From assembly GCA_963924565.1 (NCBI GenBank), contig OZ004612.1, positions 28,706,001 to 28,770,000 on the forward strand: 64,000 nt of DNA, written 5' to 3'. Every line of letters starts with the position of its first letter. Positions within the stretch are counted from its first letter, which is position 1. The notes beneath the pieces are model-generated. The model was not told the DNA's origin. It was given only the letters and a program-made list of their open reading frames with translations, and did no database searches. The translations under genes were made by a program, and so were the position numbers. This document shows positions 1 through 64,000 of the stretch, one piece after another. The stretch comes from Ascidiella aspersa. Lineage: Eukaryota.

Positions 1-86
1 AAGTATTTCCGGTCGTTTAAATTTGTAATCCAATACCTGTCACCAACCTGAAGGGTCAATAAGCAATGAAATACTTAATTTTAAAG

Positions 87-3000
87 GAATCGGAATTGCA
101 AGTGCTGTAATACTTGTCCACGCCAACATCTGTTATCCAATCCTGCTCACTTGGTGCCTGAAGTACTTCGTCAGCAGCTTTGCCACAAACTTGCCCTGGA
201 CCACTTGCCACAACGATTGGAACACTGCTGACTGTGTGACACCAAGCGATGTGAACACAACCAATTCGAGCGACCCAAAGTCGGCTGGAGAAGAATTTTG
301 GAAGTAAGCGATGGCGTTTAATTAATAGAAACAACTGAAATATACGACATAAACAAATAGCATCTTTAAGATTAAGATTTTCTTGTAACAGCATCGCAAA
401 TTTTGCACTTTCGTTCTGTGCAAAATTAAACTACTTACCAATGTGGGAATCACTTAAGTGCATGACTTAACTCAAACTATTTCTAAATGTCTTAACTCAT
501 CTTAAGTCTTCTGGGCAAAATGACTTGCCTCGACACTTTTTTTAAAACGAATGACCATGTTTTTACTTGAATGTTTTCATTATAATTTTTTTTTTTTTTT
601 TGTTATGACAATAACTTGGGTTAGACTTGGCTCGTTTATGTTGCCAATCGATTTGGACACCAGTCATTTAAAAATAAAATGTTTAAAACACTGCTGATTA
701 CCCTCAAAAACAGGCATTTTGCAATATTGTTGCTTGATGTGTTAGCAAAGTGCTACAGTTCACCATTTCATAGTATACTTACATTTTATATTTTGTAAGT
801 TACGGAGTACTTGGCGTTAGTTCGGGCATTGGAGATCTTGGAAAGCTTAAACCAGACCTGGTCTTATGTTTGGCAATTATCTGGGTCTCCATCTACTTTA
901 CAACGTTCAAAGGAATAAAGTGGACAGCGAAGGTGCTGAATGTTAGCTTAGCTTGTATTTTTTCACGACATTTTACTATATTTTTGAAAAACCAGTTTAC
1001 AAACTATTGCTACCAAGCATAATATTACCTCAAAAGAGATGCCTAGTATTGTTTTTGTTCTTCGTTTGGACGACGTTTTGAATCGTATCGTTAAGCCCGA
1101 TTTATTTTCATTTTTACTTTGTTTTAGTCATGCTTTGTATGTAAAAGTGTTCGGTGTTATTCACCCTTAGAAGACGTCTTATATAGGTTGCTAAAAAGTT
1201 GGAGAATGAATAGAACGAACAGAAAAACTATTTTGGATTTATCAAACAGCCTCAAACATTTTGTATATTCAGCTTATAAAGTAATTTTTTAAAATAGTAT
1301 GTTGATTCTTTTTATATTTTATTTTTAATGTACACTATTTAAAAAATATTTTCAAGAACAAAACTATGTTTCATATCTCTAGGTAGCTTACATAACGGCA
1401 ACAGCTCCTTTTATTCTTATCGCAATTCTATTGGTGCGAGGCGCTACACTTGATGGCGCTAGAGATGGGATCGTATATTATCTCTATCCAAACGTCACAA
1501 AGCTAATGGAAATAGAGGTACGTGAGACTAATTTGCTAATATAGACAACAACATTTCTACGAAAGATCTATAATGTACCAAAAAACATAAAACTAATTGG
1601 AAAGAGAAATGAAACATTGCTCAGAATTTAGGAAAGAATGTTACATAATTACCTATGGTTTTAACAAAAATGCCAATTTACGTTTAACATATAGGTTTGG
1701 ACGAGTGCTGGTTCCCAAGTGCTGTATTCCTACTCAGTTTGCTTCGGGTCAAGTGTGGTGCTTGGCAGTTACAACAAGATTAATCACAACGTAATAAGGT
1801 AAAGTTTAGCGCTGATACTTTGCACCAGGGTTTCTTAACTGAGGGTAGATGGGCTCTTTCCAACGGGACAACAGGCATTTATAAGAACATAATAATACTT
1901 TCAATGAATAAACTGGGTAACTTCTGGAAGCTTATTACCAAAATCAGTTTGCCTAATAAGGATTATCGTGCAAGAAAGGCCAGGCTAAAAAATATCTAGT
2001 CTGTGATGAGGTTCGAACTCACGACCTTGTCGTTCTATTAACTGAGCTGCACAGCGGACTCAGTAGAAAGTACGTCGATAAATGAACAAAGCACGTCTGC
2101 CAGCTGCATCCTGTTCGTGCGTAGAACTCCGGATCAACAGCCTTGCCTTGGTTAATACCAAAGTAGCATATGGTTTAATTCGAATGTGCATAACACAAGA
2201 AGGGCACCAGCATTTATAGGCGAGTAGTCGAGTAATTTCACTGCGATACAACCAGCGCACTACACGGTAATTACGAACACGTAACTAGAGCACACGACTC
2301 AGGGGCTGCAGGCAACCTCTCGCATTAGAACCACGTGATCACTCCAGGACTATGGTTAGGCAAAAAGTCACGAAATTCACATTGTTGTATATTGCGATCA
2401 GTGGTACAATCTAAGTCTGTTTGAGGTTTATATAATAATGGGAATATTACAAGAAACACAGATTACACTAGCAGGACTCATGTTAGGAATTTTGTTTAGA
2501 GATTCTATCATTATCGGAGTTATGAATTCAGTGACAAGTTTTGTGAGCGGTTTCGCCATCTTTTCAACCCTTGGGTTCATGGCAAAATACAAGGTAGGCT
2601 CCATTGGTATTCTTTAGTATTATGACAAAAAGACTACTATTACAACAACCAACATCGTAAGCAGTAATATGTTTTAACAGCAATAGTTTAAATAATGCTC
2701 GATATCAGTTCAAAACAGAAATATCATGGCAATACTTACTTTGAACTCCAAATCAATATGATCTTTCCTAAATCGTTAATTGAATCAAATATAATGTCCA
2801 AGAAGATATCAAATTGTACGTTTAATCCACTATAACCGTAGATTCTATTCGTTAGCAGAACACAACGATCGAACACAACGAGAAGAGATAATATGTAGTT
2901 CTTAAGTTTCTACTTGTGTAAATAATTTTAATGTTGCCAGAACACAACGATCGACGAAGTGGCGCAGTCAGGTCCGGGCTTGGCCTTTACAGTTTACCCC

Positions 3001-6000
3001 GAAGCCCTGTCTCTTCTACCTCTTCCCCAGTTCTGGACTGCGCTTTTCTTTCTCGTGCTTCTCACACTTGGCTTCGATTCAATGGTGAGTTAAGTTGCGC
3101 TAAGATATGTGAAAAGTCAGTCAAAAGCAATAAAAAGACAATTGAAACAACTAAATAAACTTAACTATTTTTAAAAGGTTTTTTTGCTTGATCTAAGTGT
3201 TTTGTAAAAAAGCTTGACCTGACCAAACTTATTTCAACTAATAATTGAACCTAGGACATTTAGGCAACTTTTGATGGCAATTAAGTTCATTTGGATTTTT
3301 TGTTTTAAAAAGTGTTCAAATTTAAGTGACTTGAAATGACAAGCTGCGAACTTAAGTTATTTAAACTACATTCTTTGAAGGCAACAGAAAGCTTCTTAGT
3401 TTGATTAGGAAAGTTTCTTCAGATCTAAGCTCCGAAAAATAATTTTATTCAAACTACTGTCAAAAAGAGAGAAACCCCATCAATGTTGTTGTCATTGTTT
3501 TATGTTTCGGTTAACCGCTTTATTACTGAATTATATGTATTTTCACAGTTTGTGTTTCAAGAGTGCATTGCCTCTAATGTGATCGACAATGTGCCAAGGA
3601 TTCGCAAACTTCGCTACAACCGCGAGATAGTTCAAGCCGTCCTTGGATTTCTTATGTTTCTTGTGGGACTCTTGATGGTCACAGAGGTAAACTCAAATGA
3701 CTAAACTTTAAAAAATATCTCTTCAGGCATAACTTTAAACGTAAACCTATGATAACAAAGAGAGATATCAGAAAATGGCGCCGTTAATATTGCGGCGCCC
3801 AAACGCCGGTACCAAAACGGTCGATGTCAGATTGGTGAACCCTAATCGTCCCATACCTATGGTAGGCCTACTATTACAGATTATAACTTAAGGGCTGTAA
3901 CTCAAATACGGGCTGTTGATCCCCTTCTGATGTTGTATGTGCGGACAGGATGCAACAGGCAAGAAGTCATGGTTATTTCTAGACTTGCTCCTCTCTAAAC
4001 CTGTGTAGCTCGGTTGGTAGAGCGACGGTATGACCGGAGGTCGTGAGTTCGAACCTCACTGCAGGCTAATTGTCTTTCTAGCCTAGCCTGGCCTTACTTG
4101 CACTACAACACTGATTAGAATGATTTGATTTCAGTAAGCCTTTTCGAAAGCATCTTGTGTACTATGACAGTGTTGATAAATCCGCTGTAGATGTTTTTGT
4201 TTTATATATCTTATTGCGTATTTCCCTCAATATAACTAACCAAATCTAACACTGGAAAAAAACGCACACAGGGATGAGTAAAACTGCACAAAGCTTTATT
4301 TTAAAATAAACCCTTTTTCGTTGTAAAAAATGTACATTTTAATGATACACCAAAAAGCATTCATGGACCCCCTGAAACCAGTCCGCGTACTCACAAGAGT
4401 ACAGTTGACCCATGCTTAAGAACCCTTGTATTTTCTCATAGGGTGGAGTTTATATTTTCGAGATCTACAATAACTACGCTGTTAGCGGTTGGTGTCTGTA
4501 CGCCATCTCCTTGTGCGAGTTTGTGGCTGTGGCCTGGATTTACGGCTTGGACAGATACTGGGACGAACTCATGGCCATGATCGGACCTCACTACGGCAAG
4601 ATGTGGTTCAAGATATGCTGCAAGTACACAGGACCCCCTATCTGTGTGGTAAGGACAGGTTTTTAGCAGTGTATTTTGAAATGACTTAGGTCCAAATAAC
4701 ACGTCAAGTCATAACTAGAGCAAGTCAATTTTAAGTGCTTGTCATAAATATAAAACTTTAAACTATCAAAAGTTTGTAAAATCGTCCGATTATGAGCAAT
4801 AACTCAAGTAAAAATATAAACTAGCAAACAAATTAAAAAATAATAACATAAATAATAGCAAACAAATTGTTTTATGTGCAAAAATTAAGAAAATTCGTTA
4901 ATGAAAACGCTTCATATTTACCCAAATCAGTCGTCCGAAAGACTTAAGTTTAAGTCAAGTCATTTGTTCAAAAGACTTAAGTCAAGTCATATAAAAAAGT
5001 GACTTAAGTTAAATCATTGTCTTTAATCATTACAACACTGGTTTTTAGTTTAATTTAAACAAAATAAATTGATTCATTGGTGTTTTATTTGTGGCGGTAT
5101 AGGTAACTTTTTATATGCAAGATATGTTGTGTGGATATTTAAGCGTTAAATCTATTTTTATTTCAATATTTTAAACAATTTTAAAAATTGCCAAATTTAA
5201 TATAGATTCGATTATAATAATAATAAGACAGCATTTATTGTCAACACTCATTTGTAACTGTAACCACAATCTGTTTCCTGTGATTTATGTCCAAGTATAT
5301 AACGTGTATTTGCTCATTTTCTTACCAAGTCGGTAAGATTTGTTTAAATCCAAGTTCTATCAGGACTCAATAAAATCATACAAATTTAAGACTAATACAA
5401 AGCTCATACACAGCACTCTGAACAACACACAATACTTAAATCATTTAAATGCACAAAACCTAAATAACCTTCTTAAAAAAAAAAGAAAAAATCCAGTCTT
5501 TCCAGCCAAACAAACCTTAAAACTGTTGATCATGCTTTACCTAAAATAAGTGGACATGTTTTCGCAGCTTGTAGTAATATATTACTTGGCCAACACTTCG
5601 CTTCTGACATACGGCGACTACGTTTACCCAGTGTGGGCTCAGCTGATCGCTCATATCATGAGTTTGAGCTCGTTTGCGTGGATCCCTGCATACGCAATAT
5701 TCACACTGGTGAGAAACAGGAAGAGAAAAAAGAAGAATGAAAAGGTATTTTACAATACAAGAAAGAACATTGCTGAAAGCCTAATCGGAACATAAACAAA
5801 ATGTATACAATTTGTCGATTTTAAGATATCTCCATACTACCATTACCAGGTTTATTGCCAAGTAGTTTAAAGCGGATTTACTTAACCCAGTACTGCATAA
5901 GCGGCAAATAACGTCATTATCTTTGAAATATTTTTTAAATATGTAGAAAGTCATGTCAATAGATCATATTATATTTAGACTGTTTAGCAAAAACAGGTAT

Positions 6001-6287
6001 AAAAGCGTACAATAATTTCAATTTACAGAATTCACTGTGTACTCCTGCTGGCATTTTATACATGTTTATTTTTGTACAGAAACTAAGAATAACTGTTTTA
6101 TACGGTGAAAGGTATATTTCATTAAATTTAAAAAAATTCTTTATCCTTTATATTTGTGTGGACTAAACAGTTTTTATGTTAAATGGAATGTGTTCAAAAT
6201 CTTACAGTCTGCTTCTATGTTCAGGCACTTCAAACTAATGATGACAAGGATTACGCAATGAATGAAGTTGAAATGCGAATGCTTTAA
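87..6287 (+). CDS. SLC6 (NSS) Na+/Cl- dependent transporter, GABA/taurine/creatine-like; paralog A, 5' exons outside the window
   Basis: GT-AG exons 87-303, 800-932, 1383-1517, 1695-1798, 2500-2593, 2941-3084, 3549-3686, 4442-4648, 5568-5744, 6225-6287 join in frame. SLC6 motifs [69 protein letters not shown]. Exon sizes match paralog B except exon 3, which is 6 nt shorter. Confidence 0.93.
1968..2057 (-). mobile_element. tRNA-derived repeat fragment
   Basis: GAGGTTCGAACTCACGACC and ACTGAGCTGCACAG are the reverse complement of the B and A box region of the same family. Confidence 0.65.
3900..4105 (+). mobile_element. tRNA-derived interspersed repeat (SINE-like)
   Basis: Pol III A box TAGCTCGGTTGGTAGAGCG (4006) and B box GAGTTCGAACC (4045). 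The anticodon arm is degenerate, and the same family recurs about eight times in the window. Confidence 0.75.
4667..5040. mobile_element. hAT-type MITE (AAGTC/GACTT-rich family)
   Basis: Ends CAGTGT...ACACTG with a perfect 8-bp TSD GTTTTTAG (4659-4666 and 5041-5048). The paralog B intron has the empty site with a single GTTTTTAG (about 16363). Related decayed copies lie near 450-695, 11062-11915, 21980-22350 and 53890-54210. Confidence 0.85.
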
Positions 6288-8382
6288 AGTTATTTGTTTT
6301 CGTCTGAACGCAATAAGAATTCTATCAGCAATCTTTTGTTTCGTGTGTTTGTATTTAGACTGTCAGGAAGTTATTTGTTTAGGCCCCGCTGTAGTTTCAT
6401 ATGTGCAGTGTTGGCATATCAATCTATCACCATTAAATCAATCAAGTGCCAAAGAATAAATAACAGCTAATATCAGTCGTCGCTCAATTTAACAGCTAAA
6501 ACTCGATAAATTGCTTTCTAAGATTTAAAACGGAAGTGAAATCAAAGCTTTGAATGTCGACAATAGAGCGGGTCTATGTTTAACTAAAGGCATTTGAAAA
6601 GAGTTTACCAAACTTTATTTAGCGGCAGAGTCTCTTCTTGACAGGCGATAAACATTGCTAAGATGAATATTAGCAAGAACAGGGGGCGATACGCAGTTTA
6701 TGGCTGATAAAATTCCTGGTGATCATTTCGGTTTTTATTCTGTGGTTTGTATGAATTAGTTTGATCGATACCATGAAAATGTAAGTTGTATTCTTTGAAA
6801 CGCAGCTCTTCACGTAACCCTTGTTTGCTGCTTGGGCATTTGGCAGTTTTAATTTGGGATTGTAACTGTCTCACTTTTGCCTCGAGTTCATCAACGCGGT
6901 GGTGTGCAAGCTCAAGGCTTACTTCGGCTTGAAAAACTCGTTCCCGCAGGTGGATTGCAATTAAGTCAGGCGCCTGTTCATTGATTGCATCAAATTAAAT
7001 AAGTCACGTGATGTTTGGTTCTAAAATTAGAATATTTAAAAAAACGTTTTTTGGGATACACTGTATTTATTAGAGCCGTGTCATATCACATTCCATACTT
7101 TTTGCCAGAAACAATCTGCTCCAGCAATTTATCAAGGTTTATGGTTTGTTTTTTGGTCTACTCCTGTTAATGTTGCTTGAAGAACGCTATTTTAAAATTC
7201 CGACACAACGCGATCGACCAGGTGAAATGTGACGATCAAGGGGTGGGTCGCCATTGAAGTGTTGACCACCCCTGATTATAACTTTACGGATTTTTCACGA
7301 AGTGTCAACTGCACTGCACCCATTTCCCCATTATCAACCACCTCGCAAAAAATGCTGCCTTCGCCGCACCCTATTCTGCTGTAGCCTAAACAGCAGTAAA
7401 CTTGTACTGCTGTTTACCGATAAAATGTCGTCAGCTGCTGTATCCTGGCAGCCAAAACTGCTGTACCACTGCCCTGCCTATATCATCACTTAGAAGTAAA
7501 ATCCTGAGACTTTGTACGCCACGGGACTAACTTTTCATTTATGATGTCATAAAATCGCAGCGCAAACGAATAATTTTAGAATATTATTCAACACCGGTTA
7601 CCAGAGGAAAACGATCAAAGTTCTGCAGTTGTTGAAAAGAAGACCAAAAGATAAGGACATTTAAGTTTTCTAAGAACTATACTGACTTAGAGGTTGTTTT
7701 TAGCAAACCTTATATTTACAGGACATGGAGTCAAAGCGTATGTTGACTGAAGGGAAGAAAATGTTAAAATGTTAAAAATTAAAGTGATTGATAAGCGGAG
7801 TCGATTAATAAGCTTTTTTCACTTCAAATGAAAAGCTCGTTTCCTGAGGGAGTCAATGCCATTCAGTGTTTTCGCTTAAGCACGGTTTTCGGTAGAAAAG
7901 TGTCATTAGTAATTTGAGATTAAAACGCAACAATAGCTGGCGTTAAAAATATTCGCCGTTATTTCAAACATATTCACACTAAGCCATAATAATAGCTGAC
8001 GAAAACAGGGTATTAGTGTGTAAAGCCAAAATTAGCCAAAAGTAGCTTCTCTGGTAATTATTTTTTAATTTTGAATATAGATATTACCAAATGAAAAAAT
8101 CTGATTAATGATTCCTAAATATTTTAGTTTGCTAATACCAGCAACCTAACATTTTTATTGATTCATTCGATTGCGCATATTAGGTTTATTCTTGTTAGAC
8201 GACAAAAGTACATGAATTTAAGTTATTTGCAGCTCGGTGCTTACCAGTATAGGCTTTATTTGGAAAGTATTGGGAAATCTAAAAACCTGGTATTTCAAAG
8301 GGTTATAATTTATTAGATTTTGTAAGATTGTGATGGGTTCAAGTTAAAGTCATCTAACGTTTACAGATTTCGTGAATTAAAC

Positions 8383-11300
8383 ATGTCAAACGATGATTTG
8401 TCGAAGGGTTCTCAGGAAGCTGAAGTGAAGAAAGATTTGAAGAAGACTCGATCGCAATGGAAGAAACCTGGGGATTTTTTGTTCGCCACAGCTGGATGTA
8501 CTGTTGGTCTTGGAAATGTTTGGCGTTTTCCCTATTTGTGTTTTAAGAATGGTGGAGGTTAGTAAATGGTGCATATTGAAGATTGAACGCCCAAAACTAA
8601 ATTGACCTCATAATAAAGATTTAGTTGTAATATAAAAATTGTTAAACCGTCAATCTATGACATAAGACTATAAACGTCCTGAAAGTGTATTATTGTGCAG
8701 ATAACTAAGTATAGATACATTTGCGACTTCATACTTAGCATCAAATGGCGATGTATACTTACTAAGTTTTACGGAAATTTTTCGAGATTATTCTTGGAAC
8801 TATATACCAACATAAATCGATTAAAATATTATTTTGTTTGCACAAGGTTTATTAAAGGCTTGGGTGAAAAGATCTATTTTAAGTGAAAGTTTATTCTTTG
8901 AAAATTCGTGTTCAACATAAAGAGATAGATATAGTTGGGAATGTTAAAAGTTTTAGTAATTTGACAGTTTGTTTTCTCTGTAGCGTTATTCACTGAGAGA
9001 AAATTGAATTAAACATTTGCTCCCTTCTGAACCTGTGCAGCTGAGATGATAGTGCGAAGCTCCTGGTATGGCCTGAGGTCGTGAGTTCGAACCTCACAAA
9101 AGGGTAGTGTTTTTCTTTGTCTGCGGTTGGTTTCGGTGTACTGGTGATACTTAGCTGTCATCGTTGGTCAAAAAGCGGCATCAGAATAGCTAGATTGTTG
9201 TACACGTATGTGTGTGTATCTTCTATTTAATTAAACACCTTATACCTTTCATAAAGGTGCGTTTCTGCTGACGTACCTTCTAAGCGCCACATTCCTGGGA
9301 ATTCCCCTTTTGCTTCTGGAGATGAGCATTGGTCAAAAGGTCAGAAAAGGTTTGATAAAAAGCTGGGCTATCATTCCTGTCTTCAAAGGTGAGTTGCAAA
9401 TCTGGCATACCGAACTACGAAAAGTTTAATGTAGTTCGTACAGTTTGTTGTTAATGTGAAAAAGAGACCTCATGGGCTTTAATTTCTAGGATGGCAGGTT
9501 AAGCACAATAAAAAAGAAAAAAAATACAATAAAAAATAAAAAACAAGCAACCCGCAAATTAAAAAAACGAGAACTCAGAAAAAAACAAGCCCAAAGTCGC
9601 TTGAAAAGCGCAAGGTTGGCAACATTTTCTACGCACCCAACTGCTATCTCCAACACAGAAACTAAAACCCATTGTTAGGATACAATGACCTTTTTTGCTC
9701 AAAATTATTGTTTTTCAAAACAAAGCGCATAGTATCTACTGTATAACAAAACAGTAGAATCTGTTCAAATTGCTCTGTGGCTCATTAAAATTGTCTTGGT
9801 GGCCGAGTACTGCTGCTATGGTATAATAACGCCTACATCTCACTCTGCAGCAAGGGCTTTTCGTGTGCTGGGAATTCACATTCCCCAGACAATAAGCATC
9901 ATATATTTACGCTTCTAATAGCAATCGATTTATTCTTTCTTTAAGTGCAATCCATTTGTTTTTGTTTTAACTCGCATCAAATAATGCCACAGGGTGAGTA
10001 GCCTATGTTTCTAATTCGCTAAATGGTATCATTGTGCAATGTTAGCATGCTCAGTTTCTCAAGCCAAAAGAGATGTTTAGGATTCACAATGATACTGCAA
10101 AACAAACACATTTTTCCAATCGTAGGTGATAACTGAAAAGTGGGGCTATTATTTTTGACCTAAAAATGAGAAATTTTGACGTCAAAAAGTGAAATTGTGA
10201 CAAATTTTGACCCACAAATATATATTTTTGACAAATTTCGGACCTATTAGAAATACATTGATTTAGGTAACATATTGCTGTTTGAAGTATTGCATTAGCG
10301 TCTTGGCATTGTCAACCACACGTTTTGATGTTTTACTGACTACCGGTCGAACACAAATCAGTTATTCTTTCGGGTTTGTGCAAAACTCATGAAAATGCCC
10401 AAGAAAAACAACACTTGAAATGCAACGTAAACATAATTGCCATTTTTTTTAATTGTTAAACGATTTATATACATTTTAATCGATTGTGACTTGAAATAGT
10501 TTTGACAAATTTTAACCTAACGTGTAAATTTTAACAAAATGTTGACTTCATTGACAAGTCAAAAATTAATCGCTTAACTGATAAGTAATGTATAATCGAT
10601 GATAAAAACTAAAATGGTAAAACAAGTATGCATTTTCTATCGGTAAAATTTTTAATTTAATACTTGTCGGTCACCAATGTTAAAATGCTTAATACCACAG
10701 GAATCGGATTTGCAAGTGCCGTATTAATTGTCTACTCAAACGTCCAACACCCAATCGTGCTTGCGTGGTGCCTGAAGTACTTCGTCAGCAGCTTTGCCAC
10801 AAACTTGCCCTGGACCACTTGCCACAACGATTGGAACACTGCTGACTGCGTTACACCAAGCGGTGTGAACACAACCGGGACAAACTCAAGTAAACTCATG
10901 TCGGCCGGGGAAGAATTTTGGAAGTAAGCGACGGCGTTTAATTAATATAAACAACTGAAAGTACATCGCACGACATAAACAAATAGCATCTTTAAGATTA
11001 AGATTTTCTTGGAACAGCATCGTAAAGTTTTGCACTTTCGTTCTGTGCACAACAAACCACCAGTGCTGCAGTGTATTTTGTGACTTATGACTTGACTTAA
11101 ATGCACTTTAGTCGATATTTTTAAGTAACTTTACTCTCAAGTCTTCTGGGTAAAATCAATTGACTCGACACGTTTTTAAAACGAATGACCATGTTTTTAC
11201 TTAAGTGTTGTCATTGCAATTTATTGGCGAATTTGGTTATTGCTTGTAAAGCAGTTTACTTAGTATATTTTGCCAGAGGCGCCCGCATAAAATTTTCCAG

Positions 11301-14300
11301 GGGGAGGGCAATATGAATATATACACATAATTTAACTTTAGTACCGCTATTTATGATAATAATATGTACATACAAATTTATAGCAGTAGAAATTTATATA
11401 CAAATCAATATTATTCCATTGGTACCATTGCAGATTCACCGAATCTGTCGATCATTGATGCAAGCAGGGCAGACTAGAAAAAACAGCTAGCCTGCAGTGA
11501 GGTTCGAACTCACGACCTCCGGTCAAGCCGGGACCGTCGCTCTTCCAACAGAGCTATGCAGGCTCAGAAGGGAACGAGTCGAGAAACAACCACGCGCCAA
11601 TGCTTCTCACTTTGTTAGTACAAGCGACTTTATAAAGCAGCTTCAGAAGGGCTAGATCTCAGTTGTTAACACTCATATGTGTGTATATATGTTTCATTGT
11701 AATATTCCATTAGTAATTTATTAAAACTGAGTTACTAAGCATGAAGTAATATAATTATACACAATGATAATAATCGCATTATAAAATTCCAGAGGGTGGC
11801 AAGTGCCCCCCTCACCCCAATTGACTTGCTATGGCAATGGTTTGGACTTGACTTGCTATTTGTTGCAAATGGCTTTAAACACCATTCATTTAATAATAAT
11901 TTTTTTGAAACACTATACTGATTAGGCTACCCTTAAAAAGGGCGTTTTGCAGTACTATTGCCTATACATTAGTAAATTTCATAGTATACTTACATTTTAT
12001 ATTTTGTAAGTTACGGAGTACTTGGCGTTACTTCGGGCATTGAAGATCTTGGAAAGCTTAAACCAGACCTGGTCTTATGTTTGGCAATTACCTGGGTCTC
12101 CATCTACTTTACAACGTTCAAAGGAATAAATTGGACAGCTAAGGTTTTGCATTGTCGCTCAACTTGTATTTAAATTGGATATTACTTTGTATTTTTAATA
12201 ACATTTAAACAAGTGTGATAATATTAATCACAAATAGATCCTCTGGTAATTAATTTTATTGTCTAACGTTAGAACATTTTACATCGAATCGTTAAGCTCA
12301 ATGTTTTGTCATTTTTACTGTGTGTTGTCATGCATTGTATTGAACAAGCGTTCATTTCATTTAGCCTGAAGAAGCCAACTTATGTAGGTTGCCGAATTGT
12401 TGAAAAACAACAATAATTGCCGTAAGAGATATAGTTTAAATTTAGATTTAGTTTAACGTAATAAGAATATCAAAGCCCATACAGAAGTAGGTATCATTTT
12501 GAATAGTTGAAATGCTATGATGAAAATGAATAAAGAGTGATTCGAAACGTTCAAAATGCTACCCACTTCAATATGGGCTTTGGTATTCTTATTACGTCTT
12601 ACTACAACCTCCAACCATTATGCTCCAAAGATTTAGTTTAGTTTAGAATAATTTTAAACAGCGGTTTACAATTTGTACTTTTGCATTTTTTTTTCAGTTA
12701 ATTAAAAAAATTATATCGGTCGCTTAAATGCACACTATTTAAGGAAATGTTTAAAAATTGTTTTTTTTTTCATATCTCTAGGTAGCTTACGTAACGGCAA
12801 CTGCTCCGTTAATCCTTATCGCAATTATTGTGGTGCGAGGCGCTACCTTAGATGGCGCTAGTGATGGGATCGTATATTATCTCTATCCGAATGTCACTAA
12901 ACTAATGGAAATAGAGGTATGTGAAAGTAGTTTGTTAAATCATAGAAAATTATTACTACCATAGATTAGCCAGTATTGCCATTATGTAGAAAAATCGAAG
13001 TCCTATACAAGACTAAGCAAAAAACTTACAAAGAAGAAAGTCAAACTTTGTCCGGTCTCTTATGAAAGAATGCTACCTAATTATCTACTGCTTCAACAAA
13101 ATAAGGCCATATTAAGTTTAACTTAAACCATAAAAATTAAAGTTTAATAATCCGAGTAAAAACAGGATCAGACATATATGTTTCGCCTATACTGGCATCG
13201 TCAGTTCCTAAAAGTAAAGTAAAATACATATACTTTACTTGACGATGCCAGTATAGGCGAAATATATATTTCCTTGAATAAATGTCTGATCCTGGTTTCA
13301 TTCGGGTTTTTTAAACTTTGAGTTTTTTGTTATATACGCGTCAGCTGACCAGTGATCGACCAGCAGAAACCTGCTGCCAATAGTTTTGGATTCTATAAAG
13401 ATACCACTTTATATATAACGTTTAACATAGGTTTGGACGAGTGCTGGTTCCCAAGTGCTGTATTCCTACACAATTTGCTTCGGCTCAAGTGTGGTTCTCG
13501 GCAGTTACAACAAGATAGATCACAACGTTATAAGGTAATGCTTTACACGTTACAGCGATGACCTATACCACTTATATTCTTTGCGCTGATGCTTTACATC
13601 AGGATTTTTTAACTGAGGGTAAATTTGTCCTTTCTAACGGGACGGAAGGATTTTATAAGAACATGAAATGCTTTCAAGGAATATACCGGTTAGATTGGGA
13701 AAGCTTAGCCTATTACCGAAAATCAGTTGGCTTATCAGGATTATAGTGCAAGCGACGTCTGGCTAGAAAAACAACTTACCTGCGATGAGGTTCGAACTAA
13801 CTACCTTGGCCAAAGCGATCACAGAACCTTGTGAATTCCTGTATTAGTGTTTTCTTCGAAATGTTTATGAACTGAAACTTTCCACCAACTTGTCAGTTTG
13901 GTAACGGGATTGCAGCAATTTACAGTATAGAGTGGTATATTCACCGTCTATTAAAAGCTTATATAATGGTAATGATACAAGCAAGAAAGATTACACTATC
14001 AGCACTCATTTTTCCCTTTTTGCTTAGAGATTCTATTATTATCGGAGTTATGAATTCAGTGACAAGTTTTGTGAGCGGTTTTGCCATCTTTTCAACCCTT
14101 GGGTTCATGGCAAAATACAAGGTAAGCCACATACACATTCCTACGTATTAAACAAAAAAGTGTAGTATAACACGAACAAGAAACATTCGCAACTATTTTA
14201 TTCTTGTTGGTTTATAATTAATAATAGTTGGAAAATTGCTCAATATTCCAAATAAATGATATCTGAAGAAATAAGATGCCAATTACTTCAACAAACAACA

Positions 14301-17300
14301 AAAGATTGTCTCCACCCTATACGTGGATGACCAATAAGGAAAACACCCTCCAACAAACCCAGTTTTACCCACCGATAGCCCATGAGGAAATGCACCGGGA
14401 CCCATACTACCCCGTTAGCAACAGGGGGCTTACCCACAACGGCAACCCGGTGGTTACTCTCATCATCAATATCGCCTTCTTCAATCCTAAGTTGGACCAA
14501 ATATATTCCTTAAAATGCGTCGTATTGTGGCACTTTACAATCCACATTTATCCACTCAATCAGTAGACCTTTGTCGTTACCAGAACACGACGATCGACGA
14601 AGTGGCGCAGTCAGGCCCGGGCTTGGCTTTTACAGTTTACCCCGAAGCCCTGTCTCTTCTGCCTCTTCCCCAGTTCTGGACTGCGCTTTTCTTTCTCGTG
14701 CTCATCACGCTTGGATTCGATTCATTGGTAAGTTAAGTTATGTTAAACGTTGAAAAAAGCTAAGCTAAGTTATTTTAAAACGATTCTTGCTTGAGTTAAG
14801 TTCAAGTCAAAAAAGGATTGGGCTTCCCTAATGGTTAGCAGTAATATTTAATTGTTTTCGTAAGTGAAGTGAAGTCACTACTTAAAAAACTAATTATCCA
14901 CTTATGTCTTTAAATGCAAAATGCTTGACCTGATCAAACTCAATTGGAAAAATAATTTAACTAGGAAGACAGTAATTTAAACTTAGGCAACTTTTATACA
15001 ATTTCGTTTAGTTCCTATTATTTTGGCATTCTATTTTTTAAAAAACAAGACTGAGTTTAGAATTAAGTAATCTTCAAATGACGTACTTGGATGATGCTTA
15101 AAATGTACTACAGTACACTAAAATAAATAAAGTTCCTTTGCTATTTTTGAAACGTTTATTCAGACCTAAGTTGCGAAAAATAGTTTTATTCGTTTTAGTG
15201 TCACAAAGAGAGACAAACCCATCATTGTTGTTGTGATAGTTCTTGGTTTTGCTAACGTGGAGTTTTTTCTACAGTTTGTGTTCCAAGAGTGCATTGCCTC
15301 GATTGTGATCGACAATGTGGCAAGGATTCGCAAACTTCGCTACAACCGCGAGATAGTTCAAGCCGTCCTTGGATTTCTTATGTTTCTTGTGGGACTCTTG
15401 ATGGTCACAGAGGTAAACTCAAATGACTGAACTAGACTTTTTGTTTTGTAAATTTAATCCCTCCATACAAACAAAAAAACATATGAGAAAAGGACCTTAA
15501 AATTAGGGCGCTCATAAGGCCAATGTCAGACCTGTGGACCCCTTAATCGTCATATGCCCTTTTCACACAGTTCAAAGTGTTATTTAGGCCAGTGATTCTT
15601 AAACTTTTTTTTAGTTTTGTTCATCCCTAGCATCTATCTCCAGATTTCCTTTACCCTTGTCTCATGATATGATAAAACTATCTCGTCTATATATAACAGC
15701 ACACACGGAATATAGATTCACTATGGGATGAACCATTCACCTGATTAAGAAACACTGATTTAGACCATTTAAGGGTTATTTCGATGAGTTTAGGACTTAT
15801 TTGAACCAAAATTAACACAGGCGAAACGCCCACCGGGTTGAGTAAAACTGTTGGCAAACAAACAACAATTAAAAACAACAACAGAAAACACCATCCACTG
15901 CAAAAATGTCATGAACCTTATCCTAAAGTATAAATTAGATACAACAAAGTTTTGCGTTCTCCTGAACCTTTTAGATCTTCCAATCGCTTTCAGTAAGTAC
16001 ACCTGAGCTATTATAGTTTACATTCATTAAAGTATATTTAAGCCTAGTCTTATTAAAACTTTGCAATATTGCCTTAAAAATAGAAACGCAAAACATATGT
16101 GTGGACGTAAAACGAGAACAGTTTAATTAAAGGCTTTTTTCATAGGGTGGAGTTTACATTTTCGAGATCTACAACAACTACGCTGTTAGCGGTTGGTGTC
16201 TGTACGCCATCTCCTTGTGCGAGTTTGTGGCTGTGGCCTGGATTTACGGCTTGGACAGATACTGGGACGAACTCATGGCCATGATCGGACCTCACTACGG
16301 CAAGATGTGGTTCAAGATATGCTGCAAGTATACAGGACCCCCTATCTGTGTGGTAAGCGGCAGTTTTTAGTTGTATTTTATGCAAACTAATTTTTCACAG
16401 GTTTTCGATACTTGTGGCAAGCGGTATCTATGAGTAACTCTTTTGTCCATGAAGCACGGTTGTGCGAAAGCCCGTCAACAGTGAAATACAATTTGCCAAC
16501 AGTGTCACTTGATTTCAGTTTTTAATCCTTTTGTGTGTGTAGTAGTTTTTCACAGGTATATTAACGTTAAATCAAGTTTATTTCAATATTTTAAAATAAT
16601 CGCCAAATGACGTTTTCATATAATTTAGGAAATAGTGCAAATTGAATAGGTTCTATTATAATCCCAATACGACAGCATTTTTATCCACATCTATTTGCAA
16701 ATAACTATAACCCGTTTAACGTGATTCAGACCCTAAGTACATATTTCCTGTTTTCACCTGTGTTTGCTTTTTTCTAAATAATTTTCTTACTATGTACGGT
16801 AAGATTGGTTTAAATCCAAATTCTATCACAACTCAAAACGAAAATTTCAAAGATTTTTAATGATAAAGCTTAAACACAGAACTCCTAATAACAAACAGCT
16901 ATCGATTACTTATTTGTTTGTGCTGTTTTTACCGTGCTTAACTACATGGTTATAGAGCTTCTACTGCAAGAGAAAATATAAAAACCTAAACAGCTATATT
17001 AAAAAAAATTAAAAGACTTTCCGGCCGGATAAACCTTAAAACTTTTAATAAGGCTTTCTTATGAATTTCAATTCAAGAAATATATTTTTTAGCTTGTAGT
17101 AATATATTACTTGGCCAACACTTCGCTTCTGACATACGGCGACTACGTTTACCCAGTGTGGGCTCAGATGATCGCTCATATCATGAGTTTAAGCTCGTTT
17201 GCTTGGATCCCGGCATACGCAATCTTCACACTGGTGAGAAACAGAAAGGAAAGAATAAAGGATGAAAAGGTATTTAGAGCTAAGTAAAGGTTATAATTAA

Positions 17301-17869
17301 ACTATGAAATAAAAGAGGTAGGTTGTTAAAAAAACTAAGCAGGAATTGGTAAAGCGGTAAAAAAAAACACAACAATCGGAACATAAACAAAAACATGCAA
17401 TTTGCGTATCTTAATATACCGCCATACTACCCTTAACTTTTTTATTGCTAAGTGTTTTAAAGCGTTATTGCTTAACCAAATCCTGTAGAAGCGGCAACTA
17501 ACGTTATTATCTTAAGATATTTCCAAATATGCAGAAAGTCTTGCCAACAGATCAGATTATATTTAGAATGTTTGGCAAAAACAGGCATAAAAGCGCAGGC
17601 TACAATAATTTCAGTTTACACGATTCACTGTGTACTCCTGCTGGCATTTTATACATATTTTTTGTACACAAACTGAAAATGCCTGTTTTATACGGCGAAT
17701 GATATATTTCCGCAAATTTTAAGAAACATTATTATGCTTTTATACTAAACAGTCTAAATATCAACAGGGTTGGGTTCAAAATCTTAAAGTCTGCTTCTAT
17801 GTTTAGGAACTTCAAACTAACGATGACAAAGATAGCGCAATGAATGAAGTTGAAATGCGAATGCTTTGA
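8383..17869 (+). CDS. SLC6 transporter paralog B, complete, 12 coding exons, 574 aa
   Basis: Exons 8383-8557, 9257-9388, 10701-10923, 12011-12143, 12782-12916, 13431-13534, 14028-14121, 14584-14727, 15275-15412, 16146-16352, 17093-17269, 17807-17869 total 1725 nt in frame. TM1 signature [24 protein letters not shown]. The terminal exon (...MNEVEMRML*) is conserved in all three copies. Confidence 0.95.
9017..9220 (+). mobile_element. tRNA-derived repeat copy ending in a TIR-like terminus and (TG)n
   Basis: GAGGTCGTGAGTTCGAACCTCAC. The 3' end GGTCAAAAAGCGGCATCAGAATAGCTAGAT...TATGTGTGTG matches the family terminus. Confidence 0.65.
11425..11690 (-). mobile_element. tRNA-derived repeat, best-preserved copy, nested in other MITEs
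   Basis: CCTGCAGTGAGGTTCGAACTCACGACCTCCGG...GAGCTATGCAGG, with terminus CAGCTTCAGAAGGGCTAGATCTCAGTTGTTAACACTCATATGTG. Confidence 0.75.
12456..12630 (+). repeat. Asymmetric hairpin repeat family (also 19630-19802 reversed, about 34185-34340, 55943-56163, 59440-59555)
   Basis: CGTA(A/G)TAAGAATATCAAAGCCCATACAGAAGTAGG and its inverted complement, followed by the tail CTTACTACAACCTCCAACCATTATGCTCCAAA. Confidence 0.7.
13138..13319. mobile_element. Small palindromic MITE
   Basis: Arms CAGGATCAGACAT...TTCGCCTATACTGGCATCGTCA and TGACGATGCCAGTATAGGCGAA...ATGTCTGATCCTG. It is absent from the corresponding intron of paralog A. Confidence 0.7.
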
Positions 17870-18865
17870 AGTATTTTGTTTTCATCTGAAAGCAAAAATA
17901 TTCTACAAAGTTCAGCAATTTTTATTTCGTGTGTTTTTTGTTTGTATTCAGATTGTCAAGAAGTTATTTATTTAGGCCCTGGTGTAGTTTCGTATGTGCA
18001 GTGCATCGCAATCCATCAACGAGTAAATCTGTCGAATGACATACAAATGAATAATTCCAAATATTATCAGTCCTCGCACAATTCAAGTTACAGTACTTTA
18101 TGCAGTTTAAAAGTGAATTGCAATCAAAGTGTTGAATGTTGACGATACAGCGGGACTCTTTCTAACCAAAGGGATAGTAATTTAACAAACTTGGTTTAGT
18201 GGGAGGAAACAGGCTAAGTGCGGAAAAGCGTAGAAGATTGTATAAGCCGATATGCAAACTACTTTGTTTTCTCAAAGAGGTAATCACTTTGCAAAGCAAC
18301 TTAGATTAAATTAGGCACTTACATATCATAAGGGTTACAAAATTTAAATAAGGTTATTACATAACCAGGGGTGCTCATTGGTCGGTGAAAAAAACTCAGT
18401 GCCGTCGAAACATAAACCAGCTGTTTTTTAATGTTTATAAGCAGAGTTAAAAACAAGAGCTTGCATGACTAAATACAGGGTTCGCAAACTATGATGATAT
18501 TGTATGATTGTATTGACAGCTACAGACAAAAAATAAAATTGAGCAATGTTTATGTTTACGCTTTACGACGACTACGTCCGACCGGTGAAATTAAAACAAT
18601 GTCATTTGTCACGAAATTTTGTCTAATAGAGTACACATACATGCCGGTGTACGAAATCAGTCGAAAATAGCGAAAGAAAGCGATAACACCAATATTGTCG
18701 CTTTTCGGATAACTATATTTTGGGGTTATTTTACGAAAAATTTTGCCTTTGTTTGTCTAAGTCGTTCAGTTTTTGTAGCGAGCACTACGAAAAAGTAACT
18801 AGCAACTTAAAAAAAGACCAGATCAATTTAGTTTAAAAGTGGTACAATATTATTGGCGAGTAAAC

Positions 18866-19256
18866 CATAGGCGTAGCCAGGGGGGGGCTGAGGGGCCATG
18901 GCAAAATTTATAAATATTTTACTCTTAATAATTTGTTTTTTTTAGTATTGAAGAGCAGTACCACAACAGTCGGTCACAGGCATGCCACACCTTTAATTGT
19001 CATGCACTGTTACGTCACAAACAATGTATTTTATATTACGTTAGCTATACATTAATGTAGTTTTACCACTTTTAGAAAGTTTTTGCTCTTTGAATGGTTT
19101 TTGAGTAGTGCATTAACACTCAGTCAGTTGCTGCTCGAAACAGTTTTCTAGCATTGTTCTTTGTGTTCGTTAGGGCAGTTAATACAATGACAAAAGCTAA
19201 ACAAAAAAGTTCAAACTTTTTTGCCCCCAAAAAATTTTTGGCTGGCTACGCCACTG
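18866..19256. mobile_element. hAT-type MITE just upstream of the SLC6 paralog C start codon
   Basis: TIR CATAGGCGTAGCCAG / CTGGCTACGCCACTG with a perfect 8-bp TSD GAGTAAAC (18858-18865 and 19257-19264). Confidence 0.85.
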
Positions 19257-19334
19257 GAGTAAACGTAAAACCCGCAACTAAATAAAACTACGAATTGATT
19301 AACTTTAGTAGATCAACAATTCCTAAAACTAAAC

Positions 19335-22300
19335 ATGCCAAGCGAGGAATTGCCAGAGAATTCTAGCAATATTGGTAAGCCAAAGAAGACGCGGGCTGAA
19401 TGGAAGAAACCTTGGGACTTTATGTTTGCATCAGTGGGATGCACCATTGGTCTTGGAAACGTTTGGAGATTTCCCTACTTGTGTTTCAAGAATGGTGGAG
19501 GTAACAACTGCTTTACAATTTTTGGTCAATTGTTTTATTATATACATTTGTGTTGTATTGAAAATAGGCCCATGAGGGAATGAAGTCAATATCATGCCAA
19601 ACAAATGGCGAAAATAAGTTTTGGAATACATTTTAGACCATAATGCTTCGTTCGTGATAAGACGTAGATTATGTCGAAGCCAATACAGAAGTAGGGAGCA
19701 TTTTGAGACCGTTTCAAAAACTCTTTATTCATTTTCAGCATAGTCAAAATAAACACGTTCAAAAACCTATTCAGTTCTGTATGGGCTTTGATATTCTTAC
19801 TGTGGAAAACGTTTGTTTTTTGATAATTATAGTTTGTAGGTTTATTGCGTTTAGGAAAGAAATTGTGTCTTTTTTCTAACCTTGTTTTCTCAAAGGTGCG
19901 TTTCTCCTGCCCTACCTTCTAAGCGCCATCTTCCTGGGAATTCCCCTTTTGCTCCTGGAGATGAGCATTGGTCAAAAGGTCAAGAAAGGTTTGATAAAAA
20001 GCTGGGCCATCATTCCTGTCTTCAAAGGTGAGTTGCAAACTTTGTAAATCCAGAAAAGCATACTGTAGAATAAGAACAGCGTCCTAATTTAAGTTTTGTG
20101 TTGAAAAAGGCGCCGTTGGAAAATGGTATAGGCCTATATTTATTTTTATATAAATTTGTCCTTTAGAAGTATATTTGAAAAATGTCTTACACCAAAGTTG
20201 TGCCATTAGCACAGTAGTTGCCAACCACAGGAAAACGGACTGTAAACAGTATTGAGATTAAACGACAGAACAAGAAACGTTTGAATGCCAACTTTTCCAA
20301 TGTGATATTTTCTGTGACCTACAAGTTGCATTTCGGAAATTTAAGCCCTGAAATCCATTTACTATGTTGTGTAACTGTCCTTTACTTCAAATATTTGTTA
20401 ATTTATAATTAAAGACACTTCTGCATAATAACAGTGAAAGGCAAGTAACTTAGCGGGCTGCAGTAACATTTTTAATTACTTAACACGGAAAGGTAGTTCC
20501 GCATAGAAATGGCTGCAGAATATTTCATCAGGAATCGGAATTGCAAGTGCTGTAATACTTGTTCATACCAACGCCAGTTATCCAATCCTGCTCACTTGGT
20601 GTCTAAAATACTTCGTCAGCAGCTTTGCCACCAACTTGCCTTGGACCACTTGCCACAACGATTGGAACACTGCTGACTGCGTTACACCAAGCGGTGTGAA
20701 CACAACCGGGACAAACTCAAGTAAACTCATGTCGGCTGGAGAAGAATTTTGGAAGTAAGCGATTATCTTAATGATGGTTCAACTCAAGAATATAATACCA
20801 TCAGCTTCAAACTAAATCTCAATGTACGCTGTCTACCGTTCATATCCCTTACTTCTCTGTTGCAAACTGACTAGAAGGTTGTTTGTGATTCCTGTTATAC
20901 CAAGAAACACCATAAAATATTTAATACCAAAAGGGCTATTCGCAGCGAATGCTGCCATTTTACTGAGTGTTCCCGATATCCATGAATAACTAACGTTTTT
21001 CAATATGTTTGCAAGGTACGGAGTGCTTGGCATTACTTCAGGCATCGACGATCTTGGAAAGCTTAAACCAGATCTAGTCTTATGTTTGGCAGTTCTGTGG
21101 GTGGCCATTTGCTTGACAACCTTCAAAGGAATAAAATGGACAGCAAAAGTACGTTTTTTTTAGTAGTGACCGTTAATGACATACGTAAACTAAATAACAT
21201 TTGGCTTCCCACTTTTTGTAAAAATTGGAATTCAAGCAAACTAAATTTAAAAGTGAAGTCGTTGAAATTTTGACCAAAACATATTCGATTTAGGTAGTGC
21301 TTATAAAACAATATACATTTTACAAATAACATTTTTTTAAAGGTTGCTTACGTAACGGCAACAGCACCTTTCATTCTTATCGCAATTCTTTTGGTGAGAG
21401 GCGCTACATTAGATGGCGCTACAGATGGGATTGTATATTACTTGTATCCAAACGTCACAAAGCTAATGGAAGTAGAGGTATGCCACAGTGTTTTGTTATA
21501 CAATCAATTGTTATCACTCTACTACGGAATACATTTTGTTCTTGGGAATTACAGTTTGTCGGGTATTTGCGGTTAGGAAAGAATTTATTACTTTTTTTAC
21601 CTTGTTTTTCGAAAGTATATTTATCTGTATCCGAATGACACGAAACTGACGGAAGTAGAGGTATGCCGCAGTATTTTGTTATACAATGAATTGTTATGAC
21701 TCTACTATTATTTGCCGATAAAGAATGTTTGGCTAAATACAGAGTATTAAGGCAAAAGATTCTTGCAGACAGCGACGAAATGCACTTAGTTAGCCAGAAC
21801 TGCCATTTTATTCTCATGAGAGGACCATTACCTAATTATATGACCAACCCATCTATTTGACACATCAGAACGCAATCTAAGAGTTCCTCGATTTTTAGGT
21901 TTGAAACAATTAAATGGCATAAAAGCTTACTCAGTAAGGGTGGACCCGACGAACCTAACATATGGTCGAGAGAATATGTCAGTTGTAAAAGTCATTTTGA
22001 CATGATGTCCAAGTCAAGTCATCGCTAAAATAACTTAAAACTAAGTCAAGCGTTTTAAATGAATAACTAGACAAGTCCCAGTCCAAGCCAAGTCATAATT
22101 AGGTCAAGACAACTTCAAGTTAAGTCCTTCATTAAAACAAACGTTAAGCAAATAAAATTGGTAAACTCGTCCGATTATGAGCAATAACTGAAGTAACAAA
22201 TAAAACATACGCAACTTGTAGCAAGTAAATTGTTTTACCAGCAAATATTAAGAGAAATATCCAATTTTACAAAAAATGCTTCATTTTATCAAAATAATTA

Positions 22301-25300
22301 AGTTAAGTCAAGTCATTTGAAAACAGTTACGTAACACAATACAACACCGGAAATAAACAAATGCTGAATGAGCTTGCTTTTGTTCTGCGTTCGTTAAACC
22401 AATTTAATCATTTTCAATAGGTTTGGGCGAGTGCTGGCTCGCAAGTCATTTACTCCTACTCCATTGGATTAGGCTCAAGTGTGGTGCTCGGCAGTTACAA
22501 CAAGCCAAGTCACAATGTGATAAGGTAATACTTCCAATAGGACATATCTGATAAAAATTTCCAACGTCTTTGTCAAGTAATTTTTTCTTGTAGTGTGTTC
22601 TACTAACATTTCAATGTAAATGTTTTTCCAACTAGCTAAATAAATGTTTTACCGACAACTACCCGGGTAACAGAGTCCACACTGTTTACAAATTTAGATC
22701 AATTCGAAGTCCTAGTTAAGTCATTATTTAAATTATCTCACGTCTAAGTCAAATCATTAGCGAAAATGACGGCAAACATCTCTAATCACGAGCAATTTTG
22801 ACTGGCAAACACCAAAAACTTAGTATGACTGCGAGCAAAGTGTTTTACGGGCAGATATTTCGTTAAAGCACACCCAAATTTAACAAAACAAAATTAATAG
22901 AAACAACTTCTGATTTCACTGTAATTTAGGTCATTAAAAATTGACTTCAGTACACTAAATTAACTTGAGTCAAAACAAAGATGCATTCCAGTTACTAAAT
23001 TATAATAACTTTTTTTTTCAGAGATTCCATCATCATTGGAGTTATGAATTGCGTGACAGGTTTCGTAAGCGGTTTTGCCATCTTCTCAACTCTTGGGTTC
23101 ATGGCAAAATACAAGGTAATTATATTCTTGCTCGTTTATTTTAGGTTTCAGTTTGAATTAAACACAAAAAGTCTGACCTAAGTTTGTTCAAAAAATCATA
23201 CCTTAACTCATACCTTTAGGACAAATATACCTCACAATACCAATTTTAATTTATAAAATGACCGTGCAGATGGTACGCGACAACAAACCCAAGATAAAAA
23301 GAATAACAGAGCAACATTTGTTTCACCCAAACGTTGCTCTAATATTTTGGTAACCTTTTAAAAGACAGTTAATTGTACGTATCAAATTATTGACGGGATA
23401 ACATGTAATCCACGAGGGTCAATTCGCAACACAATTTTTTATCGTTCCTAGAACACATTTCAAAAAAGAGATGCCATGTTACGAACTTACGATTAAATAT
23501 AATACGACTGTACGGCATCAAGCAGTTTTACGTTTTTTTTGAAAGACGTGGTCCAGTTATTTCTTTAGACGCCTGAAATTTGACAAAATTACATGCGCAA
23601 CACGTGTACAAAACCACTCCTGATAAAATCACTTTAAAAAATGGATTTTCTCTCGTTACCAGAACACAACTATCGACGAAGTGGCGCAGTCAGGCCCGGG
23701 CTTGGCCTTTACAGTTTACCCCGAAGCCCTGTCTCTTCTGCCTCTTCCCCAGTTCTGGACTGCGCTTTTCTTTCTCGTGCTTCTCACACTTGGCTTTGAT
23801 TCAATGGTGAGCTGGTACACGCTTAGAATATGTTTAAATCGGTAAAAAAGTCAGTACCGCCTTGTGTTTTTATGTAATAAGCAATAACATGTGGCATTCT
23901 TTTTCCAAAAGTGGACCTAAGTCATTGTTTTTTTAAGTGCAATTGGTACATAGGCCAGACTTTAACATAGGTCATTTGGCTAATTCGTCTAAGGCAATAA
24001 CAACATAAACTTGGATTTAATGATTTGGACGGGCATTTAGAGAGCTTTCACTTAAAAAATAACTGACTTGTAAGTATTTCTGCAAAAGACTTGGGTTAGA
24101 CTCATTTAATTTTAAAGTGAATTGTTTACAACACTAATAAAATCAACCGAAAAATGTTGTGGTTTAAAGTTTCTTGTTCAGCTTTGCCTCTCAAAACGTA
24201 CATTGTCCACAGTTTGTGTTCCAAGAGTGCATTGCCTCGAATGTGATCGACAATGTGCCAAGGATTCGCAAACTTCGATACAACCGCGAAATAGTTCAAG
24301 TCGTCCTGGGGTTTCTGATGTTCCTTGTCGGACTCTTGATGGTCACAGAGGTAAACTAAAATGACTGAACTAGGCTTTTTGTTTTGTAAATTTAATCCCC
24401 CCATATAAAAGAAAACATATCAAAAAACAAGGTTTAAATTAAGACCCCATACGGCTTATGAAGTCGTTTTTGGCTTTCTCATGTTCCTTGTCGGACTCTT
24501 GATGGTCACAGAGGTAAAATACCAGCTAAAGCAAACATTCAATGTTGGAAATGTAGTTTTGCCGGTCAAATAACGATTTATCAAAATTAGCGTTTTTTTA
24601 CTTTTTTCACGTCGACCCAAAATTAAGCGTAAGTATAACAACGCAGCTTTGGTGACCAAATTATCATCACTGAACTTTAAGGGAACAAAACATAAGAAAT
24701 TGGTATATTAGGTAGAGGGAGTTTATTTATTATAGACCATGTTTTACATTGTAAACAGGACCCCCTATCTGTATACAGGACCCCCTATCTGTGTGGTAAG
24801 CGGCAGATTATTAGTTGTATTTCATGCAAACTAATTTGTTACTGGTGTTCGATCTGTGTGGTGTAAGCGGTATCTATATGAGTAATTTTTTTACCTGATG
24901 AAGCAGGTTTTCTTATGAATTTAAATTAAGAAGTATATTTTTACAGCTTGTAGTAATATATTACTTGGCCAACACTTCCCTTCTGACATACGGCGACTAC
25001 GTTTACCCAGTGTGGGCTCAGCTGATCGCTCATATCATGAGTTTGAGCTCGTTTGCGTGGATCCCTGCATACGCAATATTCACACTGGTGAGAAACAGAA
25101 AGGAAAGAAAGAAGGATAAAAAGGTATTTTACAATTGACTTAATAACATGAGATTGATGGTAGTTTTATTTCACTTAGGGTTGAAAATCTTTAAAATTTT
25201 CATATTTTATAGCATTAATTATTAGGGTTTTTGTGCGTTGGATTTAATCTTGGACCCTGTAAAGCAAGCTGCAATTATTCGGCAGCCATATCCCGCTTAT

Positions 25301-25610
25301 TATAACAGTTTCTACATGTTGTGTTAATTATTTGTAGGGTGGTAGTATTGGTTGGGTTGTAGGATCAATAAAATGAAACTTATACTTCTAACTTCAGTAA
25401 ATAATTGTCCCGGCCCTGGCTTTGAAATAATCGTCGTAATGGATTAGGCTTTTTTCGAAATTGTTCATTCGCGTGTTACACTTCTACGAGTAAACTTGTC
25501 TAAAAAGGAGAGTAAAAAACAAATAGCATTCGTTATACTTCTAGGTACTGCGAACTATCAACGACGATAAAGATTCAGAAATGAATGAAGTTGAAATGAG
25601 AATTCTGTGA
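19335..25610 (+). pseudogene. SLC6 transporter paralog C, exon 10 largely deleted (probable pseudogene or internally deleted isoform)
   Basis: Intact exons 19335-19500, 19896-20027, 20532-20754, 21016-21148, 21343-21477, 22421-22524, 23022-23115, 23663-23806, 24213-24350, 24947-25123, 25545-25610. The 207-nt exon 10 is reduced to remnants at about 24718-24795. Confidence 0.75.
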
Positions 25611-27704
25611 GATCTATTTTTGGATACGAAAGTAGTCCTGCAATTTTGTCAATGTTTATTATTCGTGTATGTTAATGAGAGTGTATTCTTTACATTTTGT
25701 ATACCATAATTGTGGTGACATATTTATTATAGACCACATTATATAACTACCAGTCTGAAATAAAGACGAACAAAACGCGTTGGCGTTGCTATAAAAATAC
25801 CCTTACAATACGTTCAGAAGGGCTATATCATAGTGGCTGTACAGTACAAGTATGTGTAGGTGTCTTTTATCGGCTCTATGCTATAGATTATATCATGTAA
25901 TCACAACACGAAAACTGTTTTTTTAATGTAGAAAAAAAAACGTTTTGTAATGGCGAAACAATTGTATTTAATTGAATAGGTTTATCTAATTCTTTCAGCC
26001 CGCAGCATGTTCCCTTAATGAAGCTAAAATACGGTTAATGACAGTTTAGTAACAGAAATGTTTGTCGGAAGTGTAGCGCACGACTATTTACCGACTAAGA
26101 GATTTTGTGTTTATTGTGCAATTTACGCTGTAACGGCTTATTCCCCAGATTTATTGTCTACTCGCACCAAAGTGTAAATGCTAAATGTCCTGTTCCACGA
26201 TTATCTCGGCGGTCAGCAGTTTGATTGTCGGTAGCTATTTAAGACCGTTTTCCGCTTGTAAAAGAAACTTCTTCTCAGTTATCGTCTTGCTGTTCGCAAC
26301 CTTTGATATTTGCAAGTAGCTTCTACTATATGCTAACTTGTCCGTCTTCTATAGTTTAACTGGTTGTTTGCTTATCAGATAATATAATTCTAATAACCTA
26401 TACGTCTTGTGGTTGGCTAACGAGTTATTCGCACGCAACCTTAAAGCGAGAGTCAGAAACTTCAACAATTAAACTCGTGCCCCACAGAAGCAACTAGAAA
26501 CTTTGGACAATTTAAAGCTTTATATAAGTTTTTTTAATTAGTTTGACGTTTCCTTTGTTTAATTTAAATTAAATCAATAAAATCTAACACATCATTTTAC
26601 ATGCGATCGCCTGTCCTTAGAGTTATCACACATTTACAAAATGTTACTGTAGGATAAACCTCGTCTAGTTTAGCGACGTTATAGCTATATTGTAACTTTA
26701 AGATCGCGCTTATTACATTGCGTAGGATAGATAAGACCAGCGTACAGTTAAACAGCAACAATAGGTATTTTTTTGAATTAATTGAAAAAATCCTACCAAC
26801 ACGGCAACGGGAGAAATGCAGACAGGATCTACGGTTTAGCATAACGCGATTGTCGAACAAGATTAAGTGGGTAAGCGGGATGTGTAGCCTTTCGCTTCCT
26901 CTGCGCGTTTGACAGTTCTACGAGGGAGGGGCTGGGTACAACGCTTTACAACTAACTGTGCAGCTCGAACCGAATAGTCGAGGCAGGCAGCCTTGGGTTG
27001 AGTTTAACAGCGAACGAAGGCAAACAAGCTACTAACAGGCACGATTTTCTGCACGGGACACACAACAAGGGTTTAACAACCGCAACGAAGGACCTTATCA
27101 GCCGATAACTTGTAACGGATATCGAAATCTAACAACGGAACTGCACATAGGCCGAAAGAAACCAATTTGCATTACACCAGTATTACAAATCAGTCTTTGG
27201 AGCAGCGTCTATTCTACAATCTAAAATCACATTCAAAAGAGTTGAATGAAATAGTTAGGAAATACCAGTGCAAGAGCAGAAACGACTTGTCTAATTCTAA
27301 ATCAACGATTGCCTATTGTGAAACAACGGTAAGTTTTGTTTAGAAAACCATCTTTAAATTATGATTTATTAACAAAAACGTATGTTATCCAGAATAAGTT
27401 CTACTTTAAAGGGTCACTATACAGCACAAAAGAGCAAATAATTCAAATTTACACAAACTTTTTGTTGGAAATTACAGCTTACATATTTTACAGTTATATT
27501 TGTTAACTTTTTTAGCATACGTCATTTGCACATTTAAATAGCCAGTATAATATTAAAACCCTTGTGGTGGAAAGTTGTATGACGCTTAGAATATGAATAT
27601 GTAAAGATATGCTTATTATTAATTTTAGAGTCAAAGAAGAGCAAAAAAAACTGGAAAACAACTGCAGCAGGTAGAACAAAAATTTTGGGTCCAAAAACAA
27701 GCAG

Positions 27705-29758
27705 ATGACCAACCAAATGAATCCAAGCGACCAACTTGAACATGGTAAAGTCAACAAAGTTTGATACACACTAGTGTAGAACGTTTTTTCTGACTTTAAT
27801 TAATTTTATTTCTAAAAAAATATTTTGTAAATACACGACGTAAGATTGTGTTTTAAACTTGGATGAAAAACAAAGAAATTCTTATTAAAGTATCAGTTTC
27901 AAAACGAAATTACCAATCAAACATTGATTACTAACATTGACTACTAGAAGATAATGATTAGGATTCGTAACCAATGGGATCGACCAGTTTCAATGAAAGC
28001 CAATGCAATATATAGCAAATCAACGCAGTATAGATATTACCATCGAGCCCTAAGTAATGTTAGCTGAAGTGCACGTTTCATGCATTACCGCCGACCACAT
28101 ATACAGGAAATCCTCTATTACTGTTGATTGCTTTCTAAGCCAGGTCACACCATTTAGACGCTTATATGTACGCCTCACATTTTACCTTTTAAATACCTAA
28201 CATAGCCAATATGTTGACCATGAAGTTTTTTTCCAGATAAGTGACCGTAAAGTTGGTTTATTTATTTGGCTGTTCATTCATACTTCTATAGGTTGACAAT
28301 AATTTTCGAAACAAGTTGTAAACATACAATCTTTAGGTTAAAGATGACTGAATATCACCTTTGACCAAACTTATTTTTGTTGTCGTATTAAACAAATATT
28401 TAACATATTTAGTAGAAGTGTTAAGTTCATATAAAAGTAGATAACATTGTATAAACCTATCAAACATTTATCATATTTTGTCTAAAGTTTACTGCAATAT
28501 CAAACCAATTTGTTTCTAAATACGGTTTGTTCCAGGGGAACTTGGAAATGTGCCAGCAAACATGCAGTTTTTCCTGTACACCATGGTTGGACTAGGGGCG
28601 TTCTTTATTCTCATCGCAATAATAATCATTATTGTGTACCTCAAGCTAAGGTAACATAAGGTCACATAATTTTACCTTTTGTTGTGAAGTTAACGGCAAA
28701 CGTAATAGAAATGACACCCCATCCGTCAGAAATCAGTGCAGTTCTAAGCAAAAAGGTCTACGACAATCAGTGCATTCAAAGGATCAAAAAGTCCGACTTT
28801 TAGACTTTGAGGTCTTGGACAATGCACTAATTTGCATTAACAAATGTGCATAAGAAGATTAAGTTTAACAATACTTGACCCAACCAAACCCAAACGCTAA
28901 CCAGCGCCCTAACCCAAATAATGTGCGATAATTTAATAATTATAACGCTTCAGGCCCCAATACCTCAATTTGTGACGTAATAATCTTAAATACAAGGACG
29001 AGAAACCATCCGAGTTTGGGCTTTTTTCCCCAGCATTTAAAGAATTATTAAAATAACGCACATTATTTGGGTTAGGATTCGGGTTAGCGTTAGGGTTTAG
29101 GTGGGTCAAGTGTTATTAATCCTATCTCATACTTTTTGTTATCTTTTCTGAACTTTTAATGAATATTTTTAATTTATTTACGCCGGGAGTTTACCTAAAG
29201 GTCCAAATCAGTGCATTGCCAGGACCTCAAGGTCTAAAAGTCTAGACTTTTCTGCCTTAGGATGCCCTGATTGTCGTAGACCTTTTTGCTTAGAAATGCA
29301 CTGATTTCTAACGGATCGGGTGGAAATGAAATAAATGTTGGACCTATGTAAAGTAAACCAGTTTGCTATGATACTTATTCTTAAGAAATTACTGCAAAAT
29401 ATTTGTAAATCGGCGAATCAATAACTCCGTCTATATAAATAAACTAAACTAATACTTTTTAACACACTATTACGGATGATGCCGCGGCAAAGTCCACTAA
29501 CTAAGGGACAACTTGTCAATTTACTAAAAACGTATTTCTACTGATCATTTAATGACCGCTGTGTTATCGAAAAATAACCAACCTATCATAAGGGTTAACG
29601 TTAGTTTCGTGGCGCATTACCATTCAAACGCTGTATGTTGTGTATAGCTTACATAACGACAATGTTGTTATTTGTTTTAATTCAGACGTGTCCGCAAAGA
29701 GATTCAAACCGAACAAGGGCAATCCCCCTTTCCAAGAATCGCTGTGCTGGAGTTATAG
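27705..29758 (+). CDS. 75-aa single-pass membrane microprotein without signal peptide
   Basis: Exons 27705-27744, 28536-28650, 29686-29758 (228 nt, canonical GT-AG) give MTNQMNPSDQLEHGELGNVPANMQFFLYTMVGLGAFFILIAIIIIIVYLKLRRVRKEIQTEQGQSPFPRIAVLEL*. The hydrophobic helix is followed by a basic stop-transfer, and there is an in-frame TAG upstream of the ATG. A probable non-coding first exon ends at the donor at 27328 (GTAAGT), with an acceptor at 27628. Confidence 0.7.
28715..29322. mobile_element. Foldback/MITE with long inverted arms in the microprotein intron
   Basis: About 120-bp outer arms (CACCCCATCCGTCAGAAATCAGTGCA... / ...TGCACTGATTTCTAACGGATCGGGTG) plus about 75-bp inner arms. A 7-bp direct repeat GAAATGA flanks both ends (28708-28714, 29323-29329). 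Confidence 0.85.
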
Positions 29759-30954
29759 GCAAAAGTCATTTGCATAAATCCTTTTTAAAGGACTAAATCT
29801 ATACTTTGCTGTGCTCAGTTTGTAGATAACTTTAATGTGTACACACCATAAAATGTGCTGCGTTTTGTGAAAATGTTTTTTTAAAAGTAAAATAAAGTAG
29901 CGTTAAGTGTTGCTGGCGACACCTTAAAAAATAAATTAAAAATATCATATATACACGTTTACATTCGCTTCGCAACATTTAAAGTCCTGCTTTTGTGACC
30001 GTGTGATGTATTACCCTGCTATGTCACTGTATAAAAGTGCCCTAAAACCGGGTTGTCGTTTTTTTTTGTCAAGTGCATTATAAGAAAGTGTTTCTTTATG
30101 AAGAAGTGTTGTACACGTCGTAACACTTTTTCAGGTGACGTATGATACTGCAGTTAGGTTAGGATCGTGGAGCTTGTATAAACATACGACATCGCTATGA
30201 GCATATATTGCACAATGTACGGAAAAGCAATGGAGAATTTGTTAATCTTTAAAAATAAATATAGGTCACACATAATTTATTAAATACATAAATTAATGAT
30301 AGGAAGCAAACAAACCTTAGTTTTTCCTGGTCATTTTCCTCGTGGTTTCACTTCGCTACCGTTTGCTTGAAACTTCGAAAAGCAACTTAGAAACTCGACC
30401 ACGATTGATCGTTGATCTAAAAGTTTTTGTAGAGTTATAAACGTATTCCTACATGTCTTACATATTATTACAGACAGTAAAACTAGATTTTCATACGGGC
30501 TCTAAAATGGCAATAGAGGGCTTGAATAAGACATAAAATGATATTACTTCTGAATGTATCTAAAATAAACACTAGGTCCTTAAAATGTTAAATACACCCT
30601 ACTGGTACTTTACATAAAGGTGATACATCGCTTGTTTCGCATATCCGGTAGAATAAAGCAAAGTGTTCGAAACAAATTTTTCAATCCGAGTCAAAACGAA
30701 CACCGCGGCACTGTGGAGTGACGCAAGTGAAGGAACTGCTACTACTAACAATAAGAATGACGCGCTTAAGCCATTATAACGCGGCTCAGAAAGAATGGAG
30801 GGAAGTTAGTGCGATCCCAGTCATTGTGTGAAAATTTACCTTCATCGTATAGCGTCACATTTAGGCAGGCCTGCTTTAAGAAGGACACGACAGAGTCTTT
30901 AGGACATATTCGTGTAACTTGTACAAAATACACCGACCAGCACTTATTAAAAAT

Positions 30955-33900
30955 ATGGCAAAGGCATTGTGGATTGGTTTGTTGATGACAGGTAAGGATG
31001 TACGCTTTAAGACTTAAAATAAACTTGTACAGTACACGGGTGCGGGTTTATTTTTGAAGTGTACGTTTGTTTGTTGAAATTTACTTATTAAATCTTTTTC
31101 ACGAAAAGAGAAAGGAGTAGAGCCGGCCAAGGATTTAAGTTTTGTGGCATTTCTTATTGCGTAGCAACATGACGTCATCAACAATAGAAACAAGATTCAA
31201 ACTGTTAAAACGTGTTGCAGTGGTCTCGGGCTGTATTCGCCAAAAGCAAAAATATGAGTTTTATATATATGCAATGAAAGATACACACACAGTTATGTGT
31301 TCAAAAACTGTGATTTAGCCCTTCGGAAGCTGCTTTTTGACCAACTATTAAATCTTATGTATCATTAGTACACCGATAGCCATCGCAGACTCACGAAACC
31401 TGTCGATCAAAATATAACAAGCAAGGCAGGCTAGGAAAACAACTAGCCTGCAGTGAGGTTCCAACTCACGATTTAAATATGCATATTTATTTGTTAACAG
31501 TTCAGGTGTTTTTTTGGTCAAGAAAACATATATGTCGATTAAAAAAGTTTCTTGATAGTTATGCCTGTATGACGGAACCCAAAGTACAGAATTTGTATCA
31601 GGAAGTCTCAAAATAGGCGCGTGAATAGCTGAAAATTACCGTACAGAAAACAACGCAAAAAAAAGTGATACTGAAAGTGCGAAAATGTATCGGGTAAATG
31701 TAAGTGAGGCAGATATGTGCCCACGAACACGCCCGAAAAGTAGCCACAAAACTAATTCTCATATCATGTGGAAGTTAAAATGCAATGAATATGTCTTAGT
31801 AACAGAAAACTTTCAGCTAATAATACCGCAAATTAGTTAGTCATTTGTTAGTAAACTTGATAGTTTTGGAGGATTCACATTAAAAACTTCTAAGAGATAT
31901 AAACGACGGTCCGCGTCAGCTGACGTTTATCAAACCCTTAACCGTGCTATGTACCTTAACCGTTAAAATCATTGCGAATTCTTGTATTTCCTGTTAGGTG
32001 GATTTTTGCTCGTTCGAGGTTCGCCCCTTTGCGAAAAGATGGGAACAGATAGAACTGGGTTGATCCACTTTGACAGCCGTTTGAACAACGGCACCAATGA
32101 GAGCATGTCGTGCCAGTGGAGCCTCAACACAAATACGAGCCAATTCGTGCTCTCTTTGAAGCTGATAGATCTGCGAACTTCTGGTCGAAACTTATCCTTC
32201 GTAACTCCCGACGGTAAGCGTTGTATTATTGTTTTTGTTAATATTTCTGTGGCAAGCAAAGTGGCAAAACTGCACAGTTTCGCTTTAGTAATTCGTTGTA
32301 AGCATATAGCTGTTTTCAACGTATATTTAACGAATTTTTTTGGCTGCCTTAAAGTCGATATGTGCCCACAAAAAGCCTCCAATAACGTTATTTTTAGTCA
32401 GCACTTCGATACAATAAGAAGCTTCAAATCATATAATTCCTGTCCACATAGCTCACCAGCAAAGTAAAGTTAAAATAATATACAAATTTCTGCGTTTTAT
32501 ATAGTAGGCTATAGTTAAGTTGCTATAGCCTACTACTACGAAACAAACATTGGCAAAATTAGAATCATTTATATTTTTGATGTAAAATGGATAATTAACG
32601 TGGACGAATAAATATACGGGTCTCTGTGATATTTACCTATTTAATCCGATACCAGTTATTTTGACCAAAAAAACAACAACAGTAGTTTACAGGTATTTTT
32701 TATATTCTTAGGTGATTAATGTATTGAGGTTTAGCTATCTCTATTGTGTACTATTTTGCGATTAATTTACTTTGTAAGGTTACAATTGCTGCCCTAGAAC
32801 GCAAACCATGGCCCTTACCACCCTCGATACCGCCGATACCACAGTATCGGACGAGTATCGATATTATCACGTGGCATCGGCATTGGCTCTGCCCCGATAT
32901 CATCGGACATCTATCTCAGTAACCCTAACATTGTAACCCTACCAAAACCTTGTTTTAGGAACGGTTGTTAAATCGGATGGAGGCGGCAGTCCGTCAGCCT
33001 CCAACGAACAATGGTGCGGACTTTACGTGAAGAAAAACGACGGAAACGAAACTACCTGTGGATCTTCGGTCGAGTATCCCGACATTTGCGCCAACTCCAT
33101 AACCAACATCAGCCAAACCTGGCCTCCTATCATTACCATTAAAGCGCAAGGAAACGTGAGCACAGTTGACACCACAGCTGGCCAAAACGACACCGGTTAC
33201 CCCGTGACTATCGTTCTGTACACATTCTTTATGTGTCCAGGCAACAAGGTAACCCCCAACAAGGTATCCCCCAACATAACGATGTTAAGTACAACTACGC
33301 AGACCAGTACAACTACACCACTCAGTTCGACTACTGCTGCAACTACAACTACTACAGGTATGACCACAACAACAACAAAGAATAAAGCGACTGAGCCGGG
33401 TAACACGTATTACAGAAGCGCAATAAAAATTGATTGAATGCCGAATTGCTTTTGGCAATCTATTTTTAAAAAATATGCGAATCGTTTTCTAGCAGGATTC
33501 AGTTTTATAGAAAGGGGGAATTTGTTTAAAAGACTCGCTATGGACGAATGTGCTTTATCAAATTAGTGAAATTCTTCGTTAGTTTAGGGTTTATGTTCCC
33601 TATCGTGTTATATATTCTTTTTTTTACTTATACTGCAACTGGTATATCAATAGGTATTTATTACCAATAGAAATGATACATGGGGTCGCTAAACAAGCTA
33701 TATGGTAGAATAGAAGCCATAATTATAACACTATCGTACTATACTTTTCAGTTACATCAGCACCTACGACCCTCGCCGTTTTTCTGCTAGCTGCGTCATT
33801 GGCGTTTGCGGTTTGCTTTGGATTGTGCAGCTGCACGTTTGTGTTCCTCTTCACTAAATCCAGGTACGGTTGCCAATAAATAAAGACAGGTTAAAAAGTG

Positions 33901-36900
33901 TCGGTGCCAGGTGGACCTCAAGTGCTTACACACTTTTTTCTATCAAAACGATACAGATGTTCATGTTTTTGTATCCAGTCGGTGGTATCTCAATAAATGT
34001 TCTTGAAAACCCCAGCCTACGTTGATTTAAAGTAAATTGCCTTAGTTCAATTCTTTAATATAACAATCTGATACGAGCCTTGACGGCCATTTCGAGTAAG
34101 ACATTTTACTTGAAAAAAAAATCCAAAAGCTACATGTAAGTGTTTTTCAAAACGCGTCATATCTTGATCCTAAAATGAATAAAGAGTTATGGAAAACTTT
34201 CAAAGTTCTACCTACTTCTGTATGGGCTTTGATATTTATTTTAGGTCCAAATACAATATTCTGCTATTATCTTAAGAATTATTCAAAACATTCACAAAAT
34301 GCAGTACTTCTGTATGGGCCGTGATATTTATTCTACGTCAAAATACAACAATCAGCCAATCTGCTTCAAATATCATTTTTTCTCCTTTACAAGAATGATT
34401 TTTTTTTTTTCAGTTTAAACCGGTTACATTTGATAACGGAATTTATCATAAAAATTCTCAAATTTATTCCAGATACCTGAAACGATCGCAAAATAGTAAC
34501 CAGAACACCACAGAGGCACCAATCGAAACTACAGGAAATCGGTCCAATCAAGAAAACAGCGCACCTAAGGTTTCAACTGCAAAGAAACGTGCTTTAACTC
34601 CACTAAGGTTTGTGTTAAATTAGTTTGAATAGTGTTTGTCTTTTCCACTTGACTTGTGCGAAAGTTGCATTGCTGTATATGTTGGTTGTAGGTTAGGTAT
34701 ATTTTTGAAAGTTTTAGCCGGACAATGTGCGTTTTAATTGATTAGGAGTTTGTGTGTTTGCATTTACTATAGTTAAAATGAAGGTGAAGTATAGTTTGTT
34801 CGGTAAATTCTTGCCACTTTGGCGTTAACGTGTTATAGTAAAACCTAACCTGACTTTATACACACCGTTTATTGTTTCTAACCTATTTCAATAAAATTAG
34901 TTAGGACGATTATAAATGTTTTCAAGCAGCGTCAGGCAACTCTTCTGTAAATTTAGACGACAACATGTATTTTGGTATTTGTGAAATTGCGGAGGCAACA
35001 TTTTGAACAAGTTTCTTCTGGTAAACTAAAACTTAAAAGAAATGTTTCGGTAATTCATTTAATTAAAAAAATCAATCCTACTAGAATTGTGCTACCCCTT
35101 GAAAATATTTTGTACGTTCACCAGACAAATATTTAGATATTTCCGGGTGTTTGTTTTTCCTCTAATCCTTTGTGCTTCAGATCATTAAAGTGGAACCAAA
35201 ACAAGAAGAACCGTAGTGACGTCACAAAAGCAACAATCGAACACAGCGGTAATCCCCTAAGTGCAGACAACAAAGGAAAAGTTGTAACCGGAAAGTCCGC
35301 TATAAAACCGCTGAGGTGCGTGTTACAGTTCTTGACGTGATTTATAGTCACCTCAATTAAATTAGCCCAGAGCTCCCCAAACGGTGGTTCGTAACCATAT
35401 ACAAGGGCAGGCTGGCAGAATCTTGCCAGGCTTCTGGTGACAAGCAATTTTGGTCTAAATTATCCTAAACTTGAATGATGTGTTCGCCTAACCCTAGAAG
35501 GAATGTATCAACTTTGGCAGGTTTTGGCGATAAACAAGGCTATTAACAAGTAAACAGGATAACAAAACGTTGCGCCAAATGCGCAAAATTTTTTGTGACA
35601 TCAAGTAATTGACAAATACATTTAAAGGGACATGCGAAGGTACAACCTGGGGCCTGGAACTGCACATGTCTGCTTTTCTTACTCCAACACTGTTACATTG
35701 AAAAGCTGTTTTTTCATGCGGAAACGTGCAGCTTAAAACCAAATTAAAAAGCGCGAAAAACGTATTCTTCGGAGAAATCTTCCATTTATATTCCTCTAAA
35801 TAATGATATTTAAAATACAAATTGTCACAGTCACAGTGCAACATGACACATAGTATGCATAATATATTACCTTTGGGATAGATAGATTTGTTTAAAACAA
35901 AGACATTAAACCTAGCAAAACAAGGTTAAAGGTCGCGCAAAGCGCGTAAAATTTTTGCGATAATTAAAACAAGCAAAAATATACTTCAGGCCTTAGGTGG
36001 AGAAGCATATCCTTGTACATCCTTAATATGCCGATGCGAATGTTACACCTGTTTAGCAGGAAATGGAGAATATTTCATATAATGGAGAATTCAACTCAAT
36101 ATAGAAATACTTGCCAATCAAAGCAAAATTGCAAAAACACAACGTGCTTCTACAGCAACTTTTTTTTAAATGGCACAACAAAATTAATTTCTGCCAATTG
36201 TGTGTAGGGGGTTGCAAGTTTTAGTGGACGCGAGTAGATCCACGTTAACTTTTTTAAGTGATGAGACCTCTTATCATTTTCGATATAGAAATATCAAACT
36301 TATACAGAACACAATTCACAACTGAGTCGCACAATACATCAACAATTGCGAAAAGCTTTTAAATAATAAAAGAGGTAGCATACTAGCAAAATTAGAAAGC
36401 CCTGAATTAAACAAGCCCTTCATTAAGTCAACATTTTCTTCGCTAACACAACTCGCCACATATGATTGCCACAGTGAAGTAAACACTTTAGTTTTCTAAA
36501 AGTTACTTCATCATTTCTGCTTTTTTTCTCCCGTATTTATTTTTTGGAGAAAGGTCGCTATTTGTGAGGAAGAATTAAATATAAAAATAAACTTTTATTT
36601 ATTTTCTGGGGATGTACTGCAAGCTATAAAAAAGTGAGAACCACTGGTAATAACTTTCCCAAAATACTATTAAGGGTGCCGCAAACCATTTATTTGTTTC
36701 TGTATAGTGTACCGCAAGCGAAAAAGGTTAGGAACCACTGTTTTAAACACCTGAATCACCCTATTCTTTTATTTTTCACCGCCAGGACAAATAAGGTGGA
36801 ATACGTGAACAGCGGTTTCCTTAAAAAGACCTTCGGAATCCACGGAAAGCCACAAAACCGAAACGAAAACACCAGTCAAAGTAACGCGAAAACCGGGAAG

Positions 36901-37101
36901 AAAATCGCCTTGAAACCGGGAGGAAATGTGCCAGGGATGTCTATATACGATGACCCAGACGCGAATCACGGCTATGTGCAAATGGCATCTCGTCCAGGTC
37001 CCAGTTCTAAGCCTCTACAGGTCGATGAAGCTGGCTACTTAGTTGTCAACGGGTCGCCAGCCAAGCCAGAATATATCAGCTTTGCGCAAATCAAGCAGTA
37101 A
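30955..37101 (+). CDS. Receptor R1: signal peptide, CUB-like Cys domain, Thr-rich stalk, TM, long tyrosine-motif tail (463 aa)
   Basis: Exons 30955-30991, 31998-32213, 32959-33399, 33752-33863, 34473-34607, 35181-35315, 36786-37101 total 1392 nt in frame. Signal MAKALWIGLLMTGGFLLVRG; TM LAVFLLAASLAFAVCFGLCSCTFVFLF; tail motifs EYVN, IYDDP, GYVQM, GYLVV, EYISF. Confidence 0.85.
31281..31471 (-). mobile_element. tRNA-derived repeat, partial, in R1 intron 1
   Basis: TAGCCTGCAGTGAGGTTCCAACTCACGA, with left terminus TATGTGTTCAAAAACTGTGATTTAGCCCTTCGGAAGCTGCTTT. Confidence 0.65.
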
Positions 37102-39180
37102 TGAATCAGACACTGTGATTGCGAACCGTTTTACGCCGTTGTTTCCAGTATCTTTTTTATGTATATCCCATTGTCGAACTATTTCTGGACTCCAGCCATA
37201 AGACCGAAAGAGAACAACATCAAGGTCAAAATAAAACACACAATAAGATCAAAATTGCCCTAATACCTAATAGTCGTAGGCCTAATAACGTCTAAATTGG
37301 AGTAAGACCTAAACAAGTCGAAATAAGACCTAAATGTTTAAAATAAGGCTTATACAACGTTTAACTATTCCAAAACCCATCCCTACTCTTTCACTAATTT
37401 CTTAAATAAGAATAAGGCCGATGCGTCAATGCCAGACCGATGGACCCAATCGTCCCTCCTATACCTACAGTTTTAAGCGTCATTCCAATACATTTAGAAC
37501 TAACTCCGACAGATTTGGTTCTTATTCGAACGATTTTACATGTTGTTCTGTCGTGTTTCTTACTCTGCGTTGGGCTTCATTATGTCATTGGTCTTAATAC
37601 TATCGTACCGTAGATTATTGTATCGCTATCGACATAATCGACAAACATTCCTTTCGATACATAACGACGTTCAACATATTTTCTCTTTTCTCTGATCACC
37701 GTTATTTTCACGCTTGTGATCACTTTTATTTTTGTTGCCGTTTAGACGGATATCATGAATTGCTTACATTAAAAATCATGAAAATATCATGAATTTCACA
37801 AAATTAAGTTTGCACAAGATTACTCAAATGTTTAAAAAGCTTTTTTACTTTTACAAAATTTTCTCGTTGTACACAAGAGAACTCTTTTCTCCATGTGTTG
37901 TGTTATTTTCTAAATTTTAATAGTTTTAAGCACCTGGAAAACTATCTTGCGCCCTTATGTGATAGATTCATTCCAGGTTTGTTTTTGCTTGTATTGGCAT
38001 TTGCTGTTAGTCGTGTTGAAACCATTAAACACTTGTTTAGCTGTTTATCCAAGACGGATATCAATCCCCATAATTAAACACAACATTAAACATTATTTAG
38101 TTGATGCAGTGCAGGATGAATACAGTTGGTTCCTATAGGATTAATTACAGACAGGCGCTGAAAGGAACCGTTTGACAAACATGATTGTGAAGTATCACCA
38201 AAGCACAATATAAAACATTACAAGATAGAATATTGCTTGACAAAAAAAATCTCAGGTTATATATGTTTATTTTTTCGAAAGAATCTTTACATATGTTTAT
38301 TTTTCCGAAAGAATCTTTACATTGTGTGCTTTACGAAACCATGCACTTAACATTAGGTATAACAGTCAACCAACCGTATCAAGATGCTGTTGTTTATTGT
38401 GTTCAGTTGAAACTGTTTGCTTGAAAATGGTCGCCTGTTAAGTTATTTACATTGATAATACGCCGAATTGCCTGTTGCTATGACGTACTTTGCGCGTGGA
38501 AACGCCCACGTTAAGCCGTGAATAACCCAGCAATCAGCGTGTTAGTACAATGAACGTAGTGCTTACAAAGGAAGTGATTCACCAAACTCATATAGACTCG
38601 GTCTTAGTAAATAAATTGCAACATGGAAGTATGGTTATAGAGAATAGATAGAAGGCCTGGAACTAGTTTAGCTATTATATATATATACAAAGTTGGCCAA
38701 AAGCAGGCTTACAGTTATAAAAAGGTGGGTTTGGGTCTAAAATAAATGTATTGTTTTGGGGTTCTTCTCATTCACCTTGTTATTTACAATACCCCCCTAA
38801 AAGAAATCCATTGGTGTCAGGTCAGGTGAGCGTGGTGGTCATTCAATGCTACCCCTTCTTTCAAGCCAAGGCTGTGGAATAACTGTAAGCCTACTTTTAG
38901 CCCACCCTGTATTTATATATATGCATCTTTGTTGATGTTATACACTTACATGCGTCGTACAAGTTAAGTAAAAATAATCCCTTGCTTTAACTTCTAGGCT
39001 GTTAAATTGCCATTTGTTTAACGTATACGTGATTGGAAAATTAGGTTTCATGTATTCCCCTTCTTGTTTAGCTCTTGTAATTGGGTGCTTGCATGGAACA
39101 TTTGCATTAACCACATCAAACAGCTTTTTGTCGTATTATGATAAATTAAAGTAGCGAATAACACCTTAAAAAAATTAAAG

Positions 39181-39579
39181 CAGTGATTTTCAACCTTTTT
39201 TAGTGCCAGAGCCGCATTTCGAACCTAAGGTTTGCAAGGAGCCGCATAAAAAACAACAGTAGGCATATAATTAAAAAACATTATGAAATAAACAAGAAAA
39301 CAACAAAAATATATTACGCCAGCCTAGGCTAACAAATTAACACTGTTAAAATAGCTATATATTATTGCCATAGCTTGTCGAGCAGGAAGTAACCCGGTAA
39401 CATTATTACGTCGTACCCGGGAGTAACATCAGTACTTCTCGTCATCCTTGATGATGCAATTTATTAATTCTTGATTTATCTTACTGCCTTTGTTGCAATT
39501 CTGCTACTACTAACTAATTTTTCATCCGTTAGTGAGGGCCGCAAAATTTACAGTTAAGAGCCGCGGTTGAGAATCACTG
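39181..39579. mobile_element. hAT-like MITE ending 44 bp upstream of the R2 ATG
   Basis: TIR CAGTGATTTTCAACC / GGTTGAGAATCACTG with internal GAGCCGC motifs. The TSD is not conserved. Confidence 0.7.
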
Positions 39580-39622
39580 TTCTAGAGACTGGGGGTTACT
39601 TAAACGCAGTTTACAACTCACA

Positions 39623-42600
39623 ATGTTTTTCCAGCTATTTGCAAGGACGTTGTGGATACTAATTTGTGGTGAGTACATTTAATATGAAGAGGCAGAGATA
39701 ACATGGCATGAATCTAGTCAAACCTAGTTACATAGAAAGCGGCGTAAACACATGCGTGGTCTCCAGTTTTCTGTTTTTAATGCAGAACTTCCAGTGTCGG
39801 CATCTCTGTCGTGGTCCAGAATTTCTTTGTATTTGCTTATATCAATCATGATACAATGCATTCTGATGATGGCAAACTATTAGTTTATTAAAAGCTGTAA
39901 TTGTTTCTGTGTACATTCGTTGCGGTAAAATACTGAGTTAAACGAAGCTAACAATGAGCGTGTTTTATTGTAATGTTGTAGTAATCAACGCCTTATGGTC
40001 GACCACTATAGTTTAAGAACAAAAATAAAACTTTTCTTTATGACCTAGTTTAGCGTCATCGGTACAGTGGCAAACTGTGAGTTATTATTGGCAATATTTT
40101 ACCATGATTTTTCCTGTTAGGCATGACATCAATGGAAGTTCTTGCTGGGTGTCCGACAGCAACCAAGAACAGAACATTTGGATTCGTATTGTATTATTTT
40201 GGAGGTACTTCTTCGACTAACCAGGAGACATGTGACTGGGAATTCAAAACCACAAGAAGCGACGTCGTATTTTCCATGCAACTTAGTTACTACTACGGGG
40301 ATGCTGTTGTCCATACATTTGCAGCACCAGACGGTTAGTTTGCTATATGCAAAACGGAACGTAAACGAATTATGGCCGGTTCGCCGGATCCCCCCCAAAA
40401 CACGTTATTTTTTCACCGGTGTATGTCGAAAAAATGAAACGTATCAGAAAATTCAAACTGATGTTGTAGTTAGTTGCGTGTTATTTTTCTTCGTAGAGCC
40501 ATATAGTCGACGTTTGTAGAGCCATACGATTGTTTAGCTCCCCGCAAATGCTTTATCGCACGGGCAAATGTATTCAACGAAAGAGCCATTTGCAGAAAAT
40601 ACAAGCACCAGAGAGAGCTTCGAAATTATTTCAATAAAAAACGGTAAATAATGTTAGTCACAATAATATTCACGGTAATAACAAAATAACACGCATAATA
40701 TTTATTAATTTCAGTCTTTTGTTAACTAACTCTTCGGATTCTATGTCTAGTGTTACGTCATAAACGAAATGGTGGCCTAAATAAAGAAAATAAAAAGAGA
40801 GAAACGTTCATAAACGATACACTTGGTGGCCGTAACAGTTTTTTTTTTTAATTCTACGATTCGAATGGAAGAGCCACAAAAAACATGCCCGGCGAGCCGC
40901 ACTTTGCCCACCCCTGGTTTATCACCTTCTGCCGAATGTATACATTTATAACGTGAGATTTCAGTTGCATATTTGGCATGGAGCAATAGCCTCAGATTTT
41001 CGAAACTTTTTTTTTGGCCGTCCCAATTTTACGACGTACCTCTGTGACGTGTCTTAAGAAAATTTAATGCGTTAAATGTTTCCATTTTCCGGTAAGAAAA
41101 TTATGGTAGTTGTTTTCACATATCACACAAACTTAAAATAACGCTTATTGACTTACTTTACAGGCAAGCAAATATTTTCCAAACGGTATGCGGGTTGGAG
41201 TGAAGGTTGGTGCGGAAGTTACGTCAAAAGGAACTCAGGAAACGAGACGACTTGTAAAGCTATAAAGTATCCAACTATGTGCAAAAATATAAGCACAGTG
41301 AGCTTGACTTGGCCGCCACAAATTAGGACAATGGTTACAGCGGATTACACCAACAGCTACAAGAGGATTAAAATAGTTTATGCATTTCTGGAATGTCCTA
41401 CACGTAACACCAACAGCATTACAACAGCTAAGTCGCCAACTGGTTTTGACACTCAAGGTAAATGTATTAATTAACTAATTTTTTTTTCTTTCTAAATCTA
41501 GAAACATTTGCATGTTTTTTTAACTGCTTTCTACCTTTAGACACAACAACTGTCGAAACCAACATGAAGCACAGCAGCATAAACCCGACAGACATAGGTG
41601 AGCTAACCTCGGGTGGGTAACAAAAACTGCATTTACGATAAGGCACCACTTGGTTTACACATGCTAAAATGGTTTCTATCCATTAATCACAAGCTGAATT
41701 TTTTTTTTACTAGTACGAAGGTCGAAAGTGGATCATAAGTAACTGTTGGTATGTACGTCGTTATATGGTACGGAACGCCTAGATTACAATTATACCATAG
41801 CGGGCGGAAAGTTTCACTCTCGAGAGTGCTACCAAAAATTCTTTTGGACGAAAAGTATCGCGATCCCACCGATATGACGAAATTAATATGCTCAAACAAG
41901 CAATATAGATTAAATTAAATTGTCCAAAGTATGCTTTTTCTGGTTATTAGGGTAAAATTTTCTTTAATTTTAGTTTTTTTCTTTTAGTTTAGTTAGTTAC
42001 CTACAGTTGTTAACGGATTATCATTATTTGATGAATTTGTGTTACAAGATAAAAATCGCTTGTTGGATCGCAAGTCATGGATGAAATATCCATACTTAAT
42101 TGGTATCGCATCGGCACCAATGCCACCCTAGTACCCGACGAGTACAAATACCACCATTTGGTATCGGGTATCGGCTCCGATCCAATATTATCGGACATCC
42201 CTAATAGTGCTGCTTACTTTCACACCAAATGCGACTAATTCCAAGAAAGGCGCGCCTTTCTATATCCAGACTTTTACGTGAAACTTGGAAGGCGGGGTAA
42301 CCTGTGTAAGTAATCCCGATCAAATATATACAAAAAGTCGGTAGAAATCTGTATTTATTTTTTAGACACCCCATCTACTACGAACAGCCGAAGTAACAAG
42401 GATTCGTCAGCTATAATAATCGGTACAACGCTTGGAGTTTTGATCATTTTTACTCTTGGTTTTATAGCTGTGGGAGCAGTAAAATACAAGTAGGTATAAG
42501 AGCAAAATATAAACATAGGCAAAATCAAAACATATCCTCTTATCCTCGGTCTTATAGCCATATATTTTAACAGAGTTTTGATAACGTTTGACTTACCGCG

Positions 42601-43946
42601 AAAGAAAAACTTTAGTATGTAAAAATAGGCACATGATTACTAAGGTAAAGAACTCTATAGGCCAGACACGGGTAAACTAATACGGCTCGCGACCCGCATG
42701 TGACATGTATTTTTTGGCTCATTTGGGTAAAGAGTAAAACAAAAATAAAATAAGAGAGGTGCACTAATATATATATATATATATATAAATATATTTAAAG
42801 TATGTTTCTTTTATTAATATATTTTATTGTGACACATATAGAGTATTTTCCCATGGAACCCTGTGATGTAACATTATATATAGTGTTGTTGCTTCAAAGA
42901 ACCAATTCACAACGATATTCGGTTGATGCAATGACTTTTAAGGAAGTCTTTTTTTAAATCCTTAATATTCATTCGTTGTTACTATTTTAAAATTCTACCA
43001 TAGCCTTCACAGCCCACTAAACGTGATTGAACAATTAATAACTTAAATTCACTTCAAGCGGCTGATTAATCTCATAAATTTTAGAATGCGGATTGCGTGC
43101 TAAGAAACAATTACATAAAATATTTCTGACATAGGCTTTTAAGCAATTAGGCTATAGTAGAAGAGACCGTTTCTCTCTCTTAAAACATTTTTAAAATGAC
43201 TGCCAAAACCAACGTCTCACAGTTGGTAGAATTCAACAAACTAAACCAGTGTTTCGTAACCTTTTTCAATTTAGGGCTCAACCAAAGACATTTTAAAAAG
43301 TTGCCGCGCAGAACGAAGCGAGCTCGAATTTTGTTTGAGTACACCAGTATTTCCTTAAATTGCTTGCATATTTTTTCATTACATAGGTTTGATAGTTACA
43401 TGTCTTAAGAGTACTGCGGAATCAATGAACTAAGCCGAATAGAAATGAATATATGTTTAATATATCAAAATTGTTTTTCGTTTGCCCGCGGTGCACATGA
43501 CAACATTCCATGGCGCACCGGTAATTAAGCGCTGAACTGAACTATGAGATAGCAATGTGTGTACAACGAAAGCTATCGCAGACTCACCTAATCTCTCGAG
43601 CAATGATGCGCAAATGATACATAAGCCAAAATCGTTGGGCAAAAAGAAGCTTCAGAAAGGCTAGATCACAATTGTTAACACACATATGTGTGTGCATCTT
43701 TCATTAATTGCAATGTGTGTCTCGATTAGAAATCTCCAAAAAGAGTTGTTATCGGCCCAAAGGAGACTAACAAACGACCCAGCTGGACAGCCAAGTCCGG
43801 GTGATATGCGTACAACACCATCTACTACAGGAGCACAAAGCATGGAAGCTGAGCCAAGACGAGGAATGGTCGACAACGTACTTTATGGGTCTGCAAGTGC
43901 TTCAGGCGAACAACGGACCGTGTATAACGAACTGTACAAACTATGA
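39623..43946 (+). CDS. Receptor R2: same ectodomain family; tail with DNVLY and TVYNELY (316 aa)
   Basis: Exons 39623-39668, 40121-40333, 41164-41457, 41541-41597, 42366-42489, 43730-43946 total 951 nt in frame. Signal MFFQLFARTLWILICGMTSMEVLAG; TM IIIGTTLGVLIIFTLGFIAVGAV followed by KYK. The first exon and the small stalk exon are the least certain parts. Confidence 0.85.
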
Positions 43947-46014
43947 AATGTGACACTAACAGCTAGATATGAATTTTTTTACATTATCTTGATTAAGACG
44001 TTTCGAAAGAAACACACATTAACTAAAGATGAAACAAGGTCGTATCGAAACGTCATATTCAAGATAATGTCGATCTACTCGACCTTTTGGCTTTAAAATT
44101 CATTATCAAGCTACAACACAGATCCGTGCATAGTGTAGCTGACATCAAAAGCTTTTTTGATTTTGTTAATTTCGTTTTTAATTTTAAGAATCTGTTGTTT
44201 TTCTTGATCTTGTAAGTGAACTGTTTCAAATTTTTACTTTTTCAGTTTTTGTAGCTTAGTTTTATGTTCTTATTATCTTGTTGTTTTTCTTGGTTTTACT
44301 TGGTTAATTATTTCTTTGTCAACTATACGTTATCAGTGTTATTACAGTCTGTATAAGAGATAGAACAAATGGCAAAATGTGTTATTACCGACACGATAAA
44401 TGTTTCGTATATGTGTCAAGGCTGTCAATGTGTGACCACAAGGTTGCCCGCTGTTAAATATAAAATTTGTTTCATTATTTGTATTTTTTTAATATGTTCG
44501 ATAGAAAAGAGGTGACTGGAAAATTATGTTACATATTGCTTGATACATGCAATTTTAAACTAAATGTTGAGCACGACAATTACAGCGTTACTTCAGGCCA
44601 AATTACACCATTCTACATTGTTAGTTCGTTTGGGCCAAAAAAAGTAAAGTCGTGTTACGTGCTTAATTAGCACTACAAAATTATCACCGGTTGCTAATTA
44701 CGCCGACTGTAAATTCTAACATTCATTATTAATTTAGCGCCTTTGTTTTTAAATGTAGGGCTAGGAATTAGGTTTTCACATTTCGAGACATGTATAATTG
44801 TATATTAATGTAATATTCTTGTGCGCTGTGGTGTTCGCCGTTAATTGGACTTTAGACATGTTTTTTCCTGTCTCCAAACATTTCTGCAAATTTCACGATC
44901 ATTTATCGCTTGTTTTCCGGCGCGGTTTAACTTCTCACTAAAAGGTCCGCCCAATGTTATCTTTCCACGAAACGGCCGCCCTGTAAGGCGGGCCTGGGGT
45001 TTCCGGGAGCGCGTCGGTTCCCGTGGAAAGGAGTTTTGTTTTAGCGTATATTACGAGCGGCTGACCGCCTACAGCTCGATAGACGTCTGGGTGTAGCCTT
45101 GTGAAATTAGCGAGTAAAACTTTAAGTTTCATTATGCTCTGTCTGTCGCTTTTGTAAGTAATTGTGTGTGTCCAAGTGTCATTATTGTTTGTGGTGTGGT
45201 AATATTCTACTCTTGCAACCAATACATCTGTACATTGGGTTTTCTTGTTGTGGTCTTTAATATAAGTTCTCTTTGGTAGGTTATTTATTGCCCGAAAATA
45301 AGGACTCACAGCGACTTTACAGGAGGCCTAGGTAATTTTCTAGAATTACTAGTAAAGTCGTAACAGTCGTGTATTACCAAAAATGACAGAACACAAATCT
45401 CTTGTAAACCAGGAACTGAAACAATTAGCATGTTTTAAGATTTCATAACAGGATCTTAGTCAGACCGCGTACCATTGAGCTATACGCGGAACTGCCGAAT
45501 ACACAAGTTTAAAATAAACGCAAGTTATTTTAAACATGAATAGCCTGTCACTCCATTTCTTGCTCACTCCCACGAAGCGCGAAAAAAATTCCCTTTATTC
45601 GGTTAAATAGACAACATTTTAATTTAGTACAAGACGCGACGCATTGATTGGAAAAATGCACATTTTTCATTTTTTCAGCGTTTATCTTGTTTCAAAAGTG
45701 TTACTAATAAAACAATGGCCTTAAGGCCTGAGTCGGAACCAGCAATAATCCATAACTAAACCAAACGAAATCGAGATATTTTAAAAACTAAGTGCAACAT
45801 GAACGTAAGGGCCACATAACACTGGGTAAAGAGCCGCATGTGGCTCGCGAGCAGTAGTCAACGTCAAATCAAAGCCCTCAAAATGTTTTGAGGTCACGAC
45901 AAACGACTAAAATAACCCGTGGTCGTTTTTCGGTTTCACATTATTCGGCTAAATGACAAAATCACATGTGGTGGTATATGCTTTCCCTATAACTTCCTAC
46001 ATTAGGGTCTAAAG

Positions 46015-46449
46015 CAGGGGTTCCCAAACTTTTTTGGTCTGTGGCCCAAATGTCTATTTAAAAGCGATTCGTGGCCCACCACGTGGTACTTCTATGAAAT
46101 ACAAGCCCAAAAAACACAATAAAAAACAAGCCAAAAAAACAAGCAAACCGCAATTAAAATAAAAAAAAAACGCAAACTCAGAAAAAAACAAGCTCAAATT
46201 CCCTTGAAAACCGCAAGGTTGGCAATTGCTGCTCACCCACTTTGAACTGCCATCTCCAACACAGCAGCTAAAACCCATTTTTAGGAGACAATGACCTTTT
46301 TTGCTATATAATGATTGCTTTTCAAAACAAAGCGCATACTATCTACTGTATAAATATACAGTATAAATCTGTTCAAATGGCTCTGTGGCCCATTGAAAAT
46401 GTCTTGGTGGCCTAGTACTGGGCCATGGCCCACAGTTTGGGAACCACTG
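46015..46449. mobile_element. hAT-type MITE
   Basis: TIR CAGGGGTTCCCAAACT / AGTTTGGGAACCACTG with a perfect 8-bp TSD GTCTAAAG. A decayed homolog lies at about 9500-9815. Confidence 0.88.
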
Positions 46450-46793
46450 GTCTAAAGCGAGTTGTGTAGGACTTGTGCTGTTCAAAAAACCCACATAAAG
46501 AAGCGAGACAGTTTTTGAATACGTGTGTTTATATAGTACACTTCTTGATTACAATTAAATCTTTATCGCATTGCTCGTCGCCGCACACTGCCATTAACTA
46601 TTTTTTCCCCTCATTGTTATTACCTTATATCGCACTATTATTGGCAATTCGTTGCTATGGCGGAAAAAGAATTCAAGCAAATTTGTTTTACGCTAAACAT
46701 ACAGAACATTTTTTTATACGAAATAAATTGTAAAAAAGATTCATGTAAAATCAAACAAAAGGTAAAGGTTGTGTGTAGTCAAACACATTATAG

Positions 46794-47263
46794 CAGTGAT
46801 TCTCAACATTTTTTTTCACTGCGTACCACCTCGAGCTTCCATGATCTTGTTGCGTACCAACAAAATGCCGAAAAACTGAACTTTACTCAAAATGTATATA
46901 GGATTATTAACAGGGGTGGATTAACTTAGTTCGGCCGGAAATTTCAAAACAAATGCGGCCCACTACTCTCAAAAAAGTTTCCCTGTTTTAACTTGCAAGA
47001 TACTGGTAGTCAAGTTTTGTGATTCTTTGTTGTTTTGCTATGATGTCATAAAATAAATTTGCATAGATGTTCCGGAAAGATAATAGTTCCTATCGTTAAA
47101 GAGGCATAAAATATTTAACTATACAATCATTACAATGAATTTTAGTTTATTACAATAAAAAAAATGCTTAATCTTTTGGTACAACTGTAATTTTACTTAA
47201 AAACATACTGCGTACTGCGTACCACCCAAAATGACTTCGCGTACCACAGGTTGAGAACCACTG
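46794..47263. mobile_element. hAT-type MITE
   Basis: TIR CAGTGATTCTCAAC / GTTGAGAACCACTG, TSD CATTATAG/CGTTATAG (7/8 match), subterminal GCGTACCA motifs. Confidence 0.8.
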
Positions 47264-48232
47264 CGTTATAGCGAATATCTGTTCCAAACAAAAAAATCTA
47301 GGTTCGTTTAAAATAGCTTTACACGGCCCGCGAGTTTAGAAGCGCTGCTATAACGGATTTCCTTTATTGGACAAAGTTGAGCGAAGGAGCAAAGCCAAGC
47401 CAGCCATTTGTAAACCAACAGTTTACCGGTCATTTTAGAGCTATAAACAGTGATGGATTCAAACAGGCACAGTAATCTAGACCAGTGATCAATAAACTTG
47501 TTTCATAAAATGCCGTATAAATATAAGGCCTTACGAAGTCAAATTATTAAAAGTATTCACGACCGCGGGCTGGAAATAAATATTTGTGTCGAAGTTTATT
47601 AACCTAATGCTCGTTAAACCAGGGACAATAAATAACTATTTAACAAAATTGTAGTGCGAGAATTAAGCGAACTTAACGATTAGATAACGATTACAGCAAC
47701 AGTATTCTACAAATCGGGATGTTGGCCTTCGAAAAGATATTTTATGAAAACGTACAGTTGTTTGACTCATTGGGACACTTTATATGGTTACATAAATATC
47801 TATATTTTATAAAACAAAACCTTACATTCTTTAACATGTGACCCAGAAATTTTAAATATGATTCTATATTCTTTGACAGAAGAGTGTTTTAAAAGTAGAC
47901 TCTCGAAAGTTCGTTTCTCTTTTTCGCTTAAGTCGTTTGTGTTTTCGAGAGATCTTGTTGACTTAAAATAAAACTTCGTTACACCCGTCATTTCAATACT
48001 TGGTTTCCGACTTGTTGAACGCGGGCGTGATGTTGCAAATCAACTCCCAACTATTAAAGCAATAGCGATATATGGCACGACTTTACTTAGTTGTGCTCTG
48101 AATCACTGAACTTAGCCGGAAGCCTCCGACAGAAAAAACGAATCAGTCGATCAAGATGCAAGCAAGGCCAGTCAAGAAAAACAACTAGCCTGAAATGAGG
48201 TTGAAACGCACGAACTTCGGGCACCTTAGCTC

Positions 48233-48607
48233 TAGAGATCGACCGATATCGATAATATACCTGAAATATACCCGATACCTGAAATACCGATACCCGATAC
48301 CGATACCCGATTTTTTACATTTTGGAACCGATACCCGATACCGATTTTTTACATTTTGGAACCGATACCCGATACCGATTTTTATATACCCTATTAAACT
48401 ATTATTTTACATATTAACTTGACCTGATGCTAAAACCAAATTTTTTTAATAAAAAAATTGATAAGTTGTTTGTTGTACAGGAAAAACGATATCATATTTT
48501 GGTACTAAAAATATAAGTACCGGCCTACATTTACCTATACCGATATATCGGTAAAAGCCAACTATCGGCCGATATTATCGGTAAACCGATATATCGGTCT
48601 ATCTCTA
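48233..48607. mobile_element. MITE with internal CCGATAC repeats (relatives near 32820-32925, 42080-42205, 60460-60565)
   Basis: TIR TAGAGATCGACCGATAT / ATATCGGTCTATCTCTA with tandem CCGATAC(C) units. Confidence 0.75.
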
Positions 48608-48623
48608 CTTTAATCAAGTATAG

Positions 48624-49059
48624 CAGGGACGGCGAACCTTTTTATCGCTGGGGTCACAAACACGCATTACTCCTTACAAAATGCGCAAGTGGGTCATATA
48701 TTTAATTATTTGCTAATTGTGTGCGAAACACTGCTGTGCGGTATTTTAAGTGTTATTGCCTGGGTTGGTAATTCAAGGTTATTGACTGATTTCCAAATTC
48801 TGATTCCCATGTATATTAAGAAGCTAAATAGTTAACAAATGCTGCAGATTTTTTTATGGGATTACAGGAGTTCAGAAGAAAGCTTTTCAGCACGATTTAT
48901 TGGCTAAACCTGGGTTTTAGGAACTTTTAGTCTGCGAACTCTTAATTTCCCTTAAAGCGGTGGTCGGCAAACTTTTTGCGTCGCGAAAAGACAAGTGGGT
49001 CATTAAAAATCTGTGGTGGGTCACTTTGTGACCCGCGGGATAGTGGTTCGCTATCCCTG
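48624..49059. mobile_element. hAT-type MITE
   Basis: TIR CAGGGACGGCGAACC / GGTTCGCTATCCCTG, TSD AAGTATAG/AAGTATGG (7/8 match). Confidence 0.78.
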
Positions 49060-49725
49060 AAGTATGGACTGTGTTCCAAAATTATGCAAACGTGACAAAA
49101 ATAACCCCCAAAACAAGTGATTTCTTGAGCCCTGATTCTTCTGGTTTACACTAAGTCATAAAGCGACGTTTCGGCAGCAGTTATCAATCCATCTATTTAT
49201 AAAAAAAATATAAGCAATATATTTTACGTGTTAAAATAATAGAGAAAAGGCACTGCAAATATTTAAAAAATATACTTCACGTCTCTTCAGTGAGGATACG
49301 TGATTTCGGTTGTTGTGGTTATAACTGGACAAATTTACCTAAAATATTTAACCGTGCCACTATACGTGATCACAGTCTGTATAAGAGATAGAACAAAAGG
49401 TAAAATCTGTTCTTACCGAAACGGTAAATGTTTCGTATATGTCAAGGCTGTATACTTCACGTCTCTTCAGTGCGGAAGGCTGTTTGCTACAACGTTGGGC
49501 AATGATTCAAGTTACAAAACATGTACTTACTCACGGTGGATGTTGTTAGTCAGCGCTTAGGGGTTTTAAACGCACACTGCGTTCGTAATTGTGCGCAAAC
49601 GCCTTCGTCACTTGAATGTCATGGTAAAATTACGACCGCACACTGACATACCTTATACTGGTTGTTAGGATTGTATTTAAAAGAGAAGGACTGCTGTTGA
49701 TGAAGATTTTCTGATAAGCTACTAA

Positions 49726-52700
49726 ATGCATTGGTTCAAGTTTCACTTTGTTTTGCTGAACTTTTTAGTGCTGAATACCGTTCTGTACCTGACGTGCGCT
49801 GTCGGCTGCCAGGTTGAATTTTCAAGTAAATCTGGAACGATTGCCTATGGAAGAAGCTTCCGCAGTTGTAAACAAAAGTGTAGCTGGATATTTTCCTACA
49901 ATAGTAGTGGAGAAGTTGCTTTTCGACTAAAGTTTCTTCTTAGTGAGGGGAATGCAAAACGAGACGAATCGGTCACTTTACCAGACGGTGAGTATTTTGG
50001 TAATTCACACTTTGACATCAGGGATTTATATAAAAATACGATTTTTTTTCAGTAAGACAGGATCAGTGCAATAGTTTCTTGGAAATATAGTGACATGTGA
50101 ATGGGGTATTCTGAAGAAAACAATATGATTTTGCGTTTGATTTATCTAAATGGATTTAAATACAGTAAGGGTTGCATTCGGGTAGAATGGAATATTTCAT
50201 AAGCTGTAAACAGCCTATATAAAAGTCTCACGTATAACTTTAATCATTGCTTCTATGATGATTCATTTGTCCATCATCATTAAACAAATCGTTTGTAGCA
50301 TCTTTTGCGATAACAATCCATATCTACCCTATACATATGCCGAAACTTGGCTGGTTTAATTCTTGGTTAGTTGCAGAAATATACAGCTATTGTTTCGGGT
50401 AGGTTCGGTTTTGCCGGAAAAAACGATCAACAGCACTTCGAAGTGGTGTGCCGTGTACGTAAAAGCACCGGGCAGTCAAAATACTTCTTGCGTTGAGAAT
50501 GTGACAATCGCCAACATATGCGACCAAGCCACAGTGCGCAGTCAACAATGGCCACCGACCATTACAACTCATGTTTGGTCTTACACAATGCAAGTGGACT
50601 ACGATTTTGTCGACTGTAAAGCTTGGACAACAACCACAACGGCCAATGAAACACATACCGCGTCAACAACAAGAACAACGAAGGTGGCGACAAATCAGAC
50701 TGTCTTATACGAAACAACAGGTGAAGTATTAATAAAAATTAACGCGGTGTAGCAATAGTAGAGCTTCCTAAACATTTTAGTCTGCAAACCCTTTTACTTT
50801 GTAATAACTATTCGCAACCCTTCGAACTATGATAACATATTATTTCATAATTTCTAGTTTCACGCGTATTTGTTGAGTTCTGTGCAACTCAGTTGTCAAT
50901 TGAGTTTTATTGGTTTAGAAATTTGCATAACGAAAATTAAAAAAAGCCCAACTCATTTATGTTTAGATGTAACATTCGTTTCTTTTGATATGAATTACTC
51001 GCAATTCATCAAGCTCATTGCGCGATCCTAGTCTAGGAAGCCCTATAGCCTGTACAATTTCGCAAGTTACATACGACGCATCAACCAGTTATTCGCGGTT
51101 CTTATGTTCACTTTGTTCTCGTTTATAGGATTCACAATGGTCGATTACGTTTGCTATAGTCGCCGATTCTCGTATAGGTTCCCATTTAAATTCTTATGCT
51201 TTTCTATAATAAATATAGACAATAGAGACTGTGACAGCGCAATTGCAATTGATATGTTTTAACAAATCCCCGTTGCAAATAAAATGTTGCGTTATGCAAG
51301 CTGCATACTATTGTTGGCTGTAGTGTTACATTTACTGTAACTGGGCTATTTGCTTAAAGCAGGACGTTTGTCTAGTCAAAAGTGATTTATAGGCACCGAA
51401 CTTTTAAAATTCCAGGGCGTTATTTTCCAGAATCTAGACAGTGCAAAATTACTTATATATAAATAAGATAAAAAATGTGAGCTCTTAGATAGCAGCTGTT
51501 TCATGTTATTACTGTAGTTTGTAGATTTTATGAACTCTTGCCTATAATTGGTAATAGTAAAATGAAATATTCTGTGTCTAACTGTCCAGCCATCCCACAA
51601 TATGTCTATATACCTACATGAAGTGATCTTTATCAATAATACTGTTTTTAACCGGTCGAGTCGAGCATTAGCACAATGATTAATCGTTTTTTTAACACCA
51701 GGATTCTTTAGCGCTGAGGTTACTACGTCAAGGAATTCCCCGAGAAACAGATCGAAAGTGGTTGCACAAGAAACCGTTGGACGAAACCTGACAGCGGTGT
51801 CTGTTGTGTTGGCTGTGCTGTTACTCATCGCACTCTTGGCCTTTTTGGCTGTTCTTTTTAAGTACAGGTACAAACCTATGTGTCGCCATAATACTTCCAT
51901 CTGGTTAACTTTGACGTAGAAATCTCATACTAATTTATGACTTGGTTACCTTGAGATAAACTGTAAGGACTGGCGATACCATTTCGGATAACTAATATGA
52001 TTGAAGATTGCTGATCTACAATTTCGTGACGAAATTTATTGACTTGATTTGTAGAATTATACGAATTAAAACTTAAAAAGCAATGCGAAAATGTGTTGTG
52101 AGTTTTCAAATCGTCCCGTATAGTTTAAATTTTCATCAAAGTTTAGTTTAAACCCGACAAACTTTGTAACAAAACTGCGTGTTTTATAGTTTTTAGATAT
52201 CTGTATTTAGAAAATATACCCTGGACCGGAAAAACTTACTTCGCGGACCTTAGTTTCCAATGATAAGAACGTTATTCGTTTTCTAACTGTATACATATCA
52301 GATGTACCACAGTAACAAACAAACTTCTAATTCCAAATGTAAAATTGTTCTTCCAGCAAAATTTGTTAAATTACTAATGTTTCGACCACCACCTATTCGG
52401 GCTTTCTAAATATCTGTATTTAGAAAATATACCCTGGACCGGAAAAACTTACTTCGCGGACCTTAGTTTCCAATGATAAGAACGTTATTCGTTTTCTAAC
52501 TGTATACATATCAGATGTACCACAGTAACAAACAAACTTCTAATTCCAAATGTAAAATTGTTCTTCCAGCAAAATTTGTTAAATTACTAATGTTTCGACC
52601 ACCACCTATTCGGGCAATCTTCTTCGGTGCAATAAAATTGCAACTCCAGGCAAAAAAGAACAATGCCTAGCAGCATCAGCTTGTAAACAATGTTTCACAG

Positions 52701-53048
52701 CAAAAACTAATTTCAGTTAGGAATAAGTTTTATCCTACATAGAAAATTATTACAACTTGTTTATTGTTTAGAACATTGCAATCAAGAATGGCGAAGAATT
52801 CTGAGAAAAGCCATGCATCAGTCTACGGAAACGACCCTTCATCCGACAACAACATGTACGCAATGGCCACGGCTCCTTCACAAGCGACTAACTCAGTAGC
52901 AAATGGGGAACGAGAAATGGTGGACAACGAACTTTACACCGCCAACGATGTGCGTGAAGAAAAACAGACTGTCTACAACGAACTTTACGCAGCCAACAAT
53001 GTTTTGGAAGAAAAACAGACTGTGTACAACGAACTATACAAAGCTTAG
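49726..53048 (+). CDS. Receptor R3: same family; tail with three NELY repeats (340 aa)
   Basis: Exons 49726-49987, 50403-50720, 51702-51867, 52772-53048 total 1023 nt in frame. Signal MHWFKFHFVLLNFLVLNTVLYLTCAVG; TM LTAVSVVLAVLLLIALLAFLAVLF followed by KYR. Confidence 0.9.
52197..52615. repeat. 206-bp tandem duplication (period 213) in R3 intron 3
   Basis: 52197-52402 is repeated, apparently identically, at 52410-52615. Confidence 0.9.
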
Positions 53049-54512
53049 TTTGCTTGTTTAAATGACATATTCTCAGAACCATAGTGTTCCGTTTAATTTT
53101 TTACCACGTGCCTAAACTATTGTGTTGGGCAAACGACAACGTCCCCAAAGGAGCCATGTGGCCACATATTATGAACTTTACTGAAGTAAACATTGGGTAG
53201 TGAAAGTATTATATCTAAACATCCTTGCAAAATAGTTTTGGTTTGGCTCCAGGAGACATTGGCGTCAGCAGCTTGTTAAAAAATATTTTTTACTTGTTTT
53301 CCTGCTCACTTGGAAATGTATTATAGGTGCAAAAAAGTTCGCCAATTTGTGGAAACAAAAATCACTTAGCGGGAGCACTGTTCAGCACAGCGCACTTGAG
53401 GTCAAAACTTGAAAAAAGAGTGTGTTATTTATTTGTCTTGCTTGTTCATATTTCACTGCTAAATATTTTCGTCCTTATTTTTCCCTTCGCAAACGATATA
53501 CAAAGCTTCCGAAATGAAATCCAGCATAATCATTTCAATACCGCCCACATAAATGGTTCCATACACCACCATTGATTTTAAAGTTTGTATAGAAAGCCAA
53601 TTAACAAATCTTTGGTTGAAATTGCGCAAATTTGTTTGAGCGCGTAATGAAATTGTGTACGTGTTTATAAAATAACGGAATAAAATGTGATAATGTGCCT
53701 ATGGTGGTCCAAAGTTTGAAACAAAATAAGATTGACTTTCATTTGATGATATATTTTGCATAATAATTACAACGTTCCAGCCGATACAAAAATCTATAAA
53801 AACTCTATATACATCGATTTTCGACTTACTGTAACTTTAACGCACTAAATCATGGTGAACTTTTGTTTTAAAGGGGTTTACCTAAATGTTGTAAACAAGT
53901 CAATTTAAAATGACTTAAATCCGAGTCAAATCATGGCAATAAAATGTACGGTCAGATCAAGTCATTTACCTAAATAAAATGTTGAATTATATATTGAAAA
54001 TGTAAACTAGTAACATCCTGAGAGATATTTTGATTAACGAATTGTAACAAACACGTAACAATTACTTAATTCGAAATCAAACTCCTTAACAAGAAAAACT
54101 GGAATAAAAAGACTAAACGAATTTTCTCAAAATTATTTTAAAGCTTTTAAGTCTAAGTAAAATTGATTGCCTCAAAATTGATTTGCGTCAAGTCAAGTCA
54201 TTAAAACGTCAGCACACAATAATATCAAACAAAGGGAACTATAAATACCGTTAACTATTTAAATCCAAGCATTGGAGAAACAAATGGAAGCCTTCTATGG
54301 ATAAGCATTAGACACATGACGTAGTTTAACAGGTTTACATGCGTGATACGTGCATAGTTGCGCGGGTCACTTTATTGTTTGTGTGTAGTAGCTATACCAG
54401 GAAATACTGTCACCAAGCGTTGTTAGCTGTAGACAATAACAAGCGGGTACAACACTGTTTGGCTGTTTTTTTTGTGGACGACTAAATTCGCCGAAGTGTG
54501 ATCAAAGCGGGA

Positions 54513-56356
54513 ATGATTGGTCTCAAGTGGAAAAACGTTTTTCTGAGCTTTCTATTACTGGAAACTGTTTATCAAAGCGTTGTCGGTTGCAAACATGAAT
54601 TCTCTAGTCGATTCGGAAAAATATCTTACAAGGCAGATTATTCATGGCAGAAATGCGACTGGAAATTTACTTACAATGGAAGCAGAAGTGATGTTGTTTT
54701 GGGAATAAAGATTAAGAACATTTGGCTACACAGTGACGAAATAATTACTTTGCCAGACGGTGAGTATGCCAATGTTTTAAATTCTTCCAGTTAATTTGTA
54801 ATCGGACTTTTAAGTTACTCATTTTTTTTTATTTAAATTCAATATTGCATATTACGTTTGCCAACTTAAACATTCGCAAAGTGTGTAAAACTAATGGTTA
54901 GTAGCAGTCCTAAAAATAAATATAGGGTCCGTGAGGTAATCATTTGTTTTAAAAAAGGGTGCTGAAATTAAAACAGGTTGTTAATCACTTGTCTTCGCGT
55001 CTTAGCTCTAAATTACTCATGCAAAAATATCTGAACATTTATTCCATTAAAACCCTAAGCAAATTCAACAAGTGTTTTTATTAAAAGGGAAAGCTATTTC
55101 AACTCGTCTCTGGATTGCTCAATATTGTGGAGTGTTTGTGAAAGAGTTTGGATTACAAGAATCGTGCAACGATGGAGTAAAGTATCCTATAATTTGTGAC
55201 AAGCCGAGCGTTTACAGCAAATCGTGGCCACCCAACATTACAACTAAACTGTATTCTCATGAAATGGAATTAGTTTACGGTTTTTTCGACTGCACAAATA
55301 TTACCACAACCACAACTACAACAACAACAACAGCAAAGGCTACAACAAGGACGTCAACGACAAAAACAGCAACTACAACAAAATCCTCCACAGCAACAAC
55401 GAGAAAAAACGATGTGGAAACGACAACAACAGCGTTTTCAATAGGTAAAAAAATTACAATATTTCTTTGTTGCTTGTACAGTAATGTTTATTTTTTTATT
55501 TCGGCTTTTTGAATGGAAAAACTAGACAAAAAACAAGCTATTTGTTACTTTAATATATTTCCAGGAGTTTTAAGCTCTGAAGTTACTAGGCCAGATACTT
55601 CCCAAAGAAACAACTTTAAGTTTGCGGCGCAAGAAGAAATTGCACGAAATATGACAGTAACAAGCGGTATATTGGCTGCATTACTGCTCATTTCTGTTTG
55701 TGCCTTGGTAGCGGCCTTCATTAAATACAGGTAAATATTTATCCAGCAGTTTTTATGAGGCATGGATAAATTAATTTCATTAAAAAAAAATTAAAAATGT
55801 TGGACACATTTTCCTCCATGGCCTCATTTATTACATAGTCTAATAGAAAATAAGGCCAAAAGAATAGTACATAAACAAATATGCTGTGTATCGTTTTGAT
55901 CTTATCCGATCTTAATCTACAAATATTGTTCAAAGAATATTTACGTAGTAAGAATATCAAATCCCATACAGAAGTAGGTATTATTTTAAATGTTTCGAAT
56001 AACTTTTTATTTATATACAACATGAACTACGTATAAGAACATGAATCAGGAGTTATTCAAAACGGTCACAATGATACCCAAATAGTCCGTCATTCCTACA
56101 AAGTGTATGGGCTTTAATATTCATACTATGTCTTACTACAACCTCCAACCATTATGCTCCAAACCTACATTTGTTTAGAAACTTGAGCAAACAACCGACA
56201 ACGAACGGAAACAACGTTAACGCAATGGTGACAGGTCCTTCGCAAGCAACTTATTCTACGGCATACGGGGAAAGGGAAATGGTCGACAACGAACTTTACG
56301 CAACAAGCAATGCTGGAGAGAAACAGACTGTTTACAACGAGCTTTACACGGCTTAG
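54513..56356 (+). CDS. Receptor R4: same family; tail with DNELY and TVYNELY (315 aa)
   Basis: Exons 54513-54759, 55088-55444, 55565-55730, 56179-56356 total 948 nt in frame. Signal MIGLKWKNVFLSFLLLETVYQSVVG; long Thr stalk; TM VTSGILAALLLISVCALVAAFI followed by KYR. Confidence 0.9.
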
Positions 56357-58057
56357 ATCGCTTGTTTTTATAACACCGATGTGGTATAGGAAAAAGAGTT
56401 ATGAACTGAACAACGCCGGCTTGTAAAAATATATGTGTCATCTTCAGAAATTTTGCGGAGTCGGAAGCTTTTTTGGTTTATGGGCGTAAAAAACATACAA
56501 AGTTTTAATTGTATTTTTAGGAATTTTTCGGCATCTAGTTAAAAAAAATCACTCAAAACGTGCTAAAAGACACCAAAGATACATATAATTTCGCGAAAAC
56601 AAATGCTATTATTCCCAGTCCAATATAGGTAAAAAATATTGTTAGGTAAGGATCCATAGCCACGTACTACTGTAGATTTATCTGCAGACCAGATTATTTT
56701 CATTAAAAGAGTCATAGATATGGAAGTCGCCTAACCTTACACAAATGGCCACAGTAATGTGTAATCTATTATGGAAACTCGATTTTCTTCCACTTTAGTT
56801 CCATTTTATGTATTTTTACTGTGATTCTCTTTTCTACGCCTTTTAAATTGTTTTTAGTTCGCAGTTATGTTGCTGTATAAATATATAAAATCATAAATAT
56901 TGAACTGTTTAAATATTGAGTTAGTGTTTTCCATATATATATATATTAGTGTTTTCCATAATAAGGTGTATTACATTGTTATCATAATCCAGGAATGTTA
57001 AAGTCCGGGACAGTAAAAAAATAAAGTCTTACACTTTTTCCGTTGGTGTGGTAAATCTAAACAAAGATCCTACCAAGGTTGCTGGTACGAAAAGCGCCTT
57101 TATGAGAGATGTCATATCAGGTCAGATAAGTTATAATATCATGTCAATGGAAAATAAATGTATTGCAAATTGCAAATAGCCGTGTAAAATTTGAATGGCT
57201 TTATATGATTTCACCAGCCGCAAATACATTCCAATCAAAAAGCAAATGGAAATCATAAGTGCAAACGATACTTTCAATCCTATTGTTTCGCATTGCATAC
57301 CAAGTGCGGTATTGCAATTGCGGGTAGACAATAAGGAAGTAAGTGTAGTTGGCAGAACTATATTTCGCAATCAATTAAGGACTTTGTTGTGGCTGATATT
57401 GAGCCACATGACGATGACTTCAAGATCTGACACATCTGACAATTCAAAACGTCAGATAGATTAGCATAATGGTTACCGTGACGTTTGGCCTGTGTGTCAA
57501 CGAAATATGCGTGGGCGATTTTAAGTGGCTATACGTATTAAACCGCTGGCTATACATAGATGTGCCACTGCCACATTGGTATTAGACGGGACTACAGCAA
57601 AAATACAGAAATCAGAATAACATGAACGTCGAATCAAAACCAAATCCTAAATAAGAAAACAACGGAAAGGCAAGAAGGACCGTGGTTCTTGAAGTAAAAT
57701 AGCCCGTCATTCCGACAAACATGCAAGGTTAATCAGCCAATAAAATTGGATTAGCTATTTTCTTTCTTTTCAAAATAAAGCACATAAAGACAATATTTAC
57801 TACAACAACTAATGCAAAAGTAACAGCACGAAAACTAATAAACGTTTTGACAACCAGTATTTATAAATCGAAAAAATCGAAAACAACTTTAAATTGTCCT
57901 GGAAGAAGTACAGCACAAAGCTTAACTAAATAACAAAAACCGTTGGGTCGTTGCAGGAAACAAATAAGGAATGTGAAGTTATTTATCTGTTAAGAGGATG
58001 CTTACAACAAAATAAAGGGAAACAACCAGAAAACCATTATATAACAGTACTTGTGGC

Positions 58058-58558
58058 CAGGGCTGGGGAGCCACCGTAAAATAGCATTAGCTCCGGCTCC
58101 AGCTCCGGAGCCATCAGGCAATTATTAAATGGCTCCGGCTCCAGCTCCGGAGTAGTAAAACTCATATCCTTTGGCTCCGGCTCCAGCTCCGGAGCCATCA
58201 AACACACACCCAATGACTCCGGCTCCAGCTCCGGTGCCACCAGTCACTTATTCAATGGCAAGTTTTAAAAATTGCTTTTGTCTCACTAACGTTGGAGATG
58301 GAACAAAATATAATTTCTTAGCTTTAACACCACAAATTGAAAAATGGCTCCAGCTACACAAAAATAATAAAAAGGGCTCCAGCTCCGGCTCCAGCTCCGG
58401 CTCCAGCTCCACAAAAATAATAAAAATGGCTCCGGCTCCGGCTCCAGCTCCACAAAAATAATAACAATGGCTCCGGCTCCGGCTCCGGCTCCGGCTCCAG
58501 AGAAAATGCTTAGCTCCGGGCTCCGGGCTCCAGCTCCGGCTCCGGCTCCCCAGCCCTG
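58058..58558. mobile_element. Young hAT-type MITE filled with (GGCTCC/AGCTCC)n
   Basis: Perfect 15-bp TIR CAGGGCTGGGGAGCC and perfect 8-bp TSD CTTGTGGC (58050-58057, 58559-58566). Confidence 0.92.
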
Positions 58559-59655
58559 CTTGTGGCAGGACTTGGTAAAACGCGGCGGAAGGCACAGATT
58601 TCATATTCGAATTATTTTTACAAATTTGGATTGGTTTAATCACACAAATTATTTTCTTTGCAGATTCTTATTTCGTCAAAATTGACATAAGCTAATCTTC
58701 CATTATAATTGCTTATCGCAAATTGCCGTGATTATGAGCAATGTGTATATCAGCTAACTTAACAAATTAAGATCACCATCGCTAGAAAGTTATTGAAATA
58801 GGCCAAAATATTTTTAAAGGGTGCTCAGGTTTTGTACGAAAGCTCAGGTTTTGTACGACTAACGACTGTCGTCTTATTGAAAAATATGACCTATTCTACC
58901 AAGTGCAGTTACGCGTCTGCCACGCTTTCTATTCAAAATATTTGGATATGGTTATTTCCATAATTAAAGTAACATTACTTGATTTCAGCGTGAAAGGATT
59001 TGGTAAACTATTTAAAAAAATTGCCAATGAAAAAATATATTTGCAATGAAAACGCGGAAGAGTTGTGCCCAATAATACTGTAGGTTTTTAATCGACTAAG
59101 ACTTCTATATCGATTACAAAACTGGGAATAGAAAAAAATGCATTTGGTTTTCAAACGATAGTTTATTTCTTCTTATTGTATGGGATATGCATATGTTTTG
59201 GGATTTTATGAAGTCGTTAAAGGTACAATTCGTCAGATAGAGCGACATATACGCTACACGGAAGAGACTGACTGGCTTTAGCCTTGCAAAGTACGTGAAT
59301 CTGCAAACGAAAATGAGTCAACCTATTTAATCGTTAGTAGCAGTGTATAATTGGAAACGTCATATTGTTTTACCAATATCCTGAAACCACAATCGCCGGA
59401 GCAGCTACAATGGCGTCAGTTTGAAAAAGAAAAAGCCGAACGTAGTAAGAATATCAAAGCCTACACAGAAGTAATGTGCTACCTGCCTCTACTTCTATGT
59501 GGGCTTTGATATTCTTAGTACGTCTTACTACAATCTCCAGCTATTATGCTCCAAAAAGCCTACACTGTTTTGTAGTTGTACTTGTTAACGGTTTTGTAGA
59601 TTTACTTGTTTAGCTTTGTAGGATTTTTTTTGTGTAACTAAAGTGCTAATTCCTG

Positions 59656-61694
59656 ATGAGTTTGCTCAACCTGAAAACCGTTTTGTTGAATCTTGTGTTG
59701 CTGGACACAGCTTATCACCAGGCATGTGCCGCTGCCAGCCGCAAAACTCTTTCCAGTAGATTTGGACTGATTACATACAGTACATATAGGAATGGTTGGA
59801 AGACGTGCGATTGGATATTTAATTACAACGACAGCAGTAACGATGTTGTATTGGGAATAAAGTTTCAGAAGAGCTCAAGGCTTTACAACACCCAATCAGT
59901 TACACTCCCAGACGGTAAGGATGATGCTTATTGGTATATACCGCTACAGTATGGCTTTTAATTTTCATGCATTTTTTTCGTTTCAAATATAAACCGTAAA
60001 GCATACTCGTTCGAGCCGTTGAAACATCAACCGTTTATTAGAAAAAATGATTATATATACCAAATTAAAGTGAATTTATTTGTATTTATCACAGGTACGA
60101 TTCTAACTCGTAACACCCTCAGTTCAAGATTTCCTTGGTGTGAAGCGTACGTGAAAAAATCGGGTTCATGCCTTAAGAACGTAACCTACCCAAGCATTTG
60201 CGACAAAGCAGCGGTTTCCATAGAAACTTGGCCGCCAAAGATTACTACTAAAATGTACTACTACTCAACTAGGCGGCACCACTACTCAATGGAAGTAGCA
60301 TACAGCTTTTTTGACTGCTCGAAAAGCACCACTGCAACAACCACAACAACAAGAAAACTAACAACGTCTACCACCTTGAAGTCAACACCTACAGAGAATG
60401 TCAAGAAACCAACAGGTTGGAAAAATACGTAACGGCGTTATTTAAAAGAATGTTGCAGACAGGGATGTCCGATAGTATCGGATCGGACACGATGTCCATG
60501 CACATAGTGATATCGGTACCCGTCCGATATTAGTGTGGTATCGGTGCCGATCCGATACCAAATTACCATAGAAATTTAAACCATGATTTGCGAGGTAACG
60601 AAGTTATTTCTACATTTAGAGGTAAATTTATAAAAAAATGGTATGCAAACGACTAAACTTCTTAACGCTTAACCACATTTTCACCCAATAACCTAAAAAA
60701 ATCGATTGAATGTTTTAATTTTATTTATTAGAAAACAACTCCAAAAATGCACAAGAATCAATTGGGCGAAGTATGTCAGTGGCGACTGGTGTTCTTGCTA
60801 CACTACTGCTCATCGCTGTTGGTGCTTCTGTAGTGGTGGCCGTCAAGTACAGGTACAAACCGTATTCCCGACCAGGCAATCCTGAACGGACCTGGTTCAT
60901 TGACTCTAAATCTGTCGTAATTCAGATAGTAATTAATAAAAATTGGGTTAGATCGATTTTGGGGGGCTACGGACGTGGCGCACTTGGTGTAAAGTATTGC
61001 GGAGACCAAACACGATTGGGTGACCGATAATTATGATTTTGTAATATTTACGAATAACTTTTTAATGAATAGTGTAACAACTCTTAACTCCACAACTTAC
61101 GATTGTTTTGCTGTGTTGTTTTTTGGTACGGAATTAAGGGGGTTCGTCAGATTCAGATTCAGATTCAATTTATTTTTGTGCATGTTTGCAAACATCGAAA
61201 AAAACAAAATAACATAAATAATAACACAAGGACAGCGAAAGGACCATTCGGTCATCGAGTCGAGCTGCCCCTCAAAAATAAATAAATTTAGTGGCAATAT
61301 TGAAAGTTACAATCATTGGAAACAAAAAGTGCGTAGATAAAAAGTATGTAGATTTTAACGGTTTTATATAAATTTTTGAAATAAGAAATGGATACGAAAA
61401 AGCAATGTAAAACTAGCAAAAAACGATAAGGTCAGAAGGTACTATACAACGGTTACGTACTGCAGGATTTATTATCGTCAAGAGATGGAAACTAAAATTA
61501 AAACTATACAATTAATTATATTCTTCAGAAAATTGAAGCTAAGAAATCCCGCAAACAACCAACCAGCAGCCAACGGAAACGGCCGTTCAGTCGACTACAA
61601 TGTGTACACAATGGCCACAGCTCCTTCGCAATCGAATAATCCAGCAGCAAATGGGCAACGAGAAATGGTAGACAACGAACTGTACACAATGTAG
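59656..61694 (+). CDS. Receptor R5: same family; tail with VYTM and a single DNELYTM* (288 aa)
   Basis: Exons 59656-59914, 60095-60415, 60732-60852, 61529-61694 total 867 nt in frame. Signal MSLLNLKTVLLNLVLLDTAYHQACAA; TM VATGVLATLLLIAVGASVVVAV followed by KYR. Confidence 0.9.
61147..61400 (-). mobile_element. 3' end of a CR1/L2-type LINE or its SINE partner
   Basis: The minus strand reads a stem-loop GGGGCAGC...GCTGTCCT, then AATAAA and a (TGAATC)n microsatellite tail. The upstream boundary is approximate. Confidence 0.55.
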
Positions 61695-62959
61695 ATCGAC
61701 TGACTTAAACACAGAGATGATAACAGGAAATGTGTTAAATTTTAACAACTTTCGGCGCATTTTTGTAAATCACTTGGTTATCTTCAGTTTGTATATAGTG
61801 TAATTGGTATGATTAAGTCGTTCAATTGTTGTCCTTTTCCTGCCTTTTTTGTACAAAATACAGTATTTTGCTTTTTGACAGTTTATAAAAAGCGAGTACC
61901 CGAAACAATACTTTTCAACATTAAACATTTTACACATATCAGCCGCGGGTCAAGGGTTTTTGTTTGGGGTTATTGTTTTGTAAAGTTACGCCCTAACGTG
62001 CCGCCACAAAGTTACGTCTAATTTGTTTATTTCGTTAGTTTCGGGTTTGGAGAAGCTTTACTTTCGAAACTAAAGCTACATTACAAGAATGTTATGGATT
62101 CTCGCAAATGTAAACAAAAGGTTTTTGTTATACCTTTATATTTACATAGTTAAAATAGGCAAAAATACAGTCTTTTGGGGTATGGCTAATGAACACGTGA
62201 CCCCTTGAATTCGTCTCCAACAGTCGGTTGGCGCAAAACGTCGGTTTTATGCACCGTTTTGGTGTGTTCATTTTTATGCCATTCTTTCAATTTCGCTTTC
62301 ATTTTACTAATATTATGTCAAACTATTAAACAAATCAGCATCAAAACATTGACTCAGTGCATTTCCAAATTACCTAAAAGGTGTTTGTCAGCAAAAACCA
62401 GGACTGCAAGAGTGCATAGTTATAAAGTTAATCAAGGTATTTTTATAAGGGCCTCCTAAATCTAGACGAATAGCGTACCAAGGTTGTTGATACAAAACAT
62501 GCTTTTTTTAGAAATGCCGGAAAACAAAATAATTTAAAATACCATTTTAATATGGAACATATGTATGCATTTCTATTAAATGTAAATGAAATTTGAACGA
62601 AATGGTAATTGTAAAGCACTTTAAAGAACAACGCAAAGAAAACCTTGTAGTGAACAGTGTACTGCAATTTCAGCCAAGCGTACAACTTAATTGCATTGCA
62701 AGTATACGGAACAGTAATTGCGGCTATACAATACAAGGAAGTAAGAGGATAAGATATGCTGCGATGAATTAGTCAACGGCCTTTGTGAAGGCTGAAATGT
62801 GCCGATGACTACATGGGATGACAAATATTGTGATTTAGCAATTATTAGCGACAGGCTGTGTTGCTTTGCCGTGGCGTTCACCCTTTATGCCAGTTATTCT
62901 CAAACTGTGAAAGATTCCTAAGTGATTTGCGAAACTTTTGGTAATTGAAAAAGCATAAC

Positions 62960-63166
62960 CTATCCCGACACCGTCTCTGGCCATACACAGACCGTTGTTC
63001 TACCAATTGAGCTACAGGCTCAAAGGGGAGCAATTCGAGAAGCAACCATAGCACCATACTGCATACTGTTCGTAAAACTAGTCTGTGGAGAGGTTCGAAC
63101 TCACGACCCTGGCGACACGGAGACCGTCGCTCTACAAATTGAGCTGCACAGGCTTTGAGGGGAGCC
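62960..63166 (-). mobile_element. Two adjacent partial tRNA-derived repeats
   Basis: GAGGTTCGAACTCACGACC and two ACCGT...TTGAGCT(A/G)CA(CA)GGCT segments. Confidence 0.6.
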
Positions 63167-63579
63167 TATTAATTTTGCGTTAATTCTTTTTTAAAGTTTA
63201 GTTTAAAATTAACAACATTTCAACTGTACTTTATCTTAATTGAGGAAATATTCTGTGGGCCCGTAAAATTAACTCTGCGGCCGGATTTGACCCTCTGGCT
63301 GTAGTTTGGTGACCTCTGCTTTATGCCAACGCCCACCCACATTGTACTACGCCACTGTACTATCCGGTTTTCGTCAAACCGCTTTTTGTTAGATGTGTAA
63401 TTAAAGACAACATACTGTTGCTAGGATAAACAACTGTTGGTAAAGCTTCATAACACAGTTAACGAGCGAAACATGGGTTTGGTTTTGATTGTGTTTAAAA
63501 GACTTAGAAACAATGCCGAAGTCACACTGTAAACTGTCTATCACTAGATATAATTATTATAAAAGTTTAAATTAATATT

Positions 63580-63930
63580 TCCTGGTGCGATGCATTAGAA
63601 ACTGTAGCGCACGTGTTTTATTTTTGTACCAAAGTAGTAACTTTCTGGGAAGAAGTAACTGCCTGGATCTCGGCGAAACTTCTGATTGATTTACGCCCTA
63701 ACCCTGTTCATATGTTGTTTGGTATTGTGGCAGATCAATCTGAAACCATTTTGAATTGTTTGTTGTTGTGTGCGCGTTTCATAATTTACTGCTGTAAGTA
63801 CGCCGAATCCGTGCCAAATTTCAATATGTTCCTAAATATGGTTAAATCTGTTCAGAAATCGGAACATCTTATCGCCATTCGGAATTATAAAATTAACGAC
63901 TTTCTTTGCAAGTGACAAGGGCTATTTTAA
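63580..63930 (+). mobile_element. 5'-truncated L1/Tx1-type LINE ORF2 C-terminal fragment
   Basis: Frame WCDALETVAHVFYFCTKVVTFWEEV...LFG...LNCLLLCARFIIYCCK matches the zinc-knuckle (C...ETxxHxxxxC) and tail typical of ORF2 ends. The terminal K is followed by TGA where KW is usual. Confidence 0.8.
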
Positions 63931-64000
63931 CGCTCACTTCATGTTACTCCGAATCCCCAACTGTATTTTAATGCCTTCCTGCTAATTCGTCGCTTTCTGA

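Follow-up and report, generated by a model that had tools for sequence, protein, structure and literature searches.

A tandem cluster of divergent type I membrane protein genes from the ascidian Ascidiella aspersa, with a plausibly CUB-like head and a tail bearing a conserved tyrosine motif

Which kind of protein is encoded by the five clustered genes that follow three near-identical SLC6 copies in the genome of Ascidiella aspersa? The window, the analysed stretch of 64,000 nt, contains the SLC6 copies at about 2.9-23.8 kb and, directly downstream of them, the cluster from 30955 to 61694, with all five genes on the plus strand. An earlier note, made from the sequence alone, had read the cluster as a hitherto undescribed family of type I receptors with a CUB-like domain, a mucin stalk and a tyrosine-motif tail, and had proposed a role in immunity or recognition. 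The open spliced frames reported there proved to be intact models, with start (30955) and end (61694) identical. The coding totals of all five are divisible by three, stop codons are terminal only, and 19 of 19 introns have GT-AG borders. The predicted proteins comprise 359 or 373 (gene 1), 316 (gene 2), 340 (gene 3), 315 (gene 4) and 288 amino acids (gene 5). The single architecture proposed before, namely signal peptide, Cys domain, Thr-rich stalk, transmembrane (TM) segment and tail, is common to all five models; the Thr-rich stalks, the TM segments and the Tyr-rich tails were read straight from the sequences of the five genes. The exons are:

30955..30991, +, gene 1 exon 0: start codon ATG and initial half of the signal peptide (MAKALWIGLLMT + G), phase-1 donor
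31998..32213, +, gene 1 exon A: end of the signal peptide, then the N-terminal half of the Cys domain (C..G..CxW..PDG)
32959..33399, +, gene 1 exon B: C-terminal half of the domain (WCGLYVK..WPPII..YTFFMC), then the Thr-rich stalk; donor ambiguous, 33357 or 33399, both phase 1
33752..33863, +, gene 1 TM exon, phase-2 end at K-S-R
36786..37101, +, gene 1 tail exon, deviant: YVQM, YLVV and YISF, without VDNxLY motif
39623..39668, +, gene 2 candidate exon 0 (MFFQLFARTLWILIC + G, donor GTGAGT), resembling gene 1 exon 0
40121..40333, +, gene 2 exon A
41164..41457, +, gene 2 exon B with short stalk
41541..41597, +, gene 2 putative stalk mini-exon, 57 nt, phase 1 to phase 1
42366..42489, +, gene 2 TM exon, phase-2 end at K-Y-K
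43730..43946, +, gene 2 tail exon: MVDNVLY and TVYNELY
49726..49987, +, gene 3 exon 1: N-terminal half of the domain, preceded by the signal peptide
50403..50720, +, gene 3 exon B, continuing into the Thr-rich stalk
51702..51867, +, gene 3 TM exon with juxtamembrane part, phase-2 end at K-Y-R
52772..53048, +, gene 3 tail exon: MVDNELY and two TVYNELY
54513..54759, +, gene 4 exon 1; an X3 contig covers it
55088..55444, +, gene 4 exon B and Thr-rich stalk
55565..55730, +, gene 4 TM exon, phase-2 end at K-Y-R
56179..56356, +, gene 4 tail exon: MVDNELY and TVYNELY
59656..59914, +, gene 5 exon 1, with X3 contigs
60095..60415, +, gene 5 exon B and stalk
60732..60852, +, gene 5 TM exon, phase-2 end at K-Y-R
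61529..61694, +, gene 5 tail exon: MVDNELY as C-terminus

Beyond the earlier note, genes 1 and 2 divide the signal peptide over an additional 5' exon, a candidate one in gene 2, and gene 2 has the putative additional exon in the stalk. The tail exon of gene 3 carries a 51-nt (17-codon) Tyr-motif unit in 2.4 tandem copies (52924-53044). Two elements of the exon-intron plan recur in all five genes, as the earlier note had claimed: the PDG intron lies in phase 1 inside the Gly codon (donor CCN GAC G/GT, acceptor ag/G), and the TM exon ends in phase 2 at one of the three tripeptides listed. Invariant across the five genes are G, CxW and PD in exon A and C, VK, C, C, WPPxI and YxFxxC in exon B; WC of the proposed framework is replaced by YC in gene 4. 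Pairwise identity amounts to merely 26-50 %. A profile of exon B recovered each of the five copies with E values from 1e-25 to 5e-33, hence the likeness is not a matter of chance.

The five-gene cluster consists of genuine genes that are at least partly transcribed. Contigs of run X3 were located on exons only, in genes 4 and 5. Record 23 of this run connects position 59913 with 60094, thus the 180-nt PDG intron of gene 5 was removed. On exon B of gene 4, the contig alignment begins at 55087, beside the predicted acceptor, and is preceded by 15 unaligned letters. Contigs continue past the tail exon of gene 4 to at least 56716, which is probably the 3' untranslated region. The spliced intron in X3 agrees with the models, but RNA run X4, of which 6 % was read, yielded no reads on genes 4 and 5.

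A profile search of the genome, as suggested in the earlier note, revealed a family larger than these five genes. At least 23 copies (22 genome matches of exon B and one copy recognised by eye) are present in the 308-Mb genome, most of them in clusters on one chromosome, and the order of A, B, TM and tail exons recurs in other copies. Clavelina lepadiformis has a similar tandem cluster with at least five same-strand paralogues, annotated only as "uncharacterized"; a count of merely two Clavelina members was wrong. Full-length Clavelina proteins match the window genes in architecture, and one subfamily has an orthologue across the species. Searches were performed with the window exons singly, while full-length Clavelina homologues stood proxy for the spliced window proteins. 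Among 1.84 billion representative proteins 11 matches were obtained, the named ones being "uncharacterized" Clavelina proteins. Word-index protein searches with Clavelina P0001 and with a 33-row alignment returned only self matches and fragments, probably because Thr-rich words dominated them. In the literature searches, no tunicate family with CUB domain, TM segment and tyrosine motifs was found described. As far as searched, the family appears to be restricted to ascidians, and the claim of an undescribed type I membrane family held in the Pfam, protein and literature searches.

The identity of the head domain was approached by sequence and by structure. Neither the ten large window exons nor the full-length Clavelina homologues had a family match in Pfam; a CUB match was lacking at E values up to 1 for the window exons and up to 10 for the Clavelina homologues. 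The Pfam CUB model (PF00431) itself performs in this genome, where it picks out canonical CUB exons in 149 matches. For two Clavelina homologues, AlphaFold predicts an all-beta ectodomain with a jelly-roll beta-sandwich. With VIA-align 2, these two models had many CUB matches (Z 5.4-6.9, rmsd 2.7-4, 90-105 residues aligned), including TSG-6, Gpr126, spermadhesin, C1s, enteropeptidase, TMPRSS6, Neto2 and neuropilin. Matches to GOLD, cupin and viral jelly rolls reached the same level, and every Z stayed below 8. Foldseek returned for both models nothing under an E value of 0.01, only generic jelly rolls. In the ESM Atlas language-model search, CUB clusters provided 23 of the 30 named neighbours (score 0.91), and the UniRef label of one Clavelina copy is "CUB domain-containing protein". 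CUB is the best-represented family among the structural matches and the language-model neighbours. The structural alignments and the language model are compatible with the CUB-like domain of the earlier note; Pfam and Foldseek lend it no support.

The first Cys of exon A is present in at least 90 % of 13 sequences and C-x-W is invariant, at a spacing of 20-28; this is similar to the first CUB disulfide (C...C-x-W, about 22-27 apart), with the pairing in the family being predicted only. CUB domains have a D-G after the fourth or fifth strand, as in the window family, and form a beta-sandwich of about 110-140 amino acids, like this head. The second CUB disulfide pair around the central DG (C-x-y-D...f-C-G) is absent: C3 of CUB, ahead of the DG, has no counterpart before PDG. 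The four Cys of the second half are arranged as WC...C...C...C and accompanied by WPPxI, which is foreign to CUB. A profile of exon A had among PDB sequences only a chance match to an FHA protein (E 0.45), and its hhalign comparison with one canonical CUB exon of the same genome had a probability of 19 %, which is not significant, with CxW in the expected register. Canonical CUB exons of the genome end near model position 60-65. The PDG intron was rejected as a typical mid-CUB intron: the one canonical CUB gene that was read has a phase-0 intron, 4 codons earlier. Altogether, each of the sequence tests gave CUB ancestry little weight, and a CUB-like head is plausible, not proven; the six-cysteine beta-sandwich is most probably a very divergent CUB domain, and we infer CUB ancestry. 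If the head is CUB-like, the fold is a known one and not "a different fold" as stated earlier. A second cluster in the genome contains canonical CUB-plus-mucin genes, which were discarded as a bridging form because no TM or tail exon was found.

In the tails, [ML]VDN[EV]LY is the most conserved element and occurs in 10 out of 11 tails that were read from the genome; Clavelina tails have LIDNVLY, LVDNVLY and MVNNVLY. In the general form hydrophobic-x-N-x-x-Y the motif is kept across the same 10 paralogues and in four paralogues of Clavelina. Tails free of it are those of gene 1 and of the subfamily with the copy at C6 28.49 Mb and Clavelina P0001. None of the copies has the classical Pro at position -2, where E or V stands instead. 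The strict ITIM ([SIVL]xYxx[ILV]) is absent from the tails read, as is the ITAM spacing (YxxL/I-x6-8-YxxL/I); the YNEL sites of gene 3 are 13 residues apart. The only near match, TVYNEL, is ITSM-like (TxYxxL) by its T at -2 but has L at +3; it occurs in genes 2, 3, 4 and 7. The conserved element has the form hydrophobic-x-N-x-L-Y, and [ML]VDN[EV]LY fits better to an NxxY-type PTB-docking or endocytic motif than to ITIM or ITAM, judged from its residues. Examples of the NPxY/NxxY class are LDLR (FDNPVY), RET (Y1062) and the integrin beta tails, and Draper/CED-1/MEGF10 unite NPxY with YxxL. In TVYNELY, hydrophobic-x-N-x-L-Y overlaps with YxxL, as in engulfment receptors. NPXY or NXXY motifs have been described as required for PTB recognition (PMC4985636). 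In such signals, as in the family tails, position -5 is hydrophobic, with Asn at -3 and Tyr at 0 (PMC4985636 and PMC2150770 for the motif class); at -2, classical NPxY has Pro and the family tails have Glu or Val.

These observations are probably best explained by an ascidian-restricted multigene family of type I membrane glycoproteins with a CUB-like head, acting as cell-surface recognition receptors with adaptor signalling, internalisation or both. The protein would consist of a signal peptide, a six-Cys beta-sandwich of about 130-155 amino acids encoded by two exons, a Thr-rich, presumably O-glycosylated stalk, a TM helix and a short tail devoid of enzymatic domains. Through its variable loops, the head may bind an extracellular ligand, either protein or glycan, and the stalk may raise the head over the cell coat. 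The hydrophobic-x-N-x-L-Y sites of the tail ([ML]VDN[EV]LY, TVYNELY), shaped like PTB-domain docking or NPxY-type internalisation signals and putatively phosphorylated, would couple binding to the cell, and the overlapping YxxL sites could bind SH2 domains or AP-2. The receptors may signal via adaptors, be internalised with the ligand, or both.

Among vertebrate proteins, CDCP1/Trask and DCBLD1/2 (ESDN) are single-pass proteins with CUB-type domains and Src-phosphorylated tails. They share with the family the type I topology and, by prediction, a CUB-like ectodomain and a tail acting only via tyrosine motifs. They differ in their several or additional domains (three CUB-like domains; CUB, LCCL and discoidin), in long tails with other motifs (YxxP in DCBLD), in being single-copy genes and in lacking a mucin stalk; sequence similarity of the family to CDCP1/Trask or DCBLD1/2 was not found here. 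Clustered immunoreceptors with ITIM/ITAM tails are vertebrate CD300/KIR, Ciona vCRL1 and Botryllus fester. Tandem clusters, a single membrane passage, tyrosine tails and lineage-specific expansion are shared with these, but the family ectodomain has a fold other than Ig or CCP.

Few cell-surface recognition receptors are known from tunicates, although these form the sister group of vertebrates. The present family is clustered and lineage-restricted, comprises at least 23 genes, is without Pfam model, name or literature, and has a tail tyrosine motif kept between two distant ascidians. It provides a testable set of candidates for ligand recognition in immunity, engulfment, adhesion or gametes, and the tail motif offers a handle on the binding partners (PTB, SH2 or AP-2). 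If CUB-like, the head would form a very divergent offshoot of these folds and warrant a family model of its own. Should the function prove to be housekeeping endocytosis or adhesion, this is an ordinary taxon-specific gene family.

A role as immune or allorecognition receptors, on haemocytes or epithelia, under pathogen or self/non-self pressure and with ITIM/ITSM/ITAM-like phosphotyrosine signalling, is possible but rather unlikely. The tandem clusters in both ascidians, the apparent restriction to this group, the variable loops on a constant framework and the ITSM-like TVYNEL are consistent with it; the lack of strict ITIM and ITAM spacing and the cross-species orthologue of one subfamily argue against it. 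The term CUB domain does not occur in a review on tunicate immunity (PMC5465252), which was also counted against this role. The window paralogues, described earlier as fast-diverging, appear to be old duplicates under moderate constraint, judged from saturated dS and a dN/dS of about 0.2-0.3 where estimable. The contrast to the near-identical SLC6 neighbours exists, but reflects duplication age. Gene 5 forms the youngest pair with gene 6, which follows it downstream; their ectodomain dN/dS of about 1, with identical tails, was counted in favour of this role. However, gene 6 no longer possesses the CxW cysteine and uses a GC donor, and may thus be no more than a decaying copy. Between individuals, one X3 contig differs from exon B of gene 5 at 8 of 149 sites (5 %), while for contigs of three DNA-type runs, among them X1 and X2, the difference to the window amounts to about 0.6-2 %, exons like flanks. 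In this small sample of three runs and genes 4 and 5 only, the differences look like background, and extreme polymorphism of the immunoreceptor or allorecognition type was not seen. In its most specific form, equally tentative, this reading would make the family a tunicate-specific immunoreceptor type, with a divergent CUB-like head where other animals have Ig, lectin or CCP heads, expanded and diversified in tandem clusters, with a hitherto unrecognised tail code of MVDNELY (PTB-type) and TVYNEL (ITSM-like), and recognising microbes or non-self tissue.

Ascidian self-sterility and sperm-egg binding genes are clustered and fast-evolving. A function of the family in gamete or egg-coat recognition is nevertheless improbable: only the general pattern of clustered, lineage-expanded single-pass glycoproteins fits, together with the spermadhesins, single CUB domains, among the structural matches. 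The window family is not known to resemble the described ascidian fertilisation proteins, and pure adhesion needs no conserved cytoplasmic docking motif. Less probable still are auxiliary subunits of channels or transporters, like the single-pass CUB proteins NETO, SOL-1 and LEV-10, perhaps with the adjoining SLC6 carriers as partners. The Neto2 CUB domains among the fold matches and the three SLC6 genes directly upstream point in this direction, but adjacency alone is weak evidence, further family copies lie elsewhere in the genome, and these auxiliaries are not known to have a mucin stalk or repeated Tyr motifs. Decaying duplicates or chance reading frames, for which the silence of genes 4 and 5 in X4 (6 % of the run) and the defects of gene 6 might speak, are very improbable and for genes 4 and 5 contradicted by the five intact multi-exon frames with 19 canonical introns, the dN/dS well below 1 among old paralogues, the spliced contigs in X3 and the motifs kept across species.

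Genes 1-5, five type I membrane protein genes on the plus strand, belong to an undescribed clustered family of ascidians, whose members would be single-pass receptors, probably of CUB type. The window is gap-free, without N, and has 36 % GC. Five groups of open exons in it share a common layout: exons A and B, encoding the N- and C-terminal halves of a cysteine domain, a Thr-rich stalk, a transmembrane (TM) exon and a tail exon. Every exon boundary was set from the DNA and the models were verified exon by exon. The introns are GT-AG in 19 of 19 cases, the coding lengths of 1080 (or 1122), 951, 1023, 948 and 867 nt are each divisible by three, and the sole stop codon of each model is the terminal one. 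The first ATG at 30955 and the last stop at 61694 coincide with the cluster limits in the earlier note, and its splice phases were recovered in all five genes: a phase-1 intron at PDG, where the donor CCN-GAC-G/GT splits the Gly codon and the acceptor ag/G restores it, and a phase-2 end of the TM exon at K-S-R, K-Y-K or K-Y-R. Phase-1 introns flank the stalk in all five genes. The signal peptide of genes 1 and 2 is spread over an extra 5' exon:

30955, plus strand, extra 5' exon of gene 1, MAKALWIGLLMT+G
39623, plus strand, extra 5' exon of gene 2, MFFQLFARTLWILIC+G, inferred

Gene 2 carries an additional stalk exon of 57 nt, and gene 1 has two possible stalk donors. Alignments contained the framework residues previously listed, with G, CxW and PD in exon A and C, VK, C, C, WPPxI and YxFxxC in exon B, at an overall identity of 26-50 % among genes 1-5. 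The last intron of gene 3 includes a tandem duplicate of a 213-bp unit, 99 % identical (52190-52615).

Four sequencing runs (X1-X4) were compared with positions 54450-60440, comprising gene 4 together with exon 1 and exon B of gene 5. X1 and X2 covered the whole segment in a DNA-like manner. Coverage by X3, a run of 83 Mb with no library type on record, was confined to exons within this segment: exon 1, exon B and a 3' stretch reaching 56716 in gene 4, exon 1 and exon B in gene 5. On exon B of gene 4, the alignment of an X3 contig begins at 55087, adjoining the predicted acceptor boundary, and is preceded by 15 unaligned letters. Record 23 of X3 is continuous over 59913/60094, with the predicted 180-nt PDG intron of gene 5 removed. 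Genes 4 and 5 are thus transcribed, and the data confirm one intron of their models. The declared RNA run X4, of which 6 % was read, had no reads on exons in the segment, only on three high-copy repeats. The RNA evidence is limited to genes 4 and 5; genes 1-3 are predicted models. The three repeats, at 55850-56163, 58057-58560 and 59450-59560, reached word depths of 1e4-4e5 in X1 and X2 and occurred also in RNA reads. The first stops 15 nt short of the tail-exon acceptor of gene 4; the second contains GCTCCNGCTCC minisatellites, readable as (AP)n ORFs.

A profile built from exon B of the five genes matched 22 places in the 308.6-Mb assembly of the same genome:

window, five matches, and just downstream of it, two matches
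chromosome C6, 29.79-29.85 Mb, minus strand, eight matches (cluster 2)
C6 at 24.27, 28.49 and 30.36 Mb, C7 at 31.04 Mb, and C1, other matches

One more copy at C6 28.786 Mb was found on reading the family loci, and the other members read repeat the exon order A, B, TM, tail. Against 1.84 billion representative proteins the profile had only 11 matches (best E 7e-9). The named ones, LOC143461689 (286 aa) and LOC143462528 (346 aa) of Clavelina lepadiformis, are both "uncharacterized", and one Clavelina twin bears the UniRef name "CUB domain-containing protein"; the remaining matches were unnamed exon-like ORFs from metagenome or SRA contigs. In Clavelina, the exon plan recurs in at least five paralogues on one strand within 22 kb (CAUIVY010000128.1, 5984278-6006101), so that the family is clustered in both ascidians; these are far apart, with about 50 % identity in the best orthologous pair. 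The Clavelina copies have LPAG for PDG, CxF for CxW and tails ending in [LM]V[DN]NVLYQ. A tree of the 70-residue exon-B domain, poorly resolved, separated three groups: genes 3-5 with gene 6, the next gene downstream of gene 5; gene 2 together with the copies at C6 24.27 and C7 31.04 Mb; and, across species, the C6 28.49 Mb copy with the Clavelina homologue P0001 and an unnamed contig. Two cluster-2 genes with exon B at 29787704 and 29794634 (C6:29784000-29803999), 6.9 kb apart, are identical over exons A and B, either by a very recent duplication or by duplication in the assembly.

The domain had been called CUB-like in the earlier note. No Pfam family was matched by any exon or by the full Clavelina proteins, an exon-A profile had no significant match among PDB sequences, and hhalign against one canonical CUB exon of the same genome gave a non-significant probability of 19 %. 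The two Clavelina homologues were folded on an alignment of 33 rows, among them the exon-B pieces of the window. Both Clavelina models show an all-beta ectodomain, with pLDDT of 55-89 in one and 75-90 in the other. Foldseek returned no match below E 0.01 for them. VIA-align 2 found many CUB domains at Z 5.4-6.9: TSG-6 CUB_C (Z 6.9, rmsd 2.7, 93 residues), Gpr126, spermadhesin, meteorin, C1s, MASP, enteropeptidase, TMPRSS6, Neto2, neuropilin and PCPE-1. GOLD, cupin, Ena pilus and viral jelly rolls equalled CUB in score, and no Z was as high as 8. In the ESM Atlas feature search, CUB clusters made up 23 of 30 named neighbours (score 0.91). The exon-A half, C...G.I/V.Y...CxW.F...SDVVF...PDG, resembles the first half of the CUB consensus; in contrast to CUB, the second half carries its own cysteine pattern. 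Canonical CUB exons of this genome often break near mid-domain, yet in the one canonical gene read the intron is in phase 0 and four codons earlier than the PDG intron of the family. We read the fold as a jelly-roll sandwich and probably as a CUB that has diverged strongly; the ectodomain is not demonstrable as a member of PF00431. Within cluster 2, canonical CUB genes (PF00431, 37 bits) stand in tandem on the minus strand with a period of about 5.8 kb (C6:29814000-29823999). Behind the CUB comes a stalk exon rich in T and N, (ATNAT)n, and no TM or tail exon was found in that interval; the divergent family is interspersed here with these genes, which are of a secreted, CUB-mucin-like type. More canonical CUB exon clusters, at C6 28.42-28.47 Mb and 24.17-24.22 Mb, are 20-100 kb from the family members at 28.49 and 24.27 Mb, a linkage possibly due to chance.

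Tyrosines and their contexts were listed in full for 11 tails from this genome and for two Clavelina tails; another three from Clavelina were read. A conserved element, [ML]VDN[EV]LY, at the C-terminus or near it, is carried by genes 2-7, the C7 copy and three cluster-2 genes, with LIDNVLY, LVDNVLY and MVNNVLY as Clavelina counterparts. Its form is hydrophobic(-5)-x-N(-3)-x-x-Y. The RET site at Y1062 reads IENKLY. PTB domains recognise the NxxY class (PMC4985636), and RET Y1062 is given as a consensus PTB site (PMC2150770). A second unit, TVYNELY, again has the NxxY form, overlapping YNEL (YxxL/YxxPhi) and TxYxxL (ITSM-like), and is multiplied in gene 3 through a 51-nt tandem repeat; N[VLM]Y[SAT]M[AD] is a third recurrent site. 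Neither a strict ITIM nor a strict ITAM occurred among the 13 listed tails. The gene 1 tail differs (YVQM, YLVV, YISF), and the subfamily of the C6 28.49 Mb copy and P0001 is without [ML]VDN[EV]LY. This element is kept in both species and in paralogues whose synonymous sites are saturated, and its persistence is the strongest hint of function, which may be adaptor docking, internalisation or both. Most likely, the proteins would be ligand-binding surface glycoproteins whose hydrophobic-x-N-x-L-Y tail sites may recruit the endocytic machinery or else adaptors of the PTB or SH2 type.

Substitution rates were estimated after Nei-Gojobori for exon A and exon B separately. Among genes 1-5, dS was >1.5 or not computable and dN 0.36-0.67, with omega about 0.2-0.3 where defined; gene 2 and its C6 24.27 Mb relative gave 0.21-0.26. 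Contigs of other individuals differed from the window by 0.6-2 % in 54450-60440, exons the same as flanks, except for one X3 contig with 8 of 149 sites different in exon B of gene 5. The data therefore show neither fast divergence nor polymorphism of the family, though either may hold for the young copies. The observation of the earlier note is confirmed and extended. Its interpretation is supported in part, as an undescribed family of clustered, receptor-like genes in which the head is CUB-like and a tyrosine motif is conserved. An immune or allorecognition role, as then proposed, is hypothetical and appears rather unlikely. Gene 6 duplicates gene 5 as a mosaic (C6:28770001-28780000, about 2050-4200 within): identity is 98 % over the TM exon, tail and 3' flank and 87 % over the 5' half (exons A and B), a pattern that indicates gene conversion or a younger partial duplication. 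The ectodomain omega of this pair is about 1 (exon A 0.74, exon B 1.05-2.3) on few sites. As the CxW cysteine of gene 6 is replaced by Arg (CGC) and its PDG intron has a GC donor, relaxation explains this value as well as selection does.

Other features of the window are:

2932-3090, 8326-14733 and 19299-23842, plus strand, three tandem copies of an SLC6 (Na+/Cl- neurotransmitter-type) transporter with near-identical exons
3999-4067, plus strand, Rfam tRNA match
63080-63153, minus strand, Rfam tRNA match, just at the gathering score
11488-11564, minus strand, ARAGORN tRNA-Ala GGC, inside a repeat-like ORF

The near identity reported for the SLC6 paralogs applies to the three upstream copies in the exons compared; their contrast in divergence to the receptor family is one of duplication age. 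Rfam and ARAGORN disagree on the tRNA matches, which may thus be tRNA-derived SINEs.

Follow-up and report, generated by a model that had tools for sequence, protein, structure and literature searches.

A probable rebuilt CUB domain in a tandemly expanded receptor gene family of Ascidiella aspersa

Introduction

The 64,000-nucleotide stretch of Ascidiella aspersa DNA analysed here (the window) carries five adjoining plus-strand genes, R1-R5, that have a two-exon ectodomain of about 140 amino acids in common, which raises the question of what fold this ectodomain has. An earlier note on this DNA had given the coordinates at which we found the genes and had proposed, from motif spacing, that the ectodomain is a remodelled CUB fold with a new Cys-containing insert. 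Our analysis leads us to regard the ectodomain as probably a heavily rebuilt CUB domain, one that descended from CUB and goes unseen by standard domain searches.

Results

Organization of the R1-R5 genes

The exon-1 pieces compared below run from the first Cys to PDG, and the exon-2 pieces from before WCG to the last Cys; all features listed are on the plus strand. The exon-1 half of R1 (32021..32215) extends from the first Cys to PDG with the donor inside the last Gly codon, and the exon-2 half (32982..33242) holds WCG, the Cys insert, WPP, the last strand and the terminal Cys, with an additional loop of about 20 amino acids ahead of the last strand. For R2, alignment placed the exon-1 half at 40141..40335, where the donor was also read, and the exon-2 half at 41178..41402; an open frame at 43686..43946 encodes the tail with MVDNVLY and TVYNELY. 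Exon 1 of R3 (49726..49987) comprises the ATG, a predicted signal peptide and the N-half of the domain (piece 49786-49989) and stops at base 1 of the Gly codon (ACG/GTGAGT, phase 1; the slash marks the exon boundary). The acceptor of R3 exon 2 (50403..50720; tag/GT) fills up this Gly codon, and the exon encodes the C-half (ending near 50617; piece 50414-50623) and then a Thr-rich stalk before ending in a phase-1 donor. The R3 transmembrane segment lies in an open frame at 51758..51919, whose extent is that of the frame, and the cytoplasmic tail in an open frame at 52764..53048 with MVDNELY and two TVYNELY motifs. R4 is similarly arranged, with exon 1 (54513..54759; ATG, predicted signal peptide, N-half piece 54579-54761, phase-1 donor), exon 2 (55088..55444; C-half piece 55093-55299, Thr-rich stalk, phase-1 donor) and a tail open frame (56171..56356; MVDNELY, TVYNELY). 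R5 has its exon 1 at 59656..59914 (ATG, predicted signal peptide, N-half piece 59716-59916, Ser at the first-Cys position), the exon-2 half of the domain, from before WCG to the last Cys, at 60106..60324 and a tail open frame with MVDNELY at 61485..61694.

A phase-1 intron within the Gly codon of PDG (GAC G/GTGAGT or similar) was found in all five window genes. The joint of exon 1 and exon 2 did not occur among 23 RNA reads, which are too few to confirm splicing. In the predicted receptor plan, a signal peptide precedes a single ectodomain, which is followed by a Thr-rich stalk, a transmembrane helix and a tail carrying tyrosine motifs. R1-R5 would be type I membrane receptors of a family that is restricted to tunicates and has expanded in tandem.

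Family size and distribution

The R3 exon-2 core, searched against the same genome, gave 19 matches at E <= 0.01, and contig C6 accounts for 17 of these. In protein databases, 19 matches were obtained among 1.84 billion representatives, and all named ones are from the ascidian Clavelina lepadiformis; a further homologue search of proteins added only P0020 and P0021, and no usable match to the R3 exon-2 piece came from the ESM Atlas. As judged from sequence, with at least 19 genomic exon-2 matches and homologues in another species, the sharing of the ectodomain is far beyond chance, and the family is narrow in distribution. Positive selection had been considered as a reading of the differences between R5 and R6, a neighbouring copy, but the 5' non-coding DNA diverges as much as the ectodomain exons do, and this reading was therefore set aside.

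Conserved features of the ectodomain

In the 13-row exon-1 alignment (five window genes and eight paralogues), every row has the C and W of C-x-W as well as the DG, and at least 90% have the first Cys, the Gly of G-x-I and the Pro of PDG; some paralogues begin C-G-G or C-G-E, like canonical CUBs. The exon-2 alignment has 15 rows and shows no exception at the V of YVK, at either insert Cys, at WPP or at the F and C of F-x-x-C; at least 90% of its rows have the Cys of WCG, the motif itself reading WCA in R3, WCE in R5 and YCG in R4. The alignments bear out in R1-R5 the shared motifs that the earlier note had described, along with the Ser at the first Cys of R5, the extra Cys of R3 (four residues upstream of C-S-W) and the absence of SPNYP. 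They also agree with the described absence of acidic Ca2+-site motifs: columns facing the CUB "E...C-x-YD" stretch vary from row to row (entropy 2.2-3.3 bits, top residue in at most 35% of rows), and exon 2 has no SD motif in any of the 15 rows. In the Ca2+-binding subset of CUBs, loops L5 and L9 carry acidic residues that are conserved (PMC8051872), and the corresponding alignment columns of the family do not show them.

The R1-R5 family does not show the four-Cys CUB pattern with its C1-C2 and C3-C4 disulfides. Positions C1, C2 and C4 are retained, C3 is missing in all 13 exon-1 rows, and three new Cys positions are conserved in the exon-2 alignment. R5 has lost the first Cys and R6 both Cys of the first pair, which fits a C1-C2 disulfide.

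Profile comparisons with CUB domains

PF00431 (gathering cut-off 21.4 bits) and the CUB-like Pfam models gave no match at E <= 10 on eight exon frames of the window, nor did they match any of five database homologues, four of them full-length. A six-frame genome search with PF00431 also yielded none in the window among the 150 scored of 584 candidates.

The exon-1 alignment (A1) was then compared by hhalign with an alignment of 15 canonical CUBs from the same genome (A6), and the two matched over 58 columns (probability 89.5%, E 2e-6) in register with CUB columns 1-64. Similarity was also seen to exon 1 of the Pfam-positive CUB receptors described below (95.6%, E 1.1e-8) and to exon 1 of one of these, L038, alone (93.5%). 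Reversed profiles reached at most 0.9%, and none of 100 column shuffles attained the real score (shuffle maxima of 18.2 vs a real 35.7 and 15.1 vs a real 44.7). The first Cys, G-x-I, C-x-W, V-x-L-x-F and DG all matched in register. At profile level, the N-terminal part corresponding to CUB columns 1-64 is, on the evidence of these alignments, homologous to CUB.

The register of alignments A5 and A9 was verified, and whole-domain profiles matched CUB columns 1-84 over 79 columns (68.7-68.8%, E 4.5e-5); the alignment passes DG, reaches WCG and then ends at CUB column 84, which is where the insert had been placed in the earlier note. The exon-2 half showed no similarity to canonical CUBs, to exon 2 of the neighbouring receptors or to L038 exon 2 (hhalign probability 0.1-0.2%). 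The proposed CUB derivation was therefore upheld by hhalign for the first half, in the register suggested and with clean controls, but not for the second half. Searched against PDB chains by HMM-to-sequence comparison, A1 gave nothing significant (PSP-I at E 1.4), A2 had no matches, and A9 had four non-significant matches, none of them CUB. Among the protein-language-model neighbours of the P0010 ectodomain, CUB clusters predominate; the score of 0.85 serves as a lead only.

Structure models

The two structure models are of Clavelina homologues, which share 20-55% identity with the pieces from the window and the locus and contribute four full-length alignment rows. For both models, the best VIA matches were CUB domains (e.g., the spermadhesin PSP-I 1spp, the TSG-6 CUB 2wno, neuropilin a2 and C1s/MASP CUB2), and for the P0001 model CUB chains take rows 1-19 among the VIA matches listed. 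The alignments cover model residues ~22 to 165-169 and nearly all of the single-domain CUB chains (7-113 of the 109 residues of 1spp_A; 131-249 of 2wno_A), with middling structural scores. Foldseek matches did not reach E <= 0.001 with either model; the top rows were GOLD and cupin domains, with the GOLD rows at a non-significant E of 3.7e-3 to 4.2e-3, and in VIA the GOLD rows stood below or level with the CUB rows. Checked on homologue models, a jelly-roll beta sandwich superposing best on solved CUBs was thus found by VIA, and Foldseek did not add a significant match.

Neighbouring CUB receptors

Three genes at 28.42-28.47 Mb of C6, L038, L039 and L040, encode CUB-mucin-transmembrane receptors that are Pfam-positive, their exon 1 scoring 39-42 bits on PF00431. 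They follow the gene plan of the family, with an S/T-rich stalk, a transmembrane segment and a [MV]VDNxLY tail after exons 1 and 2. In all 12 donors read, the family and these neighbours have a phase-1 intron that splits the Gly codon of xDG. In the four readable canonical CUB genes elsewhere in the genome, the intron is instead in phase 0 and lies about four codons further upstream, following C-x-YD[YF]-x-[EA], and among the genes read the phase-1 Gly-codon intron was present only in the family and its neighbours. Like the family, L038-L040 carry a Cys-bearing insert of about 20-24 amino acids directly after CG, and L038 also has a Cys following the last strand. Unlike the family, they keep the third Cys and the canonical F-x-SD...GF ending and pass Pfam CUB, and L039 and L040 keep SPNYP.

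BLASTP of the tails against that of L038 matched only the seven-residue motif in R3 (E 0.021) and nothing in R2, and for this reason the tail motif was counted in open frames. MVDNxLY or VVDNxLY was found in the three neighbours and in eight distinct family genes, with one loose match in 82,312 amino acids of control frames.

In an unrooted N-half tree of 31 rows, L038-L040 group with canonical CUBs, separated from the family by a branch with 99/98 support, and L038 is closest to that branch; most inner forks are not resolved, and the tree gives no direction of descent. It omits L009 (identical to L008), L023 (almost identical to L022), L030, L031 and L033, the stop-bearing L016, L017, L020 and L025, and L019 and L029, which consist of the C-half only.

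Discussion

The data support a CUB reading in which the ectodomain is a variant of the known fold rather than an ordinary CUB. Its likeness to canonical CUB (PF00431) consists of about 64 N-terminal profile columns in register, with the first Cys pair, G-x-I, C-x-W-x-[IF], a hydrophobic strand and x-DG, and of the Cys of [FW]-C-G. It differs in lying below every Pfam threshold, in the loss of the third Cys (which pairs with the CG Cys in CUB), SPNYP, the conserved acidic loop residues and SD...GF, and in the addition of about 20-25 residues with two Cys after WCG and of a terminal Cys.

These features would be accounted for if the N-terminal two thirds kept the CUB framework (the first disulfide pair, G-x-I, C-x-W-x-F, V-x-L-x-F, x-I-x-L-P-D-G and W-C-G) and the remainder was rebuilt. 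Rebuilding would have involved loss of the Cys before the "YD" position and of the acidic Ca2+ ligands, gain of a two-Cys insert of 20-25 amino acids, often with predicted N-glycosylation, after the WCG strand, in what would be loop L7 by homology, and gain of a new terminal Cys after the last strand. The variable, indel-rich segments would correspond to the odd-numbered CUB loops L3, L5, L7 and L9, which lie at the one end of the sandwich that is the ligand face in other CUBs; their placement on one face here, and the disulfide pairing, are inferred.

One alternative is a chimera in which the exon-1 half alone came from CUB and exon 2 is an unrelated Cys-rich replacement that completes the beta sandwich by chance. 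It would explain why the exon-2 profile resembles no CUB profile tried and why CUB similarity fades near the exon boundary, and exon 2, flanked by phase-1 introns on both sides, is of the symmetric, exchangeable type. However, hhalign continues beyond the boundary to W-C-G at CUB-like spacing, and the VIA superposition takes in both halves of the model and nearly whole single-domain CUB chains. The Pfam-positive neighbours, moreover, have a Cys insert at the same site and yet the canonical ending, and L038 too has a Cys immediately after its last strand. We therefore consider a chimera improbable.

Still less probable is a jelly-roll beta sandwich of generic type that has no relation to CUB and whose motif spacing is convergent. 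The N-half profiles match in register with clean controls, the leading VIA rows of the P0001 model are all CUB chains, and intron, architecture and tail motif are common to the family and the adjacent Pfam-positive CUB receptors. With respect to the GOLD rows, p24 proteins have a lumenal GOLD domain, a coiled coil, a transmembrane segment and a short tail, whereas the family has a mucin stalk and a long tail with tyrosine motifs, and no GOLD/EMP24 Pfam match was found among the five database homologues. That the domain is an ordinary canonical CUB, merely hard to spot in raw sequence, would fit the motif parallels of the earlier note and the paralogues starting C-G-G or C-G-E, but this is refuted by the PF00431 nulls on exons and full-length homologues, given the neighbours' 39-42 bits, and is also at odds with the missing third Cys, SPNYP, acidic loop residues and SD...GF ending and the roughly 20 additional residues after WCG.

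ADAMTS13 CUB2 is a non-Ca2+ CUB that is recognised as CUB, sits in a tandem pair of a secreted protease and, by description, is set apart from the family in having no two-Cys insert after the CG strand. CDCP1 and DCBLD1/2, receptors of vertebrates, cross the membrane once and combine divergent CUB domains with a tyrosine-rich scaffold tail that bears phosphotyrosines. Their likeness to the family is one of architecture alone; they differ in domain number and have no mucin stalk. The Pfam model CDCP1_CUB_6 was sub-threshold on the neighbours' exon 1 (up to 24.1 bits vs a 27-bit cut-off) and had no match on the window exons or database homologues of the family. In tunicates, the FcoR/Fester receptors of Botryllus schlosseri are type I proteins encoded by clustered multigene families; their ectodomains are divergent, and their cytoplasmic tyrosine motifs include a YxxI/L/V "core" (PMC12582321). 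YNEL in the window tails fits this core. The ectodomains described there are Ig-like and Sushi, not CUB-like (PMC12582321), and for the family neither Ig nor Sushi appeared as a Pfam match or among the 50 VIA rows listed for either model. A function in common with FcoR/Fester would be an analogy only.

If the domain face was rebuilt as suggested, ligand binding through it would be Ca2+-free, and signalling would proceed via phosphorylation of tail tyrosines. We tentatively raise, as a rather unlikely extension, that these are tunicate-specific immune-type or allorecognition receptors diversified by tandem duplication, in which a Ca2+-independent, glycan-shielded and disulfide-stapled surface replaced the Ca2+-dependent CUB ligand face and the tails carry ITIM/ITAM-like YxxL motifs. 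The recognition surface would then be formed by the L7 insert and the hypervariable L3, L5 and L9, and, if true, the family would be a CUB-based counterpart, in the sister group of vertebrates, of Ig-based clusters of the FcoR/KIR type.

The proposed Ca2+-independent binding and reshuffled disulfides are directly testable. A rebuilt CUB domain would mean that a common extracellular binding fold can slip below domain-database detection while its core persists, with intermediates, canonical CUB receptors already bearing the insert, retained on the same chromosome. Proteins labelled "uncharacterized" in ascidians would gain a predicted fold and a likely ligand face. A tandemly expanded family of tyrosine-tail receptors in the closest invertebrate relatives of vertebrates may also bear on the origin of recognition receptors.

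Gene structure and conserved motifs of the ectodomain

The window (contig C6, 28,706,001-28,770,000) is AT-rich eukaryotic DNA (GC 0.34-0.40) and carries five receptor genes, R1-R5, on the + strand between 31,982 and ~61,700. Each has one open frame with the N-half of a Cys-containing domain and a second with the C-half followed by a Thr-rich stretch. A signal peptide precedes the N-half in R3-R5, a transmembrane-segment frame was read in the same three genes, and in R2-R5 the motifs MVDNxLY or TVYNELY mark a tail frame. Read directly from the DNA, exon 1 of R3 and R4 ends in CCA GAC G followed by the donor GTGAGT, and exon 2 begins after an AG with the two bases that complete the Gly codon; a phase-1 donor of this type was found in all five genes. 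As a result of this junction, the ectodomain reads [TL]PDG, 10-19 residues, then WCG, which matches the motif order assumed in the earlier note. An RNA run labelled as the same species, ~6 % of which was read, gave 23 reads over R3-R4, none of them showing an exon joint. The few reads of RNA run X3 that fall on R3 disagree with the window sequence at positions 51823, 51844, 51847, 52991, 53036 and 53593 (three reads each) and may derive from an allele or paralogue. Between R4 and R5, a simple-repeat block (58037-58685, both strands) holds long open frames of PELEPE, APAPAP and SRSRS repeats and is probably a microsatellite, not a gene.

The exon-1 alignment has 13 rows, from the five window genes and eight paralogues. 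All of them keep C-x-W and DG, and nearly all keep the first Cys, the Gly of G-x-I and the Pro of PDG; the Ser at the first-Cys position of R5 and the extra Cys of R3 that had been described are both present. All 15 rows of the exon-2 alignment share WPP, two Cys in the insert, the Val of YVK and both the Phe and the Cys of F-x-x-C; the Cys of WCG is nearly invariant. The shared ectodomain is borne out by motif conservation in both alignments and by 19 genomic places matching the R3 exon-2 core at E <= 0.01, of which 17 lie on the window's contig, C6, and one each on C1 and C7.

Family size and distribution

The C6 matches cluster near 28.49, 28.74-28.78, 29.79-29.85 and 30.36 Mb, and the array runs on past the window (loci L001 and L002). 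Searched against 1.84 billion representatives, the exon-2 profile gave only 19 matches at E <= 0.001 (7 at <= 1e-10). The full-length matches P0001, P0010, P0019 and P0021, which their sources assign to the ascidian Clavelina lepadiformis as uncharacterized proteins, share the architecture of the family and have no Pfam domain on record; the remaining matches are unnamed metagenome or Logan fragments.

R5 and the adjoining family gene R6, which lies just outside the window, are a recent duplicate pair whose identity varies along their length (window 59000-62000 versus L001 1423-4508). Their upstream DNA and ectodomain exons are 86.6-88.7 % identical, whereas the transmembrane and tail exon region is 97.9-98.6 % identical, a difference suggesting that the 3' half was gene-converted or that the duplication was mosaic. 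Two further family genes ~6.9 kb apart (L008 and L009; C6 29,785,700-29,797,800) have identical exon-1 and exon-2 translations and tail motifs, indicating a very recent tandem duplication.

Relation to canonical CUB domains

Pfam CUB or CUB-like domains were not matched at E <= 10 on eight window exon frames or five database homologues, and in a six-frame genome search with PF00431 none of the 150 scored matches (of 584 candidates) fell inside the window. The domain is thus, as proposed, not an ordinary canonical CUB. Profile comparison aligns its first half with CUB in the register that the earlier note had put forward: the family exon-1 profile aligned to columns 1-64 of a CUB alignment made from 15 canonical pieces of this genome (Prob 89.5 %, E 2e-6), and it also matched exon 1 of the neighbouring CUB receptors (95.6 %, E 1.1e-8; 93.5 % for L038 exon 1 alone). 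Reversed profiles reached at most 0.9 %, and none of 100 column-shuffled profiles attained the observed score in either comparison. Two whole-domain profiles (A5 and A9) aligned 79 columns to CUB columns 1-84, continuing past DG to WCG and ending there. The exon-2 profile alone matched neither canonical CUB, the neighbours' exon 2, L038 exon 2 nor PDB chains.

CUB exon matches to PF00431 adjoin the family clusters. At L038, L039 and L040 (28.42-28.47 Mb), exon 1 passes Pfam CUB with 39-42 bits, and their donors match those of the family in Gly codon and phase; G followed by GT[AG]AG, after GA[CT], GAA or CAT, was found in 12 of 12 donors read across the family and its neighbours. In all four canonical CUB genes read elsewhere in the genome, the intron is phase 0 and lies about four codons further upstream. 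Exon 2 of the neighbours starts with x-C-G, continues with ~20-24 extra residues containing two or three Cys, and keeps the canonical F-x-SD...GF ending; this ending matches that of CUB at 64 % over 19 columns. Frames for an S/T-rich stretch and a transmembrane segment follow. L038 has a Cys directly after the last strand (YYVVNC), like the Y-x-F-x-x-C of the family. In an unrooted N-half tree of 31 rows, with most forks open, the family including the Clavelina proteins lies on one side of a branch supported at 99/98, and L038 is the nearest row across it.

A tail motif is shared as well. MVDN[EV]LY is read in the tails of R2-R5 and of the family genes of L001, L002, L008/L009 and L015, and GMVDNRLY, QMVDNVLY or QVVDNVLY occurs in L038 and both L040 genes; no tail was located for the L039 genes in the DNA examined around them. 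[MV]VDNxLY (window 43665-61694; L001, L002, L008, L015, L038 and L040) is common to the family and the neighbouring canonical CUB receptors, and the Clavelina homologues end in [IV][DS]NVLY. Open frames of 20 control loci, 82,312 aa in total, contained a loose form of the pattern once. The motif may be a docking site that the whole clade has kept. L038-L040 are best read as less-derived relatives of the family, with the insert after the CG strand already present and the canonical Cys, SPNYP motif and C-terminal motif still kept.

Near-identical canonical CUB exon-1 frames (L036 1747-2244 and L037 2037-2546, - strand; PF00431 37.3 bits each) sit between family members of the 29.79-29.85 Mb cluster, each near a frame of Asn/Ala/Thr repeats (ATNAT...). 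Downstream in L036, a frame resembles the C-half of a plain CUB and has no insert.

Probably rebuilt parts of the domain

Neither the third canonical Cys nor SPNYP is present in the family, and the stretch aligned to E...C-x-YD has no conserved acidic residues; the absence of SPNYP and of the acidic residues, noted from the sequence earlier, was confirmed in the exon-1 alignment and by column variability. WCG is followed by an insert of 20-25 aa with two invariant Cys and, in 12 of 15 exon-2 rows, at least one N-x-S/T sequon. WPP is invariant, and a hairpin and one more invariant Cys close the domain. These data support the family ectodomain as a strongly diverged, insert-bearing CUB derivative without the Ca2+ site, in a tunicate-restricted receptor family.

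PMC8051872 gives the canonical CUB disulfides as L2-L3 and L5-L7 (loops) and describes the odd loops L3, L5, L7 and L9 as lying at one end, being the most variable, and holding the Ca2+ and ligand site. Lengths in the family vary chiefly in four places: ahead of C-x-W, in the linker from DG to WCG, between the two insert Cys, and in the last hairpin. The segment behind the V-x-L-x-I strand likewise has high sequence entropy. Of these five variable segments, four would correspond by homology to L3, L5, L7 and L9, making it plausible that the variable loops lie on one face. With no third Cys, the WCG Cys would have to form its disulfide with one of the new Cys. In R6 exon 1 (L001 2043-2405, +), Ser replaces the first Cys and Arg the Cys of C-x-W; R6, a near-copy of R5, is thus without both the first and second canonical Cys, and R5 is without the first only. 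These losses fit a putative disulfide between the two.

Structure models were made for P0001 and P0010, standing in for R1-R5, from alignments of four full-length rows with window and locus exon pieces as separate rows and the register checked, and were compared with 48,161 chains by VIA-align. The P0001 ectodomain is all-beta (pLDDT ~61-89 in 10-residue blocks, residues 31-170). In that of P0010 (~80-94, residues 31-150) there are nine strands; its single short helix spans residues 117-120 and lies between the two insert Cys.

Published context and proposed function

Searches of open-access full texts listed no paper describing a CUB-like receptor family of this kind in tunicates, and in passages of a review on ascidian fertilization CUB domains come up only for proteases and EBR1 (PMC9265791). 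The closest functional analogy in tunicates is the Botryllus FcoR family, which is clustered and has tyrosine-motif tails, but its ectodomain is built of Ig and Sushi domains, unlike the CUB-related one here (PMC12582321). The family combines a type I receptor architecture with a CUB-related sandwich. Such a receptor would present its domain on a mucin-like stalk, may bind ligand independently of Ca2+ at the rebuilt odd-loop end, and could signal through its tail tyrosines, where YNEL fits YxxL-type motifs.

What the first reader, a model, noticed from the sequence alone, without database searches (positions are those of the whole stretch)
43730..61694. Signalling dose varied by copy number of an NxLY / TVYNELY module in the R2-R5 tails
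The tails end in MVDN(E/V)LY plus 0-2 EK/QxTVYNELY units: R5 has one NxLY, R2 and R4 have two, and R3 has three. TVYNELY overlays an NxxY motif (the PTB/FERM-binding class) on a YxxL. YNEL equals the first half of two CD3-zeta ITAMs, and TxYxxL is close to the ITSM consensus TxYxxV/I. These motifs are far better conserved than the ectodomains, which suggests variable recognition coupled to a common adaptor. Which adaptor binds, and whether the outcome is signalling or endocytosis, is not decidable from sequence.
Basis: partly seen in the sequence, partly recalled or inferred. Interest (0 to 1): 0.75.

Follow-up and report, generated by a model that had tools for sequence, protein, structure and literature searches.

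The report
Repeated NxLY docking motifs in receptor tails
Four neighbouring genes for small membrane receptors end in one, two or three copies of a short tyrosine motif that most resembles the known NPxY-type uptake and docking signals, but whether the number of copies matters is untested.

Summary
R2-R5 are four-exon type I membrane-protein genes. Their last exons end in MVDN(E/V)LY plus 0, 1 or 2 TVYNELY units: R5 has 1 unit, R2 and R4 have 2, R3 has 3. There are 4 VDNxLY sites where 0.06 are expected and 4 TVYNELY sites where 0.00 are expected.

- The conserved core is V(-5)-x-N(-3)-x-L(-1)-Y(0) with E-K/R upstream, and +1 to +3 vary. That is PTB/FERM-type (NPxY/NxxY) logic, not SH2 logic.
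- The same unit occurs as EKETVANPLY (true NPxY) or EVDNVLY, 2-5 times, downstream of C-type-lectin and SUEL-lectin exons elsewhere in this genome.
- It also occurs in crab, urchin, amphioxus, locust and acorn-worm receptors.
- The extra Tyr that makes YNEL is confined to the R array and one foreign protein, so the ITAM/ITSM overlay is a local add-on. No canonical ITAM exists.
- R3's third unit is a 51-bp tandem duplication.

Dose dependence, the adaptor and expression remain unproven. RNA showed trace reads on R3 and none on R4.

The scan noted the same 51-bp NPxY unit array before on other DNA (s1-805313).

The parts
43730..43946 (+). R2 last exon, the cytoplasmic tail. It has 2 units: VDNVLY at 43869-43886 and TVYNELY at 43917-43937. 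The stop codon is at 43944-43946.
   Evidence: acceptor ag|A, phase 2
40108..42489 (+). R2 upstream exons. The first ectodomain exon ends at 40333 (donor G|gttagt); its start and signal peptide are unresolved. Exon 41164-41457 is the ectodomain second half. Exon 42366-42489 is the TM exon ending KYK.
49726..51867 (+). R3 exons 1-3: 49726-49987 (signal peptide plus first half of the Cys-containing domain), 50403-50720 (second half plus Thr-rich stalk), 51702-51867 (TM, ends KYR).
   Evidence: intron phases 1, 1, 2 with GT/AG sites
52772..53048 (+). R3 last exon. It has 3 units: VDNELY at 52920-52937 and TVYNELY at 52968-52988 and 53019-53039.
   Evidence: An X1 DNA contig spans 52586-53702 with no 51-bp indel.
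52924..53044 (+). 51-bp (17-codon) tandem repeat inside the R3 tail, 2.4 copies, 84% matches. This duplication made the third unit.
   Evidence: TRF, score 172; units 2 and 3 share 42 of 51 nt. Both changes in the 33-nt EEKQTVYNELY part are synonymous; 7 changes lie in the 18-nt linker.
54513..55730 (+). R4 exons 1-3: 54513-54759, 55088-55444, 55565-55730.
56179..56356 (+). R4 last exon. It has 2 units: VDNELY at 56282-56299 and TVYNELY at 56327-56347.
59656..60852 (+). R5 exons 1-3: 59656-59914, 60095-60415 (donor gttgga, weak beyond GT), 60732-60852.
61529..61694 (+). R5 last exon. It has 1 unit, VDNELY at 61668-61685, followed by TM and the stop codon.

Best explanation
R2-R5 belong to a tandem array of lineage-specific type I membrane receptors. 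The array continues beyond the window as R6-R8, and a larger sister array lies about 0.3 Mb upstream.

Each gene has four parts: a signal peptide with a roughly 135-aa Cys-containing domain split over two exons, a Thr-rich stalk, a TM exon, and a short tail exon. The tail is probably disordered.

The tail is built from 16-17-residue units with the core E-(K/R)-x-x-V-x-N-x-L-Y. I read this core as a proline-less member of the Phi-x-N-P-x-Y / NxxY class of linear motifs. Such motifs are bound through residues N-terminal to the tyrosine by PTB domains (Dab, ARH, Numb, GULP/CED-6 type without phosphate; Shc, Dok, FRS2 type with phosphate) or by FERM-F3 domains (SNX17, talin, kindlin).

The most likely outcome is adaptor-driven clathrin uptake or recycling, or engulfment signalling, of a ligand-binding receptor.

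Units are gained and lost by in-frame tandem duplication of 48-51 bp in the last exon, which gives 1-3 docking sites per tail here and 2-5 in sister families. More units would raise avidity for the adaptor.

In R2-R4 and R7 the distal units also acquired a Tyr at -4. This creates a YxxL/YxxPhi site overlapping the NxLY, a possible second SH2 or AP-2 input specific to this sub-array.

Shown: the sequences, gene models, duplication, conservation pattern and distribution of the unit. Inferred: cytoplasmic location, binding partner, uptake or signalling outcome, and any effect of copy number.
For: 1. Motif anatomy. In the 12 R-array units, V at -5, N at -3, L at -1 and Y at 0 are fixed. Position -9 is E in 9 and position -8 is R or K in 11. 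Positions +1 to +3 vary. In 4 of 7 R-array tails only two residues follow the last Tyr before the stop codon: R2-R5. R6 likewise ends two residues after its only Tyr. An SH2 +3 pocket could not be filled there. The scan's pattern required a hydrophobic residue at -5, N, a hydrophobic residue at -1 and Y, so what is informative is the choice of V and L and the -9/-8 and +1 to +3 columns.

2. Purifying selection on the core. The 8 window units use 4 different Val codons and 3 Leu codons. Paralogues have pS 0.34-0.83. After R3's duplication the motif part has 2 changes, both synonymous, while the linker has 7.

3. The canonical proline form is in the same genome. EKETVANPLY occurs 3-5 times, along with VVDNPLY and IVNNPLY, in tails on C2. 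EVDNVLY occurs 3 times with EVANPLY on C7. The pattern EKxxVxNxLY gives 78 genome hits against 28 for the reversed control, clustered at C2:6.03-7.04 Mb, C6:28.39-28.79 Mb and C7:27.41-27.54 Mb. Lectin_C and SUEL_Lectin exons lie upstream on the same strand.

4. Other phyla. A profile of 10 tails found 18 proteins at E <= 0.001 among 1.84 billion, and 17 of the 18 carry 3 or more units. They include receptors of Eriocheir, Branchiostoma (F5/8-C), Schistocerca (PEAR1-like EGF), Strongylocentrotus (Sushi/CTLD), Lytechinus and Ptychodera. The crab gene's isoforms hold 4, 5, 6, 7 and 9 units of 17 aa.

5. Precedents read in papers.
- The mannose receptor's FENTLY mediates clathrin internalisation (PMC8551360, passage).
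- SEZ6L2 has NPLY with Dab2, and MRC1 has FENTLY (PMC5297682, table passage).
- RET has a C-terminal NKLY, and the SNX17 FERM domain binds NxxY (PMC10754285, passages).
- NPXY/NXXY are PTB ligands with specificity set by flanks (PMC4985636, passages).
- Draper, MEGF10 and CED-1 have NPxY with GULP/CED-6 (PMC8092387, passages).

6. Candidate readers exist in this genome. There are 9 PID and 7 IRS-type PTB matches. They include X11-like, Fe65-like, Numb, a GULP-like exon and talin F3.
Against: - R2-R5 lack the proline at -2 (E in 10 and V in 2 of 12 R-array units). NxxY without Pro binds many PTB domains less well.
- No binding, phosphorylation or trafficking data exist.
- RNA support is minimal. 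In about 6% of one RNA run, R3 exons have depth 0.4-1.9, R4 has none, and no splice joint was seen.
- No orthologue of R2-R5 from another species was found, so conservation between species is shown for the motif class, not for these genes.
- Linkage of lectin exons and tails into one gene is inferred from strand and distance only.
- Copy-number differences could be neutral.
- The resemblance of motif arrays across phyla could be convergence.
Confidence: 0.5

Rival explanations
1. The functional element is the YNEL tyrosine. TVYNELY would be an ITAM-like, hemITAM-like or ITSM-like SH2 docking site for Syk/Shark, SHP2 or a SAP-type adaptor, and the number of such sites sets activating or inhibitory strength.
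For: - It is exactly conserved in 4 of 4 distal units in the window, in R7, and as IVYNELY in one foreign protein, P0018.
- R3 has two YNEL sites.
- YNEL also occurs in CD3-zeta ITAMs; this is recalled and not checked by any search.
Against: - The Tyr at -4 is absent from every first unit (MVDNxLY), from R5, R6 and R8, and from almost all related units. It is present in 1 of 25 upstream-array units, 0 of 7 SUEL units and 0 of 12 CTLD units.
- R2 and R4 have a single YxxL. R3's two lie 13 residues apart, outside the 6-8 spacing of the ITAM consensus; that consensus is recalled.
- There is no acidic DEDG-type hemITAM prefix.
- Conservation lies N-terminal to the invariant Tyr, not C-terminal to it.
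Confidence: 0.2
2. The motif is functional, but its copy number is a neutral by-product of slippage or unequal crossing-over in a repetitive, disordered last exon. One unit suffices and no dose effect exists.
For: - R5 and R6 have a single unit in otherwise comparable tails. Only R5's gene model was checked.
- R3's extra unit is a plain 51-bp tandem duplication.
- In the C2 lectin array, units within a tail are nearly identical at the DNA level, and neighbouring paralogues have 3, 3, 4 and 5 units. This is VNTR-like behaviour.
Against: - After duplication the R3 motif part kept only synonymous changes while the linker diverged, so the extra unit has been maintained, not merely tolerated. The sample is small.
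- Multi-unit arrays recur in several phyla.
Confidence: 0.3
3. R2-R5 are silent or decaying copies, and the tails have no present function.
For: - There are no RNA reads on R4 and only trace reads on R3 in the one RNA run sampled.
- R2's signal-peptide exon was not found.
Against: - R3, R4 and R5 have open exons with GT/AG sites and matching phases 1, 1, 2.
- dN/dS is 0.2-0.6 in all exon classes despite saturated dS.
- The motif core is invariant.
- Only about 6% of one run of unknown tissue was read.
Confidence: 0.1

Closest known systems
Mannose receptor (MRC1/CD206) FENTLY internalisation signal
   Same: Both are Phi-(D/E)-N-x-L-Y in the short tail of a type I lectin-type receptor. The motif has the same length and spacing and also lacks proline. 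FENTLY drives clathrin uptake (PMC8551360, passage; PMC5297682, table passage). In this genome the same unit follows C-type-lectin exons.
   Different: The mannose receptor has one copy and F at -5. Here the motif is V at -5, present 1-3 times (up to 5 in sister genes) with an E-K/R prefix. The R2-R5 ectodomain has no Pfam match.
LDL-receptor family FxNPxY signals (LDLR, LRP1, megalin) and SEZ6L2 NPLY
   Same: Both are Phi-x-N-x-x-Y read by Dab2/ARH-type PTB adaptors. Several family members carry 2-3 copies (recalled). SEZ6L2's signal is NPLY with Dab2-mediated internalisation (PMC5297682, table passage). Sister tails here read VANPLY or VDNPLY.
   Different: R2-R5 have E or V in place of Pro. 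The units are tandem duplicates of one 16-17-aa module rather than separate sites.
Draper / CED-1 / MEGF10 / Jedi-1 (PEAR1) engulfment receptors
   Same: Their tails combine an NPxY site for GULP/CED-6 with a YxxL or ITAM site for Shark/Syk (PMC8092387, passages). TVYNELY overlays the two motif kinds. One profile hit is a locust PEAR1-like EGF receptor with 5 such units.
   Different: The ectodomains are unrelated, there is no canonical ITAM here, and in TVYNELY the two motifs overlap instead of lying apart.
RET C-terminal NKLY (Tyr1062) multi-docking site
   Same: It is a proline-less NxLY at the receptor's C-terminus (PMC10754285, passage). That it docks Shc, FRS2 and Dok PTB domains when phosphorylated is recalled, not read here. 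One allele of R3's third unit reads NKLY (G>A at 53031 in X1).
   Different: RET is a kinase that phosphorylates its own site. R2-R5 have no enzyme domain and would need a separate kinase.
CD3-zeta and other multi-ITAM chains
   Same: Both embody the idea that signal strength scales with the number of repeated tyrosine motifs in a tail. The YNEL tetrapeptide is shared (recalled).
   Different: ITAM spacing and SH2-type C-terminal specificity are not met here.

Membership tests
NPxY / NxxY (Phi-x-N-x-x-Y) PTB- and FERM-binding motif class | Asn at -3 and Tyr at 0 | tested here: met
   Met in 8 of 8 units in the window.
NPxY / NxxY (Phi-x-N-x-x-Y) PTB- and FERM-binding motif class | Hydrophobic residue at -5 | tested here: met
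   Val in 12 of 12 R-array units.
NPxY / NxxY (Phi-x-N-x-x-Y) PTB- and FERM-binding motif class | Pro at -2 (strict NPxY form) | tested here: not met
   Position -2 is E in 10 and V in 2 of 12 R-array units. Pro is present in 9 of 12 distinct C2 lectin-array units and 2 of 7 C7 units. R2-R5 therefore belong to the looser NxxY form.
NPxY / NxxY (Phi-x-N-x-x-Y) PTB- and FERM-binding motif class | Specificity carried by residues N-terminal to Tyr, in a cytoplasmic tail | tested here: met
   Positions -9 to -1 are conserved and +1 to +3 are variable. The units lie after the TM exon in the gene models. Topology is inferred, not measured.
NPxY / NxxY (Phi-x-N-x-x-Y) PTB- and FERM-binding motif class | Binding to a PTB or FERM-F3 domain | not testable with these tools
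   Only the presence of candidate readers in the genome was shown.
ITAM | Two YxxL/I sites separated by 6-8 residues (consensus recalled) | tested here: not met
   R2 and R4 have one YxxL and R5 has none. R3 has two YNEL sites with 13 residues between L and the next Y.
   TVYNEL has T at -2 but L at +3. The tyrosine is not conserved in related arrays.
YxxPhi AP-2 sorting signal | Tyr with a bulky hydrophobic residue at +3 | tested here: inconclusive
   YNEL fits the pattern in R2-R4. R5 has no such site. The invariant Tyr is followed by T/A/G/K-x-x with no conserved hydrophobic residue.
CUB domain (label used for the ectodomain in earlier notes) | Match to the CUB family profile or fold | tested here: not met
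   Pfam found no CUB hit at E <= 1 on 6 ectodomain exon translations. Profiles of exon 1 and exon 2 found no PDB chain at E <= 10.

The most novel reading that the evidence does not exclude
Tandem arrays of a Phi-(D/E)-N-x-L-Y unit could be an undescribed tail module that is widespread in invertebrates and tunable by copy number. The module would be attached to many kinds of recognition heads: lectin, Sushi, EGF, discoidin, and the unclassified R domain. Unit number would change through 51-bp duplication or, as in the crab, through isoforms with 4-9 units, and would set how strongly a receptor engages one shared PTB adaptor. The R2-R4 branch would then have turned the unit into a dual PTB-plus-SH2 switch by gaining a second tyrosine.
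Probability: 0.25. Interest if true: 0.7.

Novelty: new variant of a known kind. Interest (0 to 1): 0.45.

Why it matters
If the units are PTB or FERM docking sites, this genome offers a natural series of receptors that differ mainly in the number of identical docking motifs: 1-3 here and 2-5 in the lectin arrays. That would make a simple system for testing whether motif multiplicity tunes uptake or signalling.

It would also tie large, fast-evolving arrays of recognition receptors in a chordate relative to one shared intracellular adaptor. The same unit in crab, urchin, amphioxus, locust and acorn-worm receptors hints at an old and overlooked tail module.

If copy number is neutral, the finding is an ordinary NPxY-type tail in a lineage-specific gene family.

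Tried and rejected
- **Ectodomain identity.** Pfam on single exon translations gave nothing relevant. PDB profile searches with the exon 1 and exon 2 alignments gave nothing at E <= 10.
- **Orthologues.** The word search with the R3 tail found none; 3 candidates, none scored. With P0018 it found only P0018 itself. With the C7 stalk-TM-tail exon it found nothing at E <= 0.001. The big profile search found the motif class in other phyla but no protein of this genome and no clear R orthologue; the best score was 65 bits. Of its 18 hits I set aside P0010 (no unit), P0011 (odd repeat, no receptor features) and P0017 (looks bacterial) as doubtful.
- **ITAM reading.** Rejected on spacing and on the lack of conservation of the -4 Tyr.
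- **Expression.** One RNA run gave no splice joints. This is no evidence of silence.
- **Copy-number polymorphism.** An X1 contig keeps three units in R3. The X2 contig breaks inside the repeat, so nothing can be said for X2.
- **Literature.** Searches found no paper on tunicate receptor arrays with such tails. One search was swamped by OCR noise, and of its 20 listed papers none contains VDNELY, DNELY, DNVLY or ANPLY. Supplementary files were not consulted and could hold relevant motif tables.
- **Species identity.** The 'sea squirt' label comes from earlier scan notes, not from my calls.

Full report
**What is in the window**

The + strand of 40-62 kb holds four similar genes, R2 to R5, each with four coding exons.
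- Exon 1 carries a signal peptide and the first half of a Cys-containing domain. It ends ...LPD-G at a phase-1 donor.
- Exon 2 carries the second half of the domain (WC..YVK....C......C......WPP.ITT) and a Thr-rich stalk, also phase 1.
- Exon 3 is a juxtamembrane and TM exon ending KY(R/K), phase 2.
- Exon 4 is the tail exon.

All junctions of R3, R4 and R5 have GT/AG, and the phases match. R5's second donor is weak beyond the GT. R2's first exon lacks a visible signal peptide, so an upstream exon may be missing. An R1 copy lies at about 32-37 kb with an unrelated tail.

**The observation**

A six-frame scan finds VDNxLY four times and TVYNELY four times in the whole window, all at these ORF ends.

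Shuffle controls give 4 observed against 0.06 expected for VDNxLY (0 of 100 shuffles reach 4) and 4 against 0.00 for TVYNELY. Bare NxLY is common, with 35 hits in six frames, so the signal lies in the extended unit and its position.

There are two unit types.
- The first unit reads (E/Q/R)-R-(E/G)-M-V-D-N-(E/V)-L-Y.
- There are 0-2 distal units reading E-(K/Q)-(Q/R)-T-V-Y-N-E-L-Y.

The counts are R5 = 1, R2 = R4 = 2 and R3 = 3.

**How the number changes**

TRF reports a 51-bp repeat, 2.4 copies and 84% matches, at 52924-53044.

R3's units 2 and 3 share 42 of 51 nt. The 33 nt that encode EEKQTVYNELY differ at two sites, both synonymous. The 18-nt linker differs at seven sites.

R3's two distal units differ from each other at 2 of 33 aligned positions. 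R3 unit 2 differs from R4's distal unit at 4 of 33 (my count on the alignment). This fits a duplication inside R3 after the genes split.

An X1 DNA contig spans 52586-53702 without a 51-bp indel, so three units are present there too. The X2 contig breaks in the repeat.

Alleles in those contigs change positions -2 (E to K in unit 3) and +1 (T to A after unit 1), and one Leu codon synonymously. They do not change N, L or Y.

**Conservation**

- Among R3-R5, amino-acid identity is 39-48% in the ectodomain exons, 49-58% in the TM exon and 55-60% in the tail.
- pS is 0.34-0.78 among R3-R5, and 0.72-0.91 in pairs with R2, so the copies are old.
- dN/dS is 0.2-0.6 where it can be computed.
- The core M-V-D-N-x-L-Y is invariant in 4 of 4 tails.
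- The eight units use four Val and three Leu codons.

The motif is therefore held by selection on the protein, not by recent gene conversion. 'Far better conserved' is true of the core and only moderately true of the whole tail.

**The unit is not special to R2-R5**

A profile of the four tails run on the window's own genome gave 32 matches at E <= 10. G000 is 308.6 Mb, and the window is C6:28706001-28770000.

The array continues beyond the window:
- R6 is near-identical to R5 and has one unit.
- R7 has MVDNVLY plus TVYNELY.
- R8 has IVNNELY.

A sister array at C6:28.39-28.46 Mb, on the minus strand, has 11 tails with 2-3 units by my pattern. Examples are HYGMVDNSIY, MVDNVLY and, at the C-terminus, EKQVVENELYRM.

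Other chromosomes hold tails with:
- EKETVANPLYG 3, 3, 4 and 5 times (C2:6.90-6.93 Mb);
- REIVNNPLY plus EKQNVANILY (C2:6.03-6.25 Mb);
- EVDNVLYG three times plus EVANPLYHL (C7:27.54 Mb).

My automatic count is one too high for three C2 tails, because an intron-encoded FLNxIY just before the exon also fits the pattern. The counts above are read.

The DNA pattern for EKxxVxNxLY gives 78 genome hits against 28 for the reversed control. The hits are concentrated at C2:6.03-7.04 Mb, C6:28.39-28.79 Mb and C7:27.41-27.54 Mb.

Upstream of these tails, on the same strand, lie exons that match Lectin_C (E 1.5e-11, 2.3e-09 and 6e-13) and SUEL_Lectin (5.7e-14). That head and tail belong to one gene is inferred from strand and distance.

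**What the unit looks like**

Over the distinct units:
- Position -5 is V in 12 of 12 (R array), 22 of 25 (upstream array), 7 of 7 (C7) and 12 of 12 (C2).
- Position -1 is L in 12, 19, 7 and 12 respectively.
- Position -9 is mostly E and -8 is mostly K or R.
- Position -2 is E or V in the R array and P in 9 of 12 C2 units.
- Position -4 is D, A, N, E or V. It is Y only in 5 of 12 R-array units and 1 of 25 upstream-array units.
- Positions +1 to +3 show no pattern.

In R2-R6 only two residues follow the last Tyr.

Conservation N-terminal to the Tyr, a hydrophobic residue at -5 and Asn at -3 form the signature of PTB and FERM-F3 ligands, not of SH2 ligands. That signature is established knowledge. 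Passages in PMC4985636 confirm that NPXY/NXXY are the PTB motifs and that the flanks set specificity.

**Other species**

A profile of ten tails, searched against 1.84 billion representatives, gave 18 proteins at E <= 0.001. The best scored 65 bits, and none was from this genome. Seventeen of the 18 carry at least three units. I regard P0010, P0011 and P0017 as doubtful.

Named hits:
- An Eriocheir sinensis uncharacterised receptor with VVENSLYE repeats. Its isoforms hold 4, 5, 6, 7 and 9 units of 17 aa.
- A Branchiostoma F5/8-type-C receptor.
- A Schistocerca PEAR1-like EGF receptor.
- Strongylocentrotus Sushi and Lectin_C proteins.
- Lytechinus proteins with eight or nine (V/I)DNPLYG units.
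- A Ptychodera protein.

In 5 of the 18 hits a crude TM finder places all units after the TM helix. By eye this also holds for the crab and locust proteins.

P0018 is an unnamed ENA protein that was not found in G000. It has VDNILY, EKQIVYNELY and ERQQVVNELY and is the nearest relative of the R units.

**Precedents**
- The mannose receptor's FENTLY mediates clathrin-dependent internalisation (PMC8551360, passage).
- SEZ6L2 uses NPLY with Dab2, and MRC1 uses FENTLY (PMC5297682, table passage).
- RET's C-terminus holds NKLY, and the SNX17 FERM domain binds NxxY cargo (PMC10754285 and PMC9006456, passages).
- Draper, MEGF10 and CED-1 combine NPxY (GULP/CED-6) with an ITAM or YxxL (PMC8092387, passages).

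Recalled, not checked: the LDL receptor's FDNPVY, PTB docking at RET Tyr1062, and YNEL in CD3-zeta.

**Readers in the genome**

PID gave 9 matches and IRS-type PTB gave 7. Best PDB matches name an X11-like, a Fe65-like and a Numb PTB, a GULP-like exon (E 3.3e-06) and talin F3. This shows only that candidates exist.

**Expression**

One RNA run was available, of which about 6% was read. R3's exons have depth 0.4-1.9, mostly with the first mate on the minus strand. R4 has none, and no splice joint reached the listing threshold. This neither confirms nor excludes expression.

**Verdict**

The unit is best read as a proline-less member of the NPxY/NxxY class. It forms a tail module shared by several receptor families in this genome, and it changes in number by 48-51-bp tandem duplication.

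The ITAM/ITSM overlay is specific to one branch and does not meet the ITAM definition.

The dose idea is reasonable and has parallels: 2-5 units in sister arrays and 4-9 in crab isoforms. It is nevertheless untested, and a neutral origin of the number cannot be excluded.

Earlier scan notes had already recorded the 51-bp ETVANPLY array on another chromosome (s1-805313). My reproduce the 5, 4, 3 and 3 units.

Noticed in passing
window 52845-52880, 61620-61650; L032:1410-1619 and 8036-8221; L035: A second conserved tyrosine block, N-x-Y-(A/T/S)-M-A, lies upstream of the first unit. It reads NMYAMATAPSQ in R3, NVYTMATAPSQ in R5 and R6, NLYSMAD in R7, NPYAMADN in R8, and YEMAG in the upstream array. 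The Tyr is replaced by Asn in R4 and the block is absent in R2. It fits no motif class that I could name.
   Followed up: partly
window 55810-56209 (last intron of R4): A very high-copy repeat. The summed contig depth is about 94,000-189,000, against about 50-100 nearby. RNA reads show opposite-strand joints at 55947/56137. It is probably a transposon or hairpin element.
   Followed up: no
window 52190-52615 (last intron of R3): A 213-bp tandem duplication, 2.0 copies, 99% identical.
   Followed up: no
window 58090-58554: GCTCCG-type micro- and minisatellites with periods of 6, 12, 41, 42 and 53 lie between R4 and R5. They create long Ala-Pro ORFs on both strands that are probably not genes.
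   Followed up: no
window 53031, 52938, 52861: There are allelic differences in the R3 tail in public DNA contigs. G>A at 53031 turns NELY into NKLY in unit 3 (X1). A>G at 52938 changes the residue after unit 1 from T to A (X1, X2). An in-frame AAT insertion follows 52861 (X2). N, L and Y of the units are unchanged.
   Followed up: partly
G000:C6:28773926-28774198 (L031) against window 61380-61691: R6's tail exon is almost identical to R5's. The last residue is I instead of M, and the upstream intron-encoded stretch is the same. This points to a recent duplication of R5 just beyond the window.
   Followed up: partly
window 36500-37300 (R1 tail): R1's last exon has no NxLY unit.
   Followed up: no
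P0003, P0020-P0023 (Eriocheir sinensis LOC126997834): Predicted isoforms differ only by whole 17-aa VVENSLYE units (4, 5, 6, 7 and 9). This could be alternative splicing of unit-sized exons or an artefact of a polymorphic repeat. The period equals the 17-aa unit here.
   Followed up: partly
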